Positions 1-64,000 of a stretch of DNA of 64,000 nucleotides are shown here, piece after piece. The notes beneath the pieces were generated by a model, which was not told the DNA's origin, did not search any database, and saw only the letters and a list, made by a program, of their open reading frames with translations. The stretch lies in the IMG/VR virus record IMGVR_UViG_3300030518_000006, positions 32,774-96,773 of that record. One strand, given 5' to 3'. Positions within the stretch are counted from its first letter, which is position 1, and the number at the start of each line of letters is the position of its first letter. This stretch comes from a virus. The position numbers and the translations under genes are program-made.

Positions 1-1122
1 GATGGTCACCAACGACACCGTGGGCGTATTTGCGGCGGTGCTTGTCTCCAGGCCCCACGCAAAGTCGAGAGCGGTCTGAGCGGGGAGTGAAGCGACGGTG
101 ACACCGGCCAGGGCAGTCGTGATGGTCGACAGGCTGGTGCCGTTGGTCGCTATAGCGGAGAGCGTCGTAGTGGTCCATGCCGAGCCGTTCCGGTACTTCC
201 ACGTCGTACGCCCATCGAATGAGACCAGGCCGACCAGGGTCGTGCCAGATGGTGTGGTACTTGTAAAGGTGACCGAGGTAATGCTGGCCGGGCTGAAAGC
301 CGCCAAGGAGAAGCTCGACCCAGTGGAGGTCGTGGCGTAGTACATTGTCCCGGTCGGGTAGGTATAGGTACCAGGCCCCAGGATCTGCACTTGATTCAGC
401 TCTACGTGATACGCACTCCCTCCTACCGAATTGGTGAAGGCTATCTGGTAGTATCGATAGGGGGTCGAGTTAGAAAACGTGTAGCCGGATGCTGAGGCAT
501 TTGTTGGGTTCTGTCCAGTGCGAGAGTCGAGCGTCGTCCACGGCCCAGTCAGGCCGATGTTCGAGCCGCTCACCGTCCAGGCTGATGGAGCGTTATTAGC
601 TTGCTGGTAAGCGCCCACGAGGTAACCCGTGGCCACTATTGCTGAGCCAATATCTATGGCCGCAGTACCGGTGTTATATGTCGCAAATTCCATTTGTGAG
701 GTGGTATAGAGGTTGGTCGTGCACCAGGTCTGGTATGCATTGAATCCCGACTGGATGAATGTTCCAGCCGCCGCGTAGGGGCTCGGTGCGGAGTTGGACG
801 TCATGGACACTGTGGGGTAATAAGTGCCGGCGCTGAGCGTAGCGAATAGGCTGAGCGCATTCAGATTCGGGGTGACGTTGATCTGCGTCCCCGAAGCAGA
901 ATTCTGCTGCACATAATTGCTGGCGCTGGAGAAGTTATCACTCGTGCTGGTATAGGTCGACGCGGTGACCTGCTTGCTCACTGCCAGGGCGTATTCGTTA
1001 TTTGTGATCGCGGGATGCGTGACTACTACCGAATCGCCAACGGTTCCATAAGCGGACAGTGTGACCGGATTGGTGCTGGTCTGAGTGATCGAGAGTGTTT
1101 GTGCAATGGGATTGAAGCTCAT
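1..1122 (-). CDS. Spike/receptor-binding protein paralogue 1 (3' end runs off the window), discoidin/F5-8C-like domain
   Basis: ATG at 1122 reads MSFNPIAQTLSITQTSTNPVTL..., homologous to the N-termini of the next two genes; 42-921 appears identical to 1324-2203; missing from the ORF track because it has no stop in the window. Confidence 0.75.
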   Translation of the reverse strand, partial: MSFNPIAQTLSITQTSTNPVTLSAYGTVGDSVVVTHPAITNNEYALAVSKQVTASTYTSTSDNFSSASNYVQQNSASGTQINVTPNLNALSLFATLSAGTYYPTVSMTSNSAPSPYAAAGTFIQSGFNAYQTWCTTNLYTTSQMEFATYNTGTAAIDIGSAIVATGYLVGAYQQANNAPSAWTVSGSNIGLTGPWTTLDSRTGQNPTNASASGYTFSNSTPYRYYQIAFTNSVGGSAYHVELNQVQILGPGTYTYPTGTMYYATTSTGSSFSLAAFSPASITSVTFTSTTPSGTTLVGLVSFDGRTTWKYRNGSAWTTTTLSAIATNGTSLSTITTALAGVTVASLPAQTALDFAWGLETSTAANTPTVSLVTI

Positions 1123-2203
1123 ATCAAGGCACCTGGAGGGCGGCTTGAATCTGGAGCGCCGCCGGGGTATTGTTGACGAGGACCGTGGTGGTGCTGCTCG
1201 CTCGCAACATGCCGATATCCTGGGTCGCCACTCCCAGTTTGCCCACTGAGGCAGACTGGTACGCGGCAGGAAGTGCGATCACGATGGTGACCAGGAATAC
1301 CGCTGGTGTAGCTGACGCACTGGTTGTCTCCAGGCCCCACGCAAAGTCGAGAGCGGTCTGAGCGGGGAGTGAAGCGACGGTGACACCGGCCAGGGCAGTC
1401 GTGATGGTCGACAGGCTGGTGCCGTTGGTCGCTATAGCGGAGAGCGTCGTAGTGGTCCATGCCGAGCCGTTCCGGTACTTCCACGTCGTACGCCCATCGA
1501 ATGAGACCAGGCCGACCAGGGTCGTGCCAGATGGTGTGGTACTTGTAAAGGTGACCGAGGTAATGCTGGCCGGGCTGAAAGCCGCCAAGGAGAAGCTCGA
1601 CCCAGTGGAGGTCGTGGCGTAGTACATTGTCCCGGTCGGGTAGGTATAGGTACCAGGCCCCAGGATCTGCACTTGATTCAGCTCTACGTGATACGCACTC
1701 CCTCCTACCGAATTGGTGAAGGCTATCTGGTAGTATCGATAGGGGGTCGAGTTAGAAAACGTGTAGCCGGATGCTGAGGCATTTGTTGGGTTCTGTCCAG
1801 TGCGAGAGTCGAGCGTCGTCCACGGCCCAGTCAGGCCGATGTTCGAGCCGCTCACCGTCCAGGCTGATGGAGCGTTATTAGCTTGCTGGTAAGCGCCCAC
1901 GAGGTAACCCGTGGCCACTATTGCTGAGCCAATATCTATGGCCGCAGTACCGGTGTTATATGTCGCAAATTCCATTTGTGAGGTGGTATAGAGGTTGGTC
2001 GTGCACCAGGTCTGGTATGCATTGAATCCCGACTGGATGAATGTTCCAGCCGCCGCGTAGGGGCTCGGTGCGGAGTTGGACGTCATGGACACTGTGGGGT
2101 AATAAGTGCCGGCGCTGAGCGTAGCGAATAGGCTGAGCGCATTCAGATTCGGGGTGACGTTGATCTGCGTCCCCGAAGCAGAATTCTGCTGCACATAATT
2201 GCT
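42..2203. repeat. ~880-bp direct repeat (42-921 = 1324-2203)
   Basis: Sequences match by eye at offset 1282; the ORF track gives the same 80-aa shadow ORF at 98-340 and 1380-1622. Confidence 0.9.
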
Positions 2204-2404
2204 CGCGCTCGAGAAATTGATGCCAGTATTGGTATACGACTGCCCTGAGACGTACTTCGATACCGTCAGCGCCAGTTCGTTGTTGGTCACGGCTGGATGA
2301 GTGATCGTGACTGAGCTTCCATTGCCGCCGCCGCCCGCGAGGGTAATCGGATTCGTGCTCGTCTGGGTGACCGACAGTGTTTGCGCAAGGGGGGAGTAGG
2401 ACAT
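1124..2404 (-). CDS. Spike/receptor-binding protein paralogue 2, discoidin/F5-8C-like domain
   Basis: 426 aa, Ser/Thr/Ala rich; APSAWTVSGSN..WTTLD..TPYRYYQIAFT is discoidin-like. Confidence 0.7.
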   Translation of the reverse strand: MSYSPLAQTLSVTQTSTNPITLAGGGGNGSSVTITHPAVTNNELALTVSKYVSGQSYTNTGINFSSASNYVQQNSASGTQINVTPNLNALSLFATLSAGTYYPTVSMTSNSAPSPYAAAGTFIQSGFNAYQTWCTTNLYTTSQMEFATYNTGTAAIDIGSAIVATGYLVGAYQQANNAPSAWTVSGSNIGLTGPWTTLDSRTGQNPTNASASGYTFSNSTPYRYYQIAFTNSVGGSAYHVELNQVQILGPGTYTYPTGTMYYATTSTGSSFSLAAFSPASITSVTFTSTTPSGTTLVGLVSFDGRTTWKYRNGSAWTTTTLSAIATNGTSLSTITTALAGVTVASLPAQTALDFAWGLETTSASATPAVFLVTIVIALPAAYQSASVGKLGVATQDIGMLRASSTTTVLVNNTPAALQIQAALQVP

Positions 2405-2405
2405 C

Positions 2406-3683
2406 TTAGACCACCTGCAGAGCAGCTTGGATGGTCAGGGCGGCATTCGTATTATTGAAAAGCGCTGTCGTCGTGGCCGTGAGCCGCACCATGCCAATAT
2501 CCTGGGTGCTCCCCAAACCACCGGTGAGCGCCGCTTGATACCCGGAAGGGATGCTGATGACAACAGTCACCAGCGAGACCGACGGGGTGTTCGCGGCTGT
2601 TGTTGTCTCCAAGCCCCACGCAAAGTCTAAGCCCGTCTGCGCCGGCAAGGAGTTGATGGTCGCTCCTGCGAGTGCTGAGCTGATGGTTGCCAGGCTGGTC
2701 CCCTGAGCAGCTATAGCGGAAAGCGTTGTGGTGGTCCATGCCGAGCCATTCCAGTATTTCCAGGTCGTCTGATTATCGAATGAGACCAGACCGACCAAGG
2801 TCGTGCCGGATGGGGTGGCGCTAGTGAACGTAACAGAGGTGATGGTTCCGCCCGCATACCCGGCAAGGCCCACGTTCGACCCGGCTGAGGTCGTCGCATA
2901 ATACATGGTGCCCGTCGGATAGGTCCATGAGCCGGGGCCCAGGATCTGCACCTGATTCAGTGCTGCGACGTATGCTGAGCCGCCCACCGTATTAGTAAAA
3001 GCGAATTGATAGTAACGATAAGCAGTGGTGTTGGAGAAGGTATATGTGGACGCCGATGAACTTGTGGGATTTTGAGCGGTGCGGGTATCGAGAGTTGTCC
3101 AAGGCCCAGAAAGGCTCGTGTTAGAGCCACTAAGCGTCCAGGCAGCCGGGGCATTATTTCCCTGCTGGTAGGCGCCGACGAGATATCCAGTGGACAGGAA
3201 TGCCACTCCCATATCGATGGCAACTGTTCCCGTATTATAAGTAGAAAATTCGCACTGCGATGAGGTATAGAGGTTCGTCGTCTGCCACGCGGAGTAGGGT
3301 AGAAAAGCGTTGTTAAGATTCGTGCCGGCTGCCACATAGGGTACCGGGGCTGTGTTTGTGGTCATCGATACGGTGGGGTAGTATGTGGTCCCTCCCGAGG
3401 TCGCAAACAGGGTTAGCGCGTTTAGACTCGGGAGGGCGTTGATCTGCGTCCCCGAAGCAGAATTCTGCTGTACATAGTTGCTGGCACTTGAAAAATTATC
3501 TCCCGTATTCGTATAGGTTGCTCCGGACACGCTCTCATAGACAGCCAGCAGGTACTCGTTATTCGCAATGCTCGGATGAGTGATGACCACCGAATCCCCA
3601 ATAGTCCCCTGCGCCGCCAACGTGACCGGGTTGGTCGACGTCTGGGTGATCGACAGGGTCTGGGTGGTCGGATTATAGCTCAC
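2406..3683 (-). CDS. Spike/receptor-binding protein paralogue 3
   Basis: Colinear homologue of 1124-2404; likely GTG start at 3683 overlapping the upstream TGA. Confidence 0.7.
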   Translation of the reverse strand: MSYNPTTQTLSITQTSTNPVTLAAQGTIGDSVVITHPSIANNEYLLAVYESVSGATYTNTGDNFSSASNYVQQNSASGTQINALPSLNALTLFATSGGTTYYPTVSMTTNTAPVPYVAAGTNLNNAFLPYSAWQTTNLYTSSQCEFSTYNTGTVAIDMGVAFLSTGYLVGAYQQGNNAPAAWTLSGSNTSLSGPWTTLDTRTAQNPTSSSASTYTFSNTTAYRYYQFAFTNTVGGSAYVAALNQVQILGPGSWTYPTGTMYYATTSAGSNVGLAGYAGGTITSVTFTSATPSGTTLVGLVSFDNQTTWKYWNGSAWTTTTLSAIAAQGTSLATISSALAGATINSLPAQTGLDFAWGLETTTAANTPSVSLVTVVISIPSGYQAALTGGLGSTQDIGMVRLTATTTALFNNTNAALTIQAALQVV

Positions 3684-6600
3684 AGGACACGCCACTCCGT
3701 GCCATCGTACTGCATGGTGTAGTTCACATTGACGGTCGAGACCACGATCGTGCTGCTGCCGTCGATCGTCCCCGCGCTCGGCGCGATGGTGAGATTATAC
3801 GTCCCGCTGCCGATCATCTTCACATTCACGATCAGGCCGGTCGGCGGGGAGGCCATGAGGGTGATCTGGAAGGCGCTCGAGCTGGTATCTCCCATGATCG
3901 TATAATCAGAGGCCAGCATCGTATAGTTGGAGGTCTTGGTGGAGATCGGGTACGCGACGGCACAGGCAAAAGTCGCATAGAGCGCTTGATTGATCGTGAA
4001 GAGCGTCGTGAGGGCATTCGGCGTCGAGCTGCTCGTGGTCGCCGACGCCACCCGGAAGATGATATTACCGCCGACTCCGGTCCCTGTGCCGATGCCGCCG
4101 GCGATCGTGAAGCTGGCGCCAGCGATGTTGGCTCCTGAGCCGCCTGTGGCGTTATAGATGATTGCCTGCGGGGCAGCATTGGTCTCGCCATTGCCGATGA
4201 AGACATTGCCGATGGCGGCGGAATTGCCGCCTGCGACGAAGCGGTTGCTCGCACCCACGGCGGTCGAGTCCCCAGAGCCATAGCCCAGAAATATGTTGTA
4301 GGTGCCGGTGGTGGTCTGGTTTCCCGAATCATAACCGATAGCGGTATTGCCAATGCCAGTCATATTGTAGCCTGACCCCAATCCGATCAGGGTGTTATCC
4401 CCGCTCGTGGTCAGGGAGAACCCCGCTTGGAACCCAATACACACATTGCCGGCAGATGACGTCGCCGTGGGTGCGACTTGAGAACCAACGAAGACGTTAT
4501 CCGCTCCGGACGATGCATGCCCCGAGTTATATCCGACAATGGTATTGTCACTCGTGCCGACGATACCTGCACCCGCCAGGTTACCCACCAAGGTGTTATG
4601 GTTGCCCGTTACGGAGGCGCTGCCCGCCCCGGAGCCGAAGAATTCATTGGTAGCCACACCGGAGATGTTCGAGTGCAGGCCGGTAGTCGCTGAGAAGGTG
4701 AATAGCGTACTGCCAGTGACGGTTGAGGTCCCGTTCCAATAGGTGACTTCACCTGATGTGCCAGAGCCAGTGACGCCGCCGCCCGCCCCGAAAGGACCAA
4801 CCGTGGCGCCATTCACGCGCGCATACATGCCTGCACTGGTGATCCAGACGTCGCCATTGACGGGCGTAGTCGGGGCCGACCCTTGCCCGATGTTCAAGCC
4901 GGCCAAGGTCGTGGTGGAGGCGGGGGTCAGGACTTCATAGCTGAAGGTGACTGACGGGACGGACGGGGTGGCGGTCATCCAGGTCGTATAGGTACCCGAC
5001 ACCGATGCCCAGAAGTGAAAACTACCATCGTCGGCCCCGCCATTAGCAGGGGTACCGAAACCGAAGGTGTTGCCCGCCGTGTTCGACCACCGCTGGAAAT
5101 TCTGGTTATAGACGTCGGAGGACTGCCATGCCCATGCGTAGCCTGCCAGGGGGGAAATGACGGTGAAGAATGAGTCGAGCGCGCTGCCGTTTCCCCAGCT
5201 CAAGGCGAGGGGGAAGACGATCGTGTTCGCGATCGTGGCTGATGCGACCGCGAGAGGGGCGCCAGACGGGTAGCTGCCTGAGCAGCTGCCGCTGATGTTG
5301 CCGCCACCTCCGGAGAGTGACGCATACGCGCCACCATTCACCGATGCGTAGAAACCCTGGAGCGTATCATCGTAATAAATGGTCCCGCTGTTGCTCGGCG
5401 ACAGGGCAGGTGCGCTCGTTGTCGCGATGCCGGTCCAGGTGGTCCCGCCATCGCCCCCCACCGTCCAACGCGTGGTCAAGGTATTGGGGGTGCTGCTCGA
5501 CGTCCCGACCGGTGCGGTCTTGATGATCACCGCACCGCCCGCTCCCGTGCCCGTGCCAATGCCGCCGGCGATGGTATAGCTGGCGCCGGCAACGTTGGCG
5601 CCCGAGCCACCCGTCGCATTGTAGACCACCGCTTGCGGACTCGCGGCGGTCTCGCCATTGCCGATGAATACGGTTGATATGGGGGCGCTCAACGAACCGG
5701 CCACAAGGCGATTGCTCGCTCCTGCTGCGGTGCTGTCACCTGAGAGCGCGCCGAGGAAGATGTTGTAGGATCCGGTCGTGTTCGACTCGCCGGCATCGTA
5801 CCCCATTCCAACCAGGTATTGGCCCGTGGTTGTGGCCGTCAGTGCGCCGGCGCCGAAAGCGGCATTGTAGGAACCCGAGGAGCCGCCACCGGTCGCTCCC
5901 TCCAGTGCACTCAGGCCTACGGCCACGTTCTGCGACCCGGCGTTGTAGTAGCCCGCCGAAGATCCGATGAAGGTGTTCGGGCCCCCGGCATAGGCACCCC
6001 CCGCATGGTAACCGACGAGCGTGCTGCCGCTCGTACCCGTGATGGCGGCACCCGCGCTCACGCCGATCATCACATTGCTTCCGCCCGAGGTCAGGGCCGC
6101 CCCAGGACCATTGCCCAGCAGCGTGTTGTTCGCCCCGGTCATGGTGGTGTTGCCGGCATTGGCGCCCCATGTCTCCGTGGCCGTGGTGTTGGGTTGGTTG
6201 CAGGTCACCCCTGCACCGGTCGTATACCGGAGCGTGCTGCTGCCGGTAACGGTCTCAGTGCCATTCCAATAGACCAGCTCACCGGAAGTTCCCGATCCGG
6301 TGATGACACTGGATGGGAGATCAGCGGCCACCAGAGCTCGGAAGGTGGGCGCTGCAGCGGCTCCGGTCGTCGGGCCAGCCCATACGTAGTTGGCCGTCTG
6401 GGTCGCCAGGGTACCAGTCAAGGTACCGGACGCAGTGACGGGCGACCCGGTGACGGTGAATATGGCGGGGAGGGCAAGACCAACACTGGTCACCCCGCCC
6501 CCTCCCGTACCAAAAGGCCCGACCGTCCCGCCATTCACTTGGGCATACATGCCTGCGCTGGTGATCCAGATGTCACCGTTGTTGGGTGATGTCGGAGTCG

Positions 6601-6895
6601 ACCCTTGCCCGATGTTCAAGCCGGCCGCGGTGGTCGTCGATGCCGGGGTGCCGACGGGCACTTGGGCCGTGATCACCGACGCCCCGACGCTGAGCACCTC
6701 CGTCCCATTGACCACCACGCCGATCTTGGATGACGTGGTCGCCTGGGTCGCATAGAAGCCGATGCGATTCGATGCGGTGGCAGCGGTGACATCCCCGTTC
6801 CCGTCCGCGATTGGGAAGGCGAAGGCCAGGGCCGCGGCACTGCCGAGGATCTGGAGACGAGCGCCGAGCTTCAGGAGGAGGGATTGGGCGGCCAT
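3680..6895 (-). CDS. Fibre/spike protein with Gly-rich beta-solenoid repeats and internal duplication
   Basis: 1071 aa; N-x-x-(I/V/L)-G-x-x-A-G repeats; block TPASTTT.AGLNIGQGS.PT.P.NGD.WITSAGMYA.VNG.TVGPFG occurs twice. Confidence 0.75.
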   Translation of the reverse strand: MAAQSLLLKLGARLQILGSAAALAFAFPIADGNGDVTAATASNRIGFYATQATTSSKIGVVVNGTEVLSVGASVITAQVPVGTPASTTTAAGLNIGQGSTPTSPNNGDIWITSAGMYAQVNGGTVGPFGTGGGGVTSVGLALPAIFTVTGSPVTASGTLTGTLATQTANYVWAGPTTGAAAAPTFRALVAADLPSSVITGSGTSGELVYWNGTETVTGSSTLRYTTGAGVTCNQPNTTATETWGANAGNTTMTGANNTLLGNGPGAALTSGGSNVMIGVSAGAAITGTSGSTLVGYHAGGAYAGGPNTFIGSSAGYYNAGSQNVAVGLSALEGATGGGSSGSYNAAFGAGALTATTTGQYLVGMGYDAGESNTTGSYNIFLGALSGDSTAAGASNRLVAGSLSAPISTVFIGNGETAASPQAVVYNATGGSGANVAGASYTIAGGIGTGTGAGGAVIIKTAPVGTSSSTPNTLTTRWTVGGDGGTTWTGIATTSAPALSPSNSGTIYYDDTLQGFYASVNGGAYASLSGGGGNISGSCSGSYPSGAPLAVASATIANTIVFPLALSWGNGSALDSFFTVISPLAGYAWAWQSSDVYNQNFQRWSNTAGNTFGFGTPANGGADDGSFHFWASVSGTYTTWMTATPSVPSVTFSYEVLTPASTTTLAGLNIGQGSAPTTPVNGDVWITSAGMYARVNGATVGPFGAGGGVTGSGTSGEVTYWNGTSTVTGSTLFTFSATTGLHSNISGVATNEFFGSGAGSASVTGNHNTLVGNLAGAGIVGTSDNTIVGYNSGHASSGADNVFVGSQVAPTATSSAGNVCIGFQAGFSLTTSGDNTLIGLGSGYNMTGIGNTAIGYDSGNQTTTGTYNIFLGYGSGDSTAVGASNRFVAGGNSAAIGNVFIGNGETNAAPQAIIYNATGGSGANIAGASFTIAGGIGTGTGVGGNIIFRVASATTSSSTPNALTTLFTINQALYATFACAVAYPISTKTSNYTMLASDYTIMGDTSSSAFQITLMASPPTGLIVNVKMIGSGTYNLTIAPSAGTIDGSSTIVVSTVNVNYTMQYDGTEWRVL

Positions 6896-6935
6896 GGGAA
6901 GTCCAGGGGTTGGAGGTGCTCAGGTCAGGACGCGG

Positions 6936-7412
6936 CTATTCCGCGTCGTCGTCCTCAGAGCCGAGGTCGAAGCCCTCGATCAGGCTGGAGGTGTGCTCGT
7001 CGTTGTTCGGCAGGAGGCCCCAGGCAATGCGATTCTTGAAGGCGAGCTTGAGTCCCTTCTGAGCCAGGTCGCGCTGCTTGACGGTCAACTCGATGACGAC
7101 TGTCCCGGTCTTCCAGGCGTTCCACGCTTCATCCCACGCGATCTTGCGCTTGGCTTCGTCGATGTCGCCCTGCTTGTACAGTTCCGCCTTCTCGAAATCG
7201 TAGGCGTCTGTGCGCGCCGGATTCTGCTGCTTGAGCAGCTTGCGGAGCTTGCATCCCTTCTGGGAGTCATGAGCGTCCGGGAAGACCTTCTCACTCTGGA
7301 CCACCCCTTCGAGCAGGTAGGCGCCACCACGCGTGAGCATGATGCGGAGCTTGGGCTTGGGGGAGGGATTGTCCGCGCTGGGCGCGGGCATGGCTGCGGC
7401 GGCGGTACTCAT
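6936..7412 (-). CDS. Hypothetical protein
   Basis: 158 aa ORF in operon orientation, protein-like composition. Confidence 0.6.
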   Translation of the reverse strand: MSTAAAAMPAPSADNPSPKPKLRIMLTRGGAYLLEGVVQSEKVFPDAHDSQKGCKLRKLLKQQNPARTDAYDFEKAELYKQGDIDEAKRKIAWDEAWNAWKTGTVVIELTVKQRDLAQKGLKLAFKNRIAWGLLPNNDEHTSSLIEGFDLGSEDDDAE

Positions 7413-7462
7413 CGGATTCTATTCCTCGCGATGGGTGGGGATGATCGGGCGGAATGCGTCGA

Positions 7463-8287
7463 TCAGAAGACTCGGCTGCGGATCTTGGCCGACCAGCCGG
7501 TGGTAGCCGGGGTGCAGACCAGGTTGATCGCGCCGCCGGCGATGGTGATAGTCAGAGGGCAGTCGAAGGTGCCGCCGGACGGGGGCCCGAGCACGATCCC
7601 GTATTCGCTCCAGACCGGAGTGGTTCCGTCGTTGACGTTAGCACGTAGGCTCGTGCTATAGCGGGTAGACCCCTTGATGAGCTCGATCTCCCAGAGCACA
7701 TCGGTATAGGTCGCGGTGGCAGCGCTATCGATGACGGTGGCTGCGGCCGGGATCGAGGCGACGGTGAGCGTGCCACTGGTGCGCGGGCCGACGAACGGAT
7801 TGGGGTATGTTCCCGACAGATCGCCGCCGGCAGGCCCTGTGGGAGATCCGCCTCCGCCTCCGCCCGTCTCGCCGATCCAGTTCGCTTCACCATCGGACAA
7901 GACGATGTTGTAGAAGACGAGGAGGACCCACGGCATGTTGCGTCGGGACAGGTCCCCGTACTGCTGCACCATGATCGGGGAAAAGAAATAGCTCGGGTTG
8001 GCTGAGAAGAAGACCTGGGCGTTAGCGATGGCTTCAATGATGGTGCGGCCAGTGAAGGCCTCCGCCTTATATGGGTTGGCCATCGTGGTGGTCGACCCGG
8101 TCGTCAATGTCATGCCAGCGTTGAAGTTCAGGCCGGTGCGCGGGTTGTCATTCGCGCAGAAGACCGGGCCCTGCACGATGTCGCTCAGGTAGGGCGCCAG
8201 CGCCGCATTCAGCTGGGTGATCAGGCCGGATTGGACCGGGGTGTCCTGGATCGTATCCGCTTGCACTGAGAGGGAGATAGTACCCAC
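7463..8287 (-). CDS. Putative virion structural protein
   Basis: 274 aa; GPAGGDLSGTYPNP motif seen in phage fibre-type proteins, beta-rich C-terminus. Confidence 0.55.
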   Translation of the reverse strand: MGTISLSVQADTIQDTPVQSGLITQLNAALAPYLSDIVQGPVFCANDNPRTGLNFNAGMTLTTGSTTTMANPYKAEAFTGRTIIEAIANAQVFFSANPSYFFSPIMVQQYGDLSRRNMPWVLLVFYNIVLSDGEANWIGETGGGGGGSPTGPAGGDLSGTYPNPFVGPRTSGTLTVASIPAAATVIDSAATATYTDVLWEIELIKGSTRYSTSLRANVNDGTTPVWSEYGIVLGPPSGGTFDCPLTITIAGGAINLVCTPATTGWSAKIRSRVF

Positions 8288-8318
8288 GGGGTGTATCCTG
8301 CAAAGAAAAGAGGGGCAA

Positions 8319-10103
8319 TCAAGGAGCGTTTGCGCTTACGTAGGGTGTTCGTTCGATCGCGTCACGCAGTTGGGCGCTGACCATCTCGTAGGAGAATTGC
8401 CGAAGCGCCGCGCGGCGGGTGCAGTTGAGCGGACTCGCGATCAAGGTGTCGCGGATCTTATCGGCGACACGGTTGATTGGGGCCAGATCGTTCGGTTTGC
8501 GCAGAGAGCCGAAGGGGAAGGCAAGGCTCCGCTCGGGGCAGATGTAGCGCTCGGTGGTATGCAGAGACGAGTTCGCCACCAGGAGGCAGCCGGAGATCGC
8601 CGCTTCTGCCATCACCAGGGAGCACGCCTCGCTCTGGGTGGGAAACACGAAGAGATTCGAGACCGAGAAGAGGTCCCTGATGGTGGCCTGGGTGACCCCG
8701 ACGCCGGCGGACTCCGGGAAGATCTCGCTGGTGATCGCCAGGTGATCGCCAGGCATCCCCGCAGCGATGGCCCGGTCCCGGCAAGCGGTCAAGGCGGCGC
8801 GCTCGGCATCCCCATTGGCATGGGCCGTGGCGAGTACCAGGCGGCAGGATAGGCCGAGCTTGGTCAGATGCCCGAAGACATCGATGATCTTGTCGACGCC
8901 CTTGAATCCGAGACGGGTCGCGGAGACAGGATAGATCTGGACCACGTCGGCGAGATGGAGGCCGTAGGCCCGGATAATGTGCGCGGCGCGCTCGTCGAAG
9001 GTGCCGAAGGTTGTCACGTCGCGAGCGTTGGGGCAGACCAGGACGTTGGAGGGATCGGTGTCGTAGTAGGCCGCCAGATAGGGCCGGTCGGCGTCGTTCA
9101 GGCAGAGCAGGCGATGCCCGTAGGGCAGCGTGGTGCGGTTACGTACCGCGTCTCCACCGGTCGGACGCACGGTCGCCGCGGCACTATGGCAGCAGTGCAG
9201 CCAGCCGAAGCCGGGGAGCTTGGAGAGCTGCCAGATGGCAGCGGTAAGCGTGGCATAGGAGGCCTGGAACAACAGGTCGTGGGTGATCACCGTGGCATTG
9301 CCGAGCTTGATCAGATTCTGCCGGATCACGCTGACCAGTTGATCGACTACCACAGGATCGATGCGATCATCGCGCCAGATGACAGCGGGGATGATGGGAA
9401 GGATCTCGACATTCGGCGGAAATGCAGGGGCCTTGGCGATATTCGTGCCCAGGTGCACCCAGATCTGCACGAGCACAGCCGGATTGCTCGCGAGCATCCG
9501 CGCCTGGTCGGTGATGGCGGTGGAGAGGCTGTAGGAGGGATCGAAGTTGGCCAGGCTGGTCATCAAGACGATGCGCCGACGGTAGCTGAGCGTGGCGCCT
9601 TGCTTGATGAGGAGATTGGCTTTCTTCTCTTCGCATGTCGTGCAGGGTACATCCTCGGGCGTCCCGGCTGCCCCGGCCGTGGGAGCGGGAGTACTGGAGT
9701 CGACAGTGGTCGGTATAACAGGCTTGAAATCGCTCGCTTTGCGCAGCGCTACCGGAGCAGGCGCCGGAGCAGCCACGGGAGGGACACTGAGCAGCTTGGA
9801 CAGTGCCGGGGCTCCATACATGTAGAGCCACAATACCGCCCGAACCGGAACATAAGCCGCGGCAGTGGTGAGGAACGCCGCGACGACGGGACCACCGACA
9901 AACAGATCGAGGCAGATGAGGAGGAGGCAGATCCACCAGATATTGCAGGTGTGGCAGAGCACCGGGTTGAGGAAGATCCGGCTCGTCGTCGTTTTTTGGA
10001 GGCGCGGCAGCAGCCAGGTGCGCAGCGGCGTGAAGATCGCCTCGAAATTCCAGATCCGGTGGACACCGGCACAGGCAAGGAAGAGGACGATGAGGTCATG
10101 CAT
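8319..10103 (-). CDS. GT-B glycosyltransferase (GT4-like) with N-terminal membrane domain (DUF1360-like)
   Basis: C-terminal LFVFPTQSEACSLVMAEAAISG matches the E-x7-E region of GT4; hydrophobic N-terminus with C-x-x-C-x-x-x-W. Confidence 0.8.
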   Translation of the reverse strand: MHDLIVLFLACAGVHRIWNFEAIFTPLRTWLLPRLQKTTTSRIFLNPVLCHTCNIWWICLLLICLDLFVGGPVVAAFLTTAAAYVPVRAVLWLYMYGAPALSKLLSVPPVAAPAPAPVALRKASDFKPVIPTTVDSSTPAPTAGAAGTPEDVPCTTCEEKKANLLIKQGATLSYRRRIVLMTSLANFDPSYSLSTAITDQARMLASNPAVLVQIWVHLGTNIAKAPAFPPNVEILPIIPAVIWRDDRIDPVVVDQLVSVIRQNLIKLGNATVITHDLLFQASYATLTAAIWQLSKLPGFGWLHCCHSAAATVRPTGGDAVRNRTTLPYGHRLLCLNDADRPYLAAYYDTDPSNVLVCPNARDVTTFGTFDERAAHIIRAYGLHLADVVQIYPVSATRLGFKGVDKIIDVFGHLTKLGLSCRLVLATAHANGDAERAALTACRDRAIAAGMPGDHLAITSEIFPESAGVGVTQATIRDLFSVSNLFVFPTQSEACSLVMAEAAISGCLLVANSSLHTTERYICPERSLAFPFGSLRKPNDLAPINRVADKIRDTLIASPLNCTRRAALRQFSYEMVSAQLRDAIERTPYVSANAP

Positions 10104-10106
10104 GGG

Positions 10107-10892
10107 TTAGCCGAAGGTGAGTATGAGGGTTTCAGCGCCACAAGGGGCTTCGCCGGGAACACTGACGGTGCCGGTGATCACGCCAGCGACGCATGACAGG
10201 GCGCCGGTGAGAACCGGGCCATAGGTCGGTGATCCGGTGTTGCCCCCGGCGATCACTTGGTAGTCAAGCCCATTGAAGGTGACCTGGACATAGGAGTTAC
10301 CTGCGAGGTTGCCCCAGGTCCAGGTGCAGGTATCTCCGCCGTCGCTCTGATAGGCTCCACCGAGCCACGCAGTGCTTGGGATCAGACACCCACCGCCGGG
10401 ACCTGCACCCGAGCCGCTGAGTGCTACTGCAGGCTGGGCCACGCCGCAGGTGGTGCACGGGCCTGCTGCGGTCGTGGTGCTCGAGGTGCTCGAGGTGGTG
10501 AAGGTGATCGTGCTGGTCGTGGTCGTCGTAGTCGTGGTCGTGGTCGTGGTCGTGGTACTCGTCGTAGTCGTGGTGGTCGTGGTCGTCGTGGTCGCGCCGC
10601 AGGTGGCCGGACAGCAGGGAGTCGGCAGCGTGGGGAGCGTGAAGCAGACACACCCATTCTGCTGCTGCAGTGAATACTCGGTCGACGTGCAGGTCTCAAG
10701 GAAGGGGGCGCAGAGGGTGTTGTCGACGCAGGCCGTGTTGGTCGCGTCGAGCACCCAGGTCGAGACGCCTCCCACCAGGCCGCAGGTATAGCGCACCTGC
10801 AGGCAGCAGTTGGAGCCGCCGGGCGGTGTGGGCTCCGGGCAGGGCGCGGTGGTCGAGGTGTTGGGGCAGTTAGGGCAGGGCATCGGTACCAT
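10107..10892 (-). CDS. Cys-rich protein with poly-Thr linker (surface/virion protein)
   Basis: 261 aa; many Cys and a long Thr run near 10500-10590. Confidence 0.65.
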   Translation of the reverse strand: MVPMPCPNCPNTSTTAPCPEPTPPGGSNCCLQVRYTCGLVGGVSTWVLDATNTACVDNTLCAPFLETCTSTEYSLQQQNGCVCFTLPTLPTPCCPATCGATTTTTTTTTTTSTTTTTTTTTTTTTTSTITFTTSSTSSTTTAAGPCTTCGVAQPAVALSGSGAGPGGGCLIPSTAWLGGAYQSDGGDTCTWTWGNLAGNSYVQVTFNGLDYQVIAGGNTGSPTYGPVLTGALSCVAGVITGTVSVPGEAPCGAETLILTFG

Positions 10893-11835
10893 CCCCCAGG
10901 GCCCAGTCGTTCAGGGCGCCCATGTCAGTGGGGCGTGCGCCACCATCGCGGGTATCCATCAGCAGGGCCAGGTACCCTTTCAGACAGGCCTTTCCGCAGC
11001 CTCCGAGCGTGTCCGTCGGCCCCTTGGAGAAGGGGAAGATGCCGAGCACCTTCACATGCAGCGAGAAGACCTCATCGTGGTCGAAGCGCAGATAGGTCGG
11101 GGTCGGCCGGTAGTGGCCGCCGAAGACATACTGCTCGGCCGGATCGATCGAGGTGGTCGGGGCGCGCATGTCGGTCCAGCTCGCGTTGATCATCGGCGAG
11201 CCGTTCTTGTAGATCGTCACCTGGAACTGGTCGAAGGGTACCAGGTCGGAGAATTCATAGCTGACCCCCTGGATGATCAGGCAGCGGTCGGCGGGCACCT
11301 TGTAGGAGATGAGCACATAGTCGGTGGCGTAGTGCGGGAGGCAGAGCTCCCCGCAACGGTTGAAGGTCTTGGACCAGAAGTTCGGGGCCACGAACAACGG
11401 GATATGCATCTCCACGGCGATCTGGCGATCAGGATCACCCCCGAGCGGCTCCTGTTGATTCGCCCCGACCGCGGTGCCGCCGCTCGGGGTCCAGAGCTTC
11501 TTCGGGGTAAACCCGACATCCGGAGCCCCAGCCCACATCAGCTCATCAATCGGCTTGTCCTGCTCGGGGGTTGCCGAGGGCATCGTCTCGACGTGTGCGA
11601 GCTGATGCTTCCAGATCACCGGCAGGACATAGGGAACAGTGCTGCCCGGCAGCCGCAGTTGGACGCCGGGCGGGAACCCACGTGGTGCGGTGACCGTGCT
11701 GCTGGTGACGATGACTGCCGGGCGATTGTCCGGCAGGCGAGCGAGCGTGAGCGACTTGATCCCGGGCATCGCGCCGAAATCCCGGCGGAGCATCTGCAGC
11801 GCAGCCAGTAGGATTTTTGGCGAGGGTTCAGACAT
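10870..11835 (-). CDS. Putative minor structural protein (beta-sandwich C-terminal domain)
   Basis: ORF in the structural operon; likely start MSEPSPK overlapping the upstream gene; VLISYKVPADR segment resembles VLTYTAPEGR in 12364-13041. Confidence 0.5.
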   Translation of the reverse strand: MSEPSPKILLAALQMLRRDFGAMPGIKSLTLARLPDNRPAVIVTSSTVTAPRGFPPGVQLRLPGSTVPYVLPVIWKHQLAHVETMPSATPEQDKPIDELMWAGAPDVGFTPKKLWTPSGGTAVGANQQEPLGGDPDRQIAVEMHIPLFVAPNFWSKTFNRCGELCLPHYATDYVLISYKVPADRCLIIQGVSYEFSDLVPFDQFQVTIYKNGSPMINASWTDMRAPTTSIDPAEQYVFGGHYRPTPTYLRFDHDEVFSLHVKVLGIFPFSKGPTDTLGGCGKACLKGYLALLMDTRDGGARPTDMGALNDWALGDGTDALP

Positions 11836-12355
11836 CGGTGATGAACTCGTACTTGTCCTTCTCGGCGACATTCGGGTTGAGATACTGCCAGCCGAAGAGC
11901 CCGGCCACCACCATCTGCTGGATGATGTTGGTGCTCTTCGCCTGGATGATCAGGTTGTCCTTCTGCTCGATCAAGAAGAAGGTTTCGGCCGGCACCACAG
12001 GCCAGATGTTCGGGCCGATCTTGTTGACGTCCACGCCGGTCGGGATGGTCATGTAGGGTGCGATGGTGCCGTTGAGAATGAAACGCCATTGGATGCCGGC
12101 GAGCGTCGCATCACCGACCACCGTGGTCACATACTTCTCGATGCGCCAGGTCCATCCAGGGATGCCTTGGAGATTGAGGACATTGGTCCAGCCCTGGCTC
12201 GAGGACAGCGGTGCGATTGCCGTCTTGGTCAGGGTGTTGGACCACCATGTCGGATCCGTGTTCGACGGACGGCGGAATGGCAGCGACGACCGGATCAGGG
12301 CGTTCTTGAAGGTGGCGAGCGCGAGCTGTTCGTAGGGGAGCAGCGTCAAAGGCAT
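11828..12355 (-). CDS. Small beta-rich structural protein (jelly-roll-like)
   Basis: 175 aa; W.NVL...WRFILNG...GWQY parallels 12364-13041 (WNTVL..WRFMFNG..GWDW). Confidence 0.55.
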   Translation of the reverse strand: MPLTLLPYEQLALATFKNALIRSSLPFRRPSNTDPTWWSNTLTKTAIAPLSSSQGWTNVLNLQGIPGWTWRIEKYVTTVVGDATLAGIQWRFILNGTIAPYMTIPTGVDVNKIGPNIWPVVPAETFFLIEQKDNLIIQAKSTNIIQQMVVAGLFGWQYLNPNVAEKDKYEFITDV

Positions 12356-12363
12356 GACTGCTC

Positions 12364-13041
12364 CTAGTTCGCGGTGACGGAGGCCTTCGAGCCCTCATCA
12401 CCGTACCGGAGCTTCCAATCCCATCCACGGAACTTCATGGCGATCGTGCTGGCAGCGCCGGCAGTCGTCGCGCGCTGGACCTGGAAATTGACCGTCTGGC
12501 CAACCGGGATGATCAGGAACATATCGGACGGTTGGGTCATGCTGCCGCGGTGCTCGCCGAACGGCCCGAGATCGAATGGGATTGCACCGTTGAACATGAA
12601 ACGCCAGAGAATCGACCCATCGTAGGCGAAGGCGGCATTGGTGACGTCGAAACCGTACTGGGCGAGGCGCCCATACCGTCCTTCTGGGGCGGTATAGGTC
12701 AGGACGGTATTCCACGCCCCGGCAGCAGCGGGCAGTGAGAACGTCGCCGACAGATCGATGTTGTTCGACCACGGCATCGGGGTGCTGTGGGCCGGCAGCG
12801 AGGCCGTGATCTGCATGTTGCGCGCGATGCGCGCGAGGGCGGTCACCAGGTGATTGGCCCGCGCCTGGTCCTCGGGAGACGGAGGCGGCGCGCCGACCAT
12901 GCCGGGGCTGTTGTGCTCGATCTTGTCACGGAAGTTCTGGACCCCTCCCGAATCCGGGAGGGCCAGGGGCGTGGTCAAATCGCTCTGCTGGCCGAACAGC
13001 CGGCCATTGTAGCCGAGACCGTGGTCGTCATTGCGCGGCAT
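12364..13041 (-). CDS. Small beta-rich structural protein (jelly-roll-like)
   Basis: 225 aa; paralogous pattern to 11828-12355; RBS AGGAGG upstream. Confidence 0.55.
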   Translation of the reverse strand: MPRNDDHGLGYNGRLFGQQSDLTTPLALPDSGGVQNFRDKIEHNSPGMVGAPPPSPEDQARANHLVTALARIARNMQITASLPAHSTPMPWSNNIDLSATFSLPAAAGAWNTVLTYTAPEGRYGRLAQYGFDVTNAAFAYDGSILWRFMFNGAIPFDLGPFGEHRGSMTQPSDMFLIIPVGQTVNFQVQRATTAGAASTIAMKFRGWDWKLRYGDEGSKASVTAN

Positions 13042-13076
13042 GGGGCCTCCTAGGGGTTACGACCGAAGCCGGGACC

Positions 13077-13622
13077 TTATCCCAGCTTGCGGTTGTACAC
13101 CTTGAAGCCGCCCATGGTGACCCACACGTTGTTGTTCGACCCGGAGAGATCCGCCAGGGTGAACGACAGGGTGGTGTTGGCGGGCAGGAGCAACGGCTTG
13201 TGCAGCGGGCCCGGCCGCTCCGCGGTGCCGACCACGGTGTCGGCATTGACCGCGATGTTCTGCAGCTGACGGTCGCTCGCGTCCTGCTGCATGAAGATGG
13301 TGTAGGGACCATCGCTCACGCCCCGCATCGAGCAGGCGATGAACGCGCTGTCGGCTGAGATGCGGATCTGGTTGAGCGCGGTGCCATTCGCACCGAGTAT
13401 CCCGTTCGGCGTTCCAGCGGCGCCATTGCTGGCGGTATTCTGGAAGGCGTAGAAGTACGGGATGACGTTGTCCTGTGGGAAGGCACCGAACACGTCAAAG
13501 ATGCTTTGACGGACGTTCAGGAGGGCCTTGACCATCTCCACGATGCCGGGAGGGGCCTTACCAATCTGCTCGAGATGCTCGAGCTTCTTGATATCCTTGG
13601 TGTCGATATCGAGCAAACCCAT
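13077..13622 (-). CDS. Putative minor capsid/vertex protein (single jelly-roll-like)
   Basis: 181 aa, alternating beta-strand pattern (PYFY..IRISADSAF..PLLLPANTTLSFT..TMGGFKVY); first gene of the leftward structural operon. Confidence 0.5.
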   Translation of the reverse strand: MGLLDIDTKDIKKLEHLEQIGKAPPGIVEMVKALLNVRQSIFDVFGAFPQDNVIPYFYAFQNTASNGAAGTPNGILGANGTALNQIRISADSAFIACSMRGVSDGPYTIFMQQDASDRQLQNIAVNADTVVGTAERPGPLHKPLLLPANTTLSFTLADLSGSNNNVWVTMGGFKVYNRKLG

Positions 13623-13670
13623 GAGGGTATCCTTTGCTGAGGAGGTGGCGCAGAAGCGCGAACACCGTGC

Positions 13671-13710
13671 ACGCTATCAGGTATTCGCCTGAGTTGCAAG
13701 TTTTACTTGC
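13671..13710 (-). promoter_or_regulatory. Sigma70-like promoter for the leftward operon with overlapping inverted repeat
   Basis: Minus strand TTGCAA-17-TAGCGT; GCAAGT-TTT-ACTTGC inverted repeat at 13696-13710 in the divergent intergenic gap. Confidence 0.5.
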
Positions 13711-13742
13711 GCTGTTTGTATCAGTCGTATCCTTCGCCCACC

Positions 13743-13997
13743 GTGCTCACCTACTCCATATCCGATCTGTTGCGTGGAGATATCGGGGAGATCTTCGGCA
13801 TAGTCCAGCACCGGGGCGAAGAGATCACGATCACCCGCTTCGGTAAGCCGATCGTGCGCATCGTGCCGATTACGTCGGTTACTCACGCCGATAAATCTCT
13901 GACGGACCCCAGTGCCAATCGCAGTTCCATGTCGCTCGACAAGCTGACCTCGATGCCCGTCCCGCCGGATGCGATCCCACCACGAAAGAGGAAATGA
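13743..13997 (+). CDS. Phd/YefM-family antitoxin-like DNA-binding protein
   Basis: IGEIFGIVQHRGEEITITRFGKPIVRIVP is the Phd signature; GTG start assumed. Confidence 0.7.
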   Translation: MLTYSISDLLRGDIGEIFGIVQHRGEEITITRFGKPIVRIVPITSVTHADKSLTDPSANRSSMSLDKLTSMPVPPDAIPPRKRK

Positions 13998-14461
13998 CCA
14001 TGCCCAAGACGTCTGACAGAACTTATGCGCGCAAATTACTCAATGCTCTTATAACGGCCCACGAGGGGCTTGAAAACGTGACGCATGCCCGCGAAGCGCT
14101 TCTGCTGAAGCGCGCGAAGAAAACGAGGGAGATCCCTGTTCTGTCCGCAAACGAGGAACTCGACCACGAGCTACGTAGAACCGAAGCTGAGATCGCCGTT
14201 GAGGAGGCAGGGCGTGCGCCACGTGTGAGGATCGAACCGAATCCGATGATTGAGCAGAAACGCCTTCACGTTGAACTAGCGTTCCAGCCTAAACCGGATC
14301 GCATGGAGACCCTCAACGTTATCCTCCTGATCGTCGGCGTCCTGGCCCTGGTAGCACTCCTGGCCCGTGCGCATGGCTCCGAAAACCCTGCCGGAAATTC
14401 TGTGGAAATCCCGGTAAAATCCACTGTTCCCATGTCCAGCCCTGCTCCGACAACCCCCTAA
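13994..14461 (+). CDS. Hypothetical protein with one TM helix
   Basis: 155 aa, start overlaps upstream stop; hydrophobic VILLIVGVLALVALL. Confidence 0.5.
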   Translation: MTMPKTSDRTYARKLLNALITAHEGLENVTHAREALLLKRAKKTREIPVLSANEELDHELRRTEAEIAVEEAGRAPRVRIEPNPMIEQKRLHVELAFQPKPDRMETLNVILLIVGVLALVALLARAHGSENPAGNSVEIPVKSTVPMSSPAPTTP

Positions 14462-14597
14462 AAACCACTTAGGTCCCTGCTACCATGGTAGTTATGCCTA
14501 AATATGGTCATACAGGCCGTAACGCAAGGCTGGTCTTGCGTTACAAGATAGCCTTGGAAACGCTGGGGGATTACTCCAAAATATCTCAGGAGATTGT

Positions 14598-15053
14598 ATG
14601 ACCATATTCCGCCTGACTTCCAAGGGGGTCGTTCCCGGCCGCCTGATTTCTATCCTCTTCGAGGCCAAGTATACGGGGAACACGATTACGTTTCCCTATG
14701 ATTGGACGGGTAAGAATGCAACATTGGCAATGAGCCTCCTTCGTCCCGGTGACCAGAATGTACGCCTGCGGTGGCCAATTCGAATGAGTATCTTCAGTCT
14801 CAAGAAGGTGAGCGTGCAGGTTGGGGAGATTCGTTACAAGCCAGGCGTCTACTCTCCGAATCATAAGGATGGCAGCCTCTACATCCCGTCTCATCAGACC
14901 GTCTGGATCACGGATATCGACAAGGGGGCGCTCATCAAAGGTGAGATGCTCTTGGAACCCCTCGTCGTCGAGCTGGATCGACGCAAAGGCGTCCTCGTCA
15001 CGGAGGTACCGAATCAGATCAAACCGGCACCGTTGAAGTTCGTGGCCCGATGA
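14598..15053 (+). CDS. Hypothetical protein
   Basis: 151 aa, RBS AGGAG upstream. Confidence 0.6.
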   Translation: MTIFRLTSKGVVPGRLISILFEAKYTGNTITFPYDWTGKNATLAMSLLRPGDQNVRLRWPIRMSIFSLKKVSVQVGEIRYKPGVYSPNHKDGSLYIPSHQTVWITDIDKGALIKGEMLLEPLVVELDRRKGVLVTEVPNQIKPAPLKFVAR

Positions 15054-15135
15054 TCACCCTCTTCGACTACCTGCTCGCTTTCCCCGACAATACCGAAGCG
15101 CGCGAGATGATCGCCCGCATGCCCAAGGACGATTC

Positions 15136-15681
15136 ATGAGCCTCATCCCTGACTGGGTCCGCGGCATCGACCGCATCCTCGGACGCACCCGCGCGGCCAA
15201 CACGCTCAAGGTCGAGCCGGTGGCCCTGGCGACCATTGACGAGGTGCAGTGGGTCCTGTTGTTCGCGCCGAAGCAGCAGATGTTCTGCCTGATCCCCCAG
15301 GACGAAGCGCTGCGCGACGGCAACACGCTCGAGATCCCGTACGATCACATGGTTGAGCTGGCCGAAGCCGAGGGCACCTGCGTGAACCGCAAGAAAGCCC
15401 GAGCGCTCGCCAAAGGACTGATTGTCGACGGCTGGGAGCCACGAACCTACGTGATGGTGGGCCCCAACACGGAAGGCTACCTGCACGGCCTCAAGATGAC
15501 GGAGCTGGTCGCCTGGGGTAAGAAGCAGATAGAGCAACTCACGAAGCTAATGAAGGAGCAAGCCGATGCTCAGCAAGCCCAAGCCGCTGCCGAAGCGCCT
15601 GGTGCAGGGGGCGCGGTGGATGCTGGACGAATTGCAGCACCAGCGTCTGACGGTGGTGCTGACCCCAGCCCGGGAGGGTGA
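15136..15681 (+). CDS. Hypothetical protein
   Basis: 181 aa ORF with GC3-rich codons. Confidence 0.6.
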   Translation: MSLIPDWVRGIDRILGRTRAANTLKVEPVALATIDEVQWVLLFAPKQQMFCLIPQDEALRDGNTLEIPYDHMVELAEAEGTCVNRKKARALAKGLIVDGWEPRTYVMVGPNTEGYLHGLKMTELVAWGKKQIEQLTKLMKEQADAQQAQAAAEAPGAGGAVDAGRIAAPASDGGADPSPGG

Positions 15682-15979
15682 GGGCAGCGTTCGGACGGTC
15701 ATGACCCCAAACCCCGACTGGTACCAGCGTTTCTGCGCGCGGTATAAATCTGGGCGCCATCGGAAGAACCGGGCCTTCGAGACGAGCGTCCGGCGCCAGA
15801 AGACAGAGCGGGCCTTGAAGCGGATCATCAGCGGAGAGGTGCATACGATGGCGTACGCGAACCACGGCAAAAGCCCCTACGTCAGCCGGCTGATCCCTGA
15901 GATTCGGGACTATCTGCGGCGGGGAGATCAAGAGCGGAAAGAGCAGCGAGCACAAAGACTCGCGAGCGTGCCGTTTTGA
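15566..15979 (+). CDS. Hypothetical basic protein (start uncertain)
   Basis: Fills the gap and its stop overlaps the next start. Confidence 0.45.
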   Translation: MLSKPKPLPKRLVQGARWMLDELQHQRLTVVLTPAREGEGSVRTVMTPNPDWYQRFCARYKSGRHRKNRAFETSVRRQKTERALKRIISGEVHTMAYANHGKSPYVSRLIPEIRDYLRRGDQERKEQRAQRLASVPF

Positions 15980-16617
15980 GCGCCAAGCTCACCATCGCCG
16001 CTCCACGCCAACCCGTCGCCCAGCTCCCCATCTGGGACTGGGTTGGCGACGTGCAGTTCTATTCGATGGCCCAGACCCGCAACGCCACAGGAGAATTCTG
16101 TGAAGAAGCAACCCGGCATCTCCTCGGCGGCGAGCGGCTCTCCACCCAAGGAACGGTGGACATCTGCCCGGACATCCGATTGGACGAGCATCGTTATCTT
16201 GAGGTTAAATCGGTGGGGGATCGGCGATGCGCCCTCCTCTACGAGCATATCCTCGACCGAACAATCCGGTTCGTCCGCCGTAACCGGGTCAAGGTCTTCT
16301 ATGTCTTCTGGATCCACACCGTTCCCGCCGCCAAGTGTCCCAGTCTATTCGATTTGCGACGGGCGATGGCCGCATCTATTGATCGTGTCATCATCGTCCC
16401 CTTCACCCAGGTGCACGAGGCGATCAAGGGCATCACGCCCCGGAAGATGAACTACCGGGTCCGGGAGCACAGCGGGGAGCAGATCGCTATGCTCGGCTGG
16501 TCGATTCCGGTCAAGCAGCTGAAGGCCTGGAGCGTCGGACAGCCGCGAATGGCGTTTGACACCGAGGTCTTCGGGTATTCGATGGGTGGGTATCCGGTCT
16601 ATGGAGACGTGCGATGA
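15976..16617 (+). CDS. PD-(D/E)XK restriction-endonuclease-like protein
   Basis: GEFCE ... CPDIRLDEHRYLEVKS fits PD..ExK. Confidence 0.55.
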   Translation: MSAKLTIAAPRQPVAQLPIWDWVGDVQFYSMAQTRNATGEFCEEATRHLLGGERLSTQGTVDICPDIRLDEHRYLEVKSVGDRRCALLYEHILDRTIRFVRRNRVKVFYVFWIHTVPAAKCPSLFDLRRAMAASIDRVIIVPFTQVHEAIKGITPRKMNYRVREHSGEQIAMLGWSIPVKQLKAWSVGQPRMAFDTEVFGYSMGGYPVYGDVR

Positions 16618-16754
16618 CCCTTCCCCCGCCCGTCATCTCGCTTGAGTCGCTGCTCTTCTGGAACCTGGCCGCCGCGGTCGGCATCACACTGCTCGTCCGG
16701 TTCTTGGTGCTCTGGCTCGCCCGTACCCTATTTGGAGAGGGCCATGACCACTGA
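16614..16754 (+). CDS. Small membrane protein (copy 1)
   Basis: MTLPPPVISLESLLFWNLAAAVGITLLVRFLVLWLARTLFGEGHDH; ATGA overlap; duplicated at 20005. Confidence 0.6.
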   Translation: MTLPPPVISLESLLFWNLAAAVGITLLVRFLVLWLARTLFGEGHDH

Positions 16755-16890
16755 GCAGCTATACTACGCGACCGGCATCGCTTCCAATGTTCTGACCATC
16801 CTGACCTGCGCCTACACCATCTGGACGCTCCGCAGCTGGGTGAGCAGCACGGTGAAGAAGGCGCTCGACGACGTGAAGAAAGTGATCTGA
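16744..16890 (+). CDS. Small membrane protein (copy 1)
   Basis: MTTEQLYYATGIASNVLTILTCAYTIWTLRSW...; duplicated at 20135. Confidence 0.6.
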   Translation: MTTEQLYYATGIASNVLTILTCAYTIWTLRSWVSSTVKKALDDVKKVI

Positions 16891-16891
16891 C

Positions 16892-17653
16892 ATGCCGAAA
16901 TACCGCCAGGCGTCCGCGTATTCTCCGCCCGAGGACCCATTCCCAGTATTGAGGCCCACCATGCCCACCCCCATCCACCCGTGCGATGCACTTACCACAC
17001 TCGAACCGAAGCAGCAGGGGGCCTTTCCTGATCCAGTGCGCTTCCCACCGCCGAAGGGCTCGGAGGGTTCCTGCGGCTGCCTCCTGACCGAGTGGCCGAA
17101 CCCGCTCGATGGAAACCCGCCCTACCAGAAACTTGAAACGATCTGGCAGCCGCTCTGGGATACCGTCTCGGCCCCAGAAGGCATGAAGGTCATGAACTTC
17201 TTCTCCGGCGATCGAGAGGACGACATCCTCTACGGAGAACGCGACCGCATGGGGTACCAAAAGAAGATGCGCGCCGATAACGGGCGCAGCTTCCCACGTT
17301 CCATCGGCGCGATGTTCTGGCCGAAGAAGTTCACCATGTGGGAGCTCGAGCTGCAGTTCAGTGATCCCAACGGATACGGGGACAGCATCCCCTCGAAGCT
17401 CGGCCTGCTCGATACCATCGAAGGCGACTTCGCTCGGATCCGGATGCAGATCGGGGAAAAGTGGCATCTCGACCTCCCCTTCGCGTCTTTTTTCAAGGCT
17501 AGAGAGGACAACTACCGCGCGGCACTCTGCACCCCGCTCTTCCTCCCCTCGATACAGAACTTCGGCATCAGCCTGACCTGGCCGCGAGAATCCCGGGCCC
17601 GGTGCACTATCCGCTGCGTTCTCAACGGCTATCTCCACCGCGAAATTCCCTGA
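16892..17653 (+). CDS. Divergent paralogue of the putative major capsid protein
   Basis: LETIWQPLWD, WPKKF, IGEKWHLDLP, LFLPSIQNF, LNGYLHREIP align with 36927-37502. Confidence 0.75.
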   Translation: MPKYRQASAYSPPEDPFPVLRPTMPTPIHPCDALTTLEPKQQGAFPDPVRFPPPKGSEGSCGCLLTEWPNPLDGNPPYQKLETIWQPLWDTVSAPEGMKVMNFFSGDREDDILYGERDRMGYQKKMRADNGRSFPRSIGAMFWPKKFTMWELELQFSDPNGYGDSIPSKLGLLDTIEGDFARIRMQIGEKWHLDLPFASFFKAREDNYRAALCTPLFLPSIQNFGISLTWPRESRARCTIRCVLNGYLHREIP

Positions 17654-17661
17654 GCCTGACC

Positions 17662-18012
17662 ATGCCCCTCTACCACCTCCTCGCTCAGCCCCTGCCCAAG
17701 CTCACTCCCGACGGGAAGCGCGTCTGGGTCTGCATCTGCGGCCAGAAGGTCGCCCTGCCGAACGTCCAGCCGGCGAGCCAGGTGATCCAGACCTCGAACA
17801 ACCGGGTGGAGGTCATGGAGTGCCCGGCCTGCTATGCTGGTACCGAGGAAAAGGGCGAAGAAGCCCCTCCGATGACCGAGCAGGGGGATATCAAACCGAC
17901 CTTCGACCAAGATCTGGGAGATGCCACGGACGACCAATCTGCGCCGGATGAGACGGGTGAAGATGGGGAGGTTCTGGAGGAGGAGAAGGTCGACTTCCCT
18001 GACGCGCGATGA
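17662..18012 (+). CDS. Zn-ribbon protein with acidic tail (copy 1)
   Basis: WVCICG..MECPAC; paralogue at 20283-20633. Confidence 0.65.
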   Translation: MPLYHLLAQPLPKLTPDGKRVWVCICGQKVALPNVQPASQVIQTSNNRVEVMECPACYAGTEEKGEEAPPMTEQGDIKPTFDQDLGDATDDQSAPDETGEDGEVLEEEKVDFPDAR

Positions 18013-19844
18013 CCCGATATGGAAGCCTTTGTAGCGGTATTGAAGCAGCCACCGTTGCTTGGGATGGGATGGGATGGGAACCTGCATGGTTTAGCCAGTT
18101 CGATCCACAGCGTCCTGAAGGAGATTTCCCCTCTAGAATACTGGCCCACCACTACCCTGAAGTGCCTAACCTTGGGGATATTACATCTGAGAACTGGCTG
18201 ACTCGGGCTTCAAGCTATGGCGATATCGACGTATTGGTTGGTGGAACCCCCTGCCAAGCGTTTTCCATTGCCGGGTTGCGCAAAGGCCTTGAAGATCGCC
18301 GGGGCCAATTATCCCTTCGTTTTGTGGAGATAGCCGATGCCGCAGACCCACCCGTCATCCTCTGGGAAAACGTCCCTGGAGTCCTTAGTGATCGAACCAA
18401 TGGATTCGGTTGCCTCCTCGCTGGGCTTGCCGGTGAAGATGTGCCGCTCCAGCCAGCAGGGCGAACATGGTCGAACGCTGGTTGTGTGTTTGGCCCCAAA
18501 AGAACAGTCGCATGGCGGGTCCTCGACGCCCAATATTTCGGACTGGCCCAACGACGCCGGCGTGTGTTTGTTGTCGCAAGTCCTGGAGCCAGCGGCATCG
18601 ATCCATGCGAGATTCTATTTGAGTTCGAAGGCGTGCGCCGGGATTCTCCGCCGAGCCGCGAAGCGGGGGAAAGTACTTCCCATCCAATTGCACCGTGCCC
18701 TGATCGGAGTGGTACAGGGTTCAGTCGAACCGGAGATATCCGGGGACAGGATCCCGTTGTAGTCTGCATTACAGGTGATCGGACTCACGCGCTGAGCGCG
18801 GAAGGTGCAGATGCAGGTGAAGATGGAACGGGACGGGGAACCCCAATTATCGCTGTCGGAGGAAATAATACTAGCGGCCCTATTACTGTTGCTGCTGCTT
18901 TGAATGCGAATAGGGGATGCCCTAACCCAGGAGACTTTGAGGCTGGAACCTTGCTTGTCGCCTTCGATACGACCCAGATCACTAGTAAGACGAATCGCTG
19001 CCAGCCGAAGCACGGAGATCCCTGTCACCCTCTTGCTGCTGCTGCTCATCCTCCGGCGATAGCGATCCAGGAGCGAGCGATCTGTGAGAACCCCGATGCT
19101 GGACCTGATGGGATCGGGGTTCGCACTGATGACTGTGCTTATATCCTGGAAGCTCGAGGCGTTTCGCAGGCAGTATGCTTCCACCCGACACAAGACCCGA
19201 TCCCGAATAGCGATAATATCTGCCATGCTCTTGGTTGCGGGAACGGTCAGGGGCACGCAGCAGCAGCAGCAGTGAATATCGGGGTTCGGGTCCGCCGTCT
19301 TACTCCTCGCGAGTGTGAACGCCTGCAGGGATTCCCAGATGACTATACTGATATCCCAAAGAAAGTCTTTCGAGGTACCCCGAAAGACTCAGGCCCATGT
19401 AAGAAACAAATTGTTGTCGCCACTGTTGTTTCATTGAACGGCACCCATTATGTTGGCACAAATCATACGATGAACCCTCAAACGACTTGCCCCCGGGCTG
19501 GAATGCCAACTGGCGTCGGATATGAATTATGTCGCTCAATATGCCAGCAAACGGCACATGCAGAAGTAAACGCTCTTCAGCTTGCGGGCCGTAAAGCTCG
19601 CGGAGCAATACTTTATATAGAGGGGCACACATACGCTTGTGAGCCTTGCCTTAAAGTAGCTAAAGCCGCCGAGATTAGTTCTATTGTTTTTGGGAAGCCT
19701 CCTGGCACCAGCGCCGATGGCCCCCGCTATAAAGCTCTTGGAAACAGCATGGCTGTCCCGGTAATGCGCTGGTTGGGATGGCGGATCGACAGTGCCTTGC
19801 GTACACGTTTGGGTGGGTATCCGGTTTATGGGGAGATTCGGTGA
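18009..19844 (+). CDS. DNA cytosine-C5 methyltransferase with inserted Zn-dependent deaminase domain
   Basis: Motifs SLCSGIE, GGTPCQAFS, WENVPG, AQRRRRVF, RRLTPRECERLQGFP, RYKALGNSMAV; HAE..CEPC domain between the last two. Confidence 0.9.
   Translation: MTRYGSLCSGIEAATVAWDGMGWEPAWFSQFDPQRPEGDFPSRILAHHYPEVPNLGDITSENWLTRASSYGDIDVLVGGTPCQAFSIAGLRKGLEDRRGQLSLRFVEIADAADPPVILWENVPGVLSDRTNGFGCLLAGLAGEDVPLQPAGRTWSNAGCVFGPKRTVAWRVLDAQYFGLAQRRRRVFVVASPGASGIDPCEILFEFEGVRRDSPPSREAGESTSHPIAPCPDRSGTGFSRTGDIRGQDPVVVCITGDRTHALSAEGADAGEDGTGRGTPIIAVGGNNTSGPITVAAALNANRGCPNPGDFEAGTLLVAFDTTQITSKTNRCQPKHGDPCHPLAAAAHPPAIAIQERAICENPDAGPDGIGVRTDDCAYILEARGVSQAVCFHPTQDPIPNSDNICHALGCGNGQGHAAAAAVNIGVRVRRLTPRECERLQGFPDDYTDIPKKVFRGTPKDSGPCKKQIVVATVVSLNGTHYVGTNHTMNPQTTCPRAGMPTGVGYELCRSICQQTAHAEVNALQLAGRKARGAILYIEGHTYACEPCLKVAKAAEISSIVFGKPPGTSADGPRYKALGNSMAVPVMRWLGWRIDSALRTRLGGYPVYGEIR
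18337..18762 (+). CDS. Alternative-frame polypeptide nested in the methyltransferase (M.EcoHK31I beta-like)
   Basis: WPNDAGVCLLSQVLE..FYLSSKACAGILRRAAKRGKVLP resembles the overlapping-frame product known in this MTase subfamily. Confidence 0.6.
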   Translation: MPQTHPSSSGKTSLESLVIEPMDSVASSLGLPVKMCRSSQQGEHGRTLVVCLAPKEQSHGGSSTPNISDWPNDAGVCLLSQVLEPAASIHARFYLSSKACAGILRRAAKRGKVLPIQLHRALIGVVQGSVEPEISGDRIPL

Positions 19845-20008
19845 TCCATATCGTTCTGTGTTCAGCCGTAGTTCTCCTTATCGTAGGGTTAATGCTTTAT
19901 GTCACGGAGAGGCGGTTGCGAAGCTGGCCGGTATTTGTCCGCGTGTTATGGTATACAATGCTCGTTGTGGCAGCCTTCAATACTATGCACGGAGCATTTT
20001 TCGAATGA
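19841..20008 (+). CDS. Small two-TM protein
   Basis: GTGA overlap with MTase stop; two hydrophobic stretches. Confidence 0.45.
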   Translation: MIHIVLCSAVVLLIVGLMLYVTERRLRSWPVFVRVLWYTMLVVAAFNTMHGAFFE

Positions 20009-20145
20009 CTCTTCCCCCGCCCGTCATCTCGCTTGAGTCGCTGCTCTTCTGGAACCTGGCCGCCGCGGTCGGCATCACGCTGCTCGTCCGGTTCTTGGTG
20101 CTCTGGCTCGCCCGTACCCTATTCGGAGAGGGTCATGACCACTGA
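20005..20145 (+). CDS. Small membrane protein (copy 2 of 16614)
   Basis: Near-identical DNA to 16614-16754. Confidence 0.6.
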   Translation: MTLPPPVISLESLLFWNLAAAVGITLLVRFLVLWLARTLFGEGHDH

Positions 20146-20281
20146 GCAGCTCTACTACGCGACTGGCATCGCCTCCAATGTTCTGACCATCCTGACCTGC
20201 GCCTACACCATCTGGACGCTCCGCAGCTGGGTGGGCAGCACGGTGAAGAAGGCGCTCGACGACGTGAAGAAAGCGATCTGA
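20135..20281 (+). CDS. Small membrane protein (copy 2 of 16744)
   Basis: Near-identical DNA to 16744-16890. Confidence 0.6.
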   Translation: MTTEQLYYATGIASNVLTILTCAYTIWTLRSWVGSTVKKALDDVKKAI

Positions 20282-20282
20282 C

Positions 20283-20633
20283 ATGCCCCTCTACCACCTC
20301 CTCGGCCAGCCTCTCAACATCGACCCCAACACTGGCAAGCGCATCTGGGTCTGCCTGTGCGGGCAGAAGGTGAGCCTGCCGAATGTCCAGCCGGCGAACC
20401 AGGCGATCTCGATCTCCAACAACCGGGTGGAGGTCATGGAGTGCCCGGCGTGCTACAACGCCACGGATGAGAAGGAGGAAGAGGCCGCGCCGGTCAGCGA
20501 GACCGACGGGGAGCTCAAGCCGACCTTCGATCAGGACATCGGCGAGGCCACTGATGACCAGGAGGCACCTGACGAGACCACCGGCGACGGTGAGGTGCTC
20601 AAGGAAGAAAAGGTCGATTTCCCGGATACCTGA
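20283..20633 (+). CDS. Zn-ribbon protein with acidic tail (copy 2)
   Basis: WVCLCG..MECPAC, paralogue of 17662-18012. Confidence 0.65.
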   Translation: MPLYHLLGQPLNIDPNTGKRIWVCLCGQKVSLPNVQPANQAISISNNRVEVMECPACYNATDEKEEEAAPVSETDGELKPTFDQDIGEATDDQEAPDETTGDGEVLKEEKVDFPDT

Positions 20634-20651
20634 GATAGAGTCGCCCGCATC

Positions 20652-21014
20652 ATGGCGACTCTCCTCTATGAGAAACACTACGTCGGTACCGATGAGAACG
20701 TACCCACGGGTGAAGAGACCCTCTATTTCTGGTGCCCTGGCTGTAGAGGCGGTCATATGTACCGCATCAAGCGCAAGGACGGGGATACTCAGCAGCCCTT
20801 GTGGACCTGGAATGGCAGCAAGGAGAAGCCGACCTTCACCCCGTCGCTGCTGTATTACGAGACCGATCCGGTAACGGAGAAGCGCAAGTCGATCTGCCAT
20901 ATCTACGTCACGGGCGGAATGATCCAGTTCCTCGCGGATTGTCAGCATCACCTCGCTGGGAAAACGGTGCCCATGGTCGATCTGGATCTCCCTCTCAGTG
21001 AGCGGGAACGATAG
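20652..21014 (+). CDS. DUF6527-like Zn-binding protein
   Basis: FWCPGC..H..WTWNG..KPTFTPSLL..CH..G.IQFLADC.H.LAG. Confidence 0.7.
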   Translation: MATLLYEKHYVGTDENVPTGEETLYFWCPGCRGGHMYRIKRKDGDTQQPLWTWNGSKEKPTFTPSLLYYETDPVTEKRKSICHIYVTGGMIQFLADCQHHLAGKTVPMVDLDLPLSERER

Positions 21015-21030
21015 GCAGTACCGCTACGGC

Positions 21031-21058
21031 TTGACTTTCATTCCGCGCCATCCATACT
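21031..21058 (+). promoter_or_regulatory. Sigma70-like promoter (probably leaderless transcript)
   Basis: TTGACT-16-CATACT, ATG 7 nt downstream. Confidence 0.5.
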
Positions 21059-21065
21059 GCGGCTC

Positions 21066-21551
21066 ATGGGTTACACCCGCACCCCGGCGCACTACACCGC
21101 TAGCGCTGCCTATCACGGCGGCGATCCGGTGTGGATCCGCCCTGCCAATCTCGACCTGCGCCGTATCAACCCCCAAGGCGGGGCCGCGCTCGGCGACGAC
21201 GGCATTGACCTGATCGCGATGATCCCCCAGCTGACCCAGACCCTGGCAACCGTGGGCACCACGGCAGTCCAGTTGCGGGAACAGCAGATCCAGAACCAAC
21301 GCCAGGACGCGAACCAGGCCCAAGCCGTCGCCGCGACGAATGCGCAGACCGCCGCCCTGGAGCAAGCAACGGCGGCGAACCAAGCCGTCGCCGACCCAAC
21401 CGCATCGCCTGCGGCGGTACCGACTCCAGGCGTGTCACTTCCCACCCCGCACGGCAAGAAGGGGGGCGGCATGACTGTCCCCCTGATCATCGGGGGTACC
21501 GTCATCGGGATTGCCGTGGTTCTGGCATTGCTCAAGCTCCGCCGGGGCTGA
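21066..21551 (+). CDS. Tail-anchored virion membrane protein
   Basis: C-terminal TM followed by KLRRG. Confidence 0.65.
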   Translation: MGYTRTPAHYTASAAYHGGDPVWIRPANLDLRRINPQGGAALGDDGIDLIAMIPQLTQTLATVGTTAVQLREQQIQNQRQDANQAQAVAATNAQTAALEQATAANQAVADPTASPAAVPTPGVSLPTPHGKKGGGMTVPLIIGGTVIGIAVVLALLKLRRG

Positions 21552-21552
21552 T

Positions 21553-22767
21553 ATGGCCCGGTCCTACCAGCCCAACCTCGGGGCGCTCGAGCAGGCCCGG
21601 TACCAACACATGCACCGGAGAGCACGCAACCAGCTGGCCGGGTTGGGAGACGCATCCGTTCCGTACGTCCCGTCGGTCGCGGTCCAGGCAGCGATGACCC
21701 CGAACCTGACGGGCAGTGGCCCGACCATGACCCAGACCGCAGCGGTCACCGCCACCATGAAGTCGGCAATCATCGCCGCGGCGGTTGAGGTGTCCCTGGC
21801 CCAGACCATCGTCTCCACTGTCGGGGATGCCGTTATCAGCGCGGCCACAGTCGCCGCTGCCACGGCAATCACCGGTACTGCGGTCGCCGCAGGAGCCGCC
21901 GCCACGTCTGCATGCTTGTCCGCCGGGTGCTGCTGGCCGATTGTCGGGTGGGCCTTCGACGCCTTGGTGATCATCGGGGAATTCATCTCCAGCCAATCCG
22001 CCAAGCGCCAGACGGCGTTCGTGATCCAAGAGACCAAGGATCATATCAGCGCCTATGGCCAGGCGGCCCAGGCCGAGATCGACGCCATGCAACTCCAGAT
22101 CGGGCAGTCCGTCTACCCGACCGCACAGGCCCTGGCTGCGTCGACCCAGGCCCTCAACGGCTTCAACGGACTCGGGGGTCTGCCGCCGTGGGCTCGGGAA
22201 GTGATCTCCAAGGTCCAGGTCGATCTGATCAAGCAGGTCGGCAATCTGATCCTGAGTACCGGTGAACTCGGGGCCAAGATCGTGGGGGACAAGCATGGGG
22301 AAGAACTGGCTGCTAAGAAAAAGAAGCAGTTCGACGACAACTCGGACCGGGTCCAGCAGATGTTCTCCGGCAAGCTCAAGAACCCCTACCGGATGTTCGC
22401 CGACGGGCTCGACGATATCGGGCGCACCCTCGGGGGTGAGCAGGGCGTGCACGTGATCAACCAGAAGTGCTCTGAACTCCAGACGGCGGCCGAGGCAGAC
22501 ATCGATACCTGGAAGACCCAGACCGAGGCGGTGCTCCAGACCCCCGACTACACCCAAGCGGTCACCGTCAACATCGCCAAGGCCCTACGCGCGGACCCGA
22601 GTTTTACCGCCAATGTCACCACGATCGCGGCCAACAACCAGATGCTGGTGGCCTACTTCAACGGACTCAACGGGCTCTCCACCGACTCGTCCCGAGCGAA
22701 CAGCGCCGGTGGCTTGGTGGCGACCCTCGGAGGCATCGCTGCCGCCCTCTATTTCTTTAAGCATTGA
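21553..22767 (+). CDS. Tail-anchored virion membrane protein with GLG motifs
   Basis: LAGLGD, NGFNGLGG, NGLNGL; Ala-rich hydrophobic core; C-terminal TM + KH. Confidence 0.65.
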   Translation: MARSYQPNLGALEQARYQHMHRRARNQLAGLGDASVPYVPSVAVQAAMTPNLTGSGPTMTQTAAVTATMKSAIIAAAVEVSLAQTIVSTVGDAVISAATVAAATAITGTAVAAGAAATSACLSAGCCWPIVGWAFDALVIIGEFISSQSAKRQTAFVIQETKDHISAYGQAAQAEIDAMQLQIGQSVYPTAQALAASTQALNGFNGLGGLPPWAREVISKVQVDLIKQVGNLILSTGELGAKIVGDKHGEELAAKKKKQFDDNSDRVQQMFSGKLKNPYRMFADGLDDIGRTLGGEQGVHVINQKCSELQTAAEADIDTWKTQTEAVLQTPDYTQAVTVNIAKALRADPSFTANVTTIAANNQMLVAYFNGLNGLSTDSSRANSAGGLVATLGGIAAALYFFKH

Positions 22768-22791
22768 AATACCAACCATACCCCCTATCCT
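22764..22791 (+). promoter_or_regulatory. Sigma70-like promoter
   Basis: TTGAAA-16-TATCCT upstream of 22849. Confidence 0.4.
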
Positions 22792-22848
22792 GGCATCATC
22801 CGCTCTCATGAGCCCCGCGCCAACTTCTCCTTTCTAGGAACCCTACCC

Positions 22849-23520
22849 ATGGCTGGCTACCCCTCGATCAATGCTCCCGGCGCCCGTTCGCTCGCGGTGC
22901 CCCCGCCCAAGAGCCTGAAGATCCCGCTCGGGCGCCGACTGGACGCCAAGATGGCGAAGAACCTCATGTCCGCCCGCCCCAAGCGCGTGCCGCGCGACAA
23001 TGGCGGCGGCGGGTTCTTCCCCGGCATGGGTGAAGAGATGGACGAGACCGAGGTCAAGGTCGGGTACTCCGATCTCGGCCGGTGGTACGGCCCGAACCAG
23101 CGCCGCCCGGCGACCAGCGGCATGGCGCGCACCAATCGCCTTGCCGGCCTGGGCGACACCCCGACCGCCGGCTCCGGCACCCCCGGTGCGGCCACCGCGG
23201 CTCCCGCCCCGATCATCAAGCGCGTGCCCAATACCCCGCGTCACCTGGTGACCCAAGGCACCCCGACATCGATCTCCTCGGTCTCCGGCCTCGGCGCGCT
23301 GCACGCGGCAGCCCACGCCGCCCACGCCAAGACCAAGCATGCGGCGATCGTCAAGCACGCGGCGATCAAGGTGCACAAGCTCGCCCCGGCACACGACGGG
23401 TTCATGCCCGGCTTCGGCGCCTTCGACATGGCGAGCCTGACCAGCCCCAAGATGCTCATCGGCGGGGCGCTCGCCTTCGGCGCCTGGTATTTCCTGCTCC
23501 GCAAGAAGCGCCGCGCCTGA
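22849..23520 (+). CDS. Tail-anchored virion membrane protein with GFMPG/GLG motifs
   Basis: GFFPGMG, LAGLGD, SGLGA, DGFMPGFGA; C-terminal TM + RKKRRA. Confidence 0.7.
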   Translation: MAGYPSINAPGARSLAVPPPKSLKIPLGRRLDAKMAKNLMSARPKRVPRDNGGGGFFPGMGEEMDETEVKVGYSDLGRWYGPNQRRPATSGMARTNRLAGLGDTPTAGSGTPGAATAAPAPIIKRVPNTPRHLVTQGTPTSISSVSGLGALHAAAHAAHAKTKHAAIVKHAAIKVHKLAPAHDGFMPGFGAFDMASLTSPKMLIGGALAFGAWYFLLRKKRRA

Positions 23521-23523
23521 GCC

Positions 23524-23973
23524 ATGGGCTGGCTGACCCCCGAGATCACCGCCCCCGTCACCCTGAAGCTCACCGCTGATGACGTGCGGCGCGAGGCCCT
23601 GGGGCGGATCCTGTCGCTCTCCGGGGCAAGTGTCGGCATCATCGGGGGCATCCTGATCCTGTCCGCGAATCCGGCGCTCAAGGGCGCGGTCACCGCCGGA
23701 CAGGGCCAGACCATCACCCTGAGCGTCGCGGACGCCAAGAAGAGCGCCCTGGGCAAGTCCTTGGCCCTCATCGGTACTGGCATCGGTGTGGCAGGCTCCC
23801 TGCTGGTGATGAGCTCGAACCCGAAGTCCAAGGCCAAATTCGCGTCCGCCTATGACGCCCTGCCCGCCGGACTCAAGACCCACAAGAACGTGCTGATGGC
23901 CCTCGGTGGTGCCGCCGTGGTCGGCGGGATCGCCTACATGCTCAAACTCCAGAACTCGCAGTACGCCACATGA
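23524..23973 (+). CDS. Three-TM membrane protein
   Basis: Three Gly-rich hydrophobic segments. Confidence 0.65.
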   Translation: MGWLTPEITAPVTLKLTADDVRREALGRILSLSGASVGIIGGILILSANPALKGAVTAGQGQTITLSVADAKKSALGKSLALIGTGIGVAGSLLVMSSNPKSKAKFASAYDALPAGLKTHKNVLMALGGAAVVGGIAYMLKLQNSQYAT

Positions 23974-25763
23974 GCGACAACATCTTCACCCCGGTCGGCA
24001 ACACGGACGAGGCGTCGGCCCTGATGGGAACCAGCGGCCGGGTCTGGTCCCCCTTCTCCCCGTTCTTCAACCAGCGCGCCGCGGTGAAGCGAGACTTCGC
24101 CGAAGAGCGCGGCCGGTTCAAGCGCATCATGCGCCGCAATCCCCTCTCCGAGCAGGAGAAGCTCGCCCTGGTCAGCGGCACCGATCCCAAGGCTATCGTC
24201 CCGGTCACTGCCTCGCTCGCCGTCGGCGGCTTGATCGTGAACCGTGCTTGGGAGGATGCCGCTGACTACTGCGAGTATCTGGTCCGCCACTACCATTCCC
24301 GGATAGGTGGTGCGCGAGCGAAGGCGGACGCTGCGCGAGCGAAGAAGGGGCAGGGCCCGAAGATCATATCCAGTTCAGCCATTACCTGGGCGGTGGCGTT
24401 CAGCGCCATCGGCCAATACTGCAGGGCCCTGGCCGAGGGCCGGGAGCCGACGCGCCCTGCGCGCACCATCGCCGACCGGAAGGTGGGGGCGGTGATCTCG
24501 ATGTGGGATGACGTCCGCAAGTCCTGCCTGGCCGCGGAGGGCAACGTCAAGCTGCCGTTTGCCGCCTATTCCGAGATGCCGGTGGTGACCTGCCCCGGTG
24601 CCGGTGGGGTGACCAAGTTCTCCGGCCTGACGGGCAAGACCCTCGGCGTGGCAGTGCCAACCGGTCCCGATGTCCGCGGTTGCGCGTCCTTCTGCTACTC
24701 CCTGAAGGCCTTCGGCAAGCCCACCTGCGTCGCCCGCCAGCTGATCCTGACCCTCGGCGCGGCTGTGGATCCGGTGCGCCACGCCCAGGTAGTCACCGAG
24801 CAGATGACCAAGCTCGCCAAGAAGGGGACCAAGATCCTGCGCCTGTTTGTCGATGGGGACTTCCGCAGCGAAGCCTCGATCATTGCCTGGATGGACCACT
24901 GCGTCCGCCCGCTGCATGCGCTCGGCGTCACCGTCTATGGGTACAGCAAGTCGTGGGAGCATCTCCATGCCGTGCACCGGCAGAAGGGCGCATCCTGGTG
25001 GCCGACCAACTATGTGATGAACATCTCGAGCGGCAGCCGCTTCGCATCGGATCCGACCTGGCAGGCGCGCATCCGTGAACTGCCGGTTGCCCGCGGCGGT
25101 TTCCTGGCGGTGGATCCAATCCAGCGTCTGCTGTGGAAGGCGATGACCAAGGTTCACGGTGAAGCGGTCTGGCAGAAGTACTGCAACGCGGCCAGCCGAC
25201 ACGTCGGTCACCCCGGTGCGGCCGAGAAGCTCCTGCATGCTGTGAAGTCCATGATTGGCAAGGCGAACCCGGCCCTCGTCACCGATTACAACAACTACGT
25301 CAACACCATCCACATCATCGAGAATAAGCCGAGTGTGCTCAAGCGCATCGCCTCGATCGCCGGCGAGAAGGCACTCAAGCCGGGCCCAGTTGTCCAGGCC
25401 AGCACCTGGGCCTTCTTGTCCGAGCTGGTCAAGGGGCAGGAGATGCCGTGCCCGATCGCATGCGGGTCGTGCCCAAAGACCGCGATCATCACCCACGACA
25501 AGGTTGTGCGCGCCGCCTTGCAGCCGGAGCTCGATGCCCTCGGGGCCGAAATGCAGAAGAAGCACGGGATCTCGGAGAAGGAGCGCCGAGACTGGGAGGA
25601 ACACGTCCGGGGCACCGACGCGACGACCGTGTCTGCTGGCGAGGCTGAGGCCCGCAAGAACTACCGCGCCCAGGTCGCCGCCCAGATCGAGAAGGGCTCA
25701 CCGCTCATGCACTGGTGCGGGAACAAGAAGATGAAGCAAGACATCATCATCGGGTTGCATTGA
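23970..25763 (+). CDS. GP88-family-like Cys-motif protein with N- and C-terminal extensions
   Basis: VTCPGAG..CASFCYSLKA..RLFVDGDF..YGYSKS..PTNYVMNIS resembles phage GP88 family. Confidence 0.65.
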   Translation: MSDNIFTPVGNTDEASALMGTSGRVWSPFSPFFNQRAAVKRDFAEERGRFKRIMRRNPLSEQEKLALVSGTDPKAIVPVTASLAVGGLIVNRAWEDAADYCEYLVRHYHSRIGGARAKADAARAKKGQGPKIISSSAITWAVAFSAIGQYCRALAEGREPTRPARTIADRKVGAVISMWDDVRKSCLAAEGNVKLPFAAYSEMPVVTCPGAGGVTKFSGLTGKTLGVAVPTGPDVRGCASFCYSLKAFGKPTCVARQLILTLGAAVDPVRHAQVVTEQMTKLAKKGTKILRLFVDGDFRSEASIIAWMDHCVRPLHALGVTVYGYSKSWEHLHAVHRQKGASWWPTNYVMNISSGSRFASDPTWQARIRELPVARGGFLAVDPIQRLLWKAMTKVHGEAVWQKYCNAASRHVGHPGAAEKLLHAVKSMIGKANPALVTDYNNYVNTIHIIENKPSVLKRIASIAGEKALKPGPVVQASTWAFLSELVKGQEMPCPIACGSCPKTAIITHDKVVRAALQPELDALGAEMQKKHGISEKERRDWEEHVRGTDATTVSAGEAEARKNYRAQVAAQIEKGSPLMHWCGNKKMKQDIIIGLH

Positions 25764-25832
25764 CGTGCTAACTGGCCCCCGTTCACGAATTCCAGTAGAA
25801 TCCGCCACAACCCTGGATACAGTAGGCCACCT

Positions 25833-26267
25833 ATGATCCGCCGACGCCGCAGCCATCGCCGCTTCCGCCGCAACGCGCGCCCTGGTGAGAACCAGATCCC
25901 GACCGTGCGCATCGTCCGCCGGCCGAGCAAGAACCCCCGCCGCTTCATCCGCCGCAATGTGCCGATCACCCCGGCGCAGGCTGCCGCGATGAAGGCTGTC
26001 CTCCGAGCTCACGGCTACCTCAAGACCAACCCACTCCGCCGTCGCCACAAGCGGCGCAATCCCCGAAAGCACCGCATGGCACGCCATCACCGCAAGGTCC
26101 GCCGGAACCCCGCACCCCCGAAGGGCAAGCGCGCTGGCAGCGTGTTCAAGCGCAAGGGCAAGTGGTTCCGCATCTCACTCAAGAAGGTCCGCAAGGGTCG
26201 CCGCGTCGTCCGCCGCCGCGTCACCGTCAAGACCACCGCCCGCGCCGCGAAGCGCAGCCGCCGCTAA
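25833..26267 (+). CDS. Arg/Lys-rich core (DNA-condensing) protein with NP motifs
   Basis: 144 aa, extremely basic; SKNP, KTNP, RRNP x2. Confidence 0.7.
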   Translation: MIRRRRSHRRFRRNARPGENQIPTVRIVRRPSKNPRRFIRRNVPITPAQAAAMKAVLRAHGYLKTNPLRRRHKRRNPRKHRMARHHRKVRRNPAPPKGKRAGSVFKRKGKWFRISLKKVRKGRRVVRRRVTVKTTARAAKRSRR

Positions 26268-26301
26268 GCCTGCTCACCCTCACCTGATTCTGGAGACTCC
26301 C

Positions 26302-26532
26302 ATGCCCCGTCGCCGCCACAGCCGCTACCGCCGGAACCCCGGCAAGCTCCCCGTCAAGGTCACCTTCCGCAAGGGTGGCAAGCACGTGGTGATCTTCCGT
26401 CACCACAAGGCCACCGCCGCGACCAAGGCCAAGCGCCGGGCCGCGGGCAAGCGCCTTGCCAAGATGTGGACCGCCAAGGAGCGGATGGCGAACCTGCGCA
26501 AGGCGTGGGCTGCGAACCGCCGCCGTCGCTGA
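26302..26532 (+). CDS. Small basic core protein
   Basis: 76 aa; RRNPGK; RBS GGAG. Confidence 0.7.
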   Translation: MPRRRHSRYRRNPGKLPVKVTFRKGGKHVVIFRHHKATAATKAKRRAAGKRLAKMWTAKERMANLRKAWAANRRRR

Positions 26533-26605
26533 GTCGACCGTCAGCTGACCCGCAGCCCGGTCCTCCGCATCCTTGCGCGACCGGGCGGCACACCAGGACG
26601 AGCAC

Positions 26606-27697
26606 ATGCTCCCGCTCATCATCGGCATCGGCGCCGCAGCCCTCCTCCTCGGCCGTAAGGTCGTACGACGGACACGTCGGAATCCGCGGACGTATCGGCG
26701 GGTGAGTCGGAGGAATCCGCTAGAGGCCTATCACTTCTACTTCAGCACCCACCCGTCACTGATCCACGGGAAGCGTATCGGGTGGACCCGTTACGGCATG
26801 AGCGCCGAGCAAGTGAAACGGCTTGGCATCGCAGCAGCGAAACATGACTACCCGAAGGCCTGTGACTTCGCAGTGGCGAAGATCAAGAAAGGTTTACGGG
26901 CCAACCCCCTCCGCCGCGGCTCCTCCCGTGCCACCATCAGCGGCAACATCCGTAAGCTGATCCATGAAGGGCGCCCGCAGAAGCAGGCCATCGCCATCGC
27001 GCTGCGCACCGCTGGTGTCGCACGACGCAACCCGACCAACTGGGAGCAGCTGTTCGCCCAGGAGATGGCCCGCCAGCGCGCCGCTGGCACTGCAGCGCCC
27101 AAGCCGACCGGGTATGCAAGCGTCGCGACGATGCCGAACCCCGGGAAAATAGGGAATCGAATCGTCGCGCGTCACATGATCATGACGCAGGGGCGTGATA
27201 AATCTCTGCGCGAAGCGATTGATAAGCAACTCATGTATTCCCCTGGATCCAGGGAGCGTAAGAACTGGGCAGAGATTGCCCGTATCCTCGCGGGCAAGAC
27301 CAATCCACCCCGCCGCAAGGGCAAGCGCAAGGTCCGCCGCTCAAAGATCTCGGTGAGTCAGGCTGCGGCGCGGCTGATGCAGTGGCGGTGGCATCACAAC
27401 CCGGGAGGCAGCGATCTGGTGCCCTGGATTGTCGAGACCACCGAGATGCGCGGCTTCTCCCACGGCAAGCCCAACATCCGCACCGAGAAGAGCGCCTTCC
27501 GCGGTAAGAGCCACACCGCCAAGGCTCTCGCTGCTTGGGTGCTGCGCTACAACCAGTCCTTCACCTCGGGCGGGGTCAACAGTCACGCTTCCAAGGCCTT
27601 CGGCTACGAGCCCTACGCCTTCAAGGCCAAGCTGATCAACCAGCGCAATGGGCGAGTCGCCGCGACCTACAGCGCTCCGAAGTTCCAGGTGCTCTGA
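26606..27697 (+). CDS. N-terminally anchored basic multi-module protein with seven NP motifs (putative polyprotein)
   Basis: Start MLPLIIGIGAAALLLG; RRNP, RRNP, RANP, RRNP, MPNP, KTNP, HHNP separate distinct segments. Confidence 0.7.
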   Translation: MLPLIIGIGAAALLLGRKVVRRTRRNPRTYRRVSRRNPLEAYHFYFSTHPSLIHGKRIGWTRYGMSAEQVKRLGIAAAKHDYPKACDFAVAKIKKGLRANPLRRGSSRATISGNIRKLIHEGRPQKQAIAIALRTAGVARRNPTNWEQLFAQEMARQRAAGTAAPKPTGYASVATMPNPGKIGNRIVARHMIMTQGRDKSLREAIDKQLMYSPGSRERKNWAEIARILAGKTNPPRRKGKRKVRRSKISVSQAAARLMQWRWHHNPGGSDLVPWIVETTEMRGFSHGKPNIRTEKSAFRGKSHTAKALAAWVLRYNQSFTSGGVNSHASKAFGYEPYAFKAKLINQRNGRVAATYSAPKFQVL

Positions 27698-27700
27698 CCC

Positions 27701-30700
27701 ATGCGCTCCGCCACCCCCTCCCTCGCCGACGGCGACATCAACGCCGACTACAGCGTCCTGCCGGAGAACGGCAACGACGCGGTCGACGCGACCGTCCAGA
27801 AGATGGTCGAGATGGCGGCCGGCAAGTGGGGCCGCGAGAGTCCCAAGATCCGCGCTGCGGCGATCAACATCGTGCGGGGTCTGGATCCGATCACTGGCGA
27901 ACGATTCGCGCCTCAGGTCGCCAGCAAGGACTACTACGGGATGCTCGAGCAGATCCACAACTGGGTCCGCGACAACATCATGTATGTCAAGGACGTAGTG
28001 GGTCAGGAAACCCTGAGTTATCCCGAAGAAACGCTCTTCAACTCCCGTGCAGAGGACTGTGATGGGCAAGTGATTCTGGAGATGGCCCTCCTCGGCTCGA
28101 TCGGCTTGCAGAGCTATCCCGTCATCGTCGGGATGTTCCCGGGCCACTACTCACACGTCTACATGTATGCCGAGGTGCCCCCGGGGCGCCATCGCAACGC
28201 CGACACCACCTGGGCCGCCGATCCCATCATGAAGGACTGGCCGCTTGGCAGGGAGGCCCCGGCTGATAGGGTCAAGGCTAAGAAGGTCTACTCGAACCTC
28301 GCAGGATTTAACATGCCACTCAACGGATATGCTTCTTCCGACGCGGCGTTCTCTCCCCAGGACGAGCTCGAGGCCACGCAAGTCGGCACCGTGCTCGCCA
28401 CCCGCCTGACCGACTCCGGGGGTGCTGGGCAGATCGTCAATGCGAACCGCCTGACCCAGTGGGGCGATGAGCTGGACGACATGTTCAATGCCGAAGCGAC
28501 CGTCAATCCGATGCAGGCCGCGCCTGCCAGCCTGCTCTACGCCCGCGGCCCGGTGGTCGCCCGTGCAGCACGCGAGCAGACCTCCTACCTCAGCGAAGCC
28601 CCGCTCGGCGGGGGACGCAACCGGCCCGGGATGCGCCGTGGCCCCCTGATCATCACGGTCAAGGACAAGGCAGTCGGCGATTCGGTCACCAAGCCCAAGG
28701 CTCCGACCGTCAACGGCCTGATGGGCCTGGCAGACTACCTCGGTGAGCTCGCCCCGATCGCCAAGGTGGTCGGCAAGCGCATGAGCGTGAACGGCAAGCG
28801 CGACGCGCTCCATGCCACAGCGGCGGCAGCCCACCTCGCCAAGAACCAGGCCAAGAAGGCGACCAACCGGGTGGTCAAGCTGCAGCGCGACGGGTTCATG
28901 CCCGGCTTCGGCGCCGACATGCAGCCGGACAAGACGCTCGATGTCGCCATGCAGATCGAGAAGCTGGCCCACCAGGTCTCGGCCCAGGCCGATCAGATCG
29001 CCCAGCTCGCCGCCGGCAGCAGCCCACTCCGCCAGCAGGCCCTGAGTGTCGATCTCGGGGCGATGGACTACATGAACGAGCATGCCGCGGTGTCGGACCT
29101 GCTCGACAACATGCAGCTCCCCAACGTGCCGACCAAGGACATGGCCAAGCTCAAGTCCGTCGCCCTGGTCAACTGCATCCAGGATCCGGACGTCAAGCAG
29201 CTCGCCGTCGATCTCGCCCAGACCGATCTGCCGACCGCACCTGGTGCACGCGTCAAGACCCGGCTGCCCGAGGGCGCCATCGTGCGTGACCAGATGGGCA
29301 AGGTCATCCAGAATGGCGGGGGTGATGATAGCCTGGCCGGCCTGGGCGAACTCACCCGCAAGCGCCGCATCAAGCGCGCCCTGGCCGAGTTCAACGAGAG
29401 CACCGACACCAGCGCCATCGCCAACGCCCTGCGCGCCTCGGCGAATGGCCTGGCGGGCTACGCGAATGAACCGGGCCTCGGGCGTTCCCTGAGCCAGGCC
29501 ATCAGCGGCGTGGCCAAGTCCGTGGTCGCCAGCATCACGGTCCCCGTCAAAGCTGCGGTCGCGACCGTGGTCGACCCGATCAAGCTCGCCCAGACCGTCG
29601 CCACCGGCGGCTCGGTGAAGGCGGCGCTCACGAGTGACGTCCAGAACGTCACCAACCCGATGAACCAGGCGCTCAAGCAGATCGTCACCAGCACCCAGAA
29701 GGCTCCCTCGACCCCGGCGACCCCGGCGACCCAGTATGAAGACGCCAACGGCAATATCATCAGCGCTGGGTTGTACAACAGCCTGATGTTGAACCCGTCG
29801 ACCCCTGAGAGTTGCTTCGACGCGAACGGCAGCGCCCTGAACACGACCGGCTGCGTCTACGCGCCGGGCACCCCGGGCGCGACCGTGACCCAGACCACCG
29901 GCGCGTCGACCCTGTCCCAGTTCCCCGGCGGGACCTGCTTCAGCGCATCCGGTGCCTCGACCGGTGCGACCGGATGCTTCAGCCCGTCGACCGGTGCGGC
30001 CTGCTGGACCTTCACCAGCGCCACGACCGCCCCGACCGCGACCAACGCGGCCCCGGACTGCCCGATGGCTCCGGTGTCTGGATACAACCCCCAGGTCATG
30101 GGCCCCTATGCCAGCGGCCCGGGCGCTCAATGCTTCAACGTGACCACGGGTCAGCCGACCGGTGTGCCGGGATGCACGAGCCCCTCGACCGGTGTGGCGT
30201 GCTACGCCTGGCAGGGCCCGTCCGCCCCGCCGGTCGCGACCAATGCCGCGCCTGACTGCGCCGGGGCGACGTACAATCCGTACGCTGCCCAGCAGCCGTA
30301 CTATCCGCCCGGCGGCGGTGCGTCACCGTACGACCAGTCCACGCCCGATGGCACCAACTACGACCCGAATACGGGTGAGAGCCTGACCTCGACCCCGGAC
30401 TACTCCAACCAGGGTCCCCCGGACGACAGCGGCTTCGGGCCCGACCAGATGGGCCCGGCGTCCTATGCGGACAACAGTCAGCAGGACGAGAACACCGTGG
30501 CGGTCTCGGCCAGCGGTGGCGGCGGGTTCGACCCCTCGGGCAACTCGGGCATCACCGCCGGCGGCCAGTCTGACAGCGGTGATGATGGCTCGGATGATGG
30601 CGGCTCGGATGATGGCGGCTCGGATGATGGCGGCACTGATGATGGCTCGGGCGATGCGACCGATGTGTCCCAGTACAACGCCCCGTCCCAGGCCCCGAAG

Positions 30701-31027
30701 CACAAGAAGCACAAGTATTACAACATGGACACCGACTCGGGCGGTGACAACTCGGACACCAGCGACAGCGGCGAGGCCTCCGACGATGACAGTGACCTCG
30801 ACACCGGGATCAACGGCGACGTGGCCACGGGGGACATGTACCCCGAGGACGATCTCAACGAGGATGGGGGCGCCGGCTACGGCCGGGGCACCGCCCTGAC
30901 CCCGTCGATCGAAGGCCTCGGGGCCTTCTCCGCCTCCAGCCTGGTCAAGCCGGCACTCGCGATCGGCCTGGGCATCATCCTGTGGAAGACCGTCGGTAAG
31001 AAGCTCTTCAAGCGGAAGCGTGCCTGA
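27701..31027 (+). CDS. Transglutaminase-like (Cys-His-Asp) protein, candidate maturation protease, with long tail-anchored C-terminal region
   Basis: YVKD..ETL..P..EDCDG, SHVY, WAADP; then GFMPGFG/GLG motifs, Cys-rich repeats, acidic DDGGS repeats, TM + KKLFKRKRA. Confidence 0.8.
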   Translation: MRSATPSLADGDINADYSVLPENGNDAVDATVQKMVEMAAGKWGRESPKIRAAAINIVRGLDPITGERFAPQVASKDYYGMLEQIHNWVRDNIMYVKDVVGQETLSYPEETLFNSRAEDCDGQVILEMALLGSIGLQSYPVIVGMFPGHYSHVYMYAEVPPGRHRNADTTWAADPIMKDWPLGREAPADRVKAKKVYSNLAGFNMPLNGYASSDAAFSPQDELEATQVGTVLATRLTDSGGAGQIVNANRLTQWGDELDDMFNAEATVNPMQAAPASLLYARGPVVARAAREQTSYLSEAPLGGGRNRPGMRRGPLIITVKDKAVGDSVTKPKAPTVNGLMGLADYLGELAPIAKVVGKRMSVNGKRDALHATAAAAHLAKNQAKKATNRVVKLQRDGFMPGFGADMQPDKTLDVAMQIEKLAHQVSAQADQIAQLAAGSSPLRQQALSVDLGAMDYMNEHAAVSDLLDNMQLPNVPTKDMAKLKSVALVNCIQDPDVKQLAVDLAQTDLPTAPGARVKTRLPEGAIVRDQMGKVIQNGGGDDSLAGLGELTRKRRIKRALAEFNESTDTSAIANALRASANGLAGYANEPGLGRSLSQAISGVAKSVVASITVPVKAAVATVVDPIKLAQTVATGGSVKAALTSDVQNVTNPMNQALKQIVTSTQKAPSTPATPATQYEDANGNIISAGLYNSLMLNPSTPESCFDANGSALNTTGCVYAPGTPGATVTQTTGASTLSQFPGGTCFSASGASTGATGCFSPSTGAACWTFTSATTAPTATNAAPDCPMAPVSGYNPQVMGPYASGPGAQCFNVTTGQPTGVPGCTSPSTGVACYAWQGPSAPPVATNAAPDCAGATYNPYAAQQPYYPPGGGASPYDQSTPDGTNYDPNTGESLTSTPDYSNQGPPDDSGFGPDQMGPASYADNSQQDENTVAVSASGGGGFDPSGNSGITAGGQSDSGDDGSDDGGSDDGGSDDGGTDDGSGDATDVSQYNAPSQAPKHKKHKYYNMDTDSGGDNSDTSDSGEASDDDSDLDTGINGDVATGDMYPEDDLNEDGGAGYGRGTALTPSIEGLGAFSASSLVKPALAIGLGIILWKTVGKKLFKRKRA

Positions 31028-31029
31028 TC

Positions 31030-31905
31030 ATGCCCCTCCCCCGCCCCTTCGTCGACAATTCCTATCGGACTGAGAGCGTCGATCTCCAGCCGTTCGGGAA
31101 CACCGTGTCGATCGAGACGGGCTCGGACAACCCGTTCGAAGACGACCAGGGCATCGAGGTCGTAACCCAGCAGAGCGGGGGGATGGCGGGGCCTGATCCA
31201 CGGATGCGCTCGCGCAAGACCCTGGTCCGGGGAACACGCGTCACCGCGCATCCCGCCGGTGTGTCCCGTACGTACCACACCCGCAGCCAGGCCAATCGCC
31301 AGGGCTTCATGCCCGGGATGGCGGGGTTCGCCGGTCTGGGTATCGACATGCCGACTGATGACAGCGGTAGCGGCGGCGATGCCACCCCGGCCGATGCCAC
31401 CGACTTCAACGCCCTGACCACCGACCAGGATGCCTCCCTGTTCGCCCAGCCGGCACCCCAGAACCAGAACCTCTTCGCGATGCCTGCGCCGGGCCAGCCG
31501 GGCAGCGGCCTGCCCGCACCGAGCGCCGCAGCCACGCCTGCAGCTGCCCCTGCCGCCGCGCCTGCCGCTCCTGCAGCAGGTGGCGGGGGTGCAAAGGCTG
31601 CCAGTGGTGCGGCCACCGCCCTCACAGCGTTGACCGCCCTGACCCAGGCTGCCGGCCAGACCGGGACCGCGGTGCTCGCTGCCCAGACCAAGGCGGCCCA
31701 GGCGAAAGCAGCCCAGAGCAAGCTCCCAGCCGCAGCCAGCGCGCTCGGCAAGCAGGTCGAAACCTACTGGCCCTACATCGCTGGCGGTGTGGGCCTGGTG
31801 CTGGTGCTCGGCCTCGTCTTCGGTGGTGGCTCCCGCTCGACCACCGTCATCGCCGCGCCTGCAGCTGCTCCCGCCAAGACCAATCCCCGCAAACGCCGTC
31901 GCTGA
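31030..31905 (+). CDS. Tail-anchored virion protein, paralogue A
   Basis: ~100-aa leader ending GFMPGMAGFAGLG shared with next gene; TM then KTNPRKRRR. Confidence 0.75.
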   Translation: MPLPRPFVDNSYRTESVDLQPFGNTVSIETGSDNPFEDDQGIEVVTQQSGGMAGPDPRMRSRKTLVRGTRVTAHPAGVSRTYHTRSQANRQGFMPGMAGFAGLGIDMPTDDSGSGGDATPADATDFNALTTDQDASLFAQPAPQNQNLFAMPAPGQPGSGLPAPSAAATPAAAPAAAPAAPAAGGGGAKAASGAATALTALTALTQAAGQTGTAVLAAQTKAAQAKAAQSKLPAAASALGKQVETYWPYIAGGVGLVLVLGLVFGGGSRSTTVIAAPAAAPAKTNPRKRRR

Positions 31906-31914
31906 GAGATACCC

Positions 31915-32607
31915 ATGCCACTCCCCAAAGCATTCGTCGATAGCTCCTACCGCACCGAGCCCGTCGATCTGCAGCCCTTCGGCAACACGGTCTCGATCGA
32001 GACCGGCTCGGACAACCCGTTCGAGGATGACCAGGACGTGGAGATCTTCTCCCAGCAGAGCGGCGGGATGGCCGGGCCCGATCCGCGCATGCGTTCCAAG
32101 AAGACCCTGATCAAGGGCACCAAGGTCACGACCCACCAGGCTGGTGTGGCGCGCACCTACAAGACCCGCAGCCAGGCCAATCGCCAGGGCTTCATGCCCG
32201 GGATGGCGGGGTTCGCCGGTCTGGGTGCTGATCCGGCGCCAGGCCTGGACCAGGACGAGGGCAATCCGCCCGGCTACGTGCCGCCGGCTGGCCAAGCGGC
32301 CCCTGCATCCCCTGCTGCCCCTGCTGCCCCGCCCACCGGCGCCTGGGCCGCCCTGACGAGCCTGTTCTCCGCGGTTCCCGCCGGCGTCACCGCCTATGAG
32401 ACCGCCAAGAGCAACGCTCCCAAGCCCCCAGGCATGCCGCCTGCGGGCATGCCCCCGGCCCCCGGCAAGAGCACCAGCATCACCAAGATGCTGCCCTGGA
32501 TCCTGGGCGGTGTTGGCGTGCTGGTCGTCGGCGGCCTCCTGGCCGGCCGCAGCAAGCCGGCAACCGTGGTCGCCACCAATCCCCGCCGCCGGCGCCATCG
32601 CCGCTAA
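31915..32607 (+). CDS. Tail-anchored virion protein, paralogue B
   Basis: Same leader; TM then ATNPRRRRHRR. Confidence 0.75.
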   Translation: MPLPKAFVDSSYRTEPVDLQPFGNTVSIETGSDNPFEDDQDVEIFSQQSGGMAGPDPRMRSKKTLIKGTKVTTHQAGVARTYKTRSQANRQGFMPGMAGFAGLGADPAPGLDQDEGNPPGYVPPAGQAAPASPAAPAAPPTGAWAALTSLFSAVPAGVTAYETAKSNAPKPPGMPPAGMPPAPGKSTSITKMLPWILGGVGVLVVGGLLAGRSKPATVVATNPRRRRHRR

Positions 32608-32647
32608 CCCCACCAGACCTCTGCCCCTCTCCTGAAGGAACCGACCC

Positions 32648-33109
32648 ATGCAACGTGACATGTCCTACGAGCTCGACTCGGTGTTCTCTGGCCGAGGCGC
32701 TGGTGAGCTGGTGCAGGTCCAGCAGCCCCGCACCCGCATGAGCCGGACTCCCGGCCTGCAGCAGACCACCCGGTCCTCGGTGACCAAGATCAGCGCGCCG
32801 CTGGATCACAAGCTGTCCACGAGCCATCCCCACAACATCACGGCCCACAACACCAAGAGCCTGGCTCATGGTCTCGGCAAGCCGTTGAACGCCCGGTTCT
32901 ATACCGAGCCGAGCGACCTGGCAGGCATCGAGGATCTCGCCTGCGATGATGGGGACATGGGGATGGGGATGGGGGCCTATGATGACGATGACATGCCCTT
33001 CGGCGACCTGACCCTCCCGTTCATTGGCCCGGTCAGCAAGACCGGCGTCGCCATCGCCCTGATCTCCGGCTTCATCGCGTGGAAGCTGTTCAAGCCCAAG
33101 CGCGCATGA
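32648..33109 (+). CDS. Tail-anchored virion protein
   Basis: HGLG, DLAGIE; C-terminal TM + KLFKPKRA. Confidence 0.7.
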   Translation: MQRDMSYELDSVFSGRGAGELVQVQQPRTRMSRTPGLQQTTRSSVTKISAPLDHKLSTSHPHNITAHNTKSLAHGLGKPLNARFYTEPSDLAGIEDLACDDGDMGMGMGAYDDDDMPFGDLTLPFIGPVSKTGVAIALISGFIAWKLFKPKRA

Positions 33110-33594
33110 AAGCGATCCTGGGCATCGGCCGGCTGCTCGCACTGCACCTGGTCGATCCCACCACCGGTCGAACCACCACACGAAAGACCCCTGGCACATG
33201 GCTCGGATGGGACACCACGACGCGGCAATTCCTGCTCTGCAAGCCCAAGGGGCGCAGCCGGGCACCGTTACCGTCACGCGTCGTGCGGGCACATCGGCGA
33301 TTCCACGCCCACGATCCGGCCTCTGGTGGGCGCCTGGTGGAGGTGCCGACACCGATCGGACGGCGCCAGCAGATCGCGCTGATCAAGGCCCTGGACTACT
33401 TCGTGCCCAAGCAAGTGATCAGCCCCGACAAGAATCCGTTCGGGTGGACACACGCCTTTGGGGACACCGGCCACAAGGGCGGAACCTATACCGCGAAGGT
33501 GATGCCGGCGCTGGTCAGGGACTCGCGCGGTAACCTCTTCATCAAGCGGCGGAAGGGTAACATCTTCACCGTCGACACCTGGCTCCGAGGATAG
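33106..33594 (+). CDS. Hypothetical basic virion-module protein
   Basis: ATGA overlap; 162 aa. Confidence 0.6.
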   Translation: MKAILGIGRLLALHLVDPTTGRTTTRKTPGTWLGWDTTTRQFLLCKPKGRSRAPLPSRVVRAHRRFHAHDPASGGRLVEVPTPIGRRQQIALIKALDYFVPKQVISPDKNPFGWTHAFGDTGHKGGTYTAKVMPALVRDSRGNLFIKRRKGNIFTVDTWLRG

Positions 33595-33600
33595 AACACC

Positions 33601-34161
33601 ATGGCCGCCCTCCCCTTCAAACTCAAGATGAACGCCAAGACGCTCGGCATCGGCGCCGGTGCCCTGGTCGGCCTGTTCCTGGTCTACAAGCTCGCCTTCC
33701 ACAAGAGCAAGAAGGCGGCCGAGGATACCAGCACCTCCGGTGATGCCGCGGCCCTCGCCCAGATCCAAGCCCAGCTGAACCAGCAGGGCCAGACGCTCGC
33801 TGCGGCCACGGCGGCACCTGCAGCCCCAGCCTACGGCACCCCCGGATATGGGTTGCCCTACACCCCGGCGTATGCCGCTCCCACCTACGGCACCCCGGGC
33901 TATGTGGCCCCCTATGCGGCCCCGGGCACCACCCAGGCCTCAGGACCTCCTGCTACCCCGCCGGTCGGGGGGTACCAGTGGATCTGGAACGGCGCCGCCT
34001 GGACCCAGACCCCGGCCGCCACCCCGGTCGGGATGCACTGGCAGCAGCTGGGATCGACCTTCCAACTCGCCCCGAACGCTTCGAGCGTGGCCTACATCGA
34101 TCGCCGGCCGGCGAGCCCGGCCTCGATCATCCCGACCACGGTGCTCACGCCGCCGAACTAG
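33601..34161 (+). CDS. N-terminally anchored Pro/Ala/Tyr-rich protein
   Basis: TM near the N-terminus, AP.YGTPGY repeats. Confidence 0.65.
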   Translation: MAALPFKLKMNAKTLGIGAGALVGLFLVYKLAFHKSKKAAEDTSTSGDAAALAQIQAQLNQQGQTLAAATAAPAAPAYGTPGYGLPYTPAYAAPTYGTPGYVAPYAAPGTTQASGPPATPPVGGYQWIWNGAAWTQTPAATPVGMHWQQLGSTFQLAPNASSVAYIDRRPASPASIIPTTVLTPPN

Positions 34162-34764
34162 CAGATCTCCCGGTAGAGCATGCCGTCGAGCTGGACGCGC
34201 ACGTCCACGTGGCGGTCCCTCCAGTCGATGTCGCCGGTGTTGAGGACCAAGCTGAAGTGTTGAACGGGCGGGATATACAGGCTGGGAGTGATACCCAGGT
34301 GCTTGAGCCGAATCGGCGGCAACCCTGGCGCAGCAGCGGCGTCCTTCTCCACGTCGTCATCCCGCTCCATGTTCATGAGCGGCAGGTTGAAATAGAGCTT
34401 CTCACCGATCTGAAAGTAGAAAGACGCCTTCGAGATATCGACGACCTTGGAGAGCGAGATCCGGATCCCGTCGAGGAGAAATCGTTTCGGCCAGGTGAAT
34501 TGCCCGGCCGTGCGCATGTTGGTGTAGGCTTCAGACCGGCCGTTCGGATTATGGAAGAAGCAGATGGTGCTGTGGGCCGCCCACGGCTGGGTGTCATAGA
34601 TCGAGCGTCGCCCTTTCTCGAGGCGGACCCCTCCCTTGCGGTGGTCCTTGACATGGACGTACTCAACCGGGACTTCGACGAGCCAGGGGGCCCCCGTCCT
34701 TCTCTCCTTCATATACCTGGACGATCGAGCCTCTGCCCGGGTCTTCGAAGATCTTTTCAGCCAT
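34158..34764 (-). CDS. Capsid-protein paralogue, apparently frameshifted at a G5C5 run (or starting at 34712)
   Basis: RLEKGRRSIYD, YTNMRTAGQFTWPKRF, GEKLY, YIPPVQHF, LDGMLYREIC; RBS AAGGAG + ATG at 34764 is out of frame by one base. Confidence 0.7.
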
Positions 34765-34789
34765 GATGAATCTCCTTGTGGTGGTAGAG

Positions 34790-35692
34790 TTACTGGATTT
34801 CCCGGTGGATCGTGCCATCGAGTTGCACCCGGATCTCGGCCGACTCGAAATGCTTGCCGCCGGTATTGATGGTCAGGCCGAACCATTGGACCGGCGGGAT
34901 GTAGATCGTCGGGGTGATGCCCACGTGCTTCAGACGCATGCGCGGGAGCAGGGGGCCGTACTCGCCATCCTTGATCGGGTCGTCGTCCCGCTCCATGTTC
35001 TTGAGCGGCATGGTGAGGTACCTCTTCTCGCCGATCTGGAGTTCGAAGTGCGCCTCGGAGATGTCGACGAGGTGGGAGAATGAGATGCGCACGCCATCGA
35101 GATCGAAACGCTTGGGCCAGGTGAGCTGACCTGAGGTAGCTAGATTGGTGATTGCCGGCCCCCGATTCGGCCCGCCGCCGGTCTGGAAGAAGACGATCGG
35201 GGGTGGATTAGCGATGTACTCATCGCGGCGTCCCATCGGCACGTTGAACATGGTCCCATGGACCTGGGTGTCGTAGAGCGGCTGGCGACACGATTCCAGG
35301 CGGATCGTTCCGTTCTGAGCATCCTTGTGCTCGGTGAAGCGCGCACCGGGGGATGGTTTCAGGTCATCCAGGCCACGCGAGCCCTGCAAGGCATCATCCA
35401 GCTGCTTGGCAAGATCTGCGTCTGATACGTCCTCGAAGCCGGTCAGGGATTGCCAGTACTCCTCGGTCGAGCGAAAGACCTGGCCTTTCTCCGGCTTGGG
35501 GTCCTTGGTCTTCTTCGGTGGTTTGGTCGCGGCAGGCATGGAGAGATCTCCTGGCATGGGGTTGGTGGTGCGCGTCATGTGACGTTGGAGCACCTCTTGG
35601 ATGGTGAGCTGGTAGGACTCCGAATGTGCTTTGTACCAAGCCAGCACATCGGGATCGATGCGCATGGTGATCGAGGTTTTCTTCTTGGGCAT
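34790..35692 (-). CDS. BrnA-like ribbon-helix-helix domain fused to a capsid-protein paralogue
   Basis: N-term MPKKKTSITMRIDPDVLAWYKAHSESYQLTIQEVL (BrnA-like); C-term IRLESCRQPLYD..TNLATSGQLTWPKRF..GEKRYLTMP..IYIPPVQWF..LDGTIHREIQ. Confidence 0.8.
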   Translation of the reverse strand: MPKKKTSITMRIDPDVLAWYKAHSESYQLTIQEVLQRHMTRTTNPMPGDLSMPAATKPPKKTKDPKPEKGQVFRSTEEYWQSLTGFEDVSDADLAKQLDDALQGSRGLDDLKPSPGARFTEHKDAQNGTIRLESCRQPLYDTQVHGTMFNVPMGRRDEYIANPPPIVFFQTGGGPNRGPAITNLATSGQLTWPKRFDLDGVRISFSHLVDISEAHFELQIGEKRYLTMPLKNMERDDDPIKDGEYGPLLPRMRLKHVGITPTIYIPPVQWFGLTINTGGKHFESAEIRVQLDGTIHREIQ

Positions 35693-35697
35693 ACCTG

Positions 35698-35726
35698 TAT
35701 GTACGTAGATACGTACAGACTTGCAA
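35698..35726 (-). promoter_or_regulatory. Leaderless promoter with palindromic operator
   Basis: Minus strand TTGCAA-17-TACATA-5-ATG; TGTACGTA-GA-TACGTACA palindrome at 35700-35717. Confidence 0.65.
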
Positions 35727-35888
35727 GACCCGAGACGTACATACGAGCTGGGTCTTGGTGCATCGGGCGAAGGGCATAGGCTGGGCCGTGTCGCATGTGG
35801 TTGCGCCGCCTCCTCTGCTGGGGCCGCCCGATCAACAGCATATGTGCAATCGCTTCTGCCGCTCCTGATGAGCGTGACGAGAACCCCG

Positions 35889-36728
35889 ATGCCCATGATG
35901 CTGATGTCCAATCCAGGTCTGCACCTCGCCCTGCTCGGGAACCCGTATCGCGGTCGTTCCCGCAAGCGCCGTCATTCCTGTTCCAACCCTCGTCGTTCAC
36001 ACCGCCGTGCGTCCGCACGTCGGCACCGTCGTTCCCACACCCAAAGGAGAAACCCCATGGGATTCGCCAAGCAGTACGTGAGCTCCGTCAAGGCAGCTCC
36101 CCGTGAGATCCTCGGGATCTTCAAGGGCAAGAACAAGATCAAGAACATCGCCTTCGCGCTCGGTGGCGCCGTCGCCACCTACGCCCTGGGCGGAATCGTC
36201 AACACCTCACTCGTGACCCCCGGTCTCAACGCCATCCCTGGCGCGGGTCCGGCGCTCAGCGGCCCGATGGCCAAGCGCGTGATCGGTGCGGCAGTGCCCT
36301 TCACCCTCGGCTTCGTCGCCAACAAGTTCATCAAGGGTGACCTCGGCAAGGCCCTGGTGGTTGGTGGGGCTATCGCCTCGCTCGCCGAGGCGATCAGCCC
36401 CGGGCTCATCGCCCGCCTGGTCTACCACACCCCGGCTGTCGGCCCCGTGGCCGTTGCTGCAGCGCCTGCTGCCGCTGTCCAGGGCCCGGTGAACGGTCTG
36501 AATGGTCTCGGGGGCTACGTTGACGCGCGTGCGTACAACGGCACCGGGGACATGGCCCCGCTCGACGGCTATGTCGACGCCCGCGCCTACAACGGCACCG
36601 GCGAAGAGCTGGCCGGCTATGTCGACGCCCGCGCCTACAACGGCACCGGGGACATGGACGATGACCTGGCTGGCATCGGCAGCGACTACCTGACCGAGAG
36701 CACCAAGTACATGGAATCCTATCTCTGA
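35889..36728 (+). CDS. Putative major membrane/scaffolding protein
   Basis: Basic N-terminus with four NP motifs, Gly-rich hydrophobic core, three GYVDARAYNGTG repeats; directly upstream of the capsid gene. Confidence 0.65.
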   Translation: MPMMLMSNPGLHLALLGNPYRGRSRKRRHSCSNPRRSHRRASARRHRRSHTQRRNPMGFAKQYVSSVKAAPREILGIFKGKNKIKNIAFALGGAVATYALGGIVNTSLVTPGLNAIPGAGPALSGPMAKRVIGAAVPFTLGFVANKFIKGDLGKALVVGGAIASLAEAISPGLIARLVYHTPAVGPVAVAAAPAAAVQGPVNGLNGLGGYVDARAYNGTGDMAPLDGYVDARAYNGTGEELAGYVDARAYNGTGDMDDDLAGIGSDYLTESTKYMESYL

Positions 36729-36926
36729 TTGAGGTAGACCATACGTAGGGGCCGCCCGTGGGCCCCTGCCGCTCTTTCCCAATCTCTTCACCGCCTTCAT
36801 TCGGTTCGCTGCCCACCGGCGCTTTGCATGTGGGACTGACAACGACCCGTATACCCATTCCTGGAACAACGAGGAAGCCCCTCACGTTCCGGGTCCCCTG
36901 AATCCCCTCTTGGGGAGGAGAACACA

Positions 36927-37502
36927 ATGCCCGTCTTCCGCACCGTCAAGGATGCCCGCTCCGGCTCGATCCGGCTCGAAGCCATCCACCAGCCGCTGTA
37001 TGACAGCGTGCTGCTCGCCACCACCCTGCAGACGTCCGCAACGCTGTTCTCCCTCGGGAACAACGGTCGCTCGGCGCTCTACACCAACCTCCAGACCGCT
37101 GGCCAGCTCAGCTGGCCGAAGCGCTTCTCGATCCGCGCCCTGCGTCAGGTGCTCGGCTTCAACAGCGCGACCTACGCCAACGTGGCCGCCTTCTGGGCTG
37201 CGGCGTTCTACCAGCTGCAGGTGGGTGAAAAGGTTTATCTCACCATCCCGGCGTTCATCCTCACCGCCGGCGGCGGCCTGAGCCAGCAGACCCTGGTCCC
37301 GGCTACCGCCACCACGGCGGGAACCATCAACTGTGAAACCGGCTGGCCGGACCAGCGGAATATCTACTCGCTGCTGCACTCGATTTATTTGCCGCCCGTG
37401 CAGAACTTCTTCCTGGCACTGACGACCGCTGGCGGGACCCTGACCGCTTCGACGTACTGCCACATCTTCCTGGAAGGTGAGCTGCTCCGCGAAATCCAGT
37501 AA
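36927..37502 (+). CDS. Putative major capsid protein (single jelly-roll-like)
   Basis: 191 aa beta-rich; strong RBS GGAGGAG, last gene of the virion operon, followed by a strong terminator; three paralogues elsewhere. Fold is inferred. Confidence 0.6.
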   Translation: MPVFRTVKDARSGSIRLEAIHQPLYDSVLLATTLQTSATLFSLGNNGRSALYTNLQTAGQLSWPKRFSIRALRQVLGFNSATYANVAAFWAAAFYQLQVGEKVYLTIPAFILTAGGGLSQQTLVPATATTAGTINCETGWPDQRNIYSLLHSIYLPPVQNFFLALTTAGGTLTASTYCHIFLEGELLREIQ

Positions 37503-37526
37503 GCCAAACGGTTTACAAGGATTCAC

Positions 37527-37563
37527 GAAAAACCCCGGGCTTCGGCTCGGGGTTTTTCCTTTT
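37527..37563. terminator. Bidirectional intrinsic terminator
   Basis: GAAAAACCCCGGGC-TTCG-GCTCGGGGTTTTTC between convergent genes. Confidence 0.9.
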
Positions 37564-37566
37564 CTC

Positions 37567-37851
37567 CTAGGCCTCCGGAGGCCGCACTACCACCTCCAAC
37601 AACCCATCCAGCGCACTGACGAACTGCTGCTGCACCGCTTTGGCCAGCTCCTCGCTCGGGTATTCGCAGCTGTACATCTGTCCGCTGGACATCTCCAGCT
37701 GGATGACCCAGCCCAGGTCCGGCTTCTCCTGATCCGGCCGCAGCGGTTTGCTCGATCTGCGCAGCGCCGCCGGGCGCATACATACGATCTGACCCGCCTC
37801 GATCCACTGCTGGTGTTCGGGGGGTGATCCAGGATTGAACAGCACAAGCAT
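37567..37851 (-). CDS. Hypothetical protein
   Basis: 94 aa, RBS GGAGG. Confidence 0.55.
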   Translation of the reverse strand: MLVLFNPGSPPEHQQWIEAGQIVCMRPAALRRSSKPLRPDQEKPDLGWVIQLEMSSGQMYSCEYPSEELAKAVQQQFVSALDGLLEVVVRPPEA

Positions 37852-37883
37852 ATTGCCTCCTACGGAACGGGTTTCATAGTGGG

Positions 37884-38111
37884 ATGATGGACCTGCACGA
37901 TGCGATTGCCTCGCTCCCTGAGATGGAGCGCCTGATCATCCGGCTGCGGTGGCTCGAGCAGTTCTCAGTGGATGACATCGCGCATTGCCTCCGCATCGCC
38001 CCCGACCAGGTACTCGCCTACGACACCCAGGCCCGCGACCGCCTACGCCGGCGGCTTGACCCAGCTGACCTGCATTCCTTCGATCTGGGCCCACTTGAGC
38101 ACGTCGGCTAG
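37884..38111 (+). CDS. Sigma-70 region 4-like HTH protein
   Basis: AIASLPEMERLIIRLRW..SVDDIAHCL..ARDRLRR. Confidence 0.65.
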   Translation: MMDLHDAIASLPEMERLIIRLRWLEQFSVDDIAHCLRIAPDQVLAYDTQARDRLRRRLDPADLHSFDLGPLEHVG

Positions 38112-38573
38112 CTGGTGCCACTCGTCCGCCCACCGGTCGTTCCCTGCAGGCCCGGCAGTGCTGCGCAAGGGGTCAATGGCCCCGGTGAAATCGGTGTTCC
38201 CCTCCTTGTCATCCCCGAAGTAGTCCACCTCGGTCGCTGCCAGGGTGTGCGCCAGGCCCAGGGCCATGAGCGATGAGAACCGCTGGTGGATGGGCAGCTC
38301 CTCCCAGGGAATCCGTCGCAGGTTCCCCAGCGGGATCTTGAGCTGGATATGGGCATCCCAGGCCAGGCGCAGTGCGTCCGCGATCGAGCAGAGTCCGACC
38401 CTGGGGGTCTGGCGATACCAGGTGAGGGCCTCCCAGTCGCCGATGCACCACCAGTCACAGGGCCAGAATTCGACCGCAGCATTGACCCCGATGATCACAT
38501 CATAGACGCCCTTCCGCCAGGCCCAGGACGCCTTCAGGGAGGGCCCTGGGCAGAGGATCGCGGCTCGGGTCAT
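38043..38573 (-). CDS. DUF115/GT29-like Rossmann protein (glycan modification)
   Basis: AAILCPGPSL..IIGVNAA..DWWCIGD..EVDYFGDD. Confidence 0.5.
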   Translation of the reverse strand: MTRAAILCPGPSLKASWAWRKGVYDVIIGVNAAVEFWPCDWWCIGDWEALTWYRQTPRVGLCSIADALRLAWDAHIQLKIPLGNLRRIPWEELPIHQRFSSLMALGLAHTLAATEVDYFGDDKEGNTDFTGAIDPLRSTAGPAGNDRWADEWHQLADVLKWAQIEGMQVSWVKPPA

Positions 38574-38860
38574 GGTGGGATCAGGGTTGAGGTGCCGGCT
38601 AGGTGCTGGGGCTCGGTTCCCGGGGCGTAATCCTCCCAGGGCGGCCCGAGCTCTGCCGGCGGGGGTTCGGTGACCCCGTTGAGCCGCAGGGTCTGCTGGA
38701 TGAGCTGGCGCATCGCGCTGGCCACAGCGAGCGCCTGGGGTCCCGGCATCGCTTCGATCTGCACCAGCACCTGCTGCCCGAGCATGGCACGTACCACAGC
38801 ATCCCCGGACTGGTCATCCTGGGGCAGCACGACCGAGATCTCCGGGACGATCGGGGTCAT
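38570..38860 (-). CDS. Hypothetical protein
   Basis: Tightly coupled ORF. Confidence 0.5.
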   Translation of the reverse strand: MTPIVPEISVVLPQDDQSGDAVVRAMLGQQVLVQIEAMPGPQALAVASAMRQLIQQTLRLNGVTEPPPAELGPPWEDYAPGTEPQHLAGTSTLIPP

Positions 38861-38861
38861 C

Positions 38862-39173
38862 CTAGGCCTTCTCTGCGTCCTTGACGGGCGCTATACCGAT
38901 GATGGTACGAATCCGGGCCTTGGCCACCTCGCTGAGTCCCTGGAAGGCCAAGTCGATCATCTCCGGGTGGTCATTCACCAGCTCGCCGAAGACCTTGGAT
39001 GCGATATACTTGCCCGCCCCGTCCTTCTTCGCCAGGTTCTTACCCGCGGTGATCGCCGGGATGATCCCCATCATGTCGAGCTTGAACCCGTTGCCGGCGA
39101 AGAGCCCGTCGAGCGTCGAGCGGATGGTACCGAGCACCTTCTGGACGTCGGGGTCGGTGGAGTGGTCGGTCAT
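38862..39173 (-). CDS. Hypothetical protein
   Basis: Tightly coupled ORF. Confidence 0.6.
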   Translation of the reverse strand: MTDHSTDPDVQKVLGTIRSTLDGLFAGNGFKLDMMGIIPAITAGKNLAKKDGAGKYIASKVFGELVNDHPEMIDLAFQGLSEVAKARIRTIIGIAPVKDAEKA

Positions 39174-40144
39174 GGGAGCTCCAGCTCGGGTTCGGGCAGA
39201 GCGTCGACCTCCGCCTGGTCGGCGGGAGCGGCATCGTCAGGGGCGATCGTGGCGACCGGGTCCTCCAGGATCCGGAGGTCGGGGCGATCGTGGGCGACTC
39301 CCGTCGGGTCGGTGAGAATACCGCGGTAGATCGCGCGGTTCTTGATCACCCGGTGGACCTTCCCCTTGTACCAGATCTTGGCGCCGTGCCCATTCTCCCG
39401 CAGGTAGCGCGCAACCTCGTTCAAGGTCATCTTGGCGCCGTCGACCAGGGAGAAGATCAGGCGAACGATCGGAGCCTTCTGAGGGTCGATCGTCAGGTCG
39501 TGGTTGACCACCATGTACCCATAGGGCTTGTTCCCCCCGATCCACCCACCACGGGCGTACTTGTTCTGGGTCCCCAGCTTCATGCGCATCTGGATCAGGT
39601 GGCGCTCGTACTGGGCGAAGGACCCGAGCACCTGACGCATCAGCACGCGCACCGGATCCGCGCTGGCGGCAGAGTCGGCCAGGAAGCTCTCGCTCGCGTA
39701 GGCGACCCCCAGGGTGATGGCGTGGCGCTCGAAGAAGGAGAACAGCATATCCTGCTCGGCGGCGACACGCGACAGGCGGTCGAGCTTCCAGATCAGCAGC
39801 TTGGACCGATCCTGCTCGCACAGCTTGGACTGGTCGCGCTCGCACAGCTTGGCGATCAGGGAGGACAGCAGCGGTCGGGGCGATGCCGCGGGCACCTCCT
39901 CGGGTTTCATGCCCGGGAGGCGGACGGTGAACAAGGGCTTGGCGGCCGACGCCTTCTCGTAGACGATCCGCGGCTCGGGGATGCCCGAGCGCTGGCAGTA
40001 GCCGAGGATCGCCGTCCGCTGGACATCCGGCGACTCGTTGTCCTCGTGCGTGTCATCACTGACACGGACGTAGGCCCATATCGTTGGCAGCGGCTTCTCG
40101 CCGAAGGCATCCGCGATGCCGGTAAGGGTGGTGATGAAGCTCAT
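39170..40144 (-). CDS. Serine recombinase (catalytic + recombinase domain)
   Basis: AYVRVS, KLDRLSR, FAQYER..I..R, GG..PYGY. Confidence 0.9.
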   Translation of the reverse strand: MSFITTLTGIADAFGEKPLPTIWAYVRVSDDTHEDNESPDVQRTAILGYCQRSGIPEPRIVYEKASAAKPLFTVRLPGMKPEEVPAASPRPLLSSLIAKLCERDQSKLCEQDRSKLLIWKLDRLSRVAAEQDMLFSFFERHAITLGVAYASESFLADSAASADPVRVLMRQVLGSFAQYERHLIQMRMKLGTQNKYARGGWIGGNKPYGYMVVNHDLTIDPQKAPIVRLIFSLVDGAKMTLNEVARYLRENGHGAKIWYKGKVHRVIKNRAIYRGILTDPTGVAHDRPDLRILEDPVATIAPDDAAPADQAEVDALPEPELELP

Positions 40145-40146
40145 GA

Positions 40147-40728
40147 TCAGAGCGCCACTGTCCAGGGATTCGGGAAGGCGATGGCATCGGCGTGCTTGTG
40201 GAAATTATGCTCGTTGATCCCCTGCTTGAGCAGCATCTGCTTGGTGTACTCGATGGGATTCGCGTTCTGGGTGGACTGGGCGTTGACGAACTTCAGGAAC
40301 TGGATCAGCACGAGCGCCTTGACCCGGTCGACCACCAAGCCGCCCTCCGTCGCGTCCTTGTCCCCTTGCCAGAACCGGAGATAACCACCTTTGGTCTGCT
40401 CCGTGTAATGGATGTCCTCGGCCAGGTTCCAGCTGGCGGCCCGGACATCGACGCAGACATTCTTCCACGCCAGGCGCTTGGCCTTGTACATATCGAGGCT
40501 GAATCCCATGAAGGCCTTGATCTGCTCCTGGGTGGCGAGCAGCTGGCGGTCGGCCGCACCCGCGAGACCCTTCGACGAGCCCTTCAGGGCCTTGATGTTC
40601 TCCTCGATGCACGTCCGCAGCTCGGTGTTGTTCTTCGCCTCGGCGGTGCTCTCCAGGAACATGCTGTAGGCGTCCATCCATTGGAGGAGCGAGAGGGGTT
40701 GCGCGCCGGGGGTGAGGATCTTGGACAT
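40147..40728 (-). CDS. Hypothetical protein
   Basis: 193 aa coupled ORF. Confidence 0.6.
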   Translation of the reverse strand: MSKILTPGAQPLSLLQWMDAYSMFLESTAEAKNNTELRTCIEENIKALKGSSKGLAGAADRQLLATQEQIKAFMGFSLDMYKAKRLAWKNVCVDVRAASWNLAEDIHYTEQTKGGYLRFWQGDKDATEGGLVVDRVKALVLIQFLKFVNAQSTQNANPIEYTKQMLLKQGINEHNFHKHADAIAFPNPWTVAL

Positions 40729-40729
40729 G

Positions 40730-41131
40730 TCAGTCGTCGCTTTCGTCTTCGATCGTGCCGATGGCGATCAGGAACAGGGCGTAGCCACGGGGCCAGCCCT
40801 CCCCGTGAGTCTCCTGGATGTGGACCATCCTGGTCTCGACCGGGACATACATCTGGGTGTCGCTGTTGATCTTCTGCAGGTCGGCCAGCACCCGCCCCAG
40901 GATCGGCTCCAAGCCGCGCACCTGGGTCGCGTGGATAGGCACCACATAGGGCTGGATCAGCAGTGGTGACCCGATGCCATCCTCGGCCAGGGCGAGGGAG
41001 AGCACCAGGGCGCCATCGAGCTGGCCCTGGGAGACCCCGGTGACGTTGTTGGAGAAGGCGAAGTCCTGGAGGCGCTTGTTGAACCCGTCGATGGATTCGG
41101 CACCTTCCGGGTGGTAGGTGAAGATCTTCAT
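40730..41131 (-). CDS. Hypothetical protein
   Basis: 133 aa coupled ORF. Confidence 0.6.
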   Translation of the reverse strand: MKIFTYHPEGAESIDGFNKRLQDFAFSNNVTGVSQGQLDGALVLSLALAEDGIGSPLLIQPYVVPIHATQVRGLEPILGRVLADLQKINSDTQMYVPVETRMVHIQETHGEGWPRGYALFLIAIGTIEDESDD

Positions 41132-41925
41132 GGTTTAGAATCCTTCTCCGCCTGACCGGCGAGGTCCGCCTCGCCGGCGGGGGCGGGTGGGAGAGTGGGA
41201 AGAAGCGCGGTCTCATCCGTCGCGCGAACACCCCCTGCGGCGGCCTCTGCTCGCTGCCGGGCATGCTCCTGCGCCAGCACCTGCTCGAATGGAATCTGCA
41301 CCCCGCCCAGCATCTTCTCCACCGCCGAATCCACCGGCACCACCCCCGCAGGCCGCGACGCCGCCTTCACCACCAGACCCCCGGCACCATCCGGGGGAAG
41401 CTCAAACGCCACGTCCATCCCATACTTCTCCCGCAGCGCTTGCTGCTGGGAGATACGGCTGAACTGGTAGAAGCTCAGGGGGTCACCCACGATCAGATCG
41501 TCCCCGTGCTCGGTATTGGGCGACGCCGCGAGCCATGCCGGGCATTGCGCCTGGCGGCCATCATGCATCTCGACGACCCCGGGGCACTTGATGACCTCGT
41601 TCTCCTGCCCGTCGATGAACACCCGGACAATCTTGCTGAAGTCCGCCCGCGGGGCGACCTCAGCCTGGCACTTCGGGCACTTCAGGCCGCATTCGGCGAT
41701 CTCTTGACGCGGGACGCAGTAGACCTCGTGACTGTTGCCCCCGGCCCCCTCCCCGTGGACGCGCATGTGCCGGTCGTGTGGCGGGGCCCAGGGCACCTCC
41801 CCGGCGATCCGCTGCAGCCAGGCGAACTGATCAGTCCCCCGTGTCCACCACCGGATGGCCCAGAGGGCCCCCAAGAAGGCGGCAATGCCACCAACGAACG
41901 ACAGCACCATCCATAGCCACATCAT
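41128..41925 (-). CDS. Membrane-anchored Cys-containing protein
   Basis: N-terminal TM, CPKC and later Cys pair. Confidence 0.55.
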   Translation of the reverse strand: MMWLWMVLSFVGGIAAFLGALWAIRWWTRGTDQFAWLQRIAGEVPWAPPHDRHMRVHGEGAGGNSHEVYCVPRQEIAECGLKCPKCQAEVAPRADFSKIVRVFIDGQENEVIKCPGVVEMHDGRQAQCPAWLAASPNTEHGDDLIVGDPLSFYQFSRISQQQALREKYGMDVAFELPPDGAGGLVVKAASRPAGVVPVDSAVEKMLGGVQIPFEQVLAQEHARQRAEAAAGGVRATDETALLPTLPPAPAGEADLAGQAEKDSKP

Positions 41926-42311
41926 GTGAGCAACCCTTCCCAGAAGCCTGGTGTCGCCATCAGTTCGCCCTGGCAGATCCGATTGCCGCGGCGGGACTCG
42001 AGGTAGTCGATATGGAGGGACCAGCGCTTCCACGGCACCCGCACCCCGCCCTCAGCCATGTGCACGTCGACCACCCGCACCCGCATCCCGGCCATCTGCA
42101 TCCGGTCGATCTGGAACTCCTGGACTCGGGAGAGCGGTTTGCCGTGAGCCTTGGCCTCGACCCATGCAGCACCGTAGGTGAGATGACTGAATACCAGGTC
42201 TGGGGTGCCGCCCTTGATCGGCTTGAGATACGACCACCACCCGTCGCGGGAAAAGACCTGGGTGAAGCACTTGGTCAGGCGCCGCTTGAACAGGGACTCT
42301 GGCTGTGGCAT
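41922..42311 (-). CDS. VRR-NUC-like nuclease
   Basis: PES..GTPDL..WVEAK..LS..Q. Confidence 0.75.
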   Translation of the reverse strand: MPQPESLFKRRLTKCFTQVFSRDGWWSYLKPIKGGTPDLVFSHLTYGAAWVEAKAHGKPLSRVQEFQIDRMQMAGMRVRVVDVHMAEGGVRVPWKRWSLHIDYLESRRGNRICQGELMATPGFWEGLLT

Positions 42312-42331
42312 CTATGTAGGGTTACGTGTCC

Positions 42332-42592
42332 CTAGGCAGAGTCAAGGCCCCTCGCCGGAGTGGATGGGACGGGCGTCCTGATCACCTGGGTGGCGCTCAG
42401 CTGAATGGCCTTGGTATCGAGCGCCTCGACCAGGGCCCAGACGATCGATGAGAAGCTCCGGTCAGGATGGCGCTTGCGGAGCCGGGTGACCATCGCGCGC
42501 TGCCTCGGGGTGGACCACAGGGTCAACGTCCGATTGGGCCGGGAACTGGACCGCGACGCAGACGGTACGGGTGGTGCGGGCTTGGCAGGCAT
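42332..42592 (-). CDS. Small putative DNA-binding protein
   Basis: 86 aa basic, RHH-like pattern. Confidence 0.4.
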   Translation of the reverse strand: MPAKPAPPVPSASRSSSRPNRTLTLWSTPRQRAMVTRLRKRHPDRSFSSIVWALVEALDTKAIQLSATQVIRTPVPSTPARGLDSA

Positions 42593-42601
42593 GGATGGTC
42601 C

Positions 42602-43600
42602 TCAGGCGAGGGGTGCAACGGGCAGGCGGACGGGCCCGGCAGCCTTGACAGCGCGGGCGCGGGCGACGTTGTAGACGCGCCCTGGGGGCGGCATGAAGAG
42701 CTTGAAGCAGTCGACAGTATGGCGACACCAGGTGCGCGTGCAATGGTCGCCGACCACAGGGTACGTATGCTGTAGCACGGCATCACTCATCAGGAACCGG
42801 CAGAACCCGGCGACCTGCTCGGCGTAGAATATCATCTCCGGCTTGGTGAAGTCGATCCAGACCAGGCTCGCCCACTTGGCCTTGAGCGAGTCGACATAGA
42901 GCACCCAGACCCGCTGGCATCCGGTCAGCAGGTGATAGGCTGCCATCTGGGGCAGATGATCCGGGTTGATCCACCCACCCTTGGTCGGCTTGGCCGTGGT
43001 CTTCAGGTCCCCGACCACAAGCCCATCCTGGGTGCGGAAATCGGTGTGCCCGGTGACAAAGTCGTTGGCCCATTCCTCCTCGGCCAGGTACGGTTCCCCG
43101 TCCGCCGGCACCGGCATCTTGCCCGCGGCCAGGGTCGCCGTCGCGCGCACCGCGCTCTGGGTGATCGCCCGGTCGTTGTTGAAGAGCTTGGCCGCCATCG
43201 TCCAGTCTGCCGCCCGCGGCTGGTAGCACCGGGAGTCGCCGGCCAGGAACGCACTATAGGCCGCCCCCACGTCCCCGCCGAAAAACTCACAGGCGATGTC
43301 CACGAGGTGCTGCTCATCGCCGGTCAGGTCGTAGTCCTGGCCCGTGGCATCGCGCCGGTCGAGGTCCATCAGGAACGCATCGATGTCACGCACCATCTGC
43401 TTCTTGGGGAACAGGCAGCGCATGCCATCCTGCAGGGTGAAGTGCCCGCAGGTGCCCAGGTCGCTGTTCCCCGGGCTGACACGCTCGATCGGCGCCGGGA
43501 GTTCGCCCTCGTACACCTTGCGATCTTGCACCGCGCGCCAGGTGCAGCGCATGTAGCCACCGAGAGCGGAGGCGCGGGGTTTCCAGGGTTTCTTAGTCAT
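42602..43600 (-). CDS. PD-(D/E)XK (Cas4/RecB-like) exonuclease
   Basis: RAS..C, GT..H, GHTD, DLKT, QMAAY, C-terminal C..WC...C. Confidence 0.75.
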   Translation of the reverse strand: MTKKPWKPRASALGGYMRCTWRAVQDRKVYEGELPAPIERVSPGNSDLGTCGHFTLQDGMRCLFPKKQMVRDIDAFLMDLDRRDATGQDYDLTGDEQHLVDIACEFFGGDVGAAYSAFLAGDSRCYQPRAADWTMAAKLFNNDRAITQSAVRATATLAAGKMPVPADGEPYLAEEEWANDFVTGHTDFRTQDGLVVGDLKTTAKPTKGGWINPDHLPQMAAYHLLTGCQRVWVLYVDSLKAKWASLVWIDFTKPEMIFYAEQVAGFCRFLMSDAVLQHTYPVVGDHCTRTWCRHTVDCFKLFMPPPGRVYNVARARAVKAAGPVRLPVAPLA

Positions 43601-43740
43601 CACCAGCCCTTGGGATAGTCCCCGCGCTTCTTGCGCTTCTTCTGCTGCGGTTTGCCAAACACCCGCTCCCAGCCGCGCTCGAACCGCTGCCGTTCCTCGC
43701 GCGATGCACCGCGCCGCTGGGAGCCTTTGCCGTTGGACAT
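43600..43740 (-). CDS. Small basic protein
   Basis: MSNGKGSQRR..FERGWERVFGK; overlaps both neighbours; not in ORF track. Confidence 0.55.
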   Translation of the reverse strand: MSNGKGSQRRGASREERQRFERGWERVFGKPQQKKRKKRGDYPKGW

Positions 43741-44219
43741 CAGGAGTCGACGATGCTGCTGGTCTCGGTGGTCTGCTTCGATGCCATCGCGGAGCCGGTC
43801 TGGTAGCCGGGGTTGTTCGGATTGGTCAGGGGGACCGATTCATTGACATTGACCGTACGCTGGAAGGTCGGCGAACGGAAGACGGTGCGTGTGATCTCCT
43901 TGAGATCGTTGGCCCGCTGATCGGCGATCGTCACCCTGAGCGCGGCCATCTCCTCTTTGTGCCGGATCTCGCGCTCACGCTCGATGATCGCGGCCTCCTT
44001 CGCGGCGAGCTTGGCCTCCTCACCCTTGATCTCTGCCCGCTGGCTATCGAGGGTCTCCTCCTGCCGGAGTCGCGCCTTCGCATCTGCCAGGTCAGCCTTG
44101 GTGGTGACGAGGTCCCGCGCATCCTTCTCCGCCTGCTCGAGCCGCTTGCGCAGCACCTCTCCGACCTCGGCCGAGAGGTTCTTCTTGATCGCGTCCTGGA
44201 GATCGTGTTCGAGTGCCAT
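43740..44219 (-). CDS. Coiled-coil protein
   Basis: MALEHDLQDAIKKNLSAEVG.. heptad pattern. Confidence 0.65.
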   Translation of the reverse strand: MALEHDLQDAIKKNLSAEVGEVLRKRLEQAEKDARDLVTTKADLADAKARLRQEETLDSQRAEIKGEEAKLAAKEAAIIEREREIRHKEEMAALRVTIADQRANDLKEITRTVFRSPTFQRTVNVNESVPLTNPNNPGYQTGSAMASKQTTETSSIVDS

Positions 44220-44310
44220 GGATGGGTTCCTTGGATAGGGTAGGTACCACAAACGCCACCGGCCCCTCAGGACCGGTGGCTGCAGAGCCGCATCGTGGAT
44301 GGCGCAGGGT

Positions 44311-45471
44311 CTAGCGTCGCCCTGCAATCTGGGCCAATGCGTCCATGGCCTCGGCGGACATGCTGAACGTGCCCCACTCCTTGATCGACGCGAGGAGGTC
44401 AGGATTCTCCCCGTGCTCGGCGAGGAACTGGTTGAACGCGGCCTTCACCCCGTCGATCTCGCCACCGACCACGCTCTGGCGGACCTGGATGTAGTGCTCG
44501 TCCCAGGTCTGGGTCTTGGACTGCATCTGATGCTTGGCCGGGTTGAACAGCACCGGGGTCGCCTGGGGCGTGCCGTTCGGAAAGGCAGCGAGCAGCTCTT
44601 TGCCGGTCATCAGGGCGCAGTCATAGGTGCCCGTGGTCTGGACAGCGAAGATTCCGGCGTGCGGGTCGTACATCAGCAGTTCGAGCGTCATGCTCGGGTG
44701 GCCGAGCGGGTCGAATTCATCCTGGGTGCTGCGGTTGCGGAAGGTGTACACCTGGACGGCGTCCTGGGCGATGCCGACCGCTTCGAGCTCGTCGTAGGGG
44801 ATGACACTGCGGGAGCGGGGGGACTGCTTGGGTGCGTTCTTGTTGAAGGCCTTGGGCCAGATCAGCACATTGTAGCGATAGCCCAGCAGGATCGCCGGGA
44901 AGGGATCCGTGCCATTGGCACCCTGACCCTTGCCGCGGGGGAGATCTGCGTTGGTGCCCTCGGGATTCATGTCGTGGAATTCAAAGTTCCCGCCGCTATC
45001 GCCCCCGGTCAGGTAGATCGTGGGGAAGATGTTCGGCTCGCCGGCCGGGCGGACGCCTTCCTCGACCACGTTGAGCGCGGTCTTGGTCGGGGCGGATGGG
45101 TTGAGCAGGGCCAGGAAGCCGATGGGGCGGGAGAGGGTTTGGGGCTGGGGAGCGGCAGGGACCTGGGCAGCAGGGGCGGGAGAAGGCGCCTGCGCGGCGG
45201 GCGCCGCCTGGGCAGCAGGGGCGGGTTGGGATGCTGCGGCGGCAGCTGCGGCTGCTGCGGCGGCACCACGGCGACCGCGGCCGGGGGTTGCGGCGCCCGT
45301 GGTTGCGGCGGGCTGCTGCGGGGGCGCACTGGTGACGGCCGGCAAGCCGGTGGCTGCGGCAGCAGGTTGGAGAGTGCCACCGGTCGGGGGCGGCGGGGCG
45401 GCAGAGGTAGCAGGGGCTGCGGCAGCAGCGGCCTTGGCGGCGCCGGCCTTGCGGGGGTCATTCCAGACCAT
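44311..45471 (-). CDS. Hypothetical protein with Ala/Pro-rich N-terminus (possible SSB/annealing protein)
   Basis: 386 aa upstream of the exonuclease; function from context only. Confidence 0.5.
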   Translation of the reverse strand: MVWNDPRKAGAAKAAAAAAPATSAAPPPPTGGTLQPAAAATGLPAVTSAPPQQPAATTGAATPGRGRRGAAAAAAAAAAASQPAPAAQAAPAAQAPSPAPAAQVPAAPQPQTLSRPIGFLALLNPSAPTKTALNVVEEGVRPAGEPNIFPTIYLTGGDSGGNFEFHDMNPEGTNADLPRGKGQGANGTDPFPAILLGYRYNVLIWPKAFNKNAPKQSPRSRSVIPYDELEAVGIAQDAVQVYTFRNRSTQDEFDPLGHPSMTLELLMYDPHAGIFAVQTTGTYDCALMTGKELLAAFPNGTPQATPVLFNPAKHQMQSKTQTWDEHYIQVRQSVVGGEIDGVKAAFNQFLAEHGENPDLLASIKEWGTFSMSAEAMDALAQIAGRR

Positions 45472-45503
45472 ACGTAGACTCCATAGTGGTGGGTGAGGCG
45501 CGC

Positions 45504-45532
45504 ACTATGGAGAGGCTATGGAGGGGTGTCAA
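45504..45532 (-). promoter_or_regulatory. Sigma70 promoter with tandem CTCCATAG boxes
   Basis: Minus strand TTGACA-17-CATAGT. Confidence 0.7.
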
Positions 45533-45545
45533 GGGGGAAGTTGGA

Positions 45546-46163
45546 TTACCGGCCCTCTGCGTATTTCGCCATCGCTGCGCTGATATCTTTCTTGACTGTG
45601 GGCCACGTATAAACGTATTTGTAGTGACCGTGGTCCTTGTCGGCTTCGGCGAAATGCTTGAGCGAACGGGTGATCTGGTCGACCGACAGCTTCGGTATCA
45701 TGTCCCTTGCGGCCTCGATCTGCTTCTTCAGCGGCCATCCATTCTTCATAAGGACGTGGACGTCGTAGAAATCTTTTCGGGTCCCCCGATTCGCGATGGC
45801 CAGGATCTTCATAGCTGCCAACGTCTTGAGGGAAGCAAAGGGCGCTCCCGAGGTACCCCTCTCGACGTCTGCCTTGTAATCGAACCTGAGGAAGCTCAAA
45901 CGCACACCACGCACCGTGATATGCAAAGAGTTCGAACTCTCACTGATCAATTTCGGTTCGAGATCGGCTTCTCGAAGCAGAGTCATCAAAGCCCTGGTAT
46001 CGAAGTTCCGAAGCGTAAACCAATCGAGATCTTCCGAGTCCCGATGATTGAACCGGAGGGACATATTGGATCCGCCGACGAGAAAGAACTTGTTCTTCTC
46101 GCAGAACCCGGCGAGGTCCTTCAGTACTTCACGTTTGTGCTTGGACAGTTTCAACCGCGCCAT
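45546..46163 (-). CDS. abiEii: AbiEii-family nucleotidyltransferase toxin (type IV TA)
   Basis: FFLVGGSNMSLRFNHRDSEDLDWF..AAMKILAIANRGTRKDFYD. Confidence 0.85.
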   Translation of the reverse strand: MARLKLSKHKREVLKDLAGFCEKNKFFLVGGSNMSLRFNHRDSEDLDWFTLRNFDTRALMTLLREADLEPKLISESSNSLHITVRGVRLSFLRFDYKADVERGTSGAPFASLKTLAAMKILAIANRGTRKDFYDVHVLMKNGWPLKKQIEAARDMIPKLSVDQITRSLKHFAEADKDHGHYKYVYTWPTVKKDISAAMAKYAEGR

Positions 46164-46420
46164 GGGATCCAGCCTTTCATCCAGCGTTCGCAGGTGGCCA
46201 AAGGGATACCGAGAATAGCCCCCCACAAAATCAGCACGTGCTCATCGAGAATGCGGCCTTTCGACTCCACAACATACCGGCGGAGCTCCGCCCGATCATG
46301 GGTCTTCAGCAAACGGCGCCAATCGGCCAGCTTACCAAACATCATAATCCGGGCTGCTCGGAGCTCCCGGGAGATCCCCTTCTTGGGGTCGACATCCCAC
46401 AAATATGCGACTTTCTGCAT
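46151..46420 (-). CDS. Cognate antitoxin-like partner (DUF6922-like)
   Basis: YLWDVD..RIMMFGKLADWR..W; overlaps toxin start; TACAAT 6 nt before ATG. Confidence 0.65.
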   Translation of the reverse strand: MQKVAYLWDVDPKKGISRELRAARIMMFGKLADWRRLLKTHDRAELRRYVVESKGRILDEHVLILWGAILGIPLATCERWMKGWIPWRG

Positions 46421-46637
46421 GGTTTCATTGTACCCGGCGGCAGCGGGGATCAAGCGCTGAACGCGATCGGTCCCCGCGTGGTGTGGGCGATGGGGCGTGG
46501 TTTCCCCTTGTCTTTTTCTTTTGCTGGCGCAGGCGGCAGCGCATGGTGCGGGCTATAGGCGCTTTCCCAGAGCGGTGGAATCCGCAACCAGTGCTTCGGG
46601 TGAAAGTCGTCGTAGATGAGACGGCGGTGAGCGCGGC

Positions 46638-47291
46638 TCATTGGTTGATGAACCGCAGGAAGGTCAGGTAGTTTTCGGCTTGGCTGATGAAGTGCCCGGC
46701 GCCCTTGCAGAGAACGTAGTTGCGGTGGCGGTGGCAGGTGACGACGGGGAGATCGTATTCGAGAATATAGGTCGGGACGCTGACACTGTGCGCCACGTGC
46801 GACATGCCAGAACAGATTCCGACGAACAAGACAGATGTTCGCATCGCCCAGATCGATTTCTCCAGGCCGAGATCCTTGCCCGCGATCACGACGGCGAACC
46901 CGTGCCGCTGCGCCCACAGATTGATCGTGACGATATCACCAGGCGGCGGGTTCTTCAGCTCGGGGGTCGATGCCCCGTCGAATTGCACTGTAATCTTGTT
47001 ATCGCGAGGGCCGAGGCTCCACTGGTGCTTCGCCGGTATCATAGGCGCGGCCCAGACCGCGTATCCATCGAGCTCCGTGTTCGGCTCGTCGTCGACCAGG
47101 ATAATCTCGTTGTCGAAATACTGCTGGTCCATCGCACGCAGGACCGCCTCTTGCATCGCGCGCAGGCTCTGTCCATGCTGGACGGTCGACAGCAGGATCG
47201 GGCCAGGACGCTGGATGCGGGCAAGCAGCTGGATCGTAGCCCAAACATCGCCGAGGCCATAATTCCAATTCCTATAGATGGTATTTGGCAT
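46638..47291 (-). CDS. GT9-like glycosyltransferase
   Basis: GLGD near the N-terminus; LFVGICSGMSHVAHSVSVP near the C-terminus. Confidence 0.7.
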   Translation of the reverse strand: MPNTIYRNWNYGLGDVWATIQLLARIQRPGPILLSTVQHGQSLRAMQEAVLRAMDQQYFDNEIILVDDEPNTELDGYAVWAAPMIPAKHQWSLGPRDNKITVQFDGASTPELKNPPPGDIVTINLWAQRHGFAVVIAGKDLGLEKSIWAMRTSVLFVGICSGMSHVAHSVSVPTYILEYDLPVVTCHRHRNYVLCKGAGHFISQAENYLTFLRFINQ

Positions 47292-47382
47292 TGAACTTCC
47301 TTTCGAAGTCATCCACGCCTTCGCAGACGGTGGCCCACATATCCCCGAAGCCGCCGCCGAGGATGTCCCAGACGATGCTCAT
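47272..47382 (-). pseudogene. 36-aa remnant of a second GT9-like gene (internal deletion)
   Basis: MSIVWDILGGGFGDMWATVCEGVDDFERKFNAKYHL joins look-alikes of the N- and C-termini of 46638-47291. Confidence 0.45.
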
Positions 47383-48182
47383 AGCGCGCCCCTGTTGAGT
47401 AGCCGAAGGTGGAGCGCCTTAGCGCGTTTATCGTCTTCACCATAGGTGACGAGGAACGAATCCTCGAGGCAGAGCAGGCCACACGGGAAATGGACGCTGG
47501 TACCGCTGTGCCCGAGAAAGGGTTTATTTGAGATGCCGATCACCTGGAAGGGTGGTTCGGCAGAAAAGCTGTACATGCCCATATAATAGTTCGATGTGTG
47601 GAAAGCTGAGTAATAGCGCCCATTATAGAGCGCTGGCGGGGTTCCGCCGCGAAGCTGCTTACCGTCTACCTCCCAGTCGTTGGGGAACGGGGTGGAGTGG
47701 ATAAGGGCGAACGCGCCGTCCCAATCACACTCATAGATGCGGTGCGGGTTGATGGAGTAGATGCATAGCAACCGCCCGTGGTAGTCAAAGAACTGCCAGT
47801 TCTTTTCATAGCGCTCCGGCGTGAACTTGAATTCCACTTCCCGCTCTATGGATAAGTCCGCATTGAACCGGCATATCCGCATCCGGATAGGGCCGTCCGT
47901 ATGTGTGTACGAGCCGCAGAGCGCCCCGCGATGTGTGAATAGGCGGAGATCTTCGAGCCGGATGTCCTTGGTGCCGACAATACGTGACGACTCGATCTGA
48001 AGGCGCGAGTCGAGCAGGCAGATGCCCGTCCTGCTCTGCATCTGATGCCCGAACCGGTACGACAGATAGCAGCTATCACCCTGCCGAGCGATTCCGCAGT
48101 TGTACTTGGTCTCCTCTGACGGAGCAAGTTGATCTCCCGGGAATTCGATGAGTGCTGACGGAGAAAAGGACAGACGATCCAT
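47379..48182 (-). CDS. Beta-propeller glycosidase-like protein (GH130/GH43-like)
   Basis: YNCGI, EDLRLF, EKNWQFF, LRGGTP, VHFPCG, VTYGEDD. Confidence 0.7.
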   Translation of the reverse strand: MDRLSFSPSALIEFPGDQLAPSEETKYNCGIARQGDSCYLSYRFGHQMQSRTGICLLDSRLQIESSRIVGTKDIRLEDLRLFTHRGALCGSYTHTDGPIRMRICRFNADLSIEREVEFKFTPERYEKNWQFFDYHGRLLCIYSINPHRIYECDWDGAFALIHSTPFPNDWEVDGKQLRGGTPPALYNGRYYSAFHTSNYYMGMYSFSAEPPFQVIGISNKPFLGHSGTSVHFPCGLLCLEDSFLVTYGEDDKRAKALHLRLLNRGAL

Positions 48183-48186
48183 TGGC

Positions 48187-48696
48187 CTATCGCTTCACGA
48201 ACATGTTGCCGCCGTCCTCGATGAGTGTCGACTCGTCTTTCACGGTCAAATAGAATTCGGGCGTCCCTTGAAGAGTCAGCCGGTTGCCTCTGAGGGTATA
48301 CTTACCTGCTCGGCTGAGGTAGGAGTTGGTGTAGGTCATGTCGGGCTTGAGCACGATCGTCACGGTGCCATCCGCCTTGATGTAGGTTCCCGCCAGCTGC
48401 TGTTCAATCGTCGGTGCAGGCGCCGCCTTGGCCGGCAAATCCTTCTCGATCTCGGCGATGCGGGCCTTCACCGCCAGGGCCCCATCTAGATCCCCCTTCT
48501 TGGTCGCCTCCGCCTGGCTCTTGGTCAGCGCCGCGATCAGGGCCTTGCGGATCACCACGATATCGGCCTCGGCTTTGGCCAGGAGCTTGGTGGCGTCGGC
48601 GGGGAGTTTCGACGGCGGCGGGGACTCGTCGGCGACGAGGCAGTAGGGGTCGCAAGCGGCGGTGAGGCCGATGATCATCAGGATGAGGCGCAGCAT
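48187..48696 (-). CDS. Secreted helical protein
   Basis: Signal-peptide-like start; ATKKGDLDGALAV motif reminiscent of PVC-superphylum proteins. Confidence 0.5.
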   Translation of the reverse strand: MLRLILMIIGLTAACDPYCLVADESPPPSKLPADATKLLAKAEADIVVIRKALIAALTKSQAEATKKGDLDGALAVKARIAEIEKDLPAKAAPAPTIEQQLAGTYIKADGTVTIVLKPDMTYTNSYLSRAGKYTLRGNRLTLQGTPEFYLTVKDESTLIEDGGNMFVKR

Positions 48697-48732
48697 GGGT
48701 GACTCCGGGACAAGGGTTGGTAGGTGAGAGGA

Positions 48733-49245
48733 TCAGGCTTCGGCCGGGGTGAGATCGCCCTCGAAGACCACAGCGCCACGCTTGCGCTGCGCCGTCTTCC
48801 GCGCCAGGCGCTTGTAGGCCTTGGCGACGGCCTCTTTGAATTCGACTTCCTCGACCGGCTCCTCGAGCTCGACCTCAGGCACCTTCTTGCCCGCGGCCTT
48901 GGCCTCGGCGGCCTTCTGCTTGCGGTGGCGCTCCTCATTGCGCTTGGCCAGGATCTCCGCGGCCTCGGCGACCAGGACGTCGATCGTGATGGAGTTGAGC
49001 TTCTGCATCGCGAGCTTGAGCAGCAGGAGCGGCTGCAATCTATTCACTTGGAGTGTTTCAGAATCTGAATCCACGGAAATCTCGCCGCGCAGGTGGAGAA
49101 CGACCTCAACAGGGTAGTCGCCTTCCTCGACTTGATCACGCGCATTGTCGATGATCGTGTCGGTCAACATTTTGGACAAAGCTAAAACGGCGACCGGGGA
49201 AAGGTCGGCGAGGGTGTTGGTGGATGAGGTAGGGGTCTTGGTCAT
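48733..49245 (-). CDS. Hypothetical protein
   Basis: 170 aa preceded by the shared GAAAGGGC leader. Confidence 0.6.
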   Translation of the reverse strand: MTKTPTSSTNTLADLSPVAVLALSKMLTDTIIDNARDQVEEGDYPVEVVLHLRGEISVDSDSETLQVNRLQPLLLLKLAMQKLNSITIDVLVAEAAEILAKRNEERHRKQKAAEAKAAGKKVPEVELEEPVEEVEFKEAVAKAYKRLARKTAQRKRGAVVFEGDLTPAEA

Positions 49246-49257
49246 GGGGCGCCCTTT

Positions 49258-49947
49258 CTAGGCTGGTTGGATGAAAGATTTGTAAACACGGGAAGGGTAG
49301 AACTTATGCGGATGCGGATCAAAGGGAGGGGCCAGAAATCCTAGGGCCTGTTCTACGGACCAGCCGCACTTGTCTAACCGTGCTCGAATGGTCCCTGACC
49401 GTATGCCTCTAATGGCAGCCCATTGACAGACGTTCTTTGTTATTCCTTGTGCGGTGATTTTCCTGTTGGTTCGTTTATTGTTGCACTGGGTATCCCAGTC
49501 TTTCCAGAAACAGTTATCGGGCTCGTAATTCCCGTTGTTATCTCTTCGCTCTATAGTTGCCTCTTTCCCTACTCCAGGACGATCTCCCATATCTGCGTAG
49601 AAGTTCTCGAATTTATCCCAGCGTTTGCAGATCTCTATTCCTCTTCCTCCGTAATTCTTGAATCCAGCTTCTCTTGGATTCAGGCACCTTCTTCGCATGC
49701 CCTGCCAGACATTATAAATGCTCGTATGCTTCATCCCATGCGTCCGAGTAGCATTGCCCATATTGATATACCGCTCGCACCCACAAGTGGTAGTTTTTCC
49801 ACAAACAAGGCTGTTCCCCGTTGTAACCCACTCTTTGTCACAGAAGCACCGACAAAGCCACCAGGACCTGCCATTCTTCATAGAATGGAGCCTGAGTACC
49901 TTGGTTCGCCCAAAGGTCATCCCAGTCAGGTCCCGGAAGGCGGGCAT
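49258..49947 (-). CDS. HNH-like homing endonuclease-type protein
   Basis: DLTG..FG..WLCRCFC..MRRRC..YGGRGI..FYADMG..IERRDNNGNYEPDNC; lower GC than flanks. Confidence 0.8.
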   Translation of the reverse strand: MPAFRDLTGMTFGRTKVLRLHSMKNGRSWWLCRCFCDKEWVTTGNSLVCGKTTTCGCERYINMGNATRTHGMKHTSIYNVWQGMRRRCLNPREAGFKNYGGRGIEICKRWDKFENFYADMGDRPGVGKEATIERRDNNGNYEPDNCFWKDWDTQCNNKRTNRKITAQGITKNVCQWAAIRGIRSGTIRARLDKCGWSVEQALGFLAPPFDPHPHKFYPSRVYKSFIQPA

Positions 49948-49949
49948 GA

Positions 49950-51524
49950 CTATTCTCCCTCCCCTTCCTTCTCACGCTCCGGCATCGGCTGGATGATAAG
50001 AGTCTCGATCGCCCGACTGGCCACGATATATTTGATATTGACCTCCTGCGCCATCGCGGCCTCATTGCGAGCCCGGTACATCATCGCGTCGTTCTTCTCT
50101 GGGGCGAGCCAGACCACCGTGCGGCTCTCCAGGCCCTTGCTTTTGTGGATGCTCGAGAACACCACGCCGACCGAATCATCGCTGAAGAGCTGCTCGATGC
50201 GGCTGTGCAGTTCGCGGATCGAAACCACGTCCTTGAGCAGGGCCATCAGGGTCTCACACTGATCTTCAATCTGTTGAACCTGGCTGTCCTTGTGGGCCTT
50301 CTTGAGCTTGCCGGTCTCGACCGAGCAGTAGGTGTCGATGCGCTCGACCAGCTCCTCGACCTGCCCGTCGCCCAGACGCTTGGCCAGCTTGGTCGCGAGC
50401 TTGGCCACGGTCTTGCCGATGTCCCGGCCGCGGACGACAGCCTTCTTGCCGGCGGCGATCAGCTTGAGCGCGCAACCGATCAGCGGGGCGTTCACGCGGC
50501 AGCACACCATGTCGCCGGCCATCAGCGCCAGCAGGGTCGCGCCGAGCTGCTTGGGCTCTTTCTCGATCACCAGTCCCTCGGGGGCATTGTCCGCGGCCTG
50601 GATGTGGGGCACCCAGCTCTGGGCCAACGCAACCACGGCCTTGGGGCAGCGGTAGGTGATCGAGAGCGGCAGGCAGTTCCCGTCGCTGACGTTGAACTCC
50701 TCCTTGATCCGCTCCATGGCCTTGGCGTCGGCACCGCGGAACAGGTAGATGGCCTGACGGCTGTCGCCCACCGCGACCAGGCGACCACCGGGCGACAGGG
50801 CGCGCTTGAGCAGTTCGATCTGCAGCCGGTTGAGATCCTGGCTCTCATCGACGCAGATCAGGTCGTACTTGGGCAGGCTGATCGCGTGGTCGATGGGAAA
50901 ACTAAGCATCTCGTCAAAGGTCATCTGGTCGACCTGGGACTTCATCACCTGATCCAGCTCGCCGAACAGCGCGATCGAGCTCTCCGGCTGGTCGAGAGTG
51001 ATCCCATAGTTGGAGATCGTCTCGGTCACCGCATCGACGTCCGCCAGGTTGGTCATCGTGCCGCGGAGCAGACCGTAAGCCTTGATCAGATCGCCGGCGA
51101 TGGCGTTGACCACCTCGAGCTGGGGCTTCGACTCATCGGTGGTCAGGGCCTTGGTCACCACCAGCTCGGCGGTCACGTGCAGCTTGCGCGCCTCGATCTT
51201 GATGCCGCGGAACTTGCGGGAGACCGCGCCCATTGCCAGGCCATGCAAGGTCTTCGCGTCCACGCCGCGGGGCACCCGGCGGCTCAACTCCTCGGCGATG
51301 GACTTGTTGAAGGCGGCGAACAGCGCACGCTTGCTCTGGTTCCCGGGCACCTGCTGCCAGCGGCGCAGGGCCTCGACCAGGGTGGTGGTCTTGCCGCTGC
51401 CAGCGACCGCTTCGACGACCACGTTGCCCTGGCCAGCGGTGAAGGCCCGGAAGATCGATTCCTGGTAGGGGGAGTAGACGCGCGCGGCGATGGTGGCGTC
51501 GATGATGGGTTGGAGGAGGCTCAT
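49950..51524 (-). CDS. UvrD/Rep-like SF1 helicase
   Basis: AVAGSGKTT, VDESQD, VGDSRQAIY.FRGA, YRCP, SIHKSKGLE, YIVASRA. Confidence 0.92.
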   Translation of the reverse strand: MSLLQPIIDATIAARVYSPYQESIFRAFTAGQGNVVVEAVAGSGKTTTLVEALRRWQQVPGNQSKRALFAAFNKSIAEELSRRVPRGVDAKTLHGLAMGAVSRKFRGIKIEARKLHVTAELVVTKALTTDESKPQLEVVNAIAGDLIKAYGLLRGTMTNLADVDAVTETISNYGITLDQPESSIALFGELDQVMKSQVDQMTFDEMLSFPIDHAISLPKYDLICVDESQDLNRLQIELLKRALSPGGRLVAVGDSRQAIYLFRGADAKAMERIKEEFNVSDGNCLPLSITYRCPKAVVALAQSWVPHIQAADNAPEGLVIEKEPKQLGATLLALMAGDMVCCRVNAPLIGCALKLIAAGKKAVVRGRDIGKTVAKLATKLAKRLGDGQVEELVERIDTYCSVETGKLKKAHKDSQVQQIEDQCETLMALLKDVVSIRELHSRIEQLFSDDSVGVVFSSIHKSKGLESRTVVWLAPEKNDAMMYRARNEAAMAQEVNIKYIVASRAIETLIIQPMPEREKEGEGE

Positions 51525-51529
51525 GTGGT

Positions 51530-51627
51530 GCCCTTTCCAGGCAGGTGGTTGTGAGTACTATGTCGCCGAAATGCTCTATTTCCCATTAGTCTCACTAGGC
51601 TCGCGTAACGGTGTATCACACAACTAT
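51530..51627 (-). promoter_or_regulatory. Repeated promoter/leader cassette, copy 1
   Basis: CTCGCGTAACGGTGTATCACAC at 51600 and GCCCTTTCCAGGC at 51530. Confidence 0.7.
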
Positions 51628-52348
51628 AGGGCCATAAGAACCTGTGTCTCATCATCGCGCATCGCCTGTTCCTGCCGCTCTCTACGCATAACCTCGGCGA
51701 GCCAGGACACCTGATCCTGCACGGATCTGATGCGCATCAGGTACTCTCGTACCCAGCGGCGCACTGCGGGCTGATGGCGCTGGGGCCACAGCACCCCGAT
51801 ATGCCGATAGGCGGCGACTGCGCCGGCCAGATCGTCGTCCAGGCTCATGGGTCAGCCGGCTGCAGGATGGCCCGTATCGCCAGGCCGACCAGGAGCCACT
51901 GCACGGTGCGGGCCGGCACTCCCAGGCCGCGGAACGCATTCCTGTAGGCGGAATAGAGCCCCTCGGCCTCCTTGGCCAGGGCAGAGACCGGGCGGCGCAT
52001 GCGCAGCTGCCGCTCCAGATGCGCGCGGCAGGTCGTCTGCTCCAGCATCGCTCGCGCCACCTGGCGCGCGACGTAGGCTGCGGGCTTCACGGCCGGCCCG
52101 CATGCTGCAGCGCGCTGCTGAATCGCCCCCGGACGACGAAGGCCTCGACCAGGCGGCGGTACTCCAGCTGGGTCAGCAGCACGGCTCCCTGGTTCGGGCG
52201 CTTGCGTTGGAAGCCCAGCAGGACTCCGCGGGTGAGGGTGGAGGATGTGGTGCCGACGAAATATTCATCGAAGAAGGTGTTCATGGCCAGAGGCTCCTAT
52301 GTCGACAAAGTACTCCAAAACTCCGTCTTCCCATCATCTCTACGTAGA

Positions 52349-52376
52349 CTCGCGTAACGGTGTGTCACACCACTAT
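52349..52376 (-). promoter_or_regulatory. Repeated promoter motif, copy 2
   Basis: CTCGCGTAACGGTGTGTCACAC upstream of 52284. Confidence 0.7.
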
Positions 52377-52867
52377 GCCGGCATCGTCCACGGCACCAGC
52401 GGCTCATCAGCCCGCACCATCAGGGGATGCCGCGGCTCCCCGCTCTTGGTGGTGCCCAGGCAGAGCGCGCCCAGGCCCGACATCTGCGTGCGGAGCTCGG
52501 AGCGCAGGGCGAACGGCTGCGCGCCCCAGGCGACCACGATCCTGCCCACCAGGGCGTGCGCGGTCCATTGCTCGGTAACGTGCCGGATGTTATCAGGGCC
52601 CACTGGGTCGGGCGCGGCGCGCAGATCCTCCGGGTAGGCCGACCGGAAGGCGAACAGGTTGACGATGGTCAGGATGGTGCATCCCTCGCGCGTGGCATAG
52701 CCGATGCAACGGGTCACGGTCGGATCGGGCACGGAGGCTGTAGCCGTTGATGGGTTGAGCATGACGAACAGCATCGGCCGCACCCAGCGCAGCACCGAGG
52801 GGATGCGCCGGGTGAGGACGTAGCGGTAGAGGCCGTCGTCGCTGATGATCGCGGTGCCGCCAATCAC
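52373..52867 (-). CDS. DUF1643 protein
   Basis: YRY.L.R..FVMLNPSTA..DPT..NLFAFRS..VAWG..CLGTTKSGEPRHPL. Confidence 0.9.
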   Translation of the reverse strand: MIGGTAIISDDGLYRYVLTRRIPSVLRWVRPMLFVMLNPSTATASVPDPTVTRCIGYATREGCTILTIVNLFAFRSAYPEDLRAAPDPVGPDNIRHVTEQWTAHALVGRIVVAWGAQPFALRSELRTQMSGLGALCLGTTKSGEPRHPLMVRADEPLVPWTMPA

Positions 52868-53232
52868 GGCGCCCCCAACCGCAGAACCGCGGTCTTCGCC
52901 GGGTCCTCCCGGTCATAGTAATCCCGAAACCACTGCGCCCGCCCATTCAAAATGCTCTGCCCGCGCCCGGTGATGAACCAGATCGTATCGCCGATCGGCG
53001 GTGACGTCTGGGGGATCACCAGGAAGCCTTCCCACATCTTGCGCAGGACGGTGAGCGGTTCAGTATCGACAATCCGATCGGGGTCTGCTCTTTGCCAGTG
53101 CGCCCGGATTTGATCCGCTGCTTGGGGCCAGCGCATCAGTTCGAGGCAGACCTTGAGCATGTGATGGTCAAGGGTCACTTCGTTACGGCAGGCATCGACA
53201 TAGTGGATCTCTGGCTCGGTTAGAACGGACAT
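52864..53232 (-). CDS. Hypothetical protein
   Basis: Coupled ORF. Confidence 0.5.
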   Translation of the reverse strand: MSVLTEPEIHYVDACRNEVTLDHHMLKVCLELMRWPQAADQIRAHWQRADPDRIVDTEPLTVLRKMWEGFLVIPQTSPPIGDTIWFITGRGQSILNGRAQWFRDYYDREDPAKTAVLRLGAP

Positions 53233-53535
53233 TCTGGCTCCTGTGGCTTGAGGTTCTTCTGGTACGCTTCCGGCGAGATCTCCGGCACCACGTGCTTCCG
53301 TGGGTGGACGATCCGGCGCTTGAGGATCGCGGTGACCGGCAGGCCCAGGTCGAACAGAGTCTGCTGGTGCGGGGGCCGCTCGGATTGGGCGTGGTTGTTC
53401 ATGCTCTCCCTCGCTGCACGGAAAAATTTCCGTCCTTCCACGCTTCTCCCTGCCAGCTCGTGAAAGGGCAGCTGGTGAGCCAGTAATTACCTGCCCGAGC
53501 GGCCTGGCAGCCGAGATCGAAGTAGTACTGGTAGT

Positions 53536-53868
53536 TCATCCCTGCACCGACGCACATGCTGCACTGTTCTCCGCCGCGACCTCGTGCCGGGTATCCATCA
53601 GCGTGATCATCCGGGCGTAGGCGCCCTCCCCGTAGTCCTTGTCATAGGCCTGGCGGTTGATCTCGGTCACCCGGGCCGCCACGAGGCGCCCAGCGTCATG
53701 GATGGTGCCCATCAGCTCCCCCGACCGCCAGACGATCTTCCCGGCCCACTTGACCACGCAGCGGCGGTCGACGAAGGCTTCGGCGACGCGCACCGCGTCA
53801 TCGGCGCGCTGGCAGGCCGCGATCAGGGTGCCCGCGGGCGCGAGGACGACTTTGTAGGAGAGACTCAC
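53536..53868 (-). CDS. Hypothetical protein
   Basis: Coupled ORF. Confidence 0.55.
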   Translation of the reverse strand: MSLSYKVVLAPAGTLIAACQRADDAVRVAEAFVDRRCVVKWAGKIVWRSGELMGTIHDAGRLVAARVTEINRQAYDKDYGEGAYARMITLMDTRHEVAAENSAACASVQG

Positions 53869-54140
53869 GACAGCACCTCATCCAGGAGAGCGATGACCTC
53901 GGCGGGCATGCGGCTGCGATCGATGCCGCGGGCCGTCATCTTGGTGAAGTTCTGCATCGCGACGCTGGGGCTCGAGCCGTGCGGCCCGTAGGTCGCCCAG
54001 TTCCAGGCCAAGCCTGAGATCGCGAACCCCAGGCGCTTGGCCCCGGTGCCGCGGATGCCCAGCTGGTGCGCCAGGACCAACCCGGTGAGGGTCTTGTGTT
54101 TGTCGAGGAACGCCAGGGCGGGGGAGTTGGGAATGAGCAT
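53865..54140 (-). CDS. Hypothetical protein
   Basis: Coupled ORF. Confidence 0.55.
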   Translation of the reverse strand: MLIPNSPALAFLDKHKTLTGLVLAHQLGIRGTGAKRLGFAISGLAWNWATYGPHGSSPSVAMQNFTKMTARGIDRSRMPAEVIALLDEVLS

Positions 54141-54141
54141 C

Positions 54142-54621
54142 TCAGTACCCCCTCCCCTCTGTCACAACCTGCCCCTCGAGTCCCGCCATCACGTCGCGCT
54201 TGCGCTTGTGGTCGCACGCGACTTCCAGGTAGGAGTCGAGCGGTCCGTTGAAGCTGCTGCCGATATCCTCCACCATGAACTTGCGCCAGGAGCCCACGCT
54301 CCGGCTGTCGAGCTCGGCCCACAGCTCCTCGTGAATGGGCCCTGCCGGGCTGGGCTTGCCTTCCAGGCTTGCTGCCGCCCGTGCCTGGGCCTGCGCCTCG
54401 ACCTTGGTGAGCACCGCGGCATAGAGCTCCGGACCCTGGCCGAGAGGGAACGCGGTGGCGCCATTGCGGGCGAGCATGTAGGCCACCACCATCTCGATGA
54501 CCGAGAGCTGGTTCACCAGGCCCACACCGCGGGCCTCGGACAGCAGGGTCATGCTCCCGGAGCCGGCGGGGCCAGGGTTGTGGGTGGAGACGGTTTCGTC
54601 CTTGTTGATCGTGATGGTCAT
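54142..54621 (-). CDS. Hypothetical protein
   Basis: Coupled ORF. Confidence 0.55.
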   Translation of the reverse strand: MTITINKDETVSTHNPGPAGSGSMTLLSEARGVGLVNQLSVIEMVVAYMLARNGATAFPLGQGPELYAAVLTKVEAQAQARAAASLEGKPSPAGPIHEELWAELDSRSVGSWRKFMVEDIGSSFNGPLDSYLEVACDHKRKRDVMAGLEGQVVTEGRGY

Positions 54622-54624
54622 GGC

Positions 54625-55269
54625 TCAGACTCCTACCGTCGTGGGGTGGCAGTTGGCGATGACAACCGTGCGCCAGGAGAGGTTCATGGTCAGGAGATTC
54701 GCACCGCGCTCGACGAGGTGCTGGCTATGCGTCCGCGCGGTCTTCTCCGCCTGGCTCGCCTTCATGCTGTACTGGTTGTACGGGAGCCAGTCGGCGGTGA
54801 TCTGGGTCTCGGTCACCGTCGCGTGCAGCACCAGCACTGCGGCGGTGTACGGGGTTCCCGCGGCCGAGGTCCGGGCCTCCTCACCATCGAAGTAGTACTG
54901 CCATTTCGTGCCCTTGGCCTTCACCGTCGCGATCGGGATGCGGTGCTTGTGATGGGCCAGCTCGCAGTGCACCGCGGCCATCAGGCGGAGCTCGTGGTGC
55001 CGGCGCAGGCCGCGGAGCGGCTCGCTGGCTGCCTGGAGATCGTGGTAGGTCTTCAGCAGTTCGACCATGGCCGGATCGCGGTCGACCGCGTTGCCGCGGA
55101 CGCCCCGGGACCAGCAGTCGTGCAGCACCTTGGTGTGCTCGGCGTCGATGCGCTTAAATTCGGCGCTGGCGGCATCGCAGGCGTCGGCGTAGCGCTGGTG
55201 TGCCTGGCTGTACTCGGCACGGGCAGCGAGGACTTCGGGGGTGACAGGGATGGTGAGCGTCTTGGTCAT
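54625..55269 (-). CDS. Hypothetical protein
   Basis: Start MTKTLT after the shared GAAAGGGC leader. Confidence 0.6.
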   Translation of the reverse strand: MTKTLTIPVTPEVLAARAEYSQAHQRYADACDAASAEFKRIDAEHTKVLHDCWSRGVRGNAVDRDPAMVELLKTYHDLQAASEPLRGLRRHHELRLMAAVHCELAHHKHRIPIATVKAKGTKWQYYFDGEEARTSAAGTPYTAAVLVLHATVTETQITADWLPYNQYSMKASQAEKTARTHSQHLVERGANLLTMNLSWRTVVIANCHPTTVGV

Positions 55270-55274
55270 TCGGT

Positions 55275-55364
55275 GCCCTTTCCAGGCTGGTGTTGCCCTA
55301 GTATTGGGCCGAAATCCCCTGTTTTCCACCTCATAGCCTAGGCTCGCGTGACACTGTATCACAC
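55275..55364 (-). promoter_or_regulatory. Repeated promoter/leader cassette, copy 3
   Basis: CTCGCGTGACACTGTATCACAC at 55343 and GCCCTTTCCAGGCTGGTG at 55275. Confidence 0.7.
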
Positions 55365-55780
55365 ACGCTCGTCTCTCCCACTTTCGCCTGGTTCTACCGC
55401 GTTTTATGCGTTTCACCACCTTGGCTATAGCCCTGTCAACGATGCTCAGGTCGCGGAGGTACCGCCGGATGATCTGGTCGAGGGTTGGGGTGCGCATGCC
55501 CTCTTAGACGATCGACGGCGCCGCTTCGTTACAGGTGCGGGGTGCACCTCGATCACCCGCATGCCCCGGTCCTCCTGCCGCCGGCTGCTAGTGCTCGACC
55601 AGACCTGCCCGGCGTGCAGCCCATGCTCTGCAGGGCACCGCCGCCTGATGATCCACCGCTGCTGCGCCGCCGAGTACCCCACCAGCACATGGCTCGGCCG
55701 CGGGCAGTTGCGCGTACCCCGGACCCGACCGGCGGTGCCGTCGGGGTAGGTGAATACGAAGGCGGGGCGGCGGGGGTGGG

Positions 55781-56278
55781 TCATCCCATGCTCCACTGCG
55801 GATGATCGCCCTGCTGGACCCGCCAGGCCCGCGCCTGGGCATCCTTGTCCTCGAGCGCCGCGCTGAGATTCATCGGCGACTTGCCGACGTTCTGGAGCAG
55901 CAGGATCAGCGAGGCGATGGCGCCCGCGGCATTCGGCTGCATGTTGGTGTGGCCGTCCATCAACCCGACCGCGATCGAGCTGAAGTCCCCGGGCCAGGCG
56001 GCGCAGGCGCGGCTGACGAGGTCGGCGACCTCGGGGAACTGGGGGCGGAGGTCGACGAGGTCAGGGATCTTCGGCTTGGTGATCACCGTGGTCGCCGTCG
56101 CCGCCGTCCTGGTGCTGATCTTCTCGAGCATGTCGGCGGCCTGCCGCATCCCCGCGACGCAGCCGCCCAGGCGCTGGGCCCGGAAGCCGTCGTCATGGGC
56201 GGCGGACTGCTCCGCTTCGACCGCGGTGGCGCGCAGCGCGGCGATGAGCTCGGTGGGGGTGTGGTAGATGATGGTCAT
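55781..56278 (-). CDS. Hypothetical protein
   Basis: Start MTIIYH with RBS AAGGAG. Confidence 0.55.
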   Translation of the reverse strand: MTIIYHTPTELIAALRATAVEAEQSAAHDDGFRAQRLGGCVAGMRQAADMLEKISTRTAATATTVITKPKIPDLVDLRPQFPEVADLVSRACAAWPGDFSSIAVGLMDGHTNMQPNAAGAIASLILLLQNVGKSPMNLSAALEDKDAQARAWRVQQGDHPQWSMG

Positions 56279-57245
56279 CGCTTCTCCTTCGGTACTGGGT
56301 GTGCTGCCAGCCACGCGACCCCTTCGGGTGTGACAGTGAACCGCTCACCGGTGAAATGGCACAGGCTGATGGTCACGAGGAACTCCGCGAGAAAACGCCC
56401 ATAACCGGCCTGCCCGAGCGGGCCATACTCTGACTCCTCATCGGCGGAGCTCGCGGCCCCACACTCGAACGCGGTGAGTCCTTCGACCGATCGACCGATG
56501 GCACGGAGTACCAGAAGCTGCCGGGGCATGATGAGGATCATGGCGCTATCTCTTTCGGCCAGCGCTTGAAACCCCAAGGCGGAGGAGCGCGTTTTCCTTC
56601 TCCCGCCCACAGAATACGTGACTGCCCGTTATTGGGCGGTCGCACAATCCATTCCGTAAACGGCATCCGAGCCATCATCTTCATCGGCCACAGACCACCC
56701 ATCGTGACGAAGAAGGCATCGGGGCCCCCCATTCGGCATGAGACAATCCAAAGAGGATGCCATGCAGAGCGCATGAGGTGCCCTGCATAGGTACGAACCG
56801 GAATAGTATCTGGGCTATCCGGATGGAGGTCCAATGAGAGAAGCCGGCGCATGATAGTTGCAGCTTCAGGGGTCACCCCTCACTCCTCTTGTGCCTAGGT
56901 ACCGTCGCCATCCCATCCTTCCCCGGCCGCACCCCGAGCGTCCGGTTGCACCACCGGCAGTGGTACTCCCGTCGCTCGATCTGGTCGGGCGACAGGCGCA
57001 CCCGGGTGCTCGAGGTGAAGCAGGCGGGGATGCGGAGGAAGGCGATGCGGGTCATACTGCTACTCCTCCATCGCCTGTCGAATCGCGTCCTGGTCAACCC
57101 CTGCTGGCGCCTCCACGACCATCTCGTCGTCGATCCAGGTGACCTTACAGCCGAGCGCTTCGAGACGCCCGGTGACGCGCAGCAGGTGCCCACGCTGGTG
57201 CTCGGTCGCCTGCTGAATCATGTTCTCGTGGAGGCGCCCCATCGC

Positions 57246-57578
57246 TCAGCTCCCCAGCATCCACTCAGCGATCGGCCCGGTGCCATGGATGGCCTTTTTG
57301 TTGGCGAACTTGGCCAGCACAATCGCGCGGGCCGCATCGAGCGGCTCTTTCACGCTCTTGGGGAAGGTCATACACTGGTACTGATTCGCGGCGGCGAATG
57401 CCTTCGCCCGGGTGATCTCCTTGGCGTTCACTTCCGGTCCGTGGAGCCACGTACAAGCCTTGGCTTTTGGGGCGAGCCTGGTCTCGCGCACCTGTTGGAG
57501 CCGGTCCAGGTACCGGCCGGTCAGCTCGACGCCGTCCATGCTGACCCAGGCGAGCACGATCCAGTAGGGAGCGCTCAT
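57246..57578 (-). CDS. Hypothetical protein
   Basis: Coupled ORF. Confidence 0.55.
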   Translation of the reverse strand: MSAPYWIVLAWVSMDGVELTGRYLDRLQQVRETRLAPKAKACTWLHGPEVNAKEITRAKAFAAANQYQCMTFPKSVKEPLDAARAIVLAKFANKKAIHGTGPIAEWMLGS

Positions 57579-58207
57579 GGCTTAGGTCCGGTGAACATCG
57601 CGCGCCCCGGGGCATCCGGGCGGCTCAGGATGGCCTTGTGCAGCATATCCTGGCCGGTGCGAATGGTGCAGCTCTTGTGCGCCTTGTTGTAGATGGCCAG
57701 CGCATGCGAATAGGAAGGGGCGGCGCCGATGGCGGTGCAGGCTTCCTGGGCGCTGAAGATGGTGTTGATGGCAGTGGGCGCTGCGGGAGTTTCAGCGATC
57801 TCCTTCAGCCCATCCAGGTGCCGCTGGATCTCGGCGCGCTGCTCCAGGATCTCCTTGATCTTGAGCCGCTGCTTCCAGCCGCTGCGCATGTTCTCGGCCT
57901 CGTCCTCGCGCTCGAAGTTACGCTCGAGCTCGGCCTCCAGGATCGCCTTGGCGTGGCGCTGGCGCTCGGCCTTGCTGGCGTTCCAGAACTGGCGGTCGTA
58001 GCGGCCCGGCTTGCGATCGTGCGGGATGCGCGTCAGGGTGCCGCGGCCGGCGGGCATGGTGTAGACCGCCAGGACGTACTCGGCGAGCACCTCGACCACG
58101 ATGCAGTCGCGCCGGTTTTGGTTGATCACCAGGCGGATGCAGTCGCCGATCGCAGGGAGGCGCATGGGTGGGGTAGCAACAGGGACGAAGGGAACAGTGT
58201 CGACCAT
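57575..58207 (-). CDS. Hypothetical protein
   Basis: Start MVDTVP after the shared leader. Confidence 0.6.
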   Translation of the reverse strand: MVDTVPFVPVATPPMRLPAIGDCIRLVINQNRRDCIVVEVLAEYVLAVYTMPAGRGTLTRIPHDRKPGRYDRQFWNASKAERQRHAKAILEAELERNFEREDEAENMRSGWKQRLKIKEILEQRAEIQRHLDGLKEIAETPAAPTAINTIFSAQEACTAIGAAPSYSHALAIYNKAHKSCTIRTGQDMLHKAILSRPDAPGRAMFTGPKP

Positions 58208-58212
58208 GGTAT

Positions 58213-58303
58213 GCCCTTTCCAGGCTGGTGATGCCCGAAGCATGCACCGAATCCGTCCCTGAACAGACTCCGGCTAGCCGACTCGCGTTACACTGTGTCA
58301 CAC
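58213..58303 (-). promoter_or_regulatory. Repeated promoter/leader cassette, copy 4
   Basis: CTCGCGTTACACTGTGTCACAC at 58282 and GCCCTTTCCAGGCTGGTG at 58213. Confidence 0.7.
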
Positions 58304-58310
58304 AATAGAT

Positions 58311-58340
58311 GGGCGTAAGTCCTATCAACGACTTACGCCC
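58311..58340. repeat. Perfect 11-8-11 inverted repeat
   Basis: GGGCGTAAGTC-CTATCAAC-GACTTACGCCC. Confidence 0.85.
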
Positions 58341-58455
58341 AGTACCGACTAACCTACTCGATGTATCCGACGTCCGAGTGCCCGGCCGGGGACCACGTAT
58401 TACCTTTGCTTCGTCGCGAGCGAGGATCGCTTTGCTGCGACCTTGTCGGCCAGGG

Positions 58456-59012
58456 TCAGGAGTTGATGCAGCTGATCATACTGCTGATCTTGGTCAGGAG
58501 TTGATGCAGCTGATCATACTGCTGATTCAGATGGTCACGCTCCTGCGCCACCAGCGAGGCCGCGGCATTGGCATCGTGCAGGTCCGCCTTGATCTTCCTG
58601 ATCGCCTCATTGGGCTGACCCGGCGTCGGCCGCAGCTCCGCCATCCGATCGATCCGCTCGGAAAGGGTCATGACTCGCCCGTCGCCGTTCTGCTCCTCGA
58701 CACCGTGGCGGGTCAAAGCGACGTGGGCTTTTCGCAGGTACACCTGGAGAGTATCACGCTCCCTCTGCAAGGTCTCTACCGCCTTGTTGTGATCCGCCCA
58801 CGACGGGCGTTGATTCCGCTCCGCTACCGCCTCATCGATCCGCCCTTGCATGCCGGTGACCTCGGCGCGGTGGAGGAGTTTCTCGGAGGCCAGCTCGGCC
58901 TTGAGCTCGTCCTTCTCCTTGACGACTGCCTCCCATAGTGCCCGCATGGTGCGCGCGCTGTGCTCGATGGAGTCAATGATGGACGGGGTCTGGGGCGGCG
59001 GGGGAATGGGCA
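58456..59012 (-). CDS. Coiled-coil protein with C-terminus altered by a tandem duplication
   Basis: Likely start MPIPPP; heptad pattern; 38-bp-period repeat at 58454-58526. Confidence 0.55.
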
Positions 59013-59159
59013 TGGCGGGTTCCTTGGGCGACGGTTCAGGGCGTTCGATGAGGCCGAGGAGTATGCCATGCCCGGGATGACGGAAGCAATGGATGGCGTC
59101 GTCATCGGGCAGGATACAATGGCAGTAGGCGCAGCGACGACAGAGACGGAGGCTCACGT

Positions 59160-59633
59160 TCACGTCTTCTGCTCCACGGCGCTATCAGGGTATGTGCCAT
59201 TCCTGGGCAGCACGACCGTGTCGATGCGACCGTTCATCGCATGGACCCGGTCGGCCAAGGCCTTGAGGTCGCTCGGCAGGCCTAAGCATCCACACGGCGC
59301 CTTGGGATTGTTGCTCCCGTCGATCGAGAACCGGCAGTGGGACTTGCCGCAGCCCTGCTGGACCTGCTCGACGACTCGATAGATCTCCGACGCAAGCTTC
59401 TGGCGCTCTTCCCAGTAGGCTTCGGACGCAATCTCGTCGGCGGTCAGCTCCGGCTTGATCCGGAAATGGTCGTACGACTGCATACCGGCGATCTCACGCG
59501 CACCCACATCCCGCCACCGTTTGGTGTCGACGTATTGCCGCTGCACCGTCTGCCCGTGGGCATGGGCGGTGAGATACGTGATCATCAGCAGGGTGTGGGC
59601 CTTGGAGCCGGGTAGGTCGGGGAAGTCGGTCAT
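59160..59633 (-). CDS. Hypothetical protein
   Basis: Start MTDFPD overlapping the upstream stop. Confidence 0.5.
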   Translation of the reverse strand: MTDFPDLPGSKAHTLLMITYLTAHAHGQTVQRQYVDTKRWRDVGAREIAGMQSYDHFRIKPELTADEIASEAYWEERQKLASEIYRVVEQVQQGCGKSHCRFSIDGSNNPKAPCGCLGLPSDLKALADRVHAMNGRIDTVVLPRNGTYPDSAVEQKT

Positions 59634-60238
59634 GATTTCTGCTCTCTGGCGCGCTGCGCCGTGACGATGATGTGCTCCGCCATCCATTCCCAGTCGATCT
59701 CGGCTCGGGGCTTGAGCCAGATCGTCTCGGTGATGCAGGCGGCCGGGAGACGTTGATTGGTGACGTGGTCGTCGGCGTACTCGACCCCTTCGCGACGGAG
59801 TTCGATCACTGCGTCGGCAAGGAAGGCCTCGTTCACAAAGCGCACATCGGTGATCAGGGTCACCCCGTGCGTCCGCTGGGCAAGCCGAGCCTTCATCAGC
59901 TCGACCCAGTGGTTGACCCCCAGCTGCTCGCGCACCACTTCGGTGCCGATGAACTGCATGAGCTTACGCGGGGACCAGCCGATGAGGGATTGCGTTGGGG
60001 CGGTCGTAGGTTCCCATACCACCTCCTTGGTGGTCTCGTCCATGAGTTGCTCCGGCGCCCATCCGGTAAGCGCAGCGACGCAGCGATAGAGGGGCGCCGC
60101 GAACTTGTCGCGATAGCACAGGTGCTTCTGCTGAAACCAGACTTTCCCGGCCAGGGAGTTGGCGACAGTGTCCTTGCCGGTGCCGCGCGGGGCAGAGAAG
60201 CCGATCGTGAGATGTTGGAGGAGGGAGAGATCGATCAT
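59630..60238 (-). CDS. Deoxynucleoside monophosphate kinase
   Basis: IGFSAPRGTGKDT, FAAPL, SPRKLMQFIGTEVVR, ITDVRFVNEA. Confidence 0.85.
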   Translation of the reverse strand: MIDLSLLQHLTIGFSAPRGTGKDTVANSLAGKVWFQQKHLCYRDKFAAPLYRCVAALTGWAPEQLMDETTKEVVWEPTTAPTQSLIGWSPRKLMQFIGTEVVREQLGVNHWVELMKARLAQRTHGVTLITDVRFVNEAFLADAVIELRREGVEYADDHVTNQRLPAACITETIWLKPRAEIDWEWMAEHIIVTAQRAREQKS

Positions 60239-60618
60239 GGCGCAGCCTTTCCGCACGGCTGCCAGACCACGCCGTCATGGTCCACCCGCAGCTTGGTATA
60301 CTCGTAGGCCTCGAGCAGCTTCGCAAAGGTGATCCACCCGCGCAGCGATGAGAGGACCCCTTCCGGGTTCACCTCCATGATGATCCCGCGCCGGTCAGGG
60401 TCTCCCTTCTTGGACCGGATGATGGCGCCCATGGGGACGTCACGAGAGGCCCAGGGAACGAGCTTGGGCGCGGGCTTGACCCGGTAATTCCATTTCCCGC
60501 CGAAACCCATCTGCTCATTCGGAACCCATACACCATCGAGTCGCTGATATTCGATCTCCTGGCCTTTGGAATAGGCCTCGATGATGGGGAGCAGTTCGGC
60601 GGCGCGTTCAGGTCTCAT
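60235..60618 (-). CDS. Hypothetical phage protein
   Basis: AAELLPIIEAYSKGQEIEY..YRVKP. Confidence 0.6.
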   Translation of the reverse strand: MRPERAAELLPIIEAYSKGQEIEYQRLDGVWVPNEQMGFGGKWNYRVKPAPKLVPWASRDVPMGAIIRSKKGDPDRRGIIMEVNPEGVLSSLRGWITFAKLLEAYEYTKLRVDHDGVVWQPCGKAAP

Positions 60619-60972
60619 GACTTCAGGTCCTTCTCGAGATCCTTGATTCCCTGTGTGCATGTCTGGATCGTCTTCGCATAGGCGTTGAGCATGTGGGCAG
60701 CGATCTGCAGGTTGTAGAATACCGGCTGCCACCCCTTACTGATCTCATCGGCGACCTCCTTAGCGGCTCTCTCGGCCTGCTTGATCTGGTCCCGAAGGCG
60801 TTGGATGTGCTCGAGTTCTCGACCCTTGGTCATGGCTGCACTCCTATGGTCACACTCGGGTGCATCCGCTCCCACACCGCCCACCCTGCCAGGGCTACCG
60901 CCAGCACGATGAGTGTGGCGCAGCCGAGGAATGCGGCCCAGGTGCCTTCGCGAGGGTCGTCGGGAGGGAGGG

Positions 60973-61323
60973 TCACGGGTGCTCGCCCAGGTGTTCGCCC
61001 AGGCAGCCGAAGACATGGAACACCAGGCCGCCAGTGTCGGCGCGACCAAGGTAGTTGAGGCCGCCGATGTGATCGGGTGAACCGGTCGCCATCACCAAGA
61101 AGGTGAAGAGATCAGCGTAGCCGCCGCTGGACGGGTTCTTGGTGAACTTGGCCGCGATGTCAGGGCCGACTACGGCCCAGACCCGGAGCTTGGGCGCGGG
61201 GTCGCCCACACCGGAATGCTCCTGCTGAAACGCCACGCTGATGGGCTTGGCGCCACGCGGCAGCCGGACGATCTGGCGACCGGGCTCGAGGGAGAGGTCG
61301 TACTTGTAGATGATGTCGTTCAT
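60973..61323 (-). CDS. Hypothetical phage protein
   Basis: IYKYDL..LPRGAK..SV..Q..VWAVV..TG..YLG..LVFHVF. Confidence 0.6.
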   Translation of the reverse strand: MNDIIYKYDLSLEPGRQIVRLPRGAKPISVAFQQEHSGVGDPAPKLRVWAVVGPDIAAKFTKNPSSGGYADLFTFLVMATGSPDHIGGLNYLGRADTGGLVFHVFGCLGEHLGEHP

Positions 61324-62038
61324 TCGTCCCTCCCTGCTGGATCCAACGATGGGTTGGCCAGATTGTCCACGCTGGCCAGCACCCAGATGCGCAGGCACTC
61401 CGCGGTGCAGAAGTGCTGGGCGACGGTGCATTGCATCGTGCAGCCACCACCATGCGCCGACAGCCAGAGACCGGCGGGGATGGTCGACCAGCCGCCCATG
61501 GAGTCCCGGGCCCAGGATGGGGTGGGCTCGTTCTGCTTGCCGCATTGGTCGCAGCGGAGGGAGGTGAGGGTGGTCATGCTGCTATCCTCCAAACTGTGGA
61601 CCGCGACGTGGTTCACGCTGCGGTTCTATGGCCAATATGCGAGCTTCCAATTCACTCGCCCGGCTCCGCAGCATGGCAACCGCATCGCAAAGGCGGGCGA
61701 CGGTAGCGTGCATAGATTGGGTGTTGTTCTCGTTGAAAGGATAATTCCCGGCCTTTACATGAAATTGCTGAAGACCGTGCATGGAGCAAACCGGAGAACC
61801 GGCAGCAGCGGGCTGGTTGCAGTCAGGCACAGTGCACGCGGTCATGCGCTCCCCTTCTTCCCTGGAACGCTCGGAAACAACGTCAGCTCACCTGGATTGG
61901 TCTCGATCCCCGGCACCGGCAGCGACCCCAAGGATATCTTGATCCGGCCGCCGTCGTTGGTGAAGGCGTGCCCGATGGTGGTCCACCCGGTCTTGTGACC
62001 GCGGGTCCAGTGGTAGGCGACGTCGTAGGTGGGTTTGG

Positions 62039-62338
62039 TCACGTGCTCAGGTCCGCACACCCGCCCAGGTTCTCGGCCTCCCGCTTCTTGTTCGCGTTCT
62101 CCCCGCGCTTCCGCCCGCCCATGCTGCCGATTGTGGCCATGTGGTACCGGTCCGCGCTCACCTTCTCCCCGCCCTTGCGCCCCGCGCGGGACGCCTCGTC
62201 TCGGGTGAACTCGTGTGCAGCGCCCTTGGCGTGCGCGGACGTCCCGCCTTTGCTGGAGATGGCGGCCCGCTTCTCCGGCGACATCGCGGCAAAGCCGCGG
62301 GGGCCGTGCGGTTTAGGCTTGGGGACGTAGGGGGTCAT
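62039..62338 (-). CDS. KGG-repeat stress-protein-like
   Basis: RGFAAMSPEKRAAISSKGG..HEFTRDEASRAGRKGG..HMATIGSMGG. Confidence 0.85.
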   Translation of the reverse strand: MTPYVPKPKPHGPRGFAAMSPEKRAAISSKGGTSAHAKGAAHEFTRDEASRAGRKGGEKVSADRYHMATIGSMGGRKRGENANKKREAENLGGCADLST

Positions 62339-63072
62339 GGGGTCTCCATACGGGTCAGCTCGACCAGGGCGCGCTTCGCCTGGGCCAGCTGTTGGGTGAG
62401 GGAATTGATCAGGTGCTGCTGCGTCGCGATCTGCCCAGCCTGGGCGGCGCGCACCTCTTCGACGGCGGACATGACCGGGTGCAGCTGGTCCAAGGCGTTG
62501 TACGCGTCTTGCCGGGCCTTGAGGTTGCGGATGCCAGGAATGGTGGCGCGAAGCGTGGTGAGGGCGTGGGTGACGTCGATCATACGTTGCTCTCCGGTGC
62601 GATCATCTCGAACAGCTCTGCCGCTCTGTTGAGCAGCGCCGCGCGCTCCTCGGGCGTCATGATGCGGCACTCCTTCAGGGCATCGAGGAGCGTTCGGACG
62701 CAGTGCAGGGTGCTGCCGGCCGCGCGCCACTGCTGCTCGTCAATCTGCTTCTTGGCTCGGGCGAGCCACACGACGATGACGGTCTGGAAGGTCGCATCGA
62801 GCGCGCTGGCGAGGAAGAGGCGGAAGAGGGACATGGCTATCCGTCCCGCGCCGTGGTGTTCGCCAGTTTATAGTCGATCGATGCGATTGTGCGCGCCTGT
62901 AGATCGATCTCACGGGCAGCGTCGGACAGATCGTCTCGCGTCGCGTCCGGTGTGTTGAGCAGCTTACGCGCGGCAGCTCTCGCACGGTTCACCGCGGCAA
63001 CCCGGTCACAGCGGCACTCCTCCCATACCCGTCCGTAGTCGCTCATCCAAACCTCCCTCGCCAATGCGCGCC

Positions 63073-63099
63073 ACTATGGAGGCGCTATGGAGGAGTCAA
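63073..63099 (-). promoter_or_regulatory. Promoter with tandem CTCCATAG boxes (second copy)
   Basis: Minus strand TTGACT-CCTCCATAGCGCCTC-CATAGT, same design as 45504-45532. Confidence 0.55.
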
Positions 63100-63120
63100 C
63101 AGTGAAATCCTAGTGCCCGG

Positions 63121-63405
63121 TCATCGCTTCCTCCGCGCCATCGTCTTCTCTCGCGCGTCTTCCATGAGCCCTGCCATCTCATAGGCCATCGTCGCCACCT
63201 TCGCGTCGACCGTGTTCGTGCTGAGGATGGTCTGCATCGCCGCGGTCGCGAACGCATCGAGACGGTCCTGCACCACGTCAACGGCGTGCTCGTAGGTGAC
63301 CGACCCCGCGCCTTTGCAGATGTGGCAGGTCTCATAGCGACTCGGGCCATAGGAGCACTTGCCGATACCGCGGCATTCATGGCACTGACGAGAGGCGAGG
63401 GTCAT
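63121..63405 (-). CDS. Small protein with DnaJ-like CxxCxGxG motifs
   Basis: CHECRGIG and CHICKGAG. Confidence 0.55.
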   Translation of the reverse strand: MTLASRQCHECRGIGKCSYGPSRYETCHICKGAGSVTYEHAVDVVQDRLDAFATAAMQTILSTNTVDAKVATMAYEMAGLMEDAREKTMARRKR

Positions 63406-64000
63406 GACGCTTCTTTCTTACGAGGGTGCGCTCGAGTCCATTCATTCCTGCAACTGGTACTACACAAGCGGCTATCACTGCGCGGCCTCCCGCAACCGCT
63501 CCCTGATATACTCGCCGTCCTCCTTGGTCAGCAGGTGGTCCTTGTCCCTGGTCAAGCGGGCGATGGTGGCATGCAGCTCCTCTATCTCCTTCTCAGCATC
63601 GTCGTGCAGCCTGGACATAGCCTTGGCGGTCTGCGCATTGGCATCCCGTTCCGCCAGGGCGGCATGCAACGCAGATTCCCCCGCCGTCGCCGCTGGCCCA
63701 GGTGGGGCGGGGGCGCGGGACTCGGCCTCCATCGGATCTTCCCTGCCGCAACGCTCACACTTACCTCGGTATGCAGCGAACATTACTTACTCTCCCTATT
63801 CACGGCGTTCCACGGATCGATAGCGTCCCTGGCCGAGTTCGGCCCGGCCTTCCTGGTATAGAATGGACCCTGAGCATCGCAGTCGCCGCAGAGGACGTAA
63901 TGCGACTCATGGCTACCAGAGGCGATGCGCATCAGGTGGACATTCGATGAGCAGCAAAACGGGCAGGGTTTCAGCGCCCCCTTCCCGGCATCGGGTTGGG

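Follow-up and report, generated by a model that had tools for sequence, protein, structure and literature searches.

A 97-kb viral genome encoding jelly-roll proteins and no detectable tailed-phage hallmark genes points to an undescribed lineage of bacterial viruses related to SSIP-1

Introduction

The large genomes of bacterial viruses known to us are all those of tailed phages, which have a terminase as motor. A 64,000-nucleotide stretch of uncultured viral DNA (hereafter the window) raises the question of what kind of particle a virus of comparable size might build from structural-type genes that include no recognizable tailed-phage component. A preliminary description of the first 37,563 positions, made from the sequence alone, had proposed a large tailless, membrane-containing lineage of an undescribed group.

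The window makes up the right-hand two-thirds of one IMG/VR virus contig of 96,773 bp (G000), for which CheckV estimates a completeness of 100% and which is most likely a near-complete 97-kb dsDNA viral genome. We compared it with three relatives of 88-110 kb (G001, G002 and G003), of which G001 (109.5 kb) and G002 (87.6 kb) carry terminal repeats. A core set of virion genes is conserved among G000, G001 and G002 at 25-71% identity, and no published description of such elements was found in the literature. At a probability of about two in three, we read the contig as a member of an undescribed, SSIP-1-related lineage of 85-115-kb tailless bacterial viruses with a jelly-roll shell, an inner membrane, protamine-condensed DNA and a likely Planctomycetota host. 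As part of this reading, positions 1-37563 and about 10 kb upstream of the window would constitute the virion-building region (Table 1).

Table 1. Features of the proposed virion-building region, in window coordinates
Position	Strand	Feature	Basis or remark
1..6895	-	Three 426-429-aa paralogues and a 1071-aa protein, candidate receptor-binding spikes/fibres	
7463..11871	-	274-aa protein; 594-aa membrane protein; 261-aa Cys-rich protein with poly-Thr linker; 333-aa protein	Conserved virion-block genes
11828..13041	-	Paralogous pair of beta-rich proteins with 175 and 225 residues	Conserved in G001 and G002
13077..13622	-	181-aa protein, second coat/penton candidate	AF2 model, fold search
16892..17653	+	253-aa protein, a fourth paralogue in the family of the 191-aa jelly roll	In duplicated cassette
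18009-19844		DNA methyltransferase-deaminase cassette	Inside virion block
21066..23973	+	Four membrane proteins: 161 aa (tail-anchored), 418 aa, 223 aa (tail-anchored), 149 aa (three TM helices)	
25833..26532	+	Two protamine-like proteins, candidate DNA-condensing core proteins	Composition
26573..27697	+	374-aa protein: N-terminal TM anchor, basic-NP motifs, 60-aa mini-domain	phrog_2423, E 1e-12
27701..31027	+	1108-aa tail-anchored protein with N-terminal transglutaminase-like (papain-fold) domain	SSIP-1 gp34 homologue
31030..34161	+	291 aa and 230 aa (paralogous N-termini, TM anchor, basic tail); 153 aa (tail-anchored); 171 aa; 186 aa (N-terminal TM helix)	
34158..34886	-	242-aa paralogue of the 191-aa jelly roll	Alignment, DNA repeat
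34790..35965	-	391-aa protein: BrnA/antitoxin-like N-terminal part, C-terminal paralogue of the 191-aa jelly roll	
36927..37502	+	191-aa jelly-roll protein, candidate main coat protein	AF2 model, fold search

Absence of tailed-phage and packaging genes

Among phage genes, the large terminase is normally the one most readily recognized. About 70 proteins of the whole 96.8-kb contig were scanned against PHROG and Pfam, including all called proteins longer than 200 aa except one doubtful 220-aa frame (36207-36869) and many of the smaller ones. None fell in a family of terminases, portals, HK97 capsids, tail tubes, sheaths or tape-measure proteins, and no terminase PHROG rose above noise. Six-frame searches of G000-G003 with Terminase_6N, TerL_ATPase and Terminase_6C (PF03237, PF03354, PF17289), Phage_capsid (PF05065) and Phage_portal (PF04860) were likewise negative, while control genomes were positive every time. 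The absence of these genes that the preliminary description had noted among the structural-type genes extends to the remainder of the contig, where terminase, portal and HK97 capsid genes were sought in vain, and to the three relatives. None of the hallmarks of Caudoviricetes (large terminase, HK97-fold capsid, portal) was found, and the two proteins submitted to a fold test are both jelly rolls.

A packaging ATPase of the FtsK/A32 type, which the preliminary description had suggested looking for outside the window, was found nowhere on the genome: in six-frame searches of G000-G003, again with positive controls, FtsK_SpoIIIE (PF01580) and Pox_A32 (PF04665) gave no match over the cut-off. Below it there was a single P-loop hit (E 0.0097), to a 685-aa frame in G003. 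No RadA-like ATPase was detected in the contig or its three relatives, and the sole canonical P-loop in G000 belongs to the UvrD-like helicase, leaving no unassigned Walker A motif.

The genome encodes its own PolA (phrog_17), helicases (phrog_62, phrog_1967) and methyltransferases, together with an AbiEii toxin gene and a conserved serine recombinase that may make integration possible. That the replication genes fall in tailed-phage PHROGs would suit an extremely divergent member of Caudoviricetes, with capsid, portal and terminase too distant for HMMs and with jelly rolls serving for decoration, as fibres or in receptor binding; the spike domain and mini-domain that it has in common with tailed phages (see below) and the automatic labelling of look-alike atlas clusters as Uroviricota point the same way. 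We nevertheless consider a tailed phage very improbable, as neither PHROGs nor three Pfam models reveal a terminase in four genomes, every canonical P-loop is assigned, none of the unassigned conserved proteins resembles an HK97 capsid or portal protein in size and composition, and the one cultured virus related by sequence is a membrane phage that lacks a tail.

Two families of jelly-roll proteins

The small beta-rich proteins of the preliminary description include jelly rolls: of the four that it had named for structure prediction, the two encoded at 36927 and 13077 have this fold in the models, and among solved structures both come closest to the coat proteins of viruses that contain a membrane. 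The 191-aa protein is the most conserved virion gene product, with 71% identity in G001 and 49% in G002, and has 123 homologues, many on 80-115-kb contigs. Its AF2 model (pLDDT 80) is an eight-stranded jelly roll whose top solved match is the coat of Sulfolobus polyhedral virus 1 (SPV1; 6oj0_T, Z 9.2, 145 residues aligned), followed by HHIV-2, SPMV, HCIV-1 and P23-77 VP17; PRD1 P3 reaches Z 5.6. The top BFVD match is the unnamed 211-aa protein I1ZBH9 (TM 0.61). A profile of the family recovers 784 metagenome cluster representatives, none of them named, and has zero matches among 50,697 phage records, so that the group appears large and, as the preliminary description had proposed, undescribed.

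The same domain recurs in three paralogues. The 242-aa protein is 37% identical to the 191-aa protein and has the WPKRF, GEK, PPVQ and REI motifs in common with it. In the 391-aa protein the paralogous part is 31% identical (BLASTP, E 2e-19), and residues 93-131 match the antitoxin family phrog_4692. The cassette of the 253-aa gene is flanked by 294-nt repeats that are 95% identical.

The 181-aa protein has 117 homologues on similar contigs of 88-110 kb. Its model (pLDDT 87) comprises two N-terminal helices and an eight-stranded jelly roll, for which SPV1 is again the top solved match (6oj0_T, Z 8.5), followed by PHM (8.0), HHIV-2 (7.8), STIV A223 (7.5) and P23-77 VP17 (7.2), where a Z of 7-8 is, according to the fold-search tool, the typical best score for models lacking a clear match. 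The coat/penton proteins of HHIV-2, HCIV-1, STIV and P23-77 are within the top ten structural matches. PHM is a non-viral enzyme, and non-viral jelly rolls score close behind SPV1 for this model; fibres, adhesins and enzymes can likewise have a jelly-roll fold. The predicted folds suggest a capsid role for both the 191-aa and the 181-aa proteins. The paralogous 175-aa and 225-aa proteins (27% identity, E 1e-6) have no PHROG or Pfam match and no profile similarity to either jelly-roll family.

Membrane-anchored, basic and spike-like proteins

Many membrane anchors had been reported for this region, and hydropathy scans together with reading of the sequences bear this out, identifying about 11 tail-anchored proteins in which a terminal hydrophobic helix is followed by basic residues. 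Eight are encoded in the window (starting at 21066, 21511, 22849, 23524, 27701, 31030, 31915 and 32648) and three more just upstream of it. The membrane proteins at 21066..23973 have orthologues in G001 and match no PHROG or Pfam family, and ten related loci, among them the Planctomycetota MAG contig, hold an orthologue of the conserved 171-aa protein. These anchors suggest that the particle contains a membrane.

The basic core proteins also stand: arginine and lysine make up 40% of the 144-aa and 37% of the 76-aa protamine-like protein, both with repeated basic-Asn-Pro motifs. Their counterpart in G001 is a 166-aa protein with 43% R+K, and that in G002 a 101-aa protein encoded directly upstream of the transglutaminase-like gene. 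The mini-domain of the adjoining 374-aa protein shares about 45% identity with the 60 aa at the N-terminus of gp17, the "head maturation protease" of Obolenskvirus; what the two have in common is a mini-domain and not a protease domain. The transglutaminase-like domain of the 1108-aa protein matches Transglut_core at E 0.0022, under the curated cut-off.

Spikes had also been reported, and the candidates are large proteins at the left end of the window. The 1071-aa protein matches phrog_6002 ("virion structural protein") and phrog_4636 ("tail spike") weakly; the three 426-429-aa paralogues are 71-88% identical to each other and match phrog_38477. Similarity to the fibre-type proteins of diverse phages is confined to a domain of about 150 aa. 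Both protein types presumably form spikes.

The genes at 7463..11871 have homologues in both G001 and G002. The 594-aa protein has two N-terminal TM helices and a weakly glycosyltransferase-like C-terminal part (Glyco_trans_1_4, E 0.0035, under the curated cut-off). The view of the region as a block of structural-type genes holds for the conserved virion genes and not for the methyltransferase-deaminase cassette and other non-virion genes. The latter lie at 13.7-20 kb; the block is therefore mixed, not solely structural.

Relationship to SSIP-1 and other tailless viruses

The Salisaeta phage SSIP-1 is an icosahedral, membrane-containing virus with a 44-kb genome. Among the 50,697 phage records, its gp34, which carries the annotation of a structural protein, is the sole match of the 1108-aa protein (tblastn, E 8e-8), through the transglutaminase-like domain; the reverse search from gp34 recovers G000, G001, G002 and two blocks in planctomycete chromosomes at E 1e-11 to 5e-13. 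SSIP-1 is the only cultured relative by sequence; it has a bacterial host, as the present virus probably does, and both lack tailed-phage hallmark genes. The 191-aa profile has a weak hhalign match to SSIP-1 gp46 (E 0.018, 125 columns), and the other pairs compared gave no match; the length of gp46 equals that of I1ZBH9. Apart from gp34, no similarity between SSIP-1 genes and the present genome was detectable. SSIP-1 is 2-2.5 times smaller than genomes of the present lineage, which differs from it in having protamine-like proteins, its own PolA, helicases and methyltransferases. Conversely, SSIP-1 carries a RadA/KaiC-like ATPase, gp40, in its virion block, and this has no homologue here.

Viruses of the vertical single-beta-barrel type (Sphaerolipoviridae SH1, HHIV-2 and HCIV-1; Simuloviridae; Thermus phages P23-77 and IN93) combine two small jelly-roll coat proteins with an inner membrane and vertex spikes, and the present genome encodes two conserved jelly-roll families with a putative capsid role. 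Their coat/penton proteins match at Z 7-7.8, within the range of best scores typical of models without a clear match, and they have no sequence similarity to the present genome. As the preliminary description had stated, described single-jelly-roll viruses are much smaller: about 30 kb in Sphaerolipoviridae, 16-19 kb in Simuloviridae, 20 kb in Portogloboviridae and 44 kb in SSIP-1, with vertical single-beta-barrel viruses spanning 16-31 kb. An FtsK/HerA-type (A32-like) packaging ATPase is a hallmark of vertical single-beta-barrel viruses and has no counterpart here. Because the genome carries no FtsK/A32-type ATPase, it is not simply that of a big P23-77/SH1-like virus; the proposal of a tailless jelly-roll type is supported, and the nearest cultured relative is SSIP-1, which the preliminary description had not named. 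Tectiviridae, Corticoviridae and their relatives have a double-jelly-roll coat and an A32-type ATPase, unlike the present genome, where both modelled coat candidates have a single jelly roll and searches for A32 and FtsK gave no match.

SPV1 (Portogloboviridae; coat proteins VP4 and VP10, PDB 6OJ0), the top solved match of both models, shares only 8-9% sequence identity with the two proteins. In SPV1 a shell of jelly-roll proteins coexists with a membrane and a nucleoprotein core, and none of the gene functions assigned to it is an ATPase. The design proposed here resembles it in the jelly-roll shell, the sub-capsomer and membrane proteins and the nucleoprotein core. SPV1 also encodes a glycosyltransferase and a methyltransferase, as the present genome encodes a weakly glycosyltransferase-like protein and methyltransferases. 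SPV1 differs in its archaeal (Sulfolobales) host and its 20-kb circular genome without a polymerase, compared with 97 kb, PolA and helicases here. The likeness may be convergent or very ancient.

The many membrane proteins and the lack of a packaging motor could also be explained by a non-icosahedral element. This would be a vesicle-type virus, pleomorphic or enveloped, or else a mobile element of non-viral kind (plasmid or integrative element), with the jelly-roll and tail-anchored proteins decorating a membrane or the host surface. The serine recombinase and AbiEii toxin genes and the integration of relatives in chromosomes are in keeping with it, and the terminal repeats of relatives may only reflect circular assemblies. 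Against this, the jelly-roll models find their best matches in icosahedral coat proteins, the gp34 homologue is annotated as structural in an icosahedral phage, the two jelly-roll families and gp34 form a core conserved across elements of 20 kb to 110 kb, and no scan found conjugation genes. We judge such an element highly unlikely.

Host

A weak motif had hinted at a host in the PVC superphylum, and this gains support from two sources. Composition-based binning places the contig of one relative in a Planctomycetota MAG, and the 191-aa profile matches 6 of 400 Planctomycetota genomes. In two of these six (chromosomes of 9.3 and 9.5 Mb) the match sits in a block with 181-type, gp34-like and serine recombinase genes. 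One block, P1, encodes a RadA/KaiC-like ATPase beside the jelly-roll genes; this ATPase and SSIP-1 gp40 both have a canonical Walker A motif. The 181-type domain forms a tandem pair in these chromosomal relatives only. The chromosomal relatives are distant, at about 25% identity. From these genomic associations, the host is probably a member of Planctomycetota.

Proposed virion and genome packaging

In the reading that we favor, the particle would be tailless and membrane-containing. Its shell would consist of small single-jelly-roll proteins, the 191-aa family providing the main coat protein and the 181-aa family a second coat or penton protein, while the large beta-rich proteins would form vertex spikes. 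A lipid membrane under the shell would carry about a dozen tail-anchored viral proteins, the gp34-like protein included. The two protamine-like proteins may condense the DNA, which would be enclosed during assembly, as in SPV1, and not pumped into a preformed shell. Because no packaging NTPase of a known kind was found, we infer condensation and enclosure during assembly, and packaging would then be motor-less.

The small relatives keep a RadA/KaiC-like ATPase, and therefore the large genomes may hide a very divergent motor or use one of their two conserved helicases. On this alternative, the virus would be of the SSIP-1 or vertical single-beta-barrel type with a motor that escaped detection, either a divergent ATPase or a UvrD-like or SNF2 helicase in a second role, and the protamine-like proteins would only neutralize charge. 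Both SSIP-1 gp40 and the block P1 ATPase lie beside jelly-roll genes, a packaging ATPase is reported for every vertical single-beta-barrel virus described, and the two helicases are kept in G000, G001 and G002. Yet phmmer and hmmsearch at maximum sensitivity detected homologues of neither gp40 nor the P1 ATPase in G000-G002, there is no FtsK, A32 or TerL match and no unassigned canonical P-loop, and both helicases are located in DNA-metabolism neighborhoods outside the virion block. We consider an undetected motor unlikely, if less so than a tailed phage or a non-icosahedral element. The best gp40 match (E 0.003), a 111-aa frame antisense to a methyltransferase gene, is not conserved and was rejected.

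A more specific joint scenario is put forward tentatively, and we doubt that all of its parts hold together. It would combine descent from an SSIP-1-like virus, loss of the packaging ATPase, protamine-like condensation, closure of a membrane and single-jelly-roll shell around the genome, and a single-to-double jelly-roll transition, of which the tandem 181-type protein of the chromosomal relatives would be a living example. On this scenario, a widespread lineage of 85-115-kb bacterial viruses, probably of Planctomycetota, would be the bacterial counterpart of the archaeal SPV1 design, with a genome five times larger.

Implications

At 44 kb, SSIP-1 is the largest tailless membrane-containing bacterial virus in the literature consulted. 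If our preferred reading is true, bacterial viruses would have a second, motor-less route to genomes of about 100 kb. The single-jelly-roll virus world would be extended, with the orphan SSIP-1 gaining a large family. A coat-protein family of 784 unnamed cluster representatives, with none in the 50,697 phage records, marks a gap in virus catalogues, and the lineage would add to the little-known virome of Planctomycetota.

Hallmark genes and gene content

We scanned all called proteins longer than 200 aa on the whole 96,773-bp contig (G000), together with many smaller ones, against PHROG and Pfam, setting aside above that length one doubtful 220-aa frame. These scans assigned the enzyme genes listed in the table, whereas terminase and portal genes, and likewise genes for an HK97 capsid, tail tube, sheath or tape measure, were all missing from their results. 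Six-frame searches of this genome and three related large virus genomes (G001, G002 and G003) were negative for Terminase_6N, TerL_ATPase, Terminase_6C, Phage_capsid and Phage_portal, and nothing rose above threshold for FtsK_SpoIIIE or Pox_A32, where the only signal was a sub-threshold P-loop match in G003 (E 0.0097); control genomes were positive in each of these family searches. Among credible genes, that of the UvrD-like helicase was the only one to encode a canonical Walker A motif. Hallmark genes elsewhere on the contig, which the preliminary description had named as evidence against a tailless virus, were thus looked for and not found, and its observation stands. That the genome belongs to a divergent tailed phage is unlikely, given that neither set of searches detected hallmark families and that no stray Walker A motif was present.

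A protein matching PF17338 ("GP88") is absent from G001 and G002 and is therefore considered accessory. The AbiEii-type toxin gene and the cREC_REC gene are possible virus-borne defence or counter-defence cargo. PDB sequence searches with the 597-, 634-, 1108- and 418-aa proteins returned nothing useful.

IMG/VR lists G000 as a virus, classing its ends as "linear" and giving a CheckV completeness of 100%; the window spans its bases 32774-96773. No terminal repeat was found on the contig; the one feature relating to its ends is an exact 28-nt repeat, one copy of which lies at its very end, and this may reflect the junction of a circle, a site that simply recurs, or an artefact of assembly. Terminal repeats of 110 and 96 bp are present in G001 (109,520 bp) and G002 (87,639 bp), respectively, and G003 measures 94,993 bp. 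G000 and G001 are collinear, and because both ends of the G000 contig fall in a variable region, the genome is taken to be near-complete.

Features of the virus genome and related loci. Positions refer to the window unless a genome or locus is named.
Feature	Position	Strand	Evidence or detail
191-aa protein, candidate main coat	36927-37502
181-aa protein, second coat or penton candidate	13077-13622
191-aa paralogue fused to N-terminal BrnA/antitoxin-like DNA-binding segment	34790-35965	-	phrog_4692, E 7e-5
191-aa paralogue	34158-34886		sequence comparison
191-aa paralogue	16892-17653		sequence comparison
Repeat-bounded cassette	16614-20298
C5 methyltransferase with inserted deaminase domain	18009-19844	+	PHROG/Pfam scans
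Weak gp40-like match	~18415-18588	-
PF17338 (GP88) protein	23970-25763
RRNP and KTNP motifs	25833-27697, 31030-32607
phrog_2423 mini-domain	26873-27082		residues 97-170 of 374-aa protein
Doubtful 220-aa frame	36207-36869
AbiEii-type nucleotidyltransferase toxin gene	45546-46226	-	E 2.6e-11
28-nt exact repeat	genome 243-270; window 63972-64000
cREC_REC receiver-domain gene	genome 27227-27622 (L002:11227-11622)	-	E 7e-15
Family-A polymerase, 1625 aa	whole G000 contig		PHROG/Pfam scans
SNF2 helicase	whole G000 contig		PHROG/Pfam scans
UvrD-like helicase	whole G000 contig		PHROG/Pfam scans
dNMP kinase	whole G000 contig		PHROG/Pfam scans
HNH endonuclease	whole G000 contig		PHROG/Pfam scans
Serine recombinase	whole G000 contig		PHROG/Pfam scans
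SSIP-1 gp40	L042 24775-25737
Small serine recombinase	both planctomycete blocks
292-300-aa protein, two tandem 181-type domains	both planctomycete blocks		independent domain E 7e-10 to 2e-17
Tandem 181-type gene, G012	L031 (G012:C1:5880001-5900000) ~17703-18581	-	two hmmsearch domains
Tandem 181-type gene, G179	L035 (G179:C1:3835001-3855000) ~17886-18788	-	two hmmsearch domains
191-type protein, 205-207 aa	both planctomycete blocks		E 5e-20 and 4e-13
Tail-anchored protein	both planctomycete blocks		second one in G012
gp34-like membrane protein	both planctomycete blocks

Candidate coat proteins

The 191-aa protein has 123 close homologues, many on 80-115-kb contigs, all of them unnamed and lacking any Pfam domain. 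AlphaFold predicts an all-beta jelly roll (pLDDT 80), for which an all-against-all structural search returned the coat protein of Sulfolobus polyhedral virus 1 (SPV1; 6oj0_T) as best match (Z 9.2, rmsd 3.7 Å, 145 residues aligned), 1.9 Z units over the next row, with HHIV-2, satellite panicum mosaic virus, HCIV-1, the STIV penton and P23-77 VP17 following; Foldseek against the PDB also placed SPV1 first. [quoted passage not shown] The family profile itself aligns weakly with gp46 (E 0.018, 125 columns). Across 1.84 billion entries the profile matched 784 cluster representatives at E <= 0.001, nearly all 175-250 aa long, and the ten inspected all lacked a name beyond "hypothetical protein"; 50,697 phage records gave no match to the family, even at E 1.

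For the 181-aa protein, 117 homologues were found on contigs of similar type; it is modeled as two N-terminal helices followed by a jelly roll (pLDDT 87). SPV1 is again the first structural match (Z 8.5), but it constitutes weaker evidence here since a non-viral enzyme scores next at 8.0. Two other proteins, of 175 and 225 aa, are mutually paralogous; the Protein Atlas matches of the 225-aa one were all unnamed clusters, none offering a model. Profile comparisons among the 191, 181 and 225/175 families detected no similarity, nor did the 181 profile match SSIP-1 gp45 or gp46.

Three further paralogues of the 191-aa protein are encoded in the window, of which the fused one lies antisense to the neighbouring virion genes. 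Another sits in a cassette of lower GC (0.547) that is bounded by 294-nt repeats of 95% identity and also carries the C5 cytosine methyltransferase, whose cytidine/dCMP deaminase insertion is in frame.

Relationship to SSIP-1

The 1108-aa tail-anchored protein bears a weak transglutaminase-core signature (E 0.0022, under the curated cut-off), and the sole phage-record match of its N-terminal domain is gp34 of SSIP-1, an annotated structural protein (E 8e-8). The reverse search from gp34 found matches in G000, G001, G002 and chromosomal blocks of two Planctomycetota genomes. The circular genome of SSIP-1, a phage that contains a membrane and has no tail, measures 44 kb, whereas the G000 contig extends over 96,773 bp. 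By these sequence comparisons SSIP-1 is the nearest cultured relative of G000. A non-icosahedral or non-viral element is an unlikely source of this genome, as its conserved core comprises jelly-roll proteins whose best matches are the coats of icosahedral viruses and includes a homologue of an SSIP-1 structural protein.

Membrane and basic proteins

About 11 proteins of the structural-type gene block have a C-terminal hydrophobic helix with basic residues after it, and further ones have N-terminal or multiple transmembrane helices. Two protamine-like proteins, in which basic-Asn-Pro motifs recur, have R+K contents of 40% and 37%; their counterparts measure 166 aa in G001 and 101 aa in G002, the latter encoded directly upstream of the transglutaminase-like gene. 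The RRNP and KTNP motifs occur in the protamine-like proteins, in a 374-aa protein and, as the very last part of the chain, in two membrane proteins of 291 and 230 aa, and basic-Asn-Pro motifs are present in the G001 and G002 counterparts too.

The 374-aa protein was rejected as a "head maturation protease": the match covers a 60-aa N-terminal mini-domain (phrog_2423) and not a protease. This mini-domain is common to the N-terminus of the Acinetobacter Obolenskvirus "head maturation protease", some cyanophages and Ralstonia phages, and may serve as a transferable module for DNA binding or for targeting to the virion. The motif GFMPG was likewise discarded as a conserved cleavage site, since five copies in G000, one in G001 and none in G002 argue against lineage-wide use.

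Overall, the preliminary description's observation was confirmed by the lack of tailed-phage hallmark families in the scans, the jelly-roll models and the membrane and basic proteins, and we infer that G000 belongs to the tailless jelly-roll membrane viruses. Its interpretation as a large virus of this kind is supported but needs amending on two points: SSIP-1 takes the place of nearest cultured relative, and no packaging ATPase was found on the genome. A full-text literature search found no paper describing such a virus group.

Host and planctomycete relatives

The motif from which a PVC host had been suggested could not be confirmed, the protein at 48187 having a signal-peptide-like N-terminus and no family match. 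When one genome per species was scanned by pattern, a single close relative emerged, located on a 22-kb contig binned in a Planctomycetota MAG; because the 181-aa gene is missing from this MAG and the GC of the contig is similar to that of other sampled MAG contigs, the binning is weak evidence. The 191-aa profile matched 6 of 400 Planctomycetota genomes at E <= 1e-5, a rate without a baseline as this was the only phylum sampled. Two of the six matches, those in G012 and G179, lie deep in chromosomes that each form a single contig, their sizes being 9.3 and 9.5 Mb, and that share a syntenic block of approximately 16-20 kb. In both blocks the tandem 181-type gene adjoins a single 191-type gene, and its product may represent a case in which, inside a single family, two single jelly rolls have naturally fused into a double one.

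Genome packaging

The SSIP-1 protein gp40, whose annotation reads just "structural protein", contains a canonical Walker A motif and resembles a 283-aa Planctomycetota chromosomal protein with the zinc ribbon, Walker A and KNRFG motif of RadA/KaiC-like proteins; on these two grounds it is likely the packaging ATPase of SSIP-1. No credible homologue of either protein was found in G000, G001 or G002, and the large genomes therefore appear to lack an ATPase that their small relatives retain. One weak gp40-like match in the window was dismissed, being antisense to the well-supported methyltransferase gene.

Chiefly because the ATPase is apparently missing, we propose that the DNA would be condensed by the protamine-like proteins and the virion assembled around the resulting nucleoprotein. 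Assembly around nucleoprotein is a documented design in SPV1. The main rival explanation is a hidden motor, or a helicase serving as one. G000 is unusual among tailless jelly-roll membrane viruses both in genome size and in its apparent lack of a packaging motor.

What the first reader, a model, noticed from the sequence alone, without database searches (positions are those of the whole stretch)
19392..19700. Zn-dependent deaminase domain inserted in-frame between motifs IX and X of a C5 DNA methyltransferase
Seen: between RRLTPRECERLQGFPDDYT and DGPRYKALGNSMAV, normally a short linker, lies ~100 aa GPCKKQ..GTN..NPQTTCPR..GYELC..IC.Q..HAEVNAL..GAILY..GHTYACEPC. It has the HAE and CxxC motifs of the cytidine/dCMP deaminase superfamily, and all MTase motifs remain intact. 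Inference: a bifunctional enzyme that could couple cytosine methylation with deamination (5mC to T, targeted mutagenesis or anti-restriction) or salvage methyl-dCMP. I know of no characterised example.
Basis: partly seen in the sequence, partly recalled or inferred. Interest (0 to 1): 0.82.

Follow-up and report, generated by a model that had tools for sequence, protein, structure and literature searches.

The report
Methyltransferase with an embedded mini-deaminase
A virus gene encodes a DNA cytosine methyltransferase with a small, intact cytosine-deaminase domain spliced into it, and the same two enzymes are neighbours or fusions in many other phages, which points to an undescribed way for phages to handle methylated cytosine.

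Summary
ORF 18009-19844 (+), 611 aa, is a complete C5 DNA methyltransferase. About 122 aa lie between motifs IX and X, with a roughly 105-aa zinc-deaminase core (Pfam PF00383 above cut-off; HAE and CxxC invariant; AlphaFold pLDDT 96.8).

It is neither an assembly artefact nor a singleton. The identical protein lies on 58 contigs from four sources, and 26 clusters are listed as fusions, most checked by domain or motif position.

The insert belongs to a distinct family of truncated "mini-deaminases", mostly stand-alone phage proteins of 100-150 aa. In IMG/VR, 22 of 80 loci with such a deaminase carry a C5 methyltransferase within 1.5 kb. The two ORFs usually abut or overlap, in either order. Four fusion layouts exist. 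The pairing therefore looks functional and recurrent.

The fold is closest to nucleotide dCMP deaminases, not DNA deaminases. The virus has no thymidylate synthase, and the GC-rich palindromes tested show no erosion.

My best reading (about 0.45) is a deaminase of free, probably 5-methylated, deoxycytidine nucleotides released from methylated DNA. Deamination of 5mC in DNA remains open (about 0.25), because related phage enzymes (mSCD-B5) act on 5mC in ssDNA. No paper found in five full-text searches describes this pairing.

The scan had already noted this same gene on an overlapping window (e1-6021633).

The parts
18009..19844 (+). Whole gene: C5 DNA methyltransferase with embedded deaminase (611 aa, protein P0001)
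   Evidence: Open frame; PF00145 and PF00383; TIGR00675 dcm; identical protein on 58 contigs. GC 0.551 against 0.63 for the virus.
18009..18683 (+). Methyltransferase large-domain part, motifs I-VIII (aa 1-225), with catalytic Cys82 in PCQ, ENV 120-122 and QRRRR 181-185
   Evidence: Pfam stretch aa 5-190; residues invariant in A1; pLDDT mostly above 90.
18684..19289 (+). Variable (target-recognition) region, aa 226-427, built from about five short modules that recur in a different order and number in relatives
   Evidence: Module sequences shared and shuffled among homologues; poorly modelled (pLDDT below 50). Reading it as multispecific is an inference.
19290..19349 (+). Motif IX (aa 428-447)
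   Evidence: Invariant V428, R429, E435-Q440 and others; second Pfam PF00145 stretch at the matching genome position.
19350..19715 (+). Insert between motifs IX and X (aa 448-569); mini-deaminase core about aa 461-565 (19389-19703)
   Evidence: PF00383 and PF14437; PHROG dCMP deaminase families; 538 homologues; fold pLDDT 96.8; lowest GC of the gene, 0.492.
19557..19565 (+). HAE (His517-Ala-Glu519): zinc ligand and catalytic glutamate
   Evidence: Invariant in the fusions and at 90% or more in the 82-member family alignment.
19638..19649 (+). CxxC (Cys544, Cys547): zinc ligands
   Evidence: Invariant in the fusions and at 90% or more in the family.
19716..19844 (+). Motif X (DGPRYKALGNS) and C-terminal helix, plus stop codon
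   Evidence: Invariant D570, G571, R573-K575, G578-S580; PHROG methyltransferase C-terminal matches at aa 568-596.
16614..16907 (+). Direct repeat, copy 1, flanking the cassette
   Evidence: 294 nt, 95% identical to 20005-20298.
20005..20298 (+). Direct repeat, copy 2, flanking the cassette
   Evidence: The last ten residues of the methyltransferase (GGYPVYGEIR) match the end of ORF 15976-16617 (GGYPVYGDVR).

Best explanation
SHOWN: The gene encodes one polypeptide that joins a complete phage-type C5 DNA cytosine methyltransferase with a compact zinc deaminase. The methyltransferase has a mosaic recognition region that is probably multispecific. The deaminase keeps every catalytic residue. It belongs to a distinct 'mini-deaminase' family of about 105 aa that lacks helix 1, helix 4 and strand 5 and carries a four-cysteine second zinc site. 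This family is recurrently paired with C5 methyltransferases in phages and prophages, as abutting genes in both orders and as at least four fusion layouts. The window's gene is the fused form of a two-enzyme module, sitting as a low-GC acquired cassette in a 96.8-kb virus made largely of orphan genes. INFERRED: The methyltransferase methylates many sites in phage DNA, and unavoidably in host DNA, to block restriction. The deaminase acts on free deoxycytidine nucleotides, most likely the 5-methylated ones (5m-dCMP or 5m-dCTP) released when methylated DNA is degraded during infection. It would convert them to thymidine nucleotides. That both salvages them, with no need for a thymidylate synthase, and stops 5mC from being re-incorporated at random positions.
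For: Architecture and authenticity. Family: 538 homologues, mostly stand-alone proteins of 100-150 aa, with a conserved C...N...CPR...GxGY..C...CxQ..HAE...C..C pattern. Pairing with methyltransferases comes from several results. In Sphingomonas locus L065 the deaminase ORF overlaps the start of a P0001-like methyltransferase. In Paraburkholderia locus L074 the methyltransferase is followed by the deaminase with an apparent ATGA overlap, a start estimated from the printed translation. Of 80 IMG/VR deaminase loci, 22 carry a C5 methyltransferase, always within 1.5 kb although 8 kb was searched on each side; 21 are on the same strand and 18 have ORFs whose ends lie within 50 nt or overlap, not counting the fused L133. 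PF00145 is by far the commonest family among 150 flanking ORFs: 24, against 5 for the next. The methyltransferase-linked deaminases fall in 14 separate runs of the family tree. Fusion layouts: IX-[D]-X (P0001 type, one clade, support 0.957); just before motif X in a distant methyltransferase (P0209/L133, separate clade, 0.998); inside the variable region (P0280, Aurantimonas coralicida); and C-terminal (P0281). Evidence for a nucleotide substrate: the best structural matches are nucleotide deaminases. Foldseek ranks 7fh4 PBCV-1 dCMP/dCTP deaminase and 2w4l human dCMP deaminase first. VIA gives a near-tie at Z 7.1-7.6 among dCMP deaminases (4p9c, 2hvv, 7fh4, 1vq2, 2w4l), guanine deaminase 1tiy, cytidine deaminase 3dmo and RibD 2b3z. 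DddA scores Z 3.0-3.2, APOBEC and AID 2.7-3.1, and the dsDNA deaminase DddB 5.0. [quoted passage not shown] Family members are also fused or adjacent to NTP pyrophosphohydrolases (P0213; dGTP_diPhyd_N in 5 flanking ORFs; Langgrundblatt1). The virus has no ThyA or ThyX to use dUMP. Precedent: phage dCMP-deaminase-family enzymes that hit the same two Pfam models and the same PDB neighbours are selective for 5-methyl-dC nucleotides and occur beside cytosine-methylating enzymes (bioRxiv 10.1101/2024.12.05.627091).
Against: No biochemical data exist for any member of this family, and the substrate is inferred from fold and context only. The domain lacks helix 4, strand 5 and the conserved Tyr that canonical dCMP deaminases use, so its pocket may be more open than theirs. 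Repeated physical fusion to a DNA-bound enzyme, once in among the recognition modules (P0280), is not needed for an enzyme of free nucleotides and fits action on DNA just as well. The characterised 5mC-selective relative mSCD-B5 also deaminates 5mC in ssDNA. In those phages 5mC is made at the nucleotide level by a thymidylate-synthase homologue, whereas here free 5m-dC nucleotides could arise only from DNA breakdown. The structural Z-scores (about 7.6) are modest.
Confidence: 0.45

Rival explanations
1. Methylate-then-deaminate on DNA. The tethered deaminase converts 5mC (or C) to T (or U) in DNA at or near the sites the methyltransferase binds. This would give sequence-directed C-to-T change, for instance to erase restriction sites for good, to damage host DNA in a way uracil glycosylase cannot see, or to diversify sequences.
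For: Four different fusion layouts all keep the deaminase on a DNA-bound enzyme, including one among the recognition modules (P0280). The pairing is tight and recurrent. Related phage deaminases act on 5mC in ssDNA (10.1101/2024.12.05.627091). The family lacks the C-terminal elements of nucleotide deaminases. Some members are fused to endonuclease VII, a DNA enzyme (P0173/P0179).
Against: The nearest folds are nucleotide deaminases, and most DNA deaminases score clearly lower (DddA Z 3.0-3.2, APOBEC/AID 2.7-3.1, DddB 5.0). The zinc-bound cap insert is kept. The virus genome shows no loss of CpG (O/E 1.01) or of GGCC, CCGG, GCGC or CGCG (0.92-1.06), although the true target sites are unknown. 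Self-mutagenesis would be costly. The endonuclease VII fusions could simply be homing-endonuclease read-throughs.
Confidence: 0.25
2. An ordinary dCMP/dCTP deaminase that raises the dUMP/dTTP supply, as T4 Cd does. Its link to the methyltransferase would be only co-expression within an early or accessory module, and the fusions would be accidents of overlapping genes.
For: PHROG and Pfam matches are to dCMP deaminases. Stand-alone members sit in replication modules near primase-helicase and NTP pyrophosphohydrolase genes. A C-terminal fusion (P0281) is what loss of a stop codon between overlapping genes would give.
Against: Chance does not explain 24 of 150 flanking ORFs being C5 methyltransferases of very different subfamilies, in both gene orders and in 14 separate tree positions. 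Nor does it explain three separate in-loop insertions. No thymidylate synthase is encoded by this virus, and none appears in the 25 flanking-ORF families that were displayed out of 60. A 63% GC virus has little need for extra dTTP.
Confidence: 0.15
3. The domain works on another small molecule tied to methyltransfer. One candidate is the product inhibitor S-adenosylhomocysteine. Another is mechanism-based poisons of C5 methyltransferases such as 5-aza-deoxycytidine nucleotides.
For: Two independent insertions lie directly before motif X. Motif X and the C-terminal helix fold back into the large domain next to the N-terminus (PMC5944983). That motif X lines the cofactor pocket is my recollection of the M.HhaI structures. 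dCMP-family deaminases are known to metabolise decitabine (abstracts listed).
Against: As far as I know, no CDA-fold enzyme deaminates free adenosine derivatives. The other fusion positions (variable region, C-terminus) are not at motif X. Family features point to a pyrimidine nucleotide.
Confidence: 0.06
4. The insert is a catalytically dead structural or zinc-binding module, kept only for folding, oligomerisation or DNA binding.
For: It lacks three secondary-structure elements of the canonical fold. No activity has been measured.
Against: The catalytic Glu, which zinc binding alone does not need, is invariant in the fusions together with His and both Cys, and is conserved at 90% or more in the 82-member family alignment.
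Confidence: 0.04

Closest known systems
[quoted passage not shown] 2024, bioRxiv 10.1101/2024.12.05.627091)
   Same: Phage-encoded. They match the same Pfam models (PF00383, PF14437) and have the same nearest solved structures (7fh4, 4p9c, 1vq2). They are genetically linked to an enzyme that methylates cytosine.
   Different: mSCD-B5 is a full-length 154-aa dCMP-deaminase fold linked to thymidylate-synthase homologues that make 5m-dCMP before replication. Here the domain is a truncated module of about 105 aa, linked or fused to a post-replicative DNA C5 methyltransferase, and no thymidylate synthase is present. Selectivity for 5mC is untested, and I could not compare sequences directly because none was held.
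Canonical dCMP deaminases / ComEB clade (T4 Cd, cyanophage S-TIM5, PBCV-1 bi-DCD, human DCTD)
   Same: HAE(x)NA and CxxC zinc site. [quoted passage not shown] They are among the best structural matches, tied with guanine deaminase, cytidine deaminase and RibD.
   Different: It lacks helix 1, helix 4, strand 5 and the Tyr after strand 4. It has no TxxxT in strand 3. The second site has four Cys instead of Cys/Cys/His/Cys. Sequence matches are weak (PDB E about 0.25).
Multispecific phage C5 methyltransferases (Bacillus phages SPR and phi3T; P1 Dmt C5 part)
   Same: A phage-borne orphan C5 methyltransferase with a long variable region made of tandem modules. P1 Dmt aligns at 45% identity.
   Different: None of the 1,253 matching phage records covers 80% or more of the protein. 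The deaminase part alone finds only 9 phage records, under stand-alone deaminase or hypothetical genes. That the known multispecific enzymes lack a deaminase is my own knowledge. Target specificities here are unknown.
E. coli dcm-vsr overlapping gene pair
   Same: A C5 methyltransferase gene translationally coupled to a small accessory gene that deals with 5mC deamination chemistry (own knowledge).
   Different: Vsr is an endonuclease that repairs the T:G products of 5mC deamination. Here the partner is itself a deaminase.
C-to-T conversion by C5-methyltransferase homologues (fungal RID in repeat-induced point mutation; SAM-starved bacterial methyltransferases)
   Same: A conceptual link between C5 methyltransferases and cytosine deamination (reference 103 in PMC3239186; own knowledge).
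   Different: In those cases the methyltransferase fold itself is proposed to cause the deamination. No separate zinc deaminase domain is involved.

Membership tests
C5 DNA cytosine methyltransferase (Pfam PF00145 / TIGR00675) | Profile match above the curated cut-off | tested here: met
   PF00145 at 123.5 bits (cut-off 22). TIGR00675 at 118.7 bits (cut-off 100.65).
C5 DNA cytosine methyltransferase (Pfam PF00145 / TIGR00675) | Catalytic motifs IV (PCQ Cys), VI (ENV) and VIII (QxRxR) and cofactor motifs I and X, in canonical order with the variable region between VIII and IX | tested here: met
   Read from the translation. Invariant in ten fused homologues.
C5 DNA cytosine methyltransferase (Pfam PF00145 / TIGR00675) | Methyl transfer to C5 of cytosine in DNA | not testable with these tools
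   Needs methylome sequencing of DNA from cells that express the gene.
CDA-fold zinc deaminase superfamily (Pfam PF00383) | H(C)xE in helix 2 and (P)CxxC at helix 3, with a profile match above the cut-off | tested here: met
   29.1 and 32.5 bits against cut-off 25. HAE and CxxC invariant.
CDA-fold zinc deaminase superfamily (Pfam PF00383) | Three-layer alpha/beta deaminase fold | tested here: met
   Model at pLDDT 96.8 with beta1-beta2-insert-alpha2-beta3-alpha3-beta4. Matches deaminases only, at Z up to 7.6 and Foldseek probability 1.00.
dCMP deaminase / ComE clade (as defined in PMC3239186) | [quoted passage not shown] | tested here: met
   Cys464 lies before strand 1, and Cys494, Cys508 and Cys512 lie in the insert. 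All are invariant and conserved family-wide. Variant: a Cys takes the place of the His.
dCMP deaminase / ComE clade (as defined in PMC3239186) | NA two residues after HxE | tested here: met
   HAEVNA. N521 is invariant and A522 at 90% or more in the fusions. It is only partly kept in stand-alone members.
dCMP deaminase / ComE clade (as defined in PMC3239186) | NxxP at the end of strand 2 | tested here: inconclusive
   N485 and P490 are invariant but spaced NxxxxP.
dCMP deaminase / ComE clade (as defined in PMC3239186) | TxxxT in strand 3; helix 4, strand 5 and the Tyr between strand 4 and helix 4 | tested here: not met
   Strand 3 reads ILYIE. The domain, and the stand-alone proteins, end just after strand 4. 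I therefore do not file it as a canonical dCMP deaminase; it is a truncated sister family.
5mC-selective phage deaminases (mSCD; 10.1101/2024.12.05.627091) | Preference for 5-methyl or 5-hydroxymethyl-dC substrates over dC | not testable with these tools
   This is a biochemical property. The paper reports it as polyphyletic, so it cannot be predicted from clade membership.
5mC-selective phage deaminases (mSCD; 10.1101/2024.12.05.627091) | A thymidylate-synthase homologue (dCMP methylase or hydroxymethylase) in cis | tested here: not met
   No PF00303 or PF02511 in the 96.8-kb virus, and none among the 25 flanking-ORF families displayed out of 60. The partner here is a DNA C5 methyltransferase.
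Multispecific phage C5 methyltransferases | Several tandem target-recognition modules, each conferring one specificity | tested here: inconclusive
   About five modules of 30-40 aa recur, shuffled, among relatives. Their role in recognition is inferred, and the region is modelled poorly.

The most novel reading that the evidence does not exclude
The methyltransferase-tethered mini-deaminase deaminates 5mC in DNA at or near the sites its partner has just methylated. That would make it a natural, sequence-programmed methylate-and-deaminate C-to-T editor. Phages could use it, for example, to erase restriction sites from their progeny for good, or to introduce T:G lesions into host DNA that uracil glycosylase cannot detect.
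Probability: 0.2. Interest if true: 0.92.

Novelty: new variant of a known kind. Interest (0 to 1): 0.72.

Why it matters
Both enzyme families are well known. What appears to be undescribed is a compact deaminase family that is recurrently paired with, and repeatedly fused into, phage DNA cytosine methyltransferases.

If the deaminase handles 5-methyl-dC nucleotides, it would reveal a housekeeping problem created by protective methylation, namely the recycling of methylated nucleotides, and a phage solution to it. That would parallel the role proposed for dCMP deaminase in animals.

If it acts on DNA, it would be a natural methylation-coupled base editor.

Either way, these domains of about 105 aa are the smallest members of a family that has just yielded 5mC-selective deaminases for methylome sequencing. 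The natural methyltransferase fusions give ready-made constructs to test.

Tried and rejected
1. Complex prediction on the unfused Sphingomonas pair (L065 methyltransferase plus deaminase, alignments A6 and A7) gave no verdict (score 0.00). This is no evidence either way.

Recurrence on 58 contigs and in diverged orthologues stands in for it.
- Two treekit calls got no answer. I used FastTree directly instead.

3. The 82-member alignment A3 had no stretch conserved enough for a genome-contig scan.

4. The PDB sequence search gave only spurious top hits to designed 'Cake' propeller proteins and weak deaminase hits. The fold search was needed.

I could not measure the distance or orientation between the deaminase pocket, the cofactor site and the DNA cleft.

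6. I first read two independent insertions just before motif X as a geometric constraint. I dropped that reading after finding a variable-region insertion (P0280) and a C-terminal fusion (P0281).

7. The k-mer test for erosion of target sites found none at common C5 targets. GGWCC (O/E 0.64) and AAGCTT (0.08) are depleted, but I cannot tie either to this enzyme.

8. Five of the six full-text literature searches looked for a description of this fusion or gene pairing and found none.
Full report
**Observation.**
The window is bases 32774-96773 of a 96,773-bp IMG/VR virus record rated 100% complete. ORF 18009-19844 (+) gives a 611-aa protein, P0001.

Motifs I, IV (PCQ), VI (ENV), VIII (QRRRR), IX and X are all present. 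Between the end of IX (aa 447) and DGPRYKALGNS (aa 570) lie 122 residues. They contain HAE (517-519) and CxxC (544/547).

**It is not an artefact and not a singleton.**
- The identical protein is recorded on 58 contigs from NCBI, JGI, Logan and ENA, the longest 97,383 bp.
- Nine other 90%-identity clusters among the first hits share the IX-[deaminase]-X layout at 49-63% identity. The methyltransferase catalytic residues, HAE, CxxC and four further cysteines (464, 494, 508, 512) are invariant in them.
- A search seeded from the insert found more. In all, 26 clusters are listed as fusions, most checked by domain or motif position. One is an NCBI protein from Aurantimonas coralicida that is annotated only as a DNA cytosine methyltransferase.

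**What the insert is.**
A full HMMER pass of aa 446-575 over 1.84 billion representatives found 538 proteins at E<=1e-3 and 282 at E<=1e-10. Of the 150 best, 102 are 100-199 aa long, mostly stand-alone proteins.

Aligned (A3, 82 sequences), the family has a core of about 105 aa with conserved Cys, Asn, Cys-Pro-Arg, GxGY, Cys, CxQ, HAE and CxxC. The stand-alone proteins begin just before strand 1 and end just after strand 4. The family as a whole therefore lacks helix 1, helix 4 and strand 5 of the usual deaminase fold.

The domain folds with pLDDT 96.8.
- Foldseek ranks PBCV-1 dCMP/dCTP deaminase (7fh4) and human dCMP deaminase (2w4l) first.
- The Foldseek-independent search gives a near-tie at Z 7.1-7.6. 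It includes five dCMP deaminases (4p9c, 2hvv, 7fh4, 1vq2, 2w4l) together with guanine deaminase, cytidine deaminase and RibD.
- DNA deaminases score lower: DddA 3.0-3.2, APOBEC and AID 2.7-3.1, and DddB 5.0.

Iyer et al. [quoted passage not shown] The first three features are present here. The spacing of the fourth differs, and the last two are absent. I therefore treat it as a truncated sister family, a "mini-deaminase", and not as a canonical dCMP deaminase. Stand-alone members occur in cultured Xanthomonas and Stenotrophomonas phages, annotated as deaminase or hypothetical.

**The main new result: the pairing is general.**
A scan of species-representative genomes gave two split forms.
- In Sphingomonas (L065), a 103-aa mini-deaminase ORF overlaps by 7 nt the start of a P0001-like methyltransferase that has a normal short IX-X linker.
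- In a Paraburkholderia MAG (L074), the methyltransferase is followed at once by the deaminase. The ATGA overlap is estimated from the printed translation.

A scan of IMG/VR with a deaminase alignment returned 80 loci.
- A methyltransferase N-domain profile hit 22 of them. Every hit lay within 1.5 kb of the deaminase, although 8 kb was searched on each side.
- 21 hits are on the same strand. In 18 loci the two ORF ends lie within 50 nt or overlap, not counting the fused locus L133. Both gene orders occur.
- The methyltransferases range from 229 to 668 aa, with profile E-values from 1e-120 to 3e-6.
- Some loci are duplicates: L105/L106 and L149/L151 have identical coordinates, and L120/L126 are near-identical.

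An unbiased Pfam tally of the 150 ORFs that flank the deaminase put PF00145 first with 24 members. Next came a dATP/dGTP diphosphohydrolase domain with 5 and N6/N4 methylases with 4. No thymidylate synthase appeared among the 25 families displayed out of 60.

On a tree of 237 deaminase domains, the methyltransferase-linked stand-alone genes fall in 14 separate runs.

Fusion has happened several times:
- The P0001 type forms one clade (support 0.957).
- P0209/L133 carries the domain just before motif X of a distantly related short methyltransferase and sits in a different clade (0.998).
- P0280 carries it inside the variable region.
- P0281 carries it at the C-terminus.

Other partners of the family are endonuclease VII, a MazG-like NTP pyrophosphohydrolase and an unknown 600-aa protein.

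**The methyltransferase and its setting.**
The variable region (aa 226-427) consists of about five short modules that recur in a different order and number in relatives. This recalls the tandem recognition domains of multispecific phage methyltransferases, but that reading is an inference.

The gene has GC 0.551 and the insert 0.492, against 0.63 for the virus. It lies between 294-nt direct repeats that are 95% identical. Its last ten residues repeat the end of an upstream gene. It is an acquired accessory cassette.

The virus encodes no ThyA or ThyX, no second deaminase and no second C5 methyltransferase.

**How it most likely works.**
Shown: this is a bifunctional polypeptide, the fused form of a recurrent methyltransferase-plus-mini-deaminase module, and both active sites are intact.

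Inferred: the deaminase works on free deoxycytidine nucleotides, most likely 5-methylated ones released when methylated host or phage DNA is broken down. It would turn them into thymidine nucleotides. The reasons are:
- The nearest folds are nucleotide deaminases, and the capping zinc insert is kept.
- The family has side links to NTP pyrophosphohydrolases.
- There is no thymidylate synthase to use dUMP.
- There is direct precedent. Yang et al. 2024 (bioRxiv 10.1101/2024.12.05.627091) showed that phage dCMP-deaminase-family enzymes hitting the same Pfam models and PDB neighbours are selective for 5mC. Their mSCD-B5 converts 5m-dCTP to dTTP, and these enzymes sit beside cytosine-methylating enzymes. 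In their case the partner is a thymidylate-synthase homologue, not a DNA methyltransferase.

The same paper shows activity on 5mC in ssDNA. Repeated tethering to a DNA-bound enzyme, once among the recognition modules, keeps a DNA-level methylate-and-deaminate role alive. Against it, the virus shows no erosion of CpG (O/E 1.01) or of GGCC, CCGG, GCGC or CGCG (0.92-1.06), although the real targets are unknown.

I give about 0.45 to the methyl-dC nucleotide reading, 0.25 to DNA deamination and 0.15 to a plain dCMP/dCTP deaminase with only regulatory linkage. Small odds go to another small-molecule substrate or a dead domain.

**Comparison with the known, and novelty.**
The closest functional precedent is the mSCD group. 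The closest structural relatives include the dCMP deaminases. The closest methyltransferases are orphan, probably multispecific phage enzymes such as the C5 part of P1 Dmt. A formal analogue of the gene pair is dcm-vsr.

Five full-text searches for this fusion or pairing found no description of it. PMC3239186 lists many deaminase fusions but not this one. I class it as a new variant of known kinds: a truncated deaminase family defined by its partnership with DNA C5 methyltransferases.

**Limits.**
No coordinates, reads or contexts of the other fusions could be obtained. The complex prediction gave no verdict. The base rate of methyltransferase neighbours was controlled only internally, by the absence of any hit beyond 1.5 kb in the same 16-kb loci.

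Noticed in passing
window 16614-16907 and 20005-20298; also 17713-17880 and 20334-20501: There is a segmental duplication: 294 nt at 95% identity and 168 nt at 80%. It brackets the low-GC methyltransferase-deaminase gene and a 253-aa ORF (16892-17653). The small genes 17602-18012 and 20283-20633 are paralogues. The methyltransferase's last ten residues (GGYPVYGEIR) repeat the end of ORF 15976-16617 (GGYPVYGDVR). It looks like cargo swapped into a duplicated scaffold.
   Followed up: partly
whole virus record (G000, 96,773 bp): AAGCTT is almost absent (2 occurrences on both strands against 25.7 expected). GGWCC is depleted (O/E 0.64, z -6.6), and so is CTAG (0.42). GC-rich 4-mer palindromes are at expectation. 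This may be restriction avoidance unrelated to the methyltransferase.
   Followed up: partly
window-wide; e.g. 1-6895 (-), 21511-31027 (+): Most large ORFs of this 96.8-kb virus have no Pfam or PHROG match. The exceptions seen are a GP88-like domain (23970-25763), DUF6527 (20652-21014), a serine recombinase/integrase (39170-40144, -), a helicase (49950-51524, -) and weak virion or tail-spike matches (3680-6895, -). The virus type and its host remain unclear.
   Followed up: partly
proteins P0145, P0152, P0154, P0140: In P0145, P0152 and P0154 the same mini-deaminase is inserted into an unrelated protein of about 600 aa that matches no other family (about 330 aa before the insert and 125 aa after). 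P0140 has it at the C-terminus of the same N-terminal region. This is a second host protein for the domain.
   Followed up: partly
proteins P0173/P0179 and P0213: There are mini-deaminase fusions to endonuclease VII (PF02945) and to a MazG-like nucleoside triphosphate pyrophosphohydrolase (phrog_4856). A dATP/dGTP diphosphohydrolase domain (PF18909) is the second commonest flanking family.
   Followed up: no
P0001 aa 226-427 (window 18684-19289) and relatives P0011-P0071: The variable regions of this methyltransferase family are mosaics of a limited set of modules of about 30-40 aa, such as FDTTQITS...CHPLAAGAHxPAIA, CVTGDxTHxLKAEGFDASEDGTGRG and IQAGALRxNPxSGPDGVG. The modules occur in differing order and number, as if recognition units were shuffled.
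   Followed up: partly
protein P0280 (NCBI, Aurantimonas coralicida, 663 aa) and P0273 (NCBI, 885 aa): Fused methyltransferase-deaminase proteins already sit in public databases. P0280 is named only 'DNA cytosine methyltransferase', and P0273 carries no name here. The deaminase domain has gone unremarked.
   Followed up: partly

Follow-up and report, generated by a model that had tools for sequence, protein, structure and literature searches.

Introduction

In adenovirus, the core precursors pVII and pX/mu are cut by adenain. SPKK and AT-hook units are DNA-binding motifs of the minor groove, and Asn-Pro is a known turn or cap. Self-cleavage between Asn and Pro is an established chemistry in FlhB/YscU (between N and P of NPTH; MEROPS N6), reovirus mu1 (at Asn42; N7) and RsgI (PMC3207474, PMC10328401), in each case as a single cut in a dedicated folded domain, and two of these precedents are capsid or membrane proteins. 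The polyvalent proteins of phages and conjugative elements (Iyer, Burroughs, Anand, de Souza and Aravind, 2017; PMC5512222) are strings of unrelated, rapidly reshuffled domains whose architectures vary between close relatives; their genes lie next to those of the virion, and packaging and occasional proteolytic processing have been proposed for them. That paper describes no Asn-Pro or linker code, the words 'Asn' and 'linker' having no occurrence in it, and our literature search found no paper on Asn-Pro seams in phage proteins.

In our study, a module at 21-37.5 kb of the window (the whole stretch of 64,000 nucleotides analysed) from an uncultured virus of ~97 kb has been examined together with its relatives. 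Asn-Pro (NP) is a selected, Asn-specific seam which divides the building blocks of basic proteins in this presumed virion module; the blocks are of three kinds, namely a short hydrophobic anchor for the membrane, Arg-rich peptides (4-17 residues) and small modules (20-110 residues). The resulting chains resemble the polyvalent proteins in being reshuffled strings of unrelated parts, whereas they are small (76-400 aa), strongly basic and often begin with the hydrophobic anchor, and their modules match no known effector or enzyme domain (ART, MuF, nucleases, metallopeptidase and the like).

With FlhB/YscU, mu1 and RsgI the locus shares Asn followed by Pro as the would-be scissile pair, and Asn at P1 with Pro at P1' was found at 127 seams in 25 proteins. 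On the other hand, up to 9 sites are found per chain here, in apparently unstructured joints between unrelated modules; the NPTH motif occurs at 0 of the 127 seams, no homology to asparagine peptide lyase families was detected, and in place of a dedicated folded domain there is no Pfam match on any cluster protein, the seams lying in predicted coil (low confidence). With adenovirus it shares Arg-rich peptides within precursors (their DNA-condensing role here being a proposed one) and an apparently tailless capsid-and-core type of virus. Adenovirus encodes a Cys protease, whereas here there is only a candidate transglutaminase-like Cys peptidase domain, of a fold different from the adenain/Ulp1 type; the sites are (M/I/L)XGX-G or (M/I/L)XGG-X there and N-P here, adenovirus has no membrane anchor, and the cut is proven there while at the NP seams it would be presumptive. 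Like SPKK and AT-hook units, the seams place a small polar residue and Pro before basic residues, repeated in tails of the DNA-condensing type; unlike SPKK, only Asn is used and S-P and T-P are depleted. The NP seams are analogues of SPKK-type units and not members.

Results

Enrichment of Asn-Pro in the module

Every NP site listed in the preliminary description was located in the translations, and the enrichment it had proposed to compute survives correction for composition: the module holds 37 NP against 12.8±3.3 expected, a count attained in 0 of 2000 shuffles. The seven flagged proteins pooled carry 23 NP (4.7 expected from shuffles) and the remaining module proteins 14 (8.0 expected), whereas the 96.8-kb genome outside the module is barely enriched (48 against 35.2). 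NP in basic context occurs 3.6 times per 1000 aa in the module and 0.14 times elsewhere. In the basic cluster of ORFs 25833, 26302 and 26606 (ORFs are named by start position, Table 1), 46% of all Asn are followed by Pro compared to 10% elsewhere (Fisher p=4e-6), and three related viruses have the same excess (p 3e-8 to 8e-6). Per-protein shuffles gave an excess for ORF 25833 (SKNP, KTNP and two RRNP; 4 against 0.53, p=2e-4), ORF 26606 (7 against 0.88, p<2e-4), ORF 35889 (4 in the first 56 aa against 0.85, p=0.007) and ORF 23524, which was absent from the preliminary list (2 against 0.13, p=0.007). The single sites of ORFs 23970, 26302, 31030 and 31915 are each non-significant alone.

The codons of R-R-N-P vary from site to site and the sequences between sites share only microhomologies of 14-31 nt at the DNA level (with one 54-nt duplicate in the related genome G003); therefore the motif is not a DNA repeat, and NP acts at the protein level. 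An origin of the excess in composition, in a repeated DNA word or in chance is highly improbable. The region is indeed GC-rich and Arg-rich, and the microhomologies of the linkers would fit such an origin, but within-protein shuffles never attain the observed count, the codons differ, and the pattern is found again in relatives with 47-74% identity as well as in homologues that are low-GC and Lys-rich. NP is a signal that is shared and selected, located at the borders of Arg-rich peptides.

Table 1. Features of the module (positions in the window)
Feature	Coordinates	Strand	Details
Membrane protein, 149 aa, internal repeat	23524..23973	+	NP codons 23668-23673, 23818-23823
GP88-family protein, 597 aa	23970..25763	+	Pfam GP88 E=6e-10; NP codons 24138-24143
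Basic protein, 144 aa, 4 NP seams	25833..26267	+	40% Arg+Lys (57 basic, 1 acidic)
Basic protein, 76 aa, start MPRRRH..RRNPGKLP	26302..26532	+	One RRNP
String of modules, 363 aa, 7 NP	26606..27697	+	Hydrophobic N-terminus, two Arg peptides, ~five small modules
phrog_2423-like module, start PLRRGSS, contains KQAIAIAL, NP on both sides	26906..27028	+	phrog_2423 E=1.4e-12
1108-aa protein, C-terminal membrane anchor, putative transglutaminase-like Cys peptidase in N-terminal ~200 aa	27701..31027	+	Sub-threshold Pfam and ESM-Atlas
Membrane protein, 291 aa, KTNPRKRRR tail after C-terminal helix	31030..31905	+	Tail 31882-31905 including stop
Paralogue of 31030, 230 aa, ATNPRRRRHRR tail	31915..32607	+	Tail 32578-32607 including stop
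BrnA/RHH domain fused to capsid-like paralogue	34790..35692	-	Pfam BrnA_antitoxin E=1.5e-9; NP codons 35558-35563
Membrane protein, 279 aa	35889..36728	+	First 56 aa: MP..MSNP, GLHLALLGNP, Arg-rich stretch, RRNP
Putative major capsid protein, 191 aa, no NP	36927..37502	+	Context only

Conservation of the individual sites

In the 23524 protein both hydrophobic helices end in (A/S)-NP, and both NP are kept in G004 and in the homologue from G003 (55% identity). The RRNP of the 23970 protein (aa 55-58) follows an N-terminal leader of ~55 aa, and RRNP(L/P)S is kept in the 46%-identical G002 orthologue. The 25833 protein has orthologues in G003, G004 and G002, the last as a fusion with the genes that follow; one of its four sites is not conserved in G003. 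The 26302 protein is a separate ORF here and in 18 relatives from the database, and in G002 and G003 it forms the downstream part of fusions with other modules; some relatives at 80-90% identity have T-S, S-S or V-S instead of its internal NP (RRNPGKLP alternating with RRTSGKLP or RSSTKLP). For the 26606 protein, NP142/143 and NP265/266 are invariant in 7 homologues, while G004 has another N-terminal half despite flanking genes with 95-100% identity. Its AlphaFold2 model (pLDDT 43) is too poor for a fold search; in it, all seven NP lie in predicted coil between elements.

In the 35889 protein SNP, GNP and RRNP are kept in G002, G003, G004 and L037, and the first two of them in L036, while the Arg stretch between the sites varies in length and sequence. 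The preliminary description had also read NP as a common cleavage or packaging signal linking Arg peptides to the membrane. The borders of the Arg peptides and the hydrophobic N-termini agree with this, whereas the C-terminal NP-Arg tails of 31030 and 31915 are lineage-specific; the 31030 tail is kept in G004 as NPRHRRR, and in G002 and G003 the homologues have just KRK or KKKRK behind the membrane helix. The TTNP found directly after the BrnA/RHH domain, at the junction of the capsid fusion, had been described as possibly due to chance. It is probably the same kind of seam, as the G003 homologue carries an extra Cys4 zinc-ribbon module at this junction with NP on both sides.

Seam format and exchange of modules

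In the relatives compared (47-95% identical) the format is sharper, running from a short hydrophobic N-terminus through NP, an Arg-rich peptide, NP, a small module and NP onwards, and often ending in NP and an Arg tail. The seam statistics cover 25 cluster proteins, of which 17 have a hydrophobic start of 14-18 aa with the first NP and Arg run within ~10 residues. These proteins contain 127 N-P against 16.4 expected (7.7x), whereas S-P (0.76x), T-P (0.76x), G-P (0.70x) and D-P (1.58x) are unenriched or weakly so; the seam signal is Asn-specific. At least two basic residues lie within 4 positions at 112 of the 127 seams, and NP stands at almost all joints between anchors, Arg-rich peptides and small modules, exactly at the module borders. 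Cut in silico at all seams, the proteins yield 42 short pieces with a mean Arg+Lys content of 60%, and a further 85 that are 21-184 aa long.

Module order and content vary among G000, G002, G003, G004 and database homologues, and the swaps, deletions and fusions of modules run exactly from one NP to another (G000 vs G004, P0003 vs P0004, the zinc ribbon in G003). Exchangeable modules delimited by NP are the main structure, which the preliminary description had missed. NP is also found in proteins outside the cluster, namely the GP88-like protein, a 349-aa ORF (earlier called a 'kinase') and a 41-aa peptide upstream of it, and basic tails without NP follow modules at the C-termini of the 25833 and 26302 proteins and in P0008 and P0010. 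The cluster proteins matched no Pfam domains and only small PHROGs of unknown function (2423, 9817, 6353, 20712). When related loci of the low-GC NP-seam proteins were searched for genomic context, only the small module matched, in a tailed-phage contig. A census of the sequence after the ..WRWHH-N element had only 6 close matches.

Met or Asn before the same Pro

The residue before Pro was scored among 50%-identity cluster representatives of the phrog_2423-like module. In 78 representatives M-P stands at residue 2, and 24 more with M or V before Pro, most likely miscalled starts, bring the stand-alone type to 102. In the remaining cases Asn precedes Pro in 25 of 31, behind unrelated upstream sequences, and P0022 has one M-P and one N-P copy in tandem. 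In cultured tailed phages the module stands alone as MPL.. beside head genes, or is N-terminal on a head maturation protease. The module tree forces at least 2 M-P/N-P switches (13 on the unresolved tree). The 26302 ORF was considered as a second example of Met for Asn and refuted: in this 76-aa family stand-alone starts with M-A are far commoner than M-P, and the fused forms retain that old Met a few residues after NP.

Neighbouring genes

The 27701 gene lies immediately 3' of the basic cluster in G002, G003, G004, L037 and L038. Its N-terminal domain matches Pfam Transglut_core below the cut-off (E=0.01) and Transglut_core/Peptidase_C93 clusters by ESM-Atlas features (0.93), and C120, H152 and D174 are invariant in 4 orthologues; the AlphaFold2 model of the domain was unusable (pLDDT 35) and a profile search of PDB sequences gave no match. 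Its product is the sole candidate for a trans-acting protease in the module; a cell-wall hydrolase is an equally possible identity for the transglutaminase-like domain.

The cluster is surrounded by capsid-like paralogues and many membrane proteins, and the source record is viral. The genome encodes three paralogues of the putative capsid protein 36927, and four related viral contigs carry this protein at 71-95% identity; it has no Pfam or PHROG match and no relative among 50,697 phage records. Its ESM-Atlas model (pTM 0.75) has PM2 P2_N/P2_C as nearest named clusters at 0.77, which makes a P2-type assignment a lead only. Searches for terminase, HK97 capsid and FtsK families gave no match.

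Discussion

The reading ranked most likely, though a tentative one, is that NP is a processing site. The chains would be cut between Asn and Pro, either by Asn cyclisation (succinimide) or by a viral protease such as the candidate domain of the adjacent 27701 protein; the freed protamine-like Arg peptides may neutralise packaged DNA, and the modules would be released beginning with Pro. We infer in this way the cutting, its agent, packaging, DNA binding or condensation and the virion location. Counted in its favour are the enrichment surviving composition correction in four viruses, the Asn specificity (at a generic cap or turn, Ser, Thr or Asp would be expected as well), the NP-to-NP exchange, the M/N equivalence of the phrog_2423-like module with its MPL.. 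form in tailed phages, the basic composition of the short pieces, the conserved Cys-His-Asp peptidase-like domain directly downstream and the precedents of self-cleavage between Asn and Pro. Against cutting, most endopeptidases disfavour Pro at P1', and a low-confidence model places the seams in coil that joins unrelated modules, away from the folded context needed by known Asn lyases. The 76-aa family has no M/N equivalence, and its NP alternates with T-S or S-S; membrane helices are also closed by NP, fitting a helix-stop role; C-terminal pieces down to 5-6 aa would be freed for no obvious purpose; the transglutaminase-like domain is possibly a cell-wall hydrolase; and the phrog_2423 tree forces few switches.

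The main rival, an uncleaved hinge, is somewhat unlikely but a serious alternative. NP would be a strong helix stop or start (Asn cap, Pro at the first helix position, or Asx-Pro turn) that lets membrane helices, Arg-rich DNA-binding linkers (SPKK- or AT-hook-like) and small modules fold independently, so that the intact chain tethers DNA or cargo to the viral membrane. It is consistent with the coil position of all seven NP between predicted helices or strands in the 26606 model, where one helix starts two residues past NP142/143 and another ends just before N265, although that model is of low confidence. NP is also found after the hydrophobic helices of the 23524 protein and of the N-terminal anchors, T-S or S-S replaces it at one homologous site, 38 seams are SPKK-like with two basic residues after NP, and some basic tails do without it. 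A hinge, however, does not explain why other residues before Pro are not similarly enriched, nor why the phrog_2423 module, which needs nothing before its Pro when standing alone, has Asn there in most fused forms. It is improbable that basic-context NP is instead a non-scissile recognition motif, either a docking or encapsidation tag for an assembly factor or the substrate of a transglutaminase-like enzyme (e.g. Asn side-chain amide chemistry or cross-linking). The transglutaminase fold acts on side-chain amides, such a domain is conserved beside the cluster, and the motif is common to otherwise unrelated proteins, including enzymes outside it (GP88-like, 349-aa ORF, 41-aa peptide). But the motif has neither a known partner nor a known binding site, a tag needs neither so many copies per protein nor exact positions at module borders, and the M/N equivalence is left unexplained.

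Other known devices were also considered. 2A skipping was rejected, as the upstream consensus D(V/I)ExNPGP is absent, with NPG found 20 times and NPGP once in the 127 seams. Intein-like HN[CST] is absent. A lipobox reading of the ...LC-NP N-terminal anchors was dropped, the window's own anchor having no Cys and there being no basic n-region.

Conclusion

Returning to processing at Asn-Pro, a wider proposal, plausible but more tentative still, is a new maturation system in ~100-kb prokaryotic viruses that would form a new lineage, contain a membrane and apparently lack a tail. Anchored polyproteins would be multiply cut at Asn-Pro, by a trans-acting enzyme or an assembly-triggered reaction, giving free genome-condensing protamine-like Arg peptides and changeable small cargo proteins starting with Pro, and the rule of Asn before Pro would extend to a module shared with tailed phages.

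If the seams are uncut, modular proteins still have in NP a strikingly strict linker grammar that is specific to Asn and possibly useful as a natural marker of domain boundaries. If they are cut, this would be a multi-site Asn-Pro processing code in viruses of prokaryotes, of which no report was found in the literature searched, and the counterpart, in bacterial viruses, of adenovirus core maturation. The neutralisation of ~100 kb of DNA inside a membrane and the free swapping of small cargo proteins would then be explained. Such a two-residue rule would also let polyprotein products be read straight from metagenomic sequence.

Results

Virus, module and relatives

The window spans bases 32774-96773 of a viral record of 96,773 bases. 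Its 20-38 kb part was found to be a rightward operon rich in small membrane proteins, which also holds three paralogous capsid-like proteins of ~190 aa. The ESM-Atlas model of the 191-aa capsid-like protein (pTM 0.75) has PM2 P2 clusters as its sole named neighbours (0.77), a likeness that may serve as a lead at most. Terminase_6N, HK97-capsid and FtsK families were not found in the genome, and the region is a putative virion module, the virus being reasonably inferred to be tailless and to contain a membrane. Related contigs include G004 (34 kb, about 95% identical to the window), G002 (45 kb, capsid 72-73% identical) and G003 (109.5 kb, complete with terminal repeats, capsid 71-73% identical); on the protein whose ORF starts at 27701, the viral contigs L037 and L036 reach 47% and L038, from a soil metagenome, reaches 62%. 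Proteins are named below by such start coordinates, and further features are collected in the table.

Enrichment of the Asn-Pro pair

Every Asn-Pro (NP) site listed in the preliminary description was present in the translations, and the enrichment of NP among virion-module proteins withstood correction for composition. When residues were shuffled inside each protein, 12.8±3.3 NP were expected in the module (21-37.5 kb) against 37 observed, a count reached in 0 of the 2000 pooled shuffles, whereas the genome outside the module has 48 against 35.2. The seven proteins originally flagged hold 23 (4.7 expected); the excess is seen singly in 25833 (4 against 0.53, p=2e-4), 26606 (7 against 0.88, p<2e-4) and 35889 (4 against 0.85, p=0.007), as well as in 23524, a membrane protein absent from the original list (2 against 0.13). 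In the module, the density of NP in basic context is 26x that found elsewhere. In each of four viruses, 34-52% of Asn residues in the basic gene cluster are followed by Pro, compared with 9-11% elsewhere (Fisher p 3e-8 to 8e-6). The codons of R-R-N-P vary from site to site and the sites are joined only by short microhomologies; therefore, selection acts at the protein level.

Format of the seams

The pairs stand at borders of hydrophobic anchors, Arg-rich peptides and small modules (seams), and this format is sharper in the relatives than in the window. There, a hydrophobic N-terminus of 14-18 residues closes with (S/C)-N-P or with a few basic residues and N-P, after which an Arg-rich peptide, N-P, a small module and N-P follow in repetition, N-P with an Arg tail being commonly terminal. 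Cutting 25 proteins in silico at their 127 NP gave 85 pieces of 21-184 aa and 42 shorter ones of 4-19 aa; the latter average 60% Arg+Lys, and many read P-R4-5...R-N. Chiefly R, S, T, H or K precedes the Asn and R, G, K, L or S follows the Pro, so that N-P alone is constant. Several seams are kept in relatives as distant as 47% although the intervening Arg stretch varies, as with SNP, GNP and RRNP near the N-terminus of the 35889 protein. NP also marks module borders in low-GC, Lys-rich database proteins (P0035, P0056, P0137) and the seam is therefore independent of Arg richness. The C-terminal NP-Arg tails earlier described for 31030 and 31915 do exist, but are confined to the window's lineage.

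Exchange of modules was found to run exactly from NP to NP. Although the flanking genes of G004 are 95-100% identical to those of the window, the N-terminal half of its 26606 protein differs, and one NP-to-NP module is missing. In the database homologue P0004, four Arg replace the phrog_2423-like module between the same two NP; a single chain in G002 corresponds to two or three separate genes in the window and G003; and in G003 an additional Cys4 module, with NP on each side, stands at the junction matching the TTNP that follows the RHH domain in the window.

The phrog_2423-like module and the 26302 family

In cultured tailed phages, the phrog_2423-like module of the 26606 protein occurs alone, with M-P-L at its start and a basic tail at its end. 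It adjoins head genes in cyanophages KBS-S-2A and MED4-184, lies elsewhere in the genome in phiCbK and RSB1, and in Acinetobacter Obolenskvirus phages makes up the N-terminal end of the protein annotated as head maturation protease, a hint that in tailed phages, too, it may belong to the head interior or serve in targeting. A census of clusters at 50% identity, each entered by one representative and limited to the 150 best, gave 78 occurrences with M-P at residue 2 and 24 further cases with M or V before Pro, most likely miscalled starts; in the remainder, Asn precedes Pro in 25 of 31, with unrelated sequences upstream (overall split 102/25/6). The database protein P0022 holds both forms in tandem, M-P and N-P, one copy each. 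Pro is therefore part of the module, and Asn is used only where something stands upstream. A tree of the module shows 13 M-P/N-P switches, of which supported branches force at least 2, the resolution of 40 residues being too low to count independent switches.

The 26302 ORF (start MPRRRH) was considered as a second case of Met in place of Asn and was ruled out by 18 database relatives, which usually start M-A-R/K-R. Fused forms of this family retain the Met, four to seven residues past the upstream NP. Relatives about 80-90% identical have RRTSGKLP, RRVSGKLP or RSSTKLP instead of the internal RRNPGKLP, and NP can be replaced at this site by Ser- or Thr-containing pairs.

Features of the window and related records (window coordinates unless a record is named)
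Feature	Coordinates	Observation
Direct repeat	42-921 / 1324-2203	Exact, 880 bp, starts 1282 bp apart, with two identical 80-aa ORFs; may be tandem duplication or assembly artefact
1071-aa ORF	3680-6895 (-)	Atypical codon-position GC (GC2 above GC1); PHROG matches virion structural protein (E=4e-11), tail-spike (E=4e-7); may serve as a spike for host recognition, although tail, terminase and HK97-capsid signatures are otherwise lacking in this virus
G-(F/Y)-(M/V)-P-G-(F/M)-(G/A)	23398-23418; 28892-28912; 31030 and 31915 ORFs near aa 92	Second motif, shared by four membrane-anchored module proteins; kept in G002, G003, G004 (two copies in G003 homologue of 31030); may dock to capsid or membrane, or be a further processing site
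N-terminal halves of one gene	26606-27300; G004:16335-16810	Unrelated; breakpoints at NP/Arg linkers; a recent cassette replacement
phrog_2423-like module	26906-27028	phrog_2423, E=1.4e-12
Same module in Acinetobacter phage P919	L030:2498-3835	First ~40 residues of head maturation protease; also about 79 related records
Capsid-like paralogues	34158-35692 (-); 36927-37502 (+); G003 37300-38349, 50005-50856	Three to four per genome
BrnA/RHH-capsid fusion	34790-35692 (-)	One paralogue fused to DNA-binding domain, with Cys4 zinc ribbon in G003; divergent from 35889 gene, spacer ~196 bp
NP upstream of window	Whole record (G000) 24648-25819 (window -8125 to -6954)	Basic context, far from virion module: FRSNPP near N-terminus of 349-aa protein, VKRNPPRR in 41-aa peptide

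Discussion

Our analysis tentatively favours the seams as predicted N|P processing sites, a possible reading which gives the best account of Asn specificity and of the M/N equivalence. In the 25 proteins, observed/expected ratios before Pro are 7.7 for N-P, 0.76 for both S-P and T-P, 0.70 for G-P and 1.58 for D-P; the gain of N-P without S-P or T-P argues against a generic helix cap or turn, as such an element would use Ser, Thr and Asp too. The M/N equivalence of the phrog_2423-like module is what would be predicted if an N|P cut restored an identical Pro N-terminus. The main rival, held somewhat less likely, is an uncleaved hinge flanking putative DNA-binding Arg linkers. NP is found after membrane helices, alternates with T-S at a homologous site and, if cut, would leave pointlessly short C-terminal pieces, all of which suits a hinge, but the exclusive use of Asn is left unexplained; the replacement at RRNPGKLP agrees with a hinge, or with a cut that can be dispensed with. 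Since unrelated proteins share the motif and a transglutaminase-fold domain adjoins, NP might serve as a docking or modification signal, though this is rather improbable and no partner was found. An origin in composition or chance, which the GC-rich, Arg-rich region could suggest, is hardly credible and is ruled out by shuffles and conservation.

Self-cleavage at Asn|Pro via succinimide is known in FlhB/YscU (N|PTH) and reovirus mu1 (Asn42) (PMC3207474), and also in RsgI (PMC10328401). These proteins are cut inside a dedicated fold, whereas the present seams lie between unrelated modules, in predicted coil (predicted structure, pLDDT 43), so that a cut would require a trans-acting enzyme or an assembly trigger. 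The sole candidate enzyme lies in the 27701 protein, a membrane-anchored chain of 1108 aa whose gene is immediately downstream of the basic cluster in relatives. Its N-terminal domain reaches Pfam Transglut_core at E=0.01, below cut-off, and ESM-Atlas matches it (0.93) to Transglut_core/Peptidase_C93 clusters; C120, H152 and D174 are invariant. It had no match in PDB sequences, and its structure model was of unusable quality. A cell-wall hydrolase for entry would be an equally good reading of this domain.

Among published concepts, the polyvalent protein (PMC5512222) comes closest, but a code of Asn-Pro or of linkers is absent from that paper, and no known effector domain was detected here. 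In the literature searched, Asn-Pro seams were not found described for phage proteins. The three basic proteins of the window hold 157 basic against 19 acidic residues. Under every reading, the Arg-rich pieces are obvious candidates for DNA neutralisation and the hydrophobic N-termini an obvious candidate link to a membrane.
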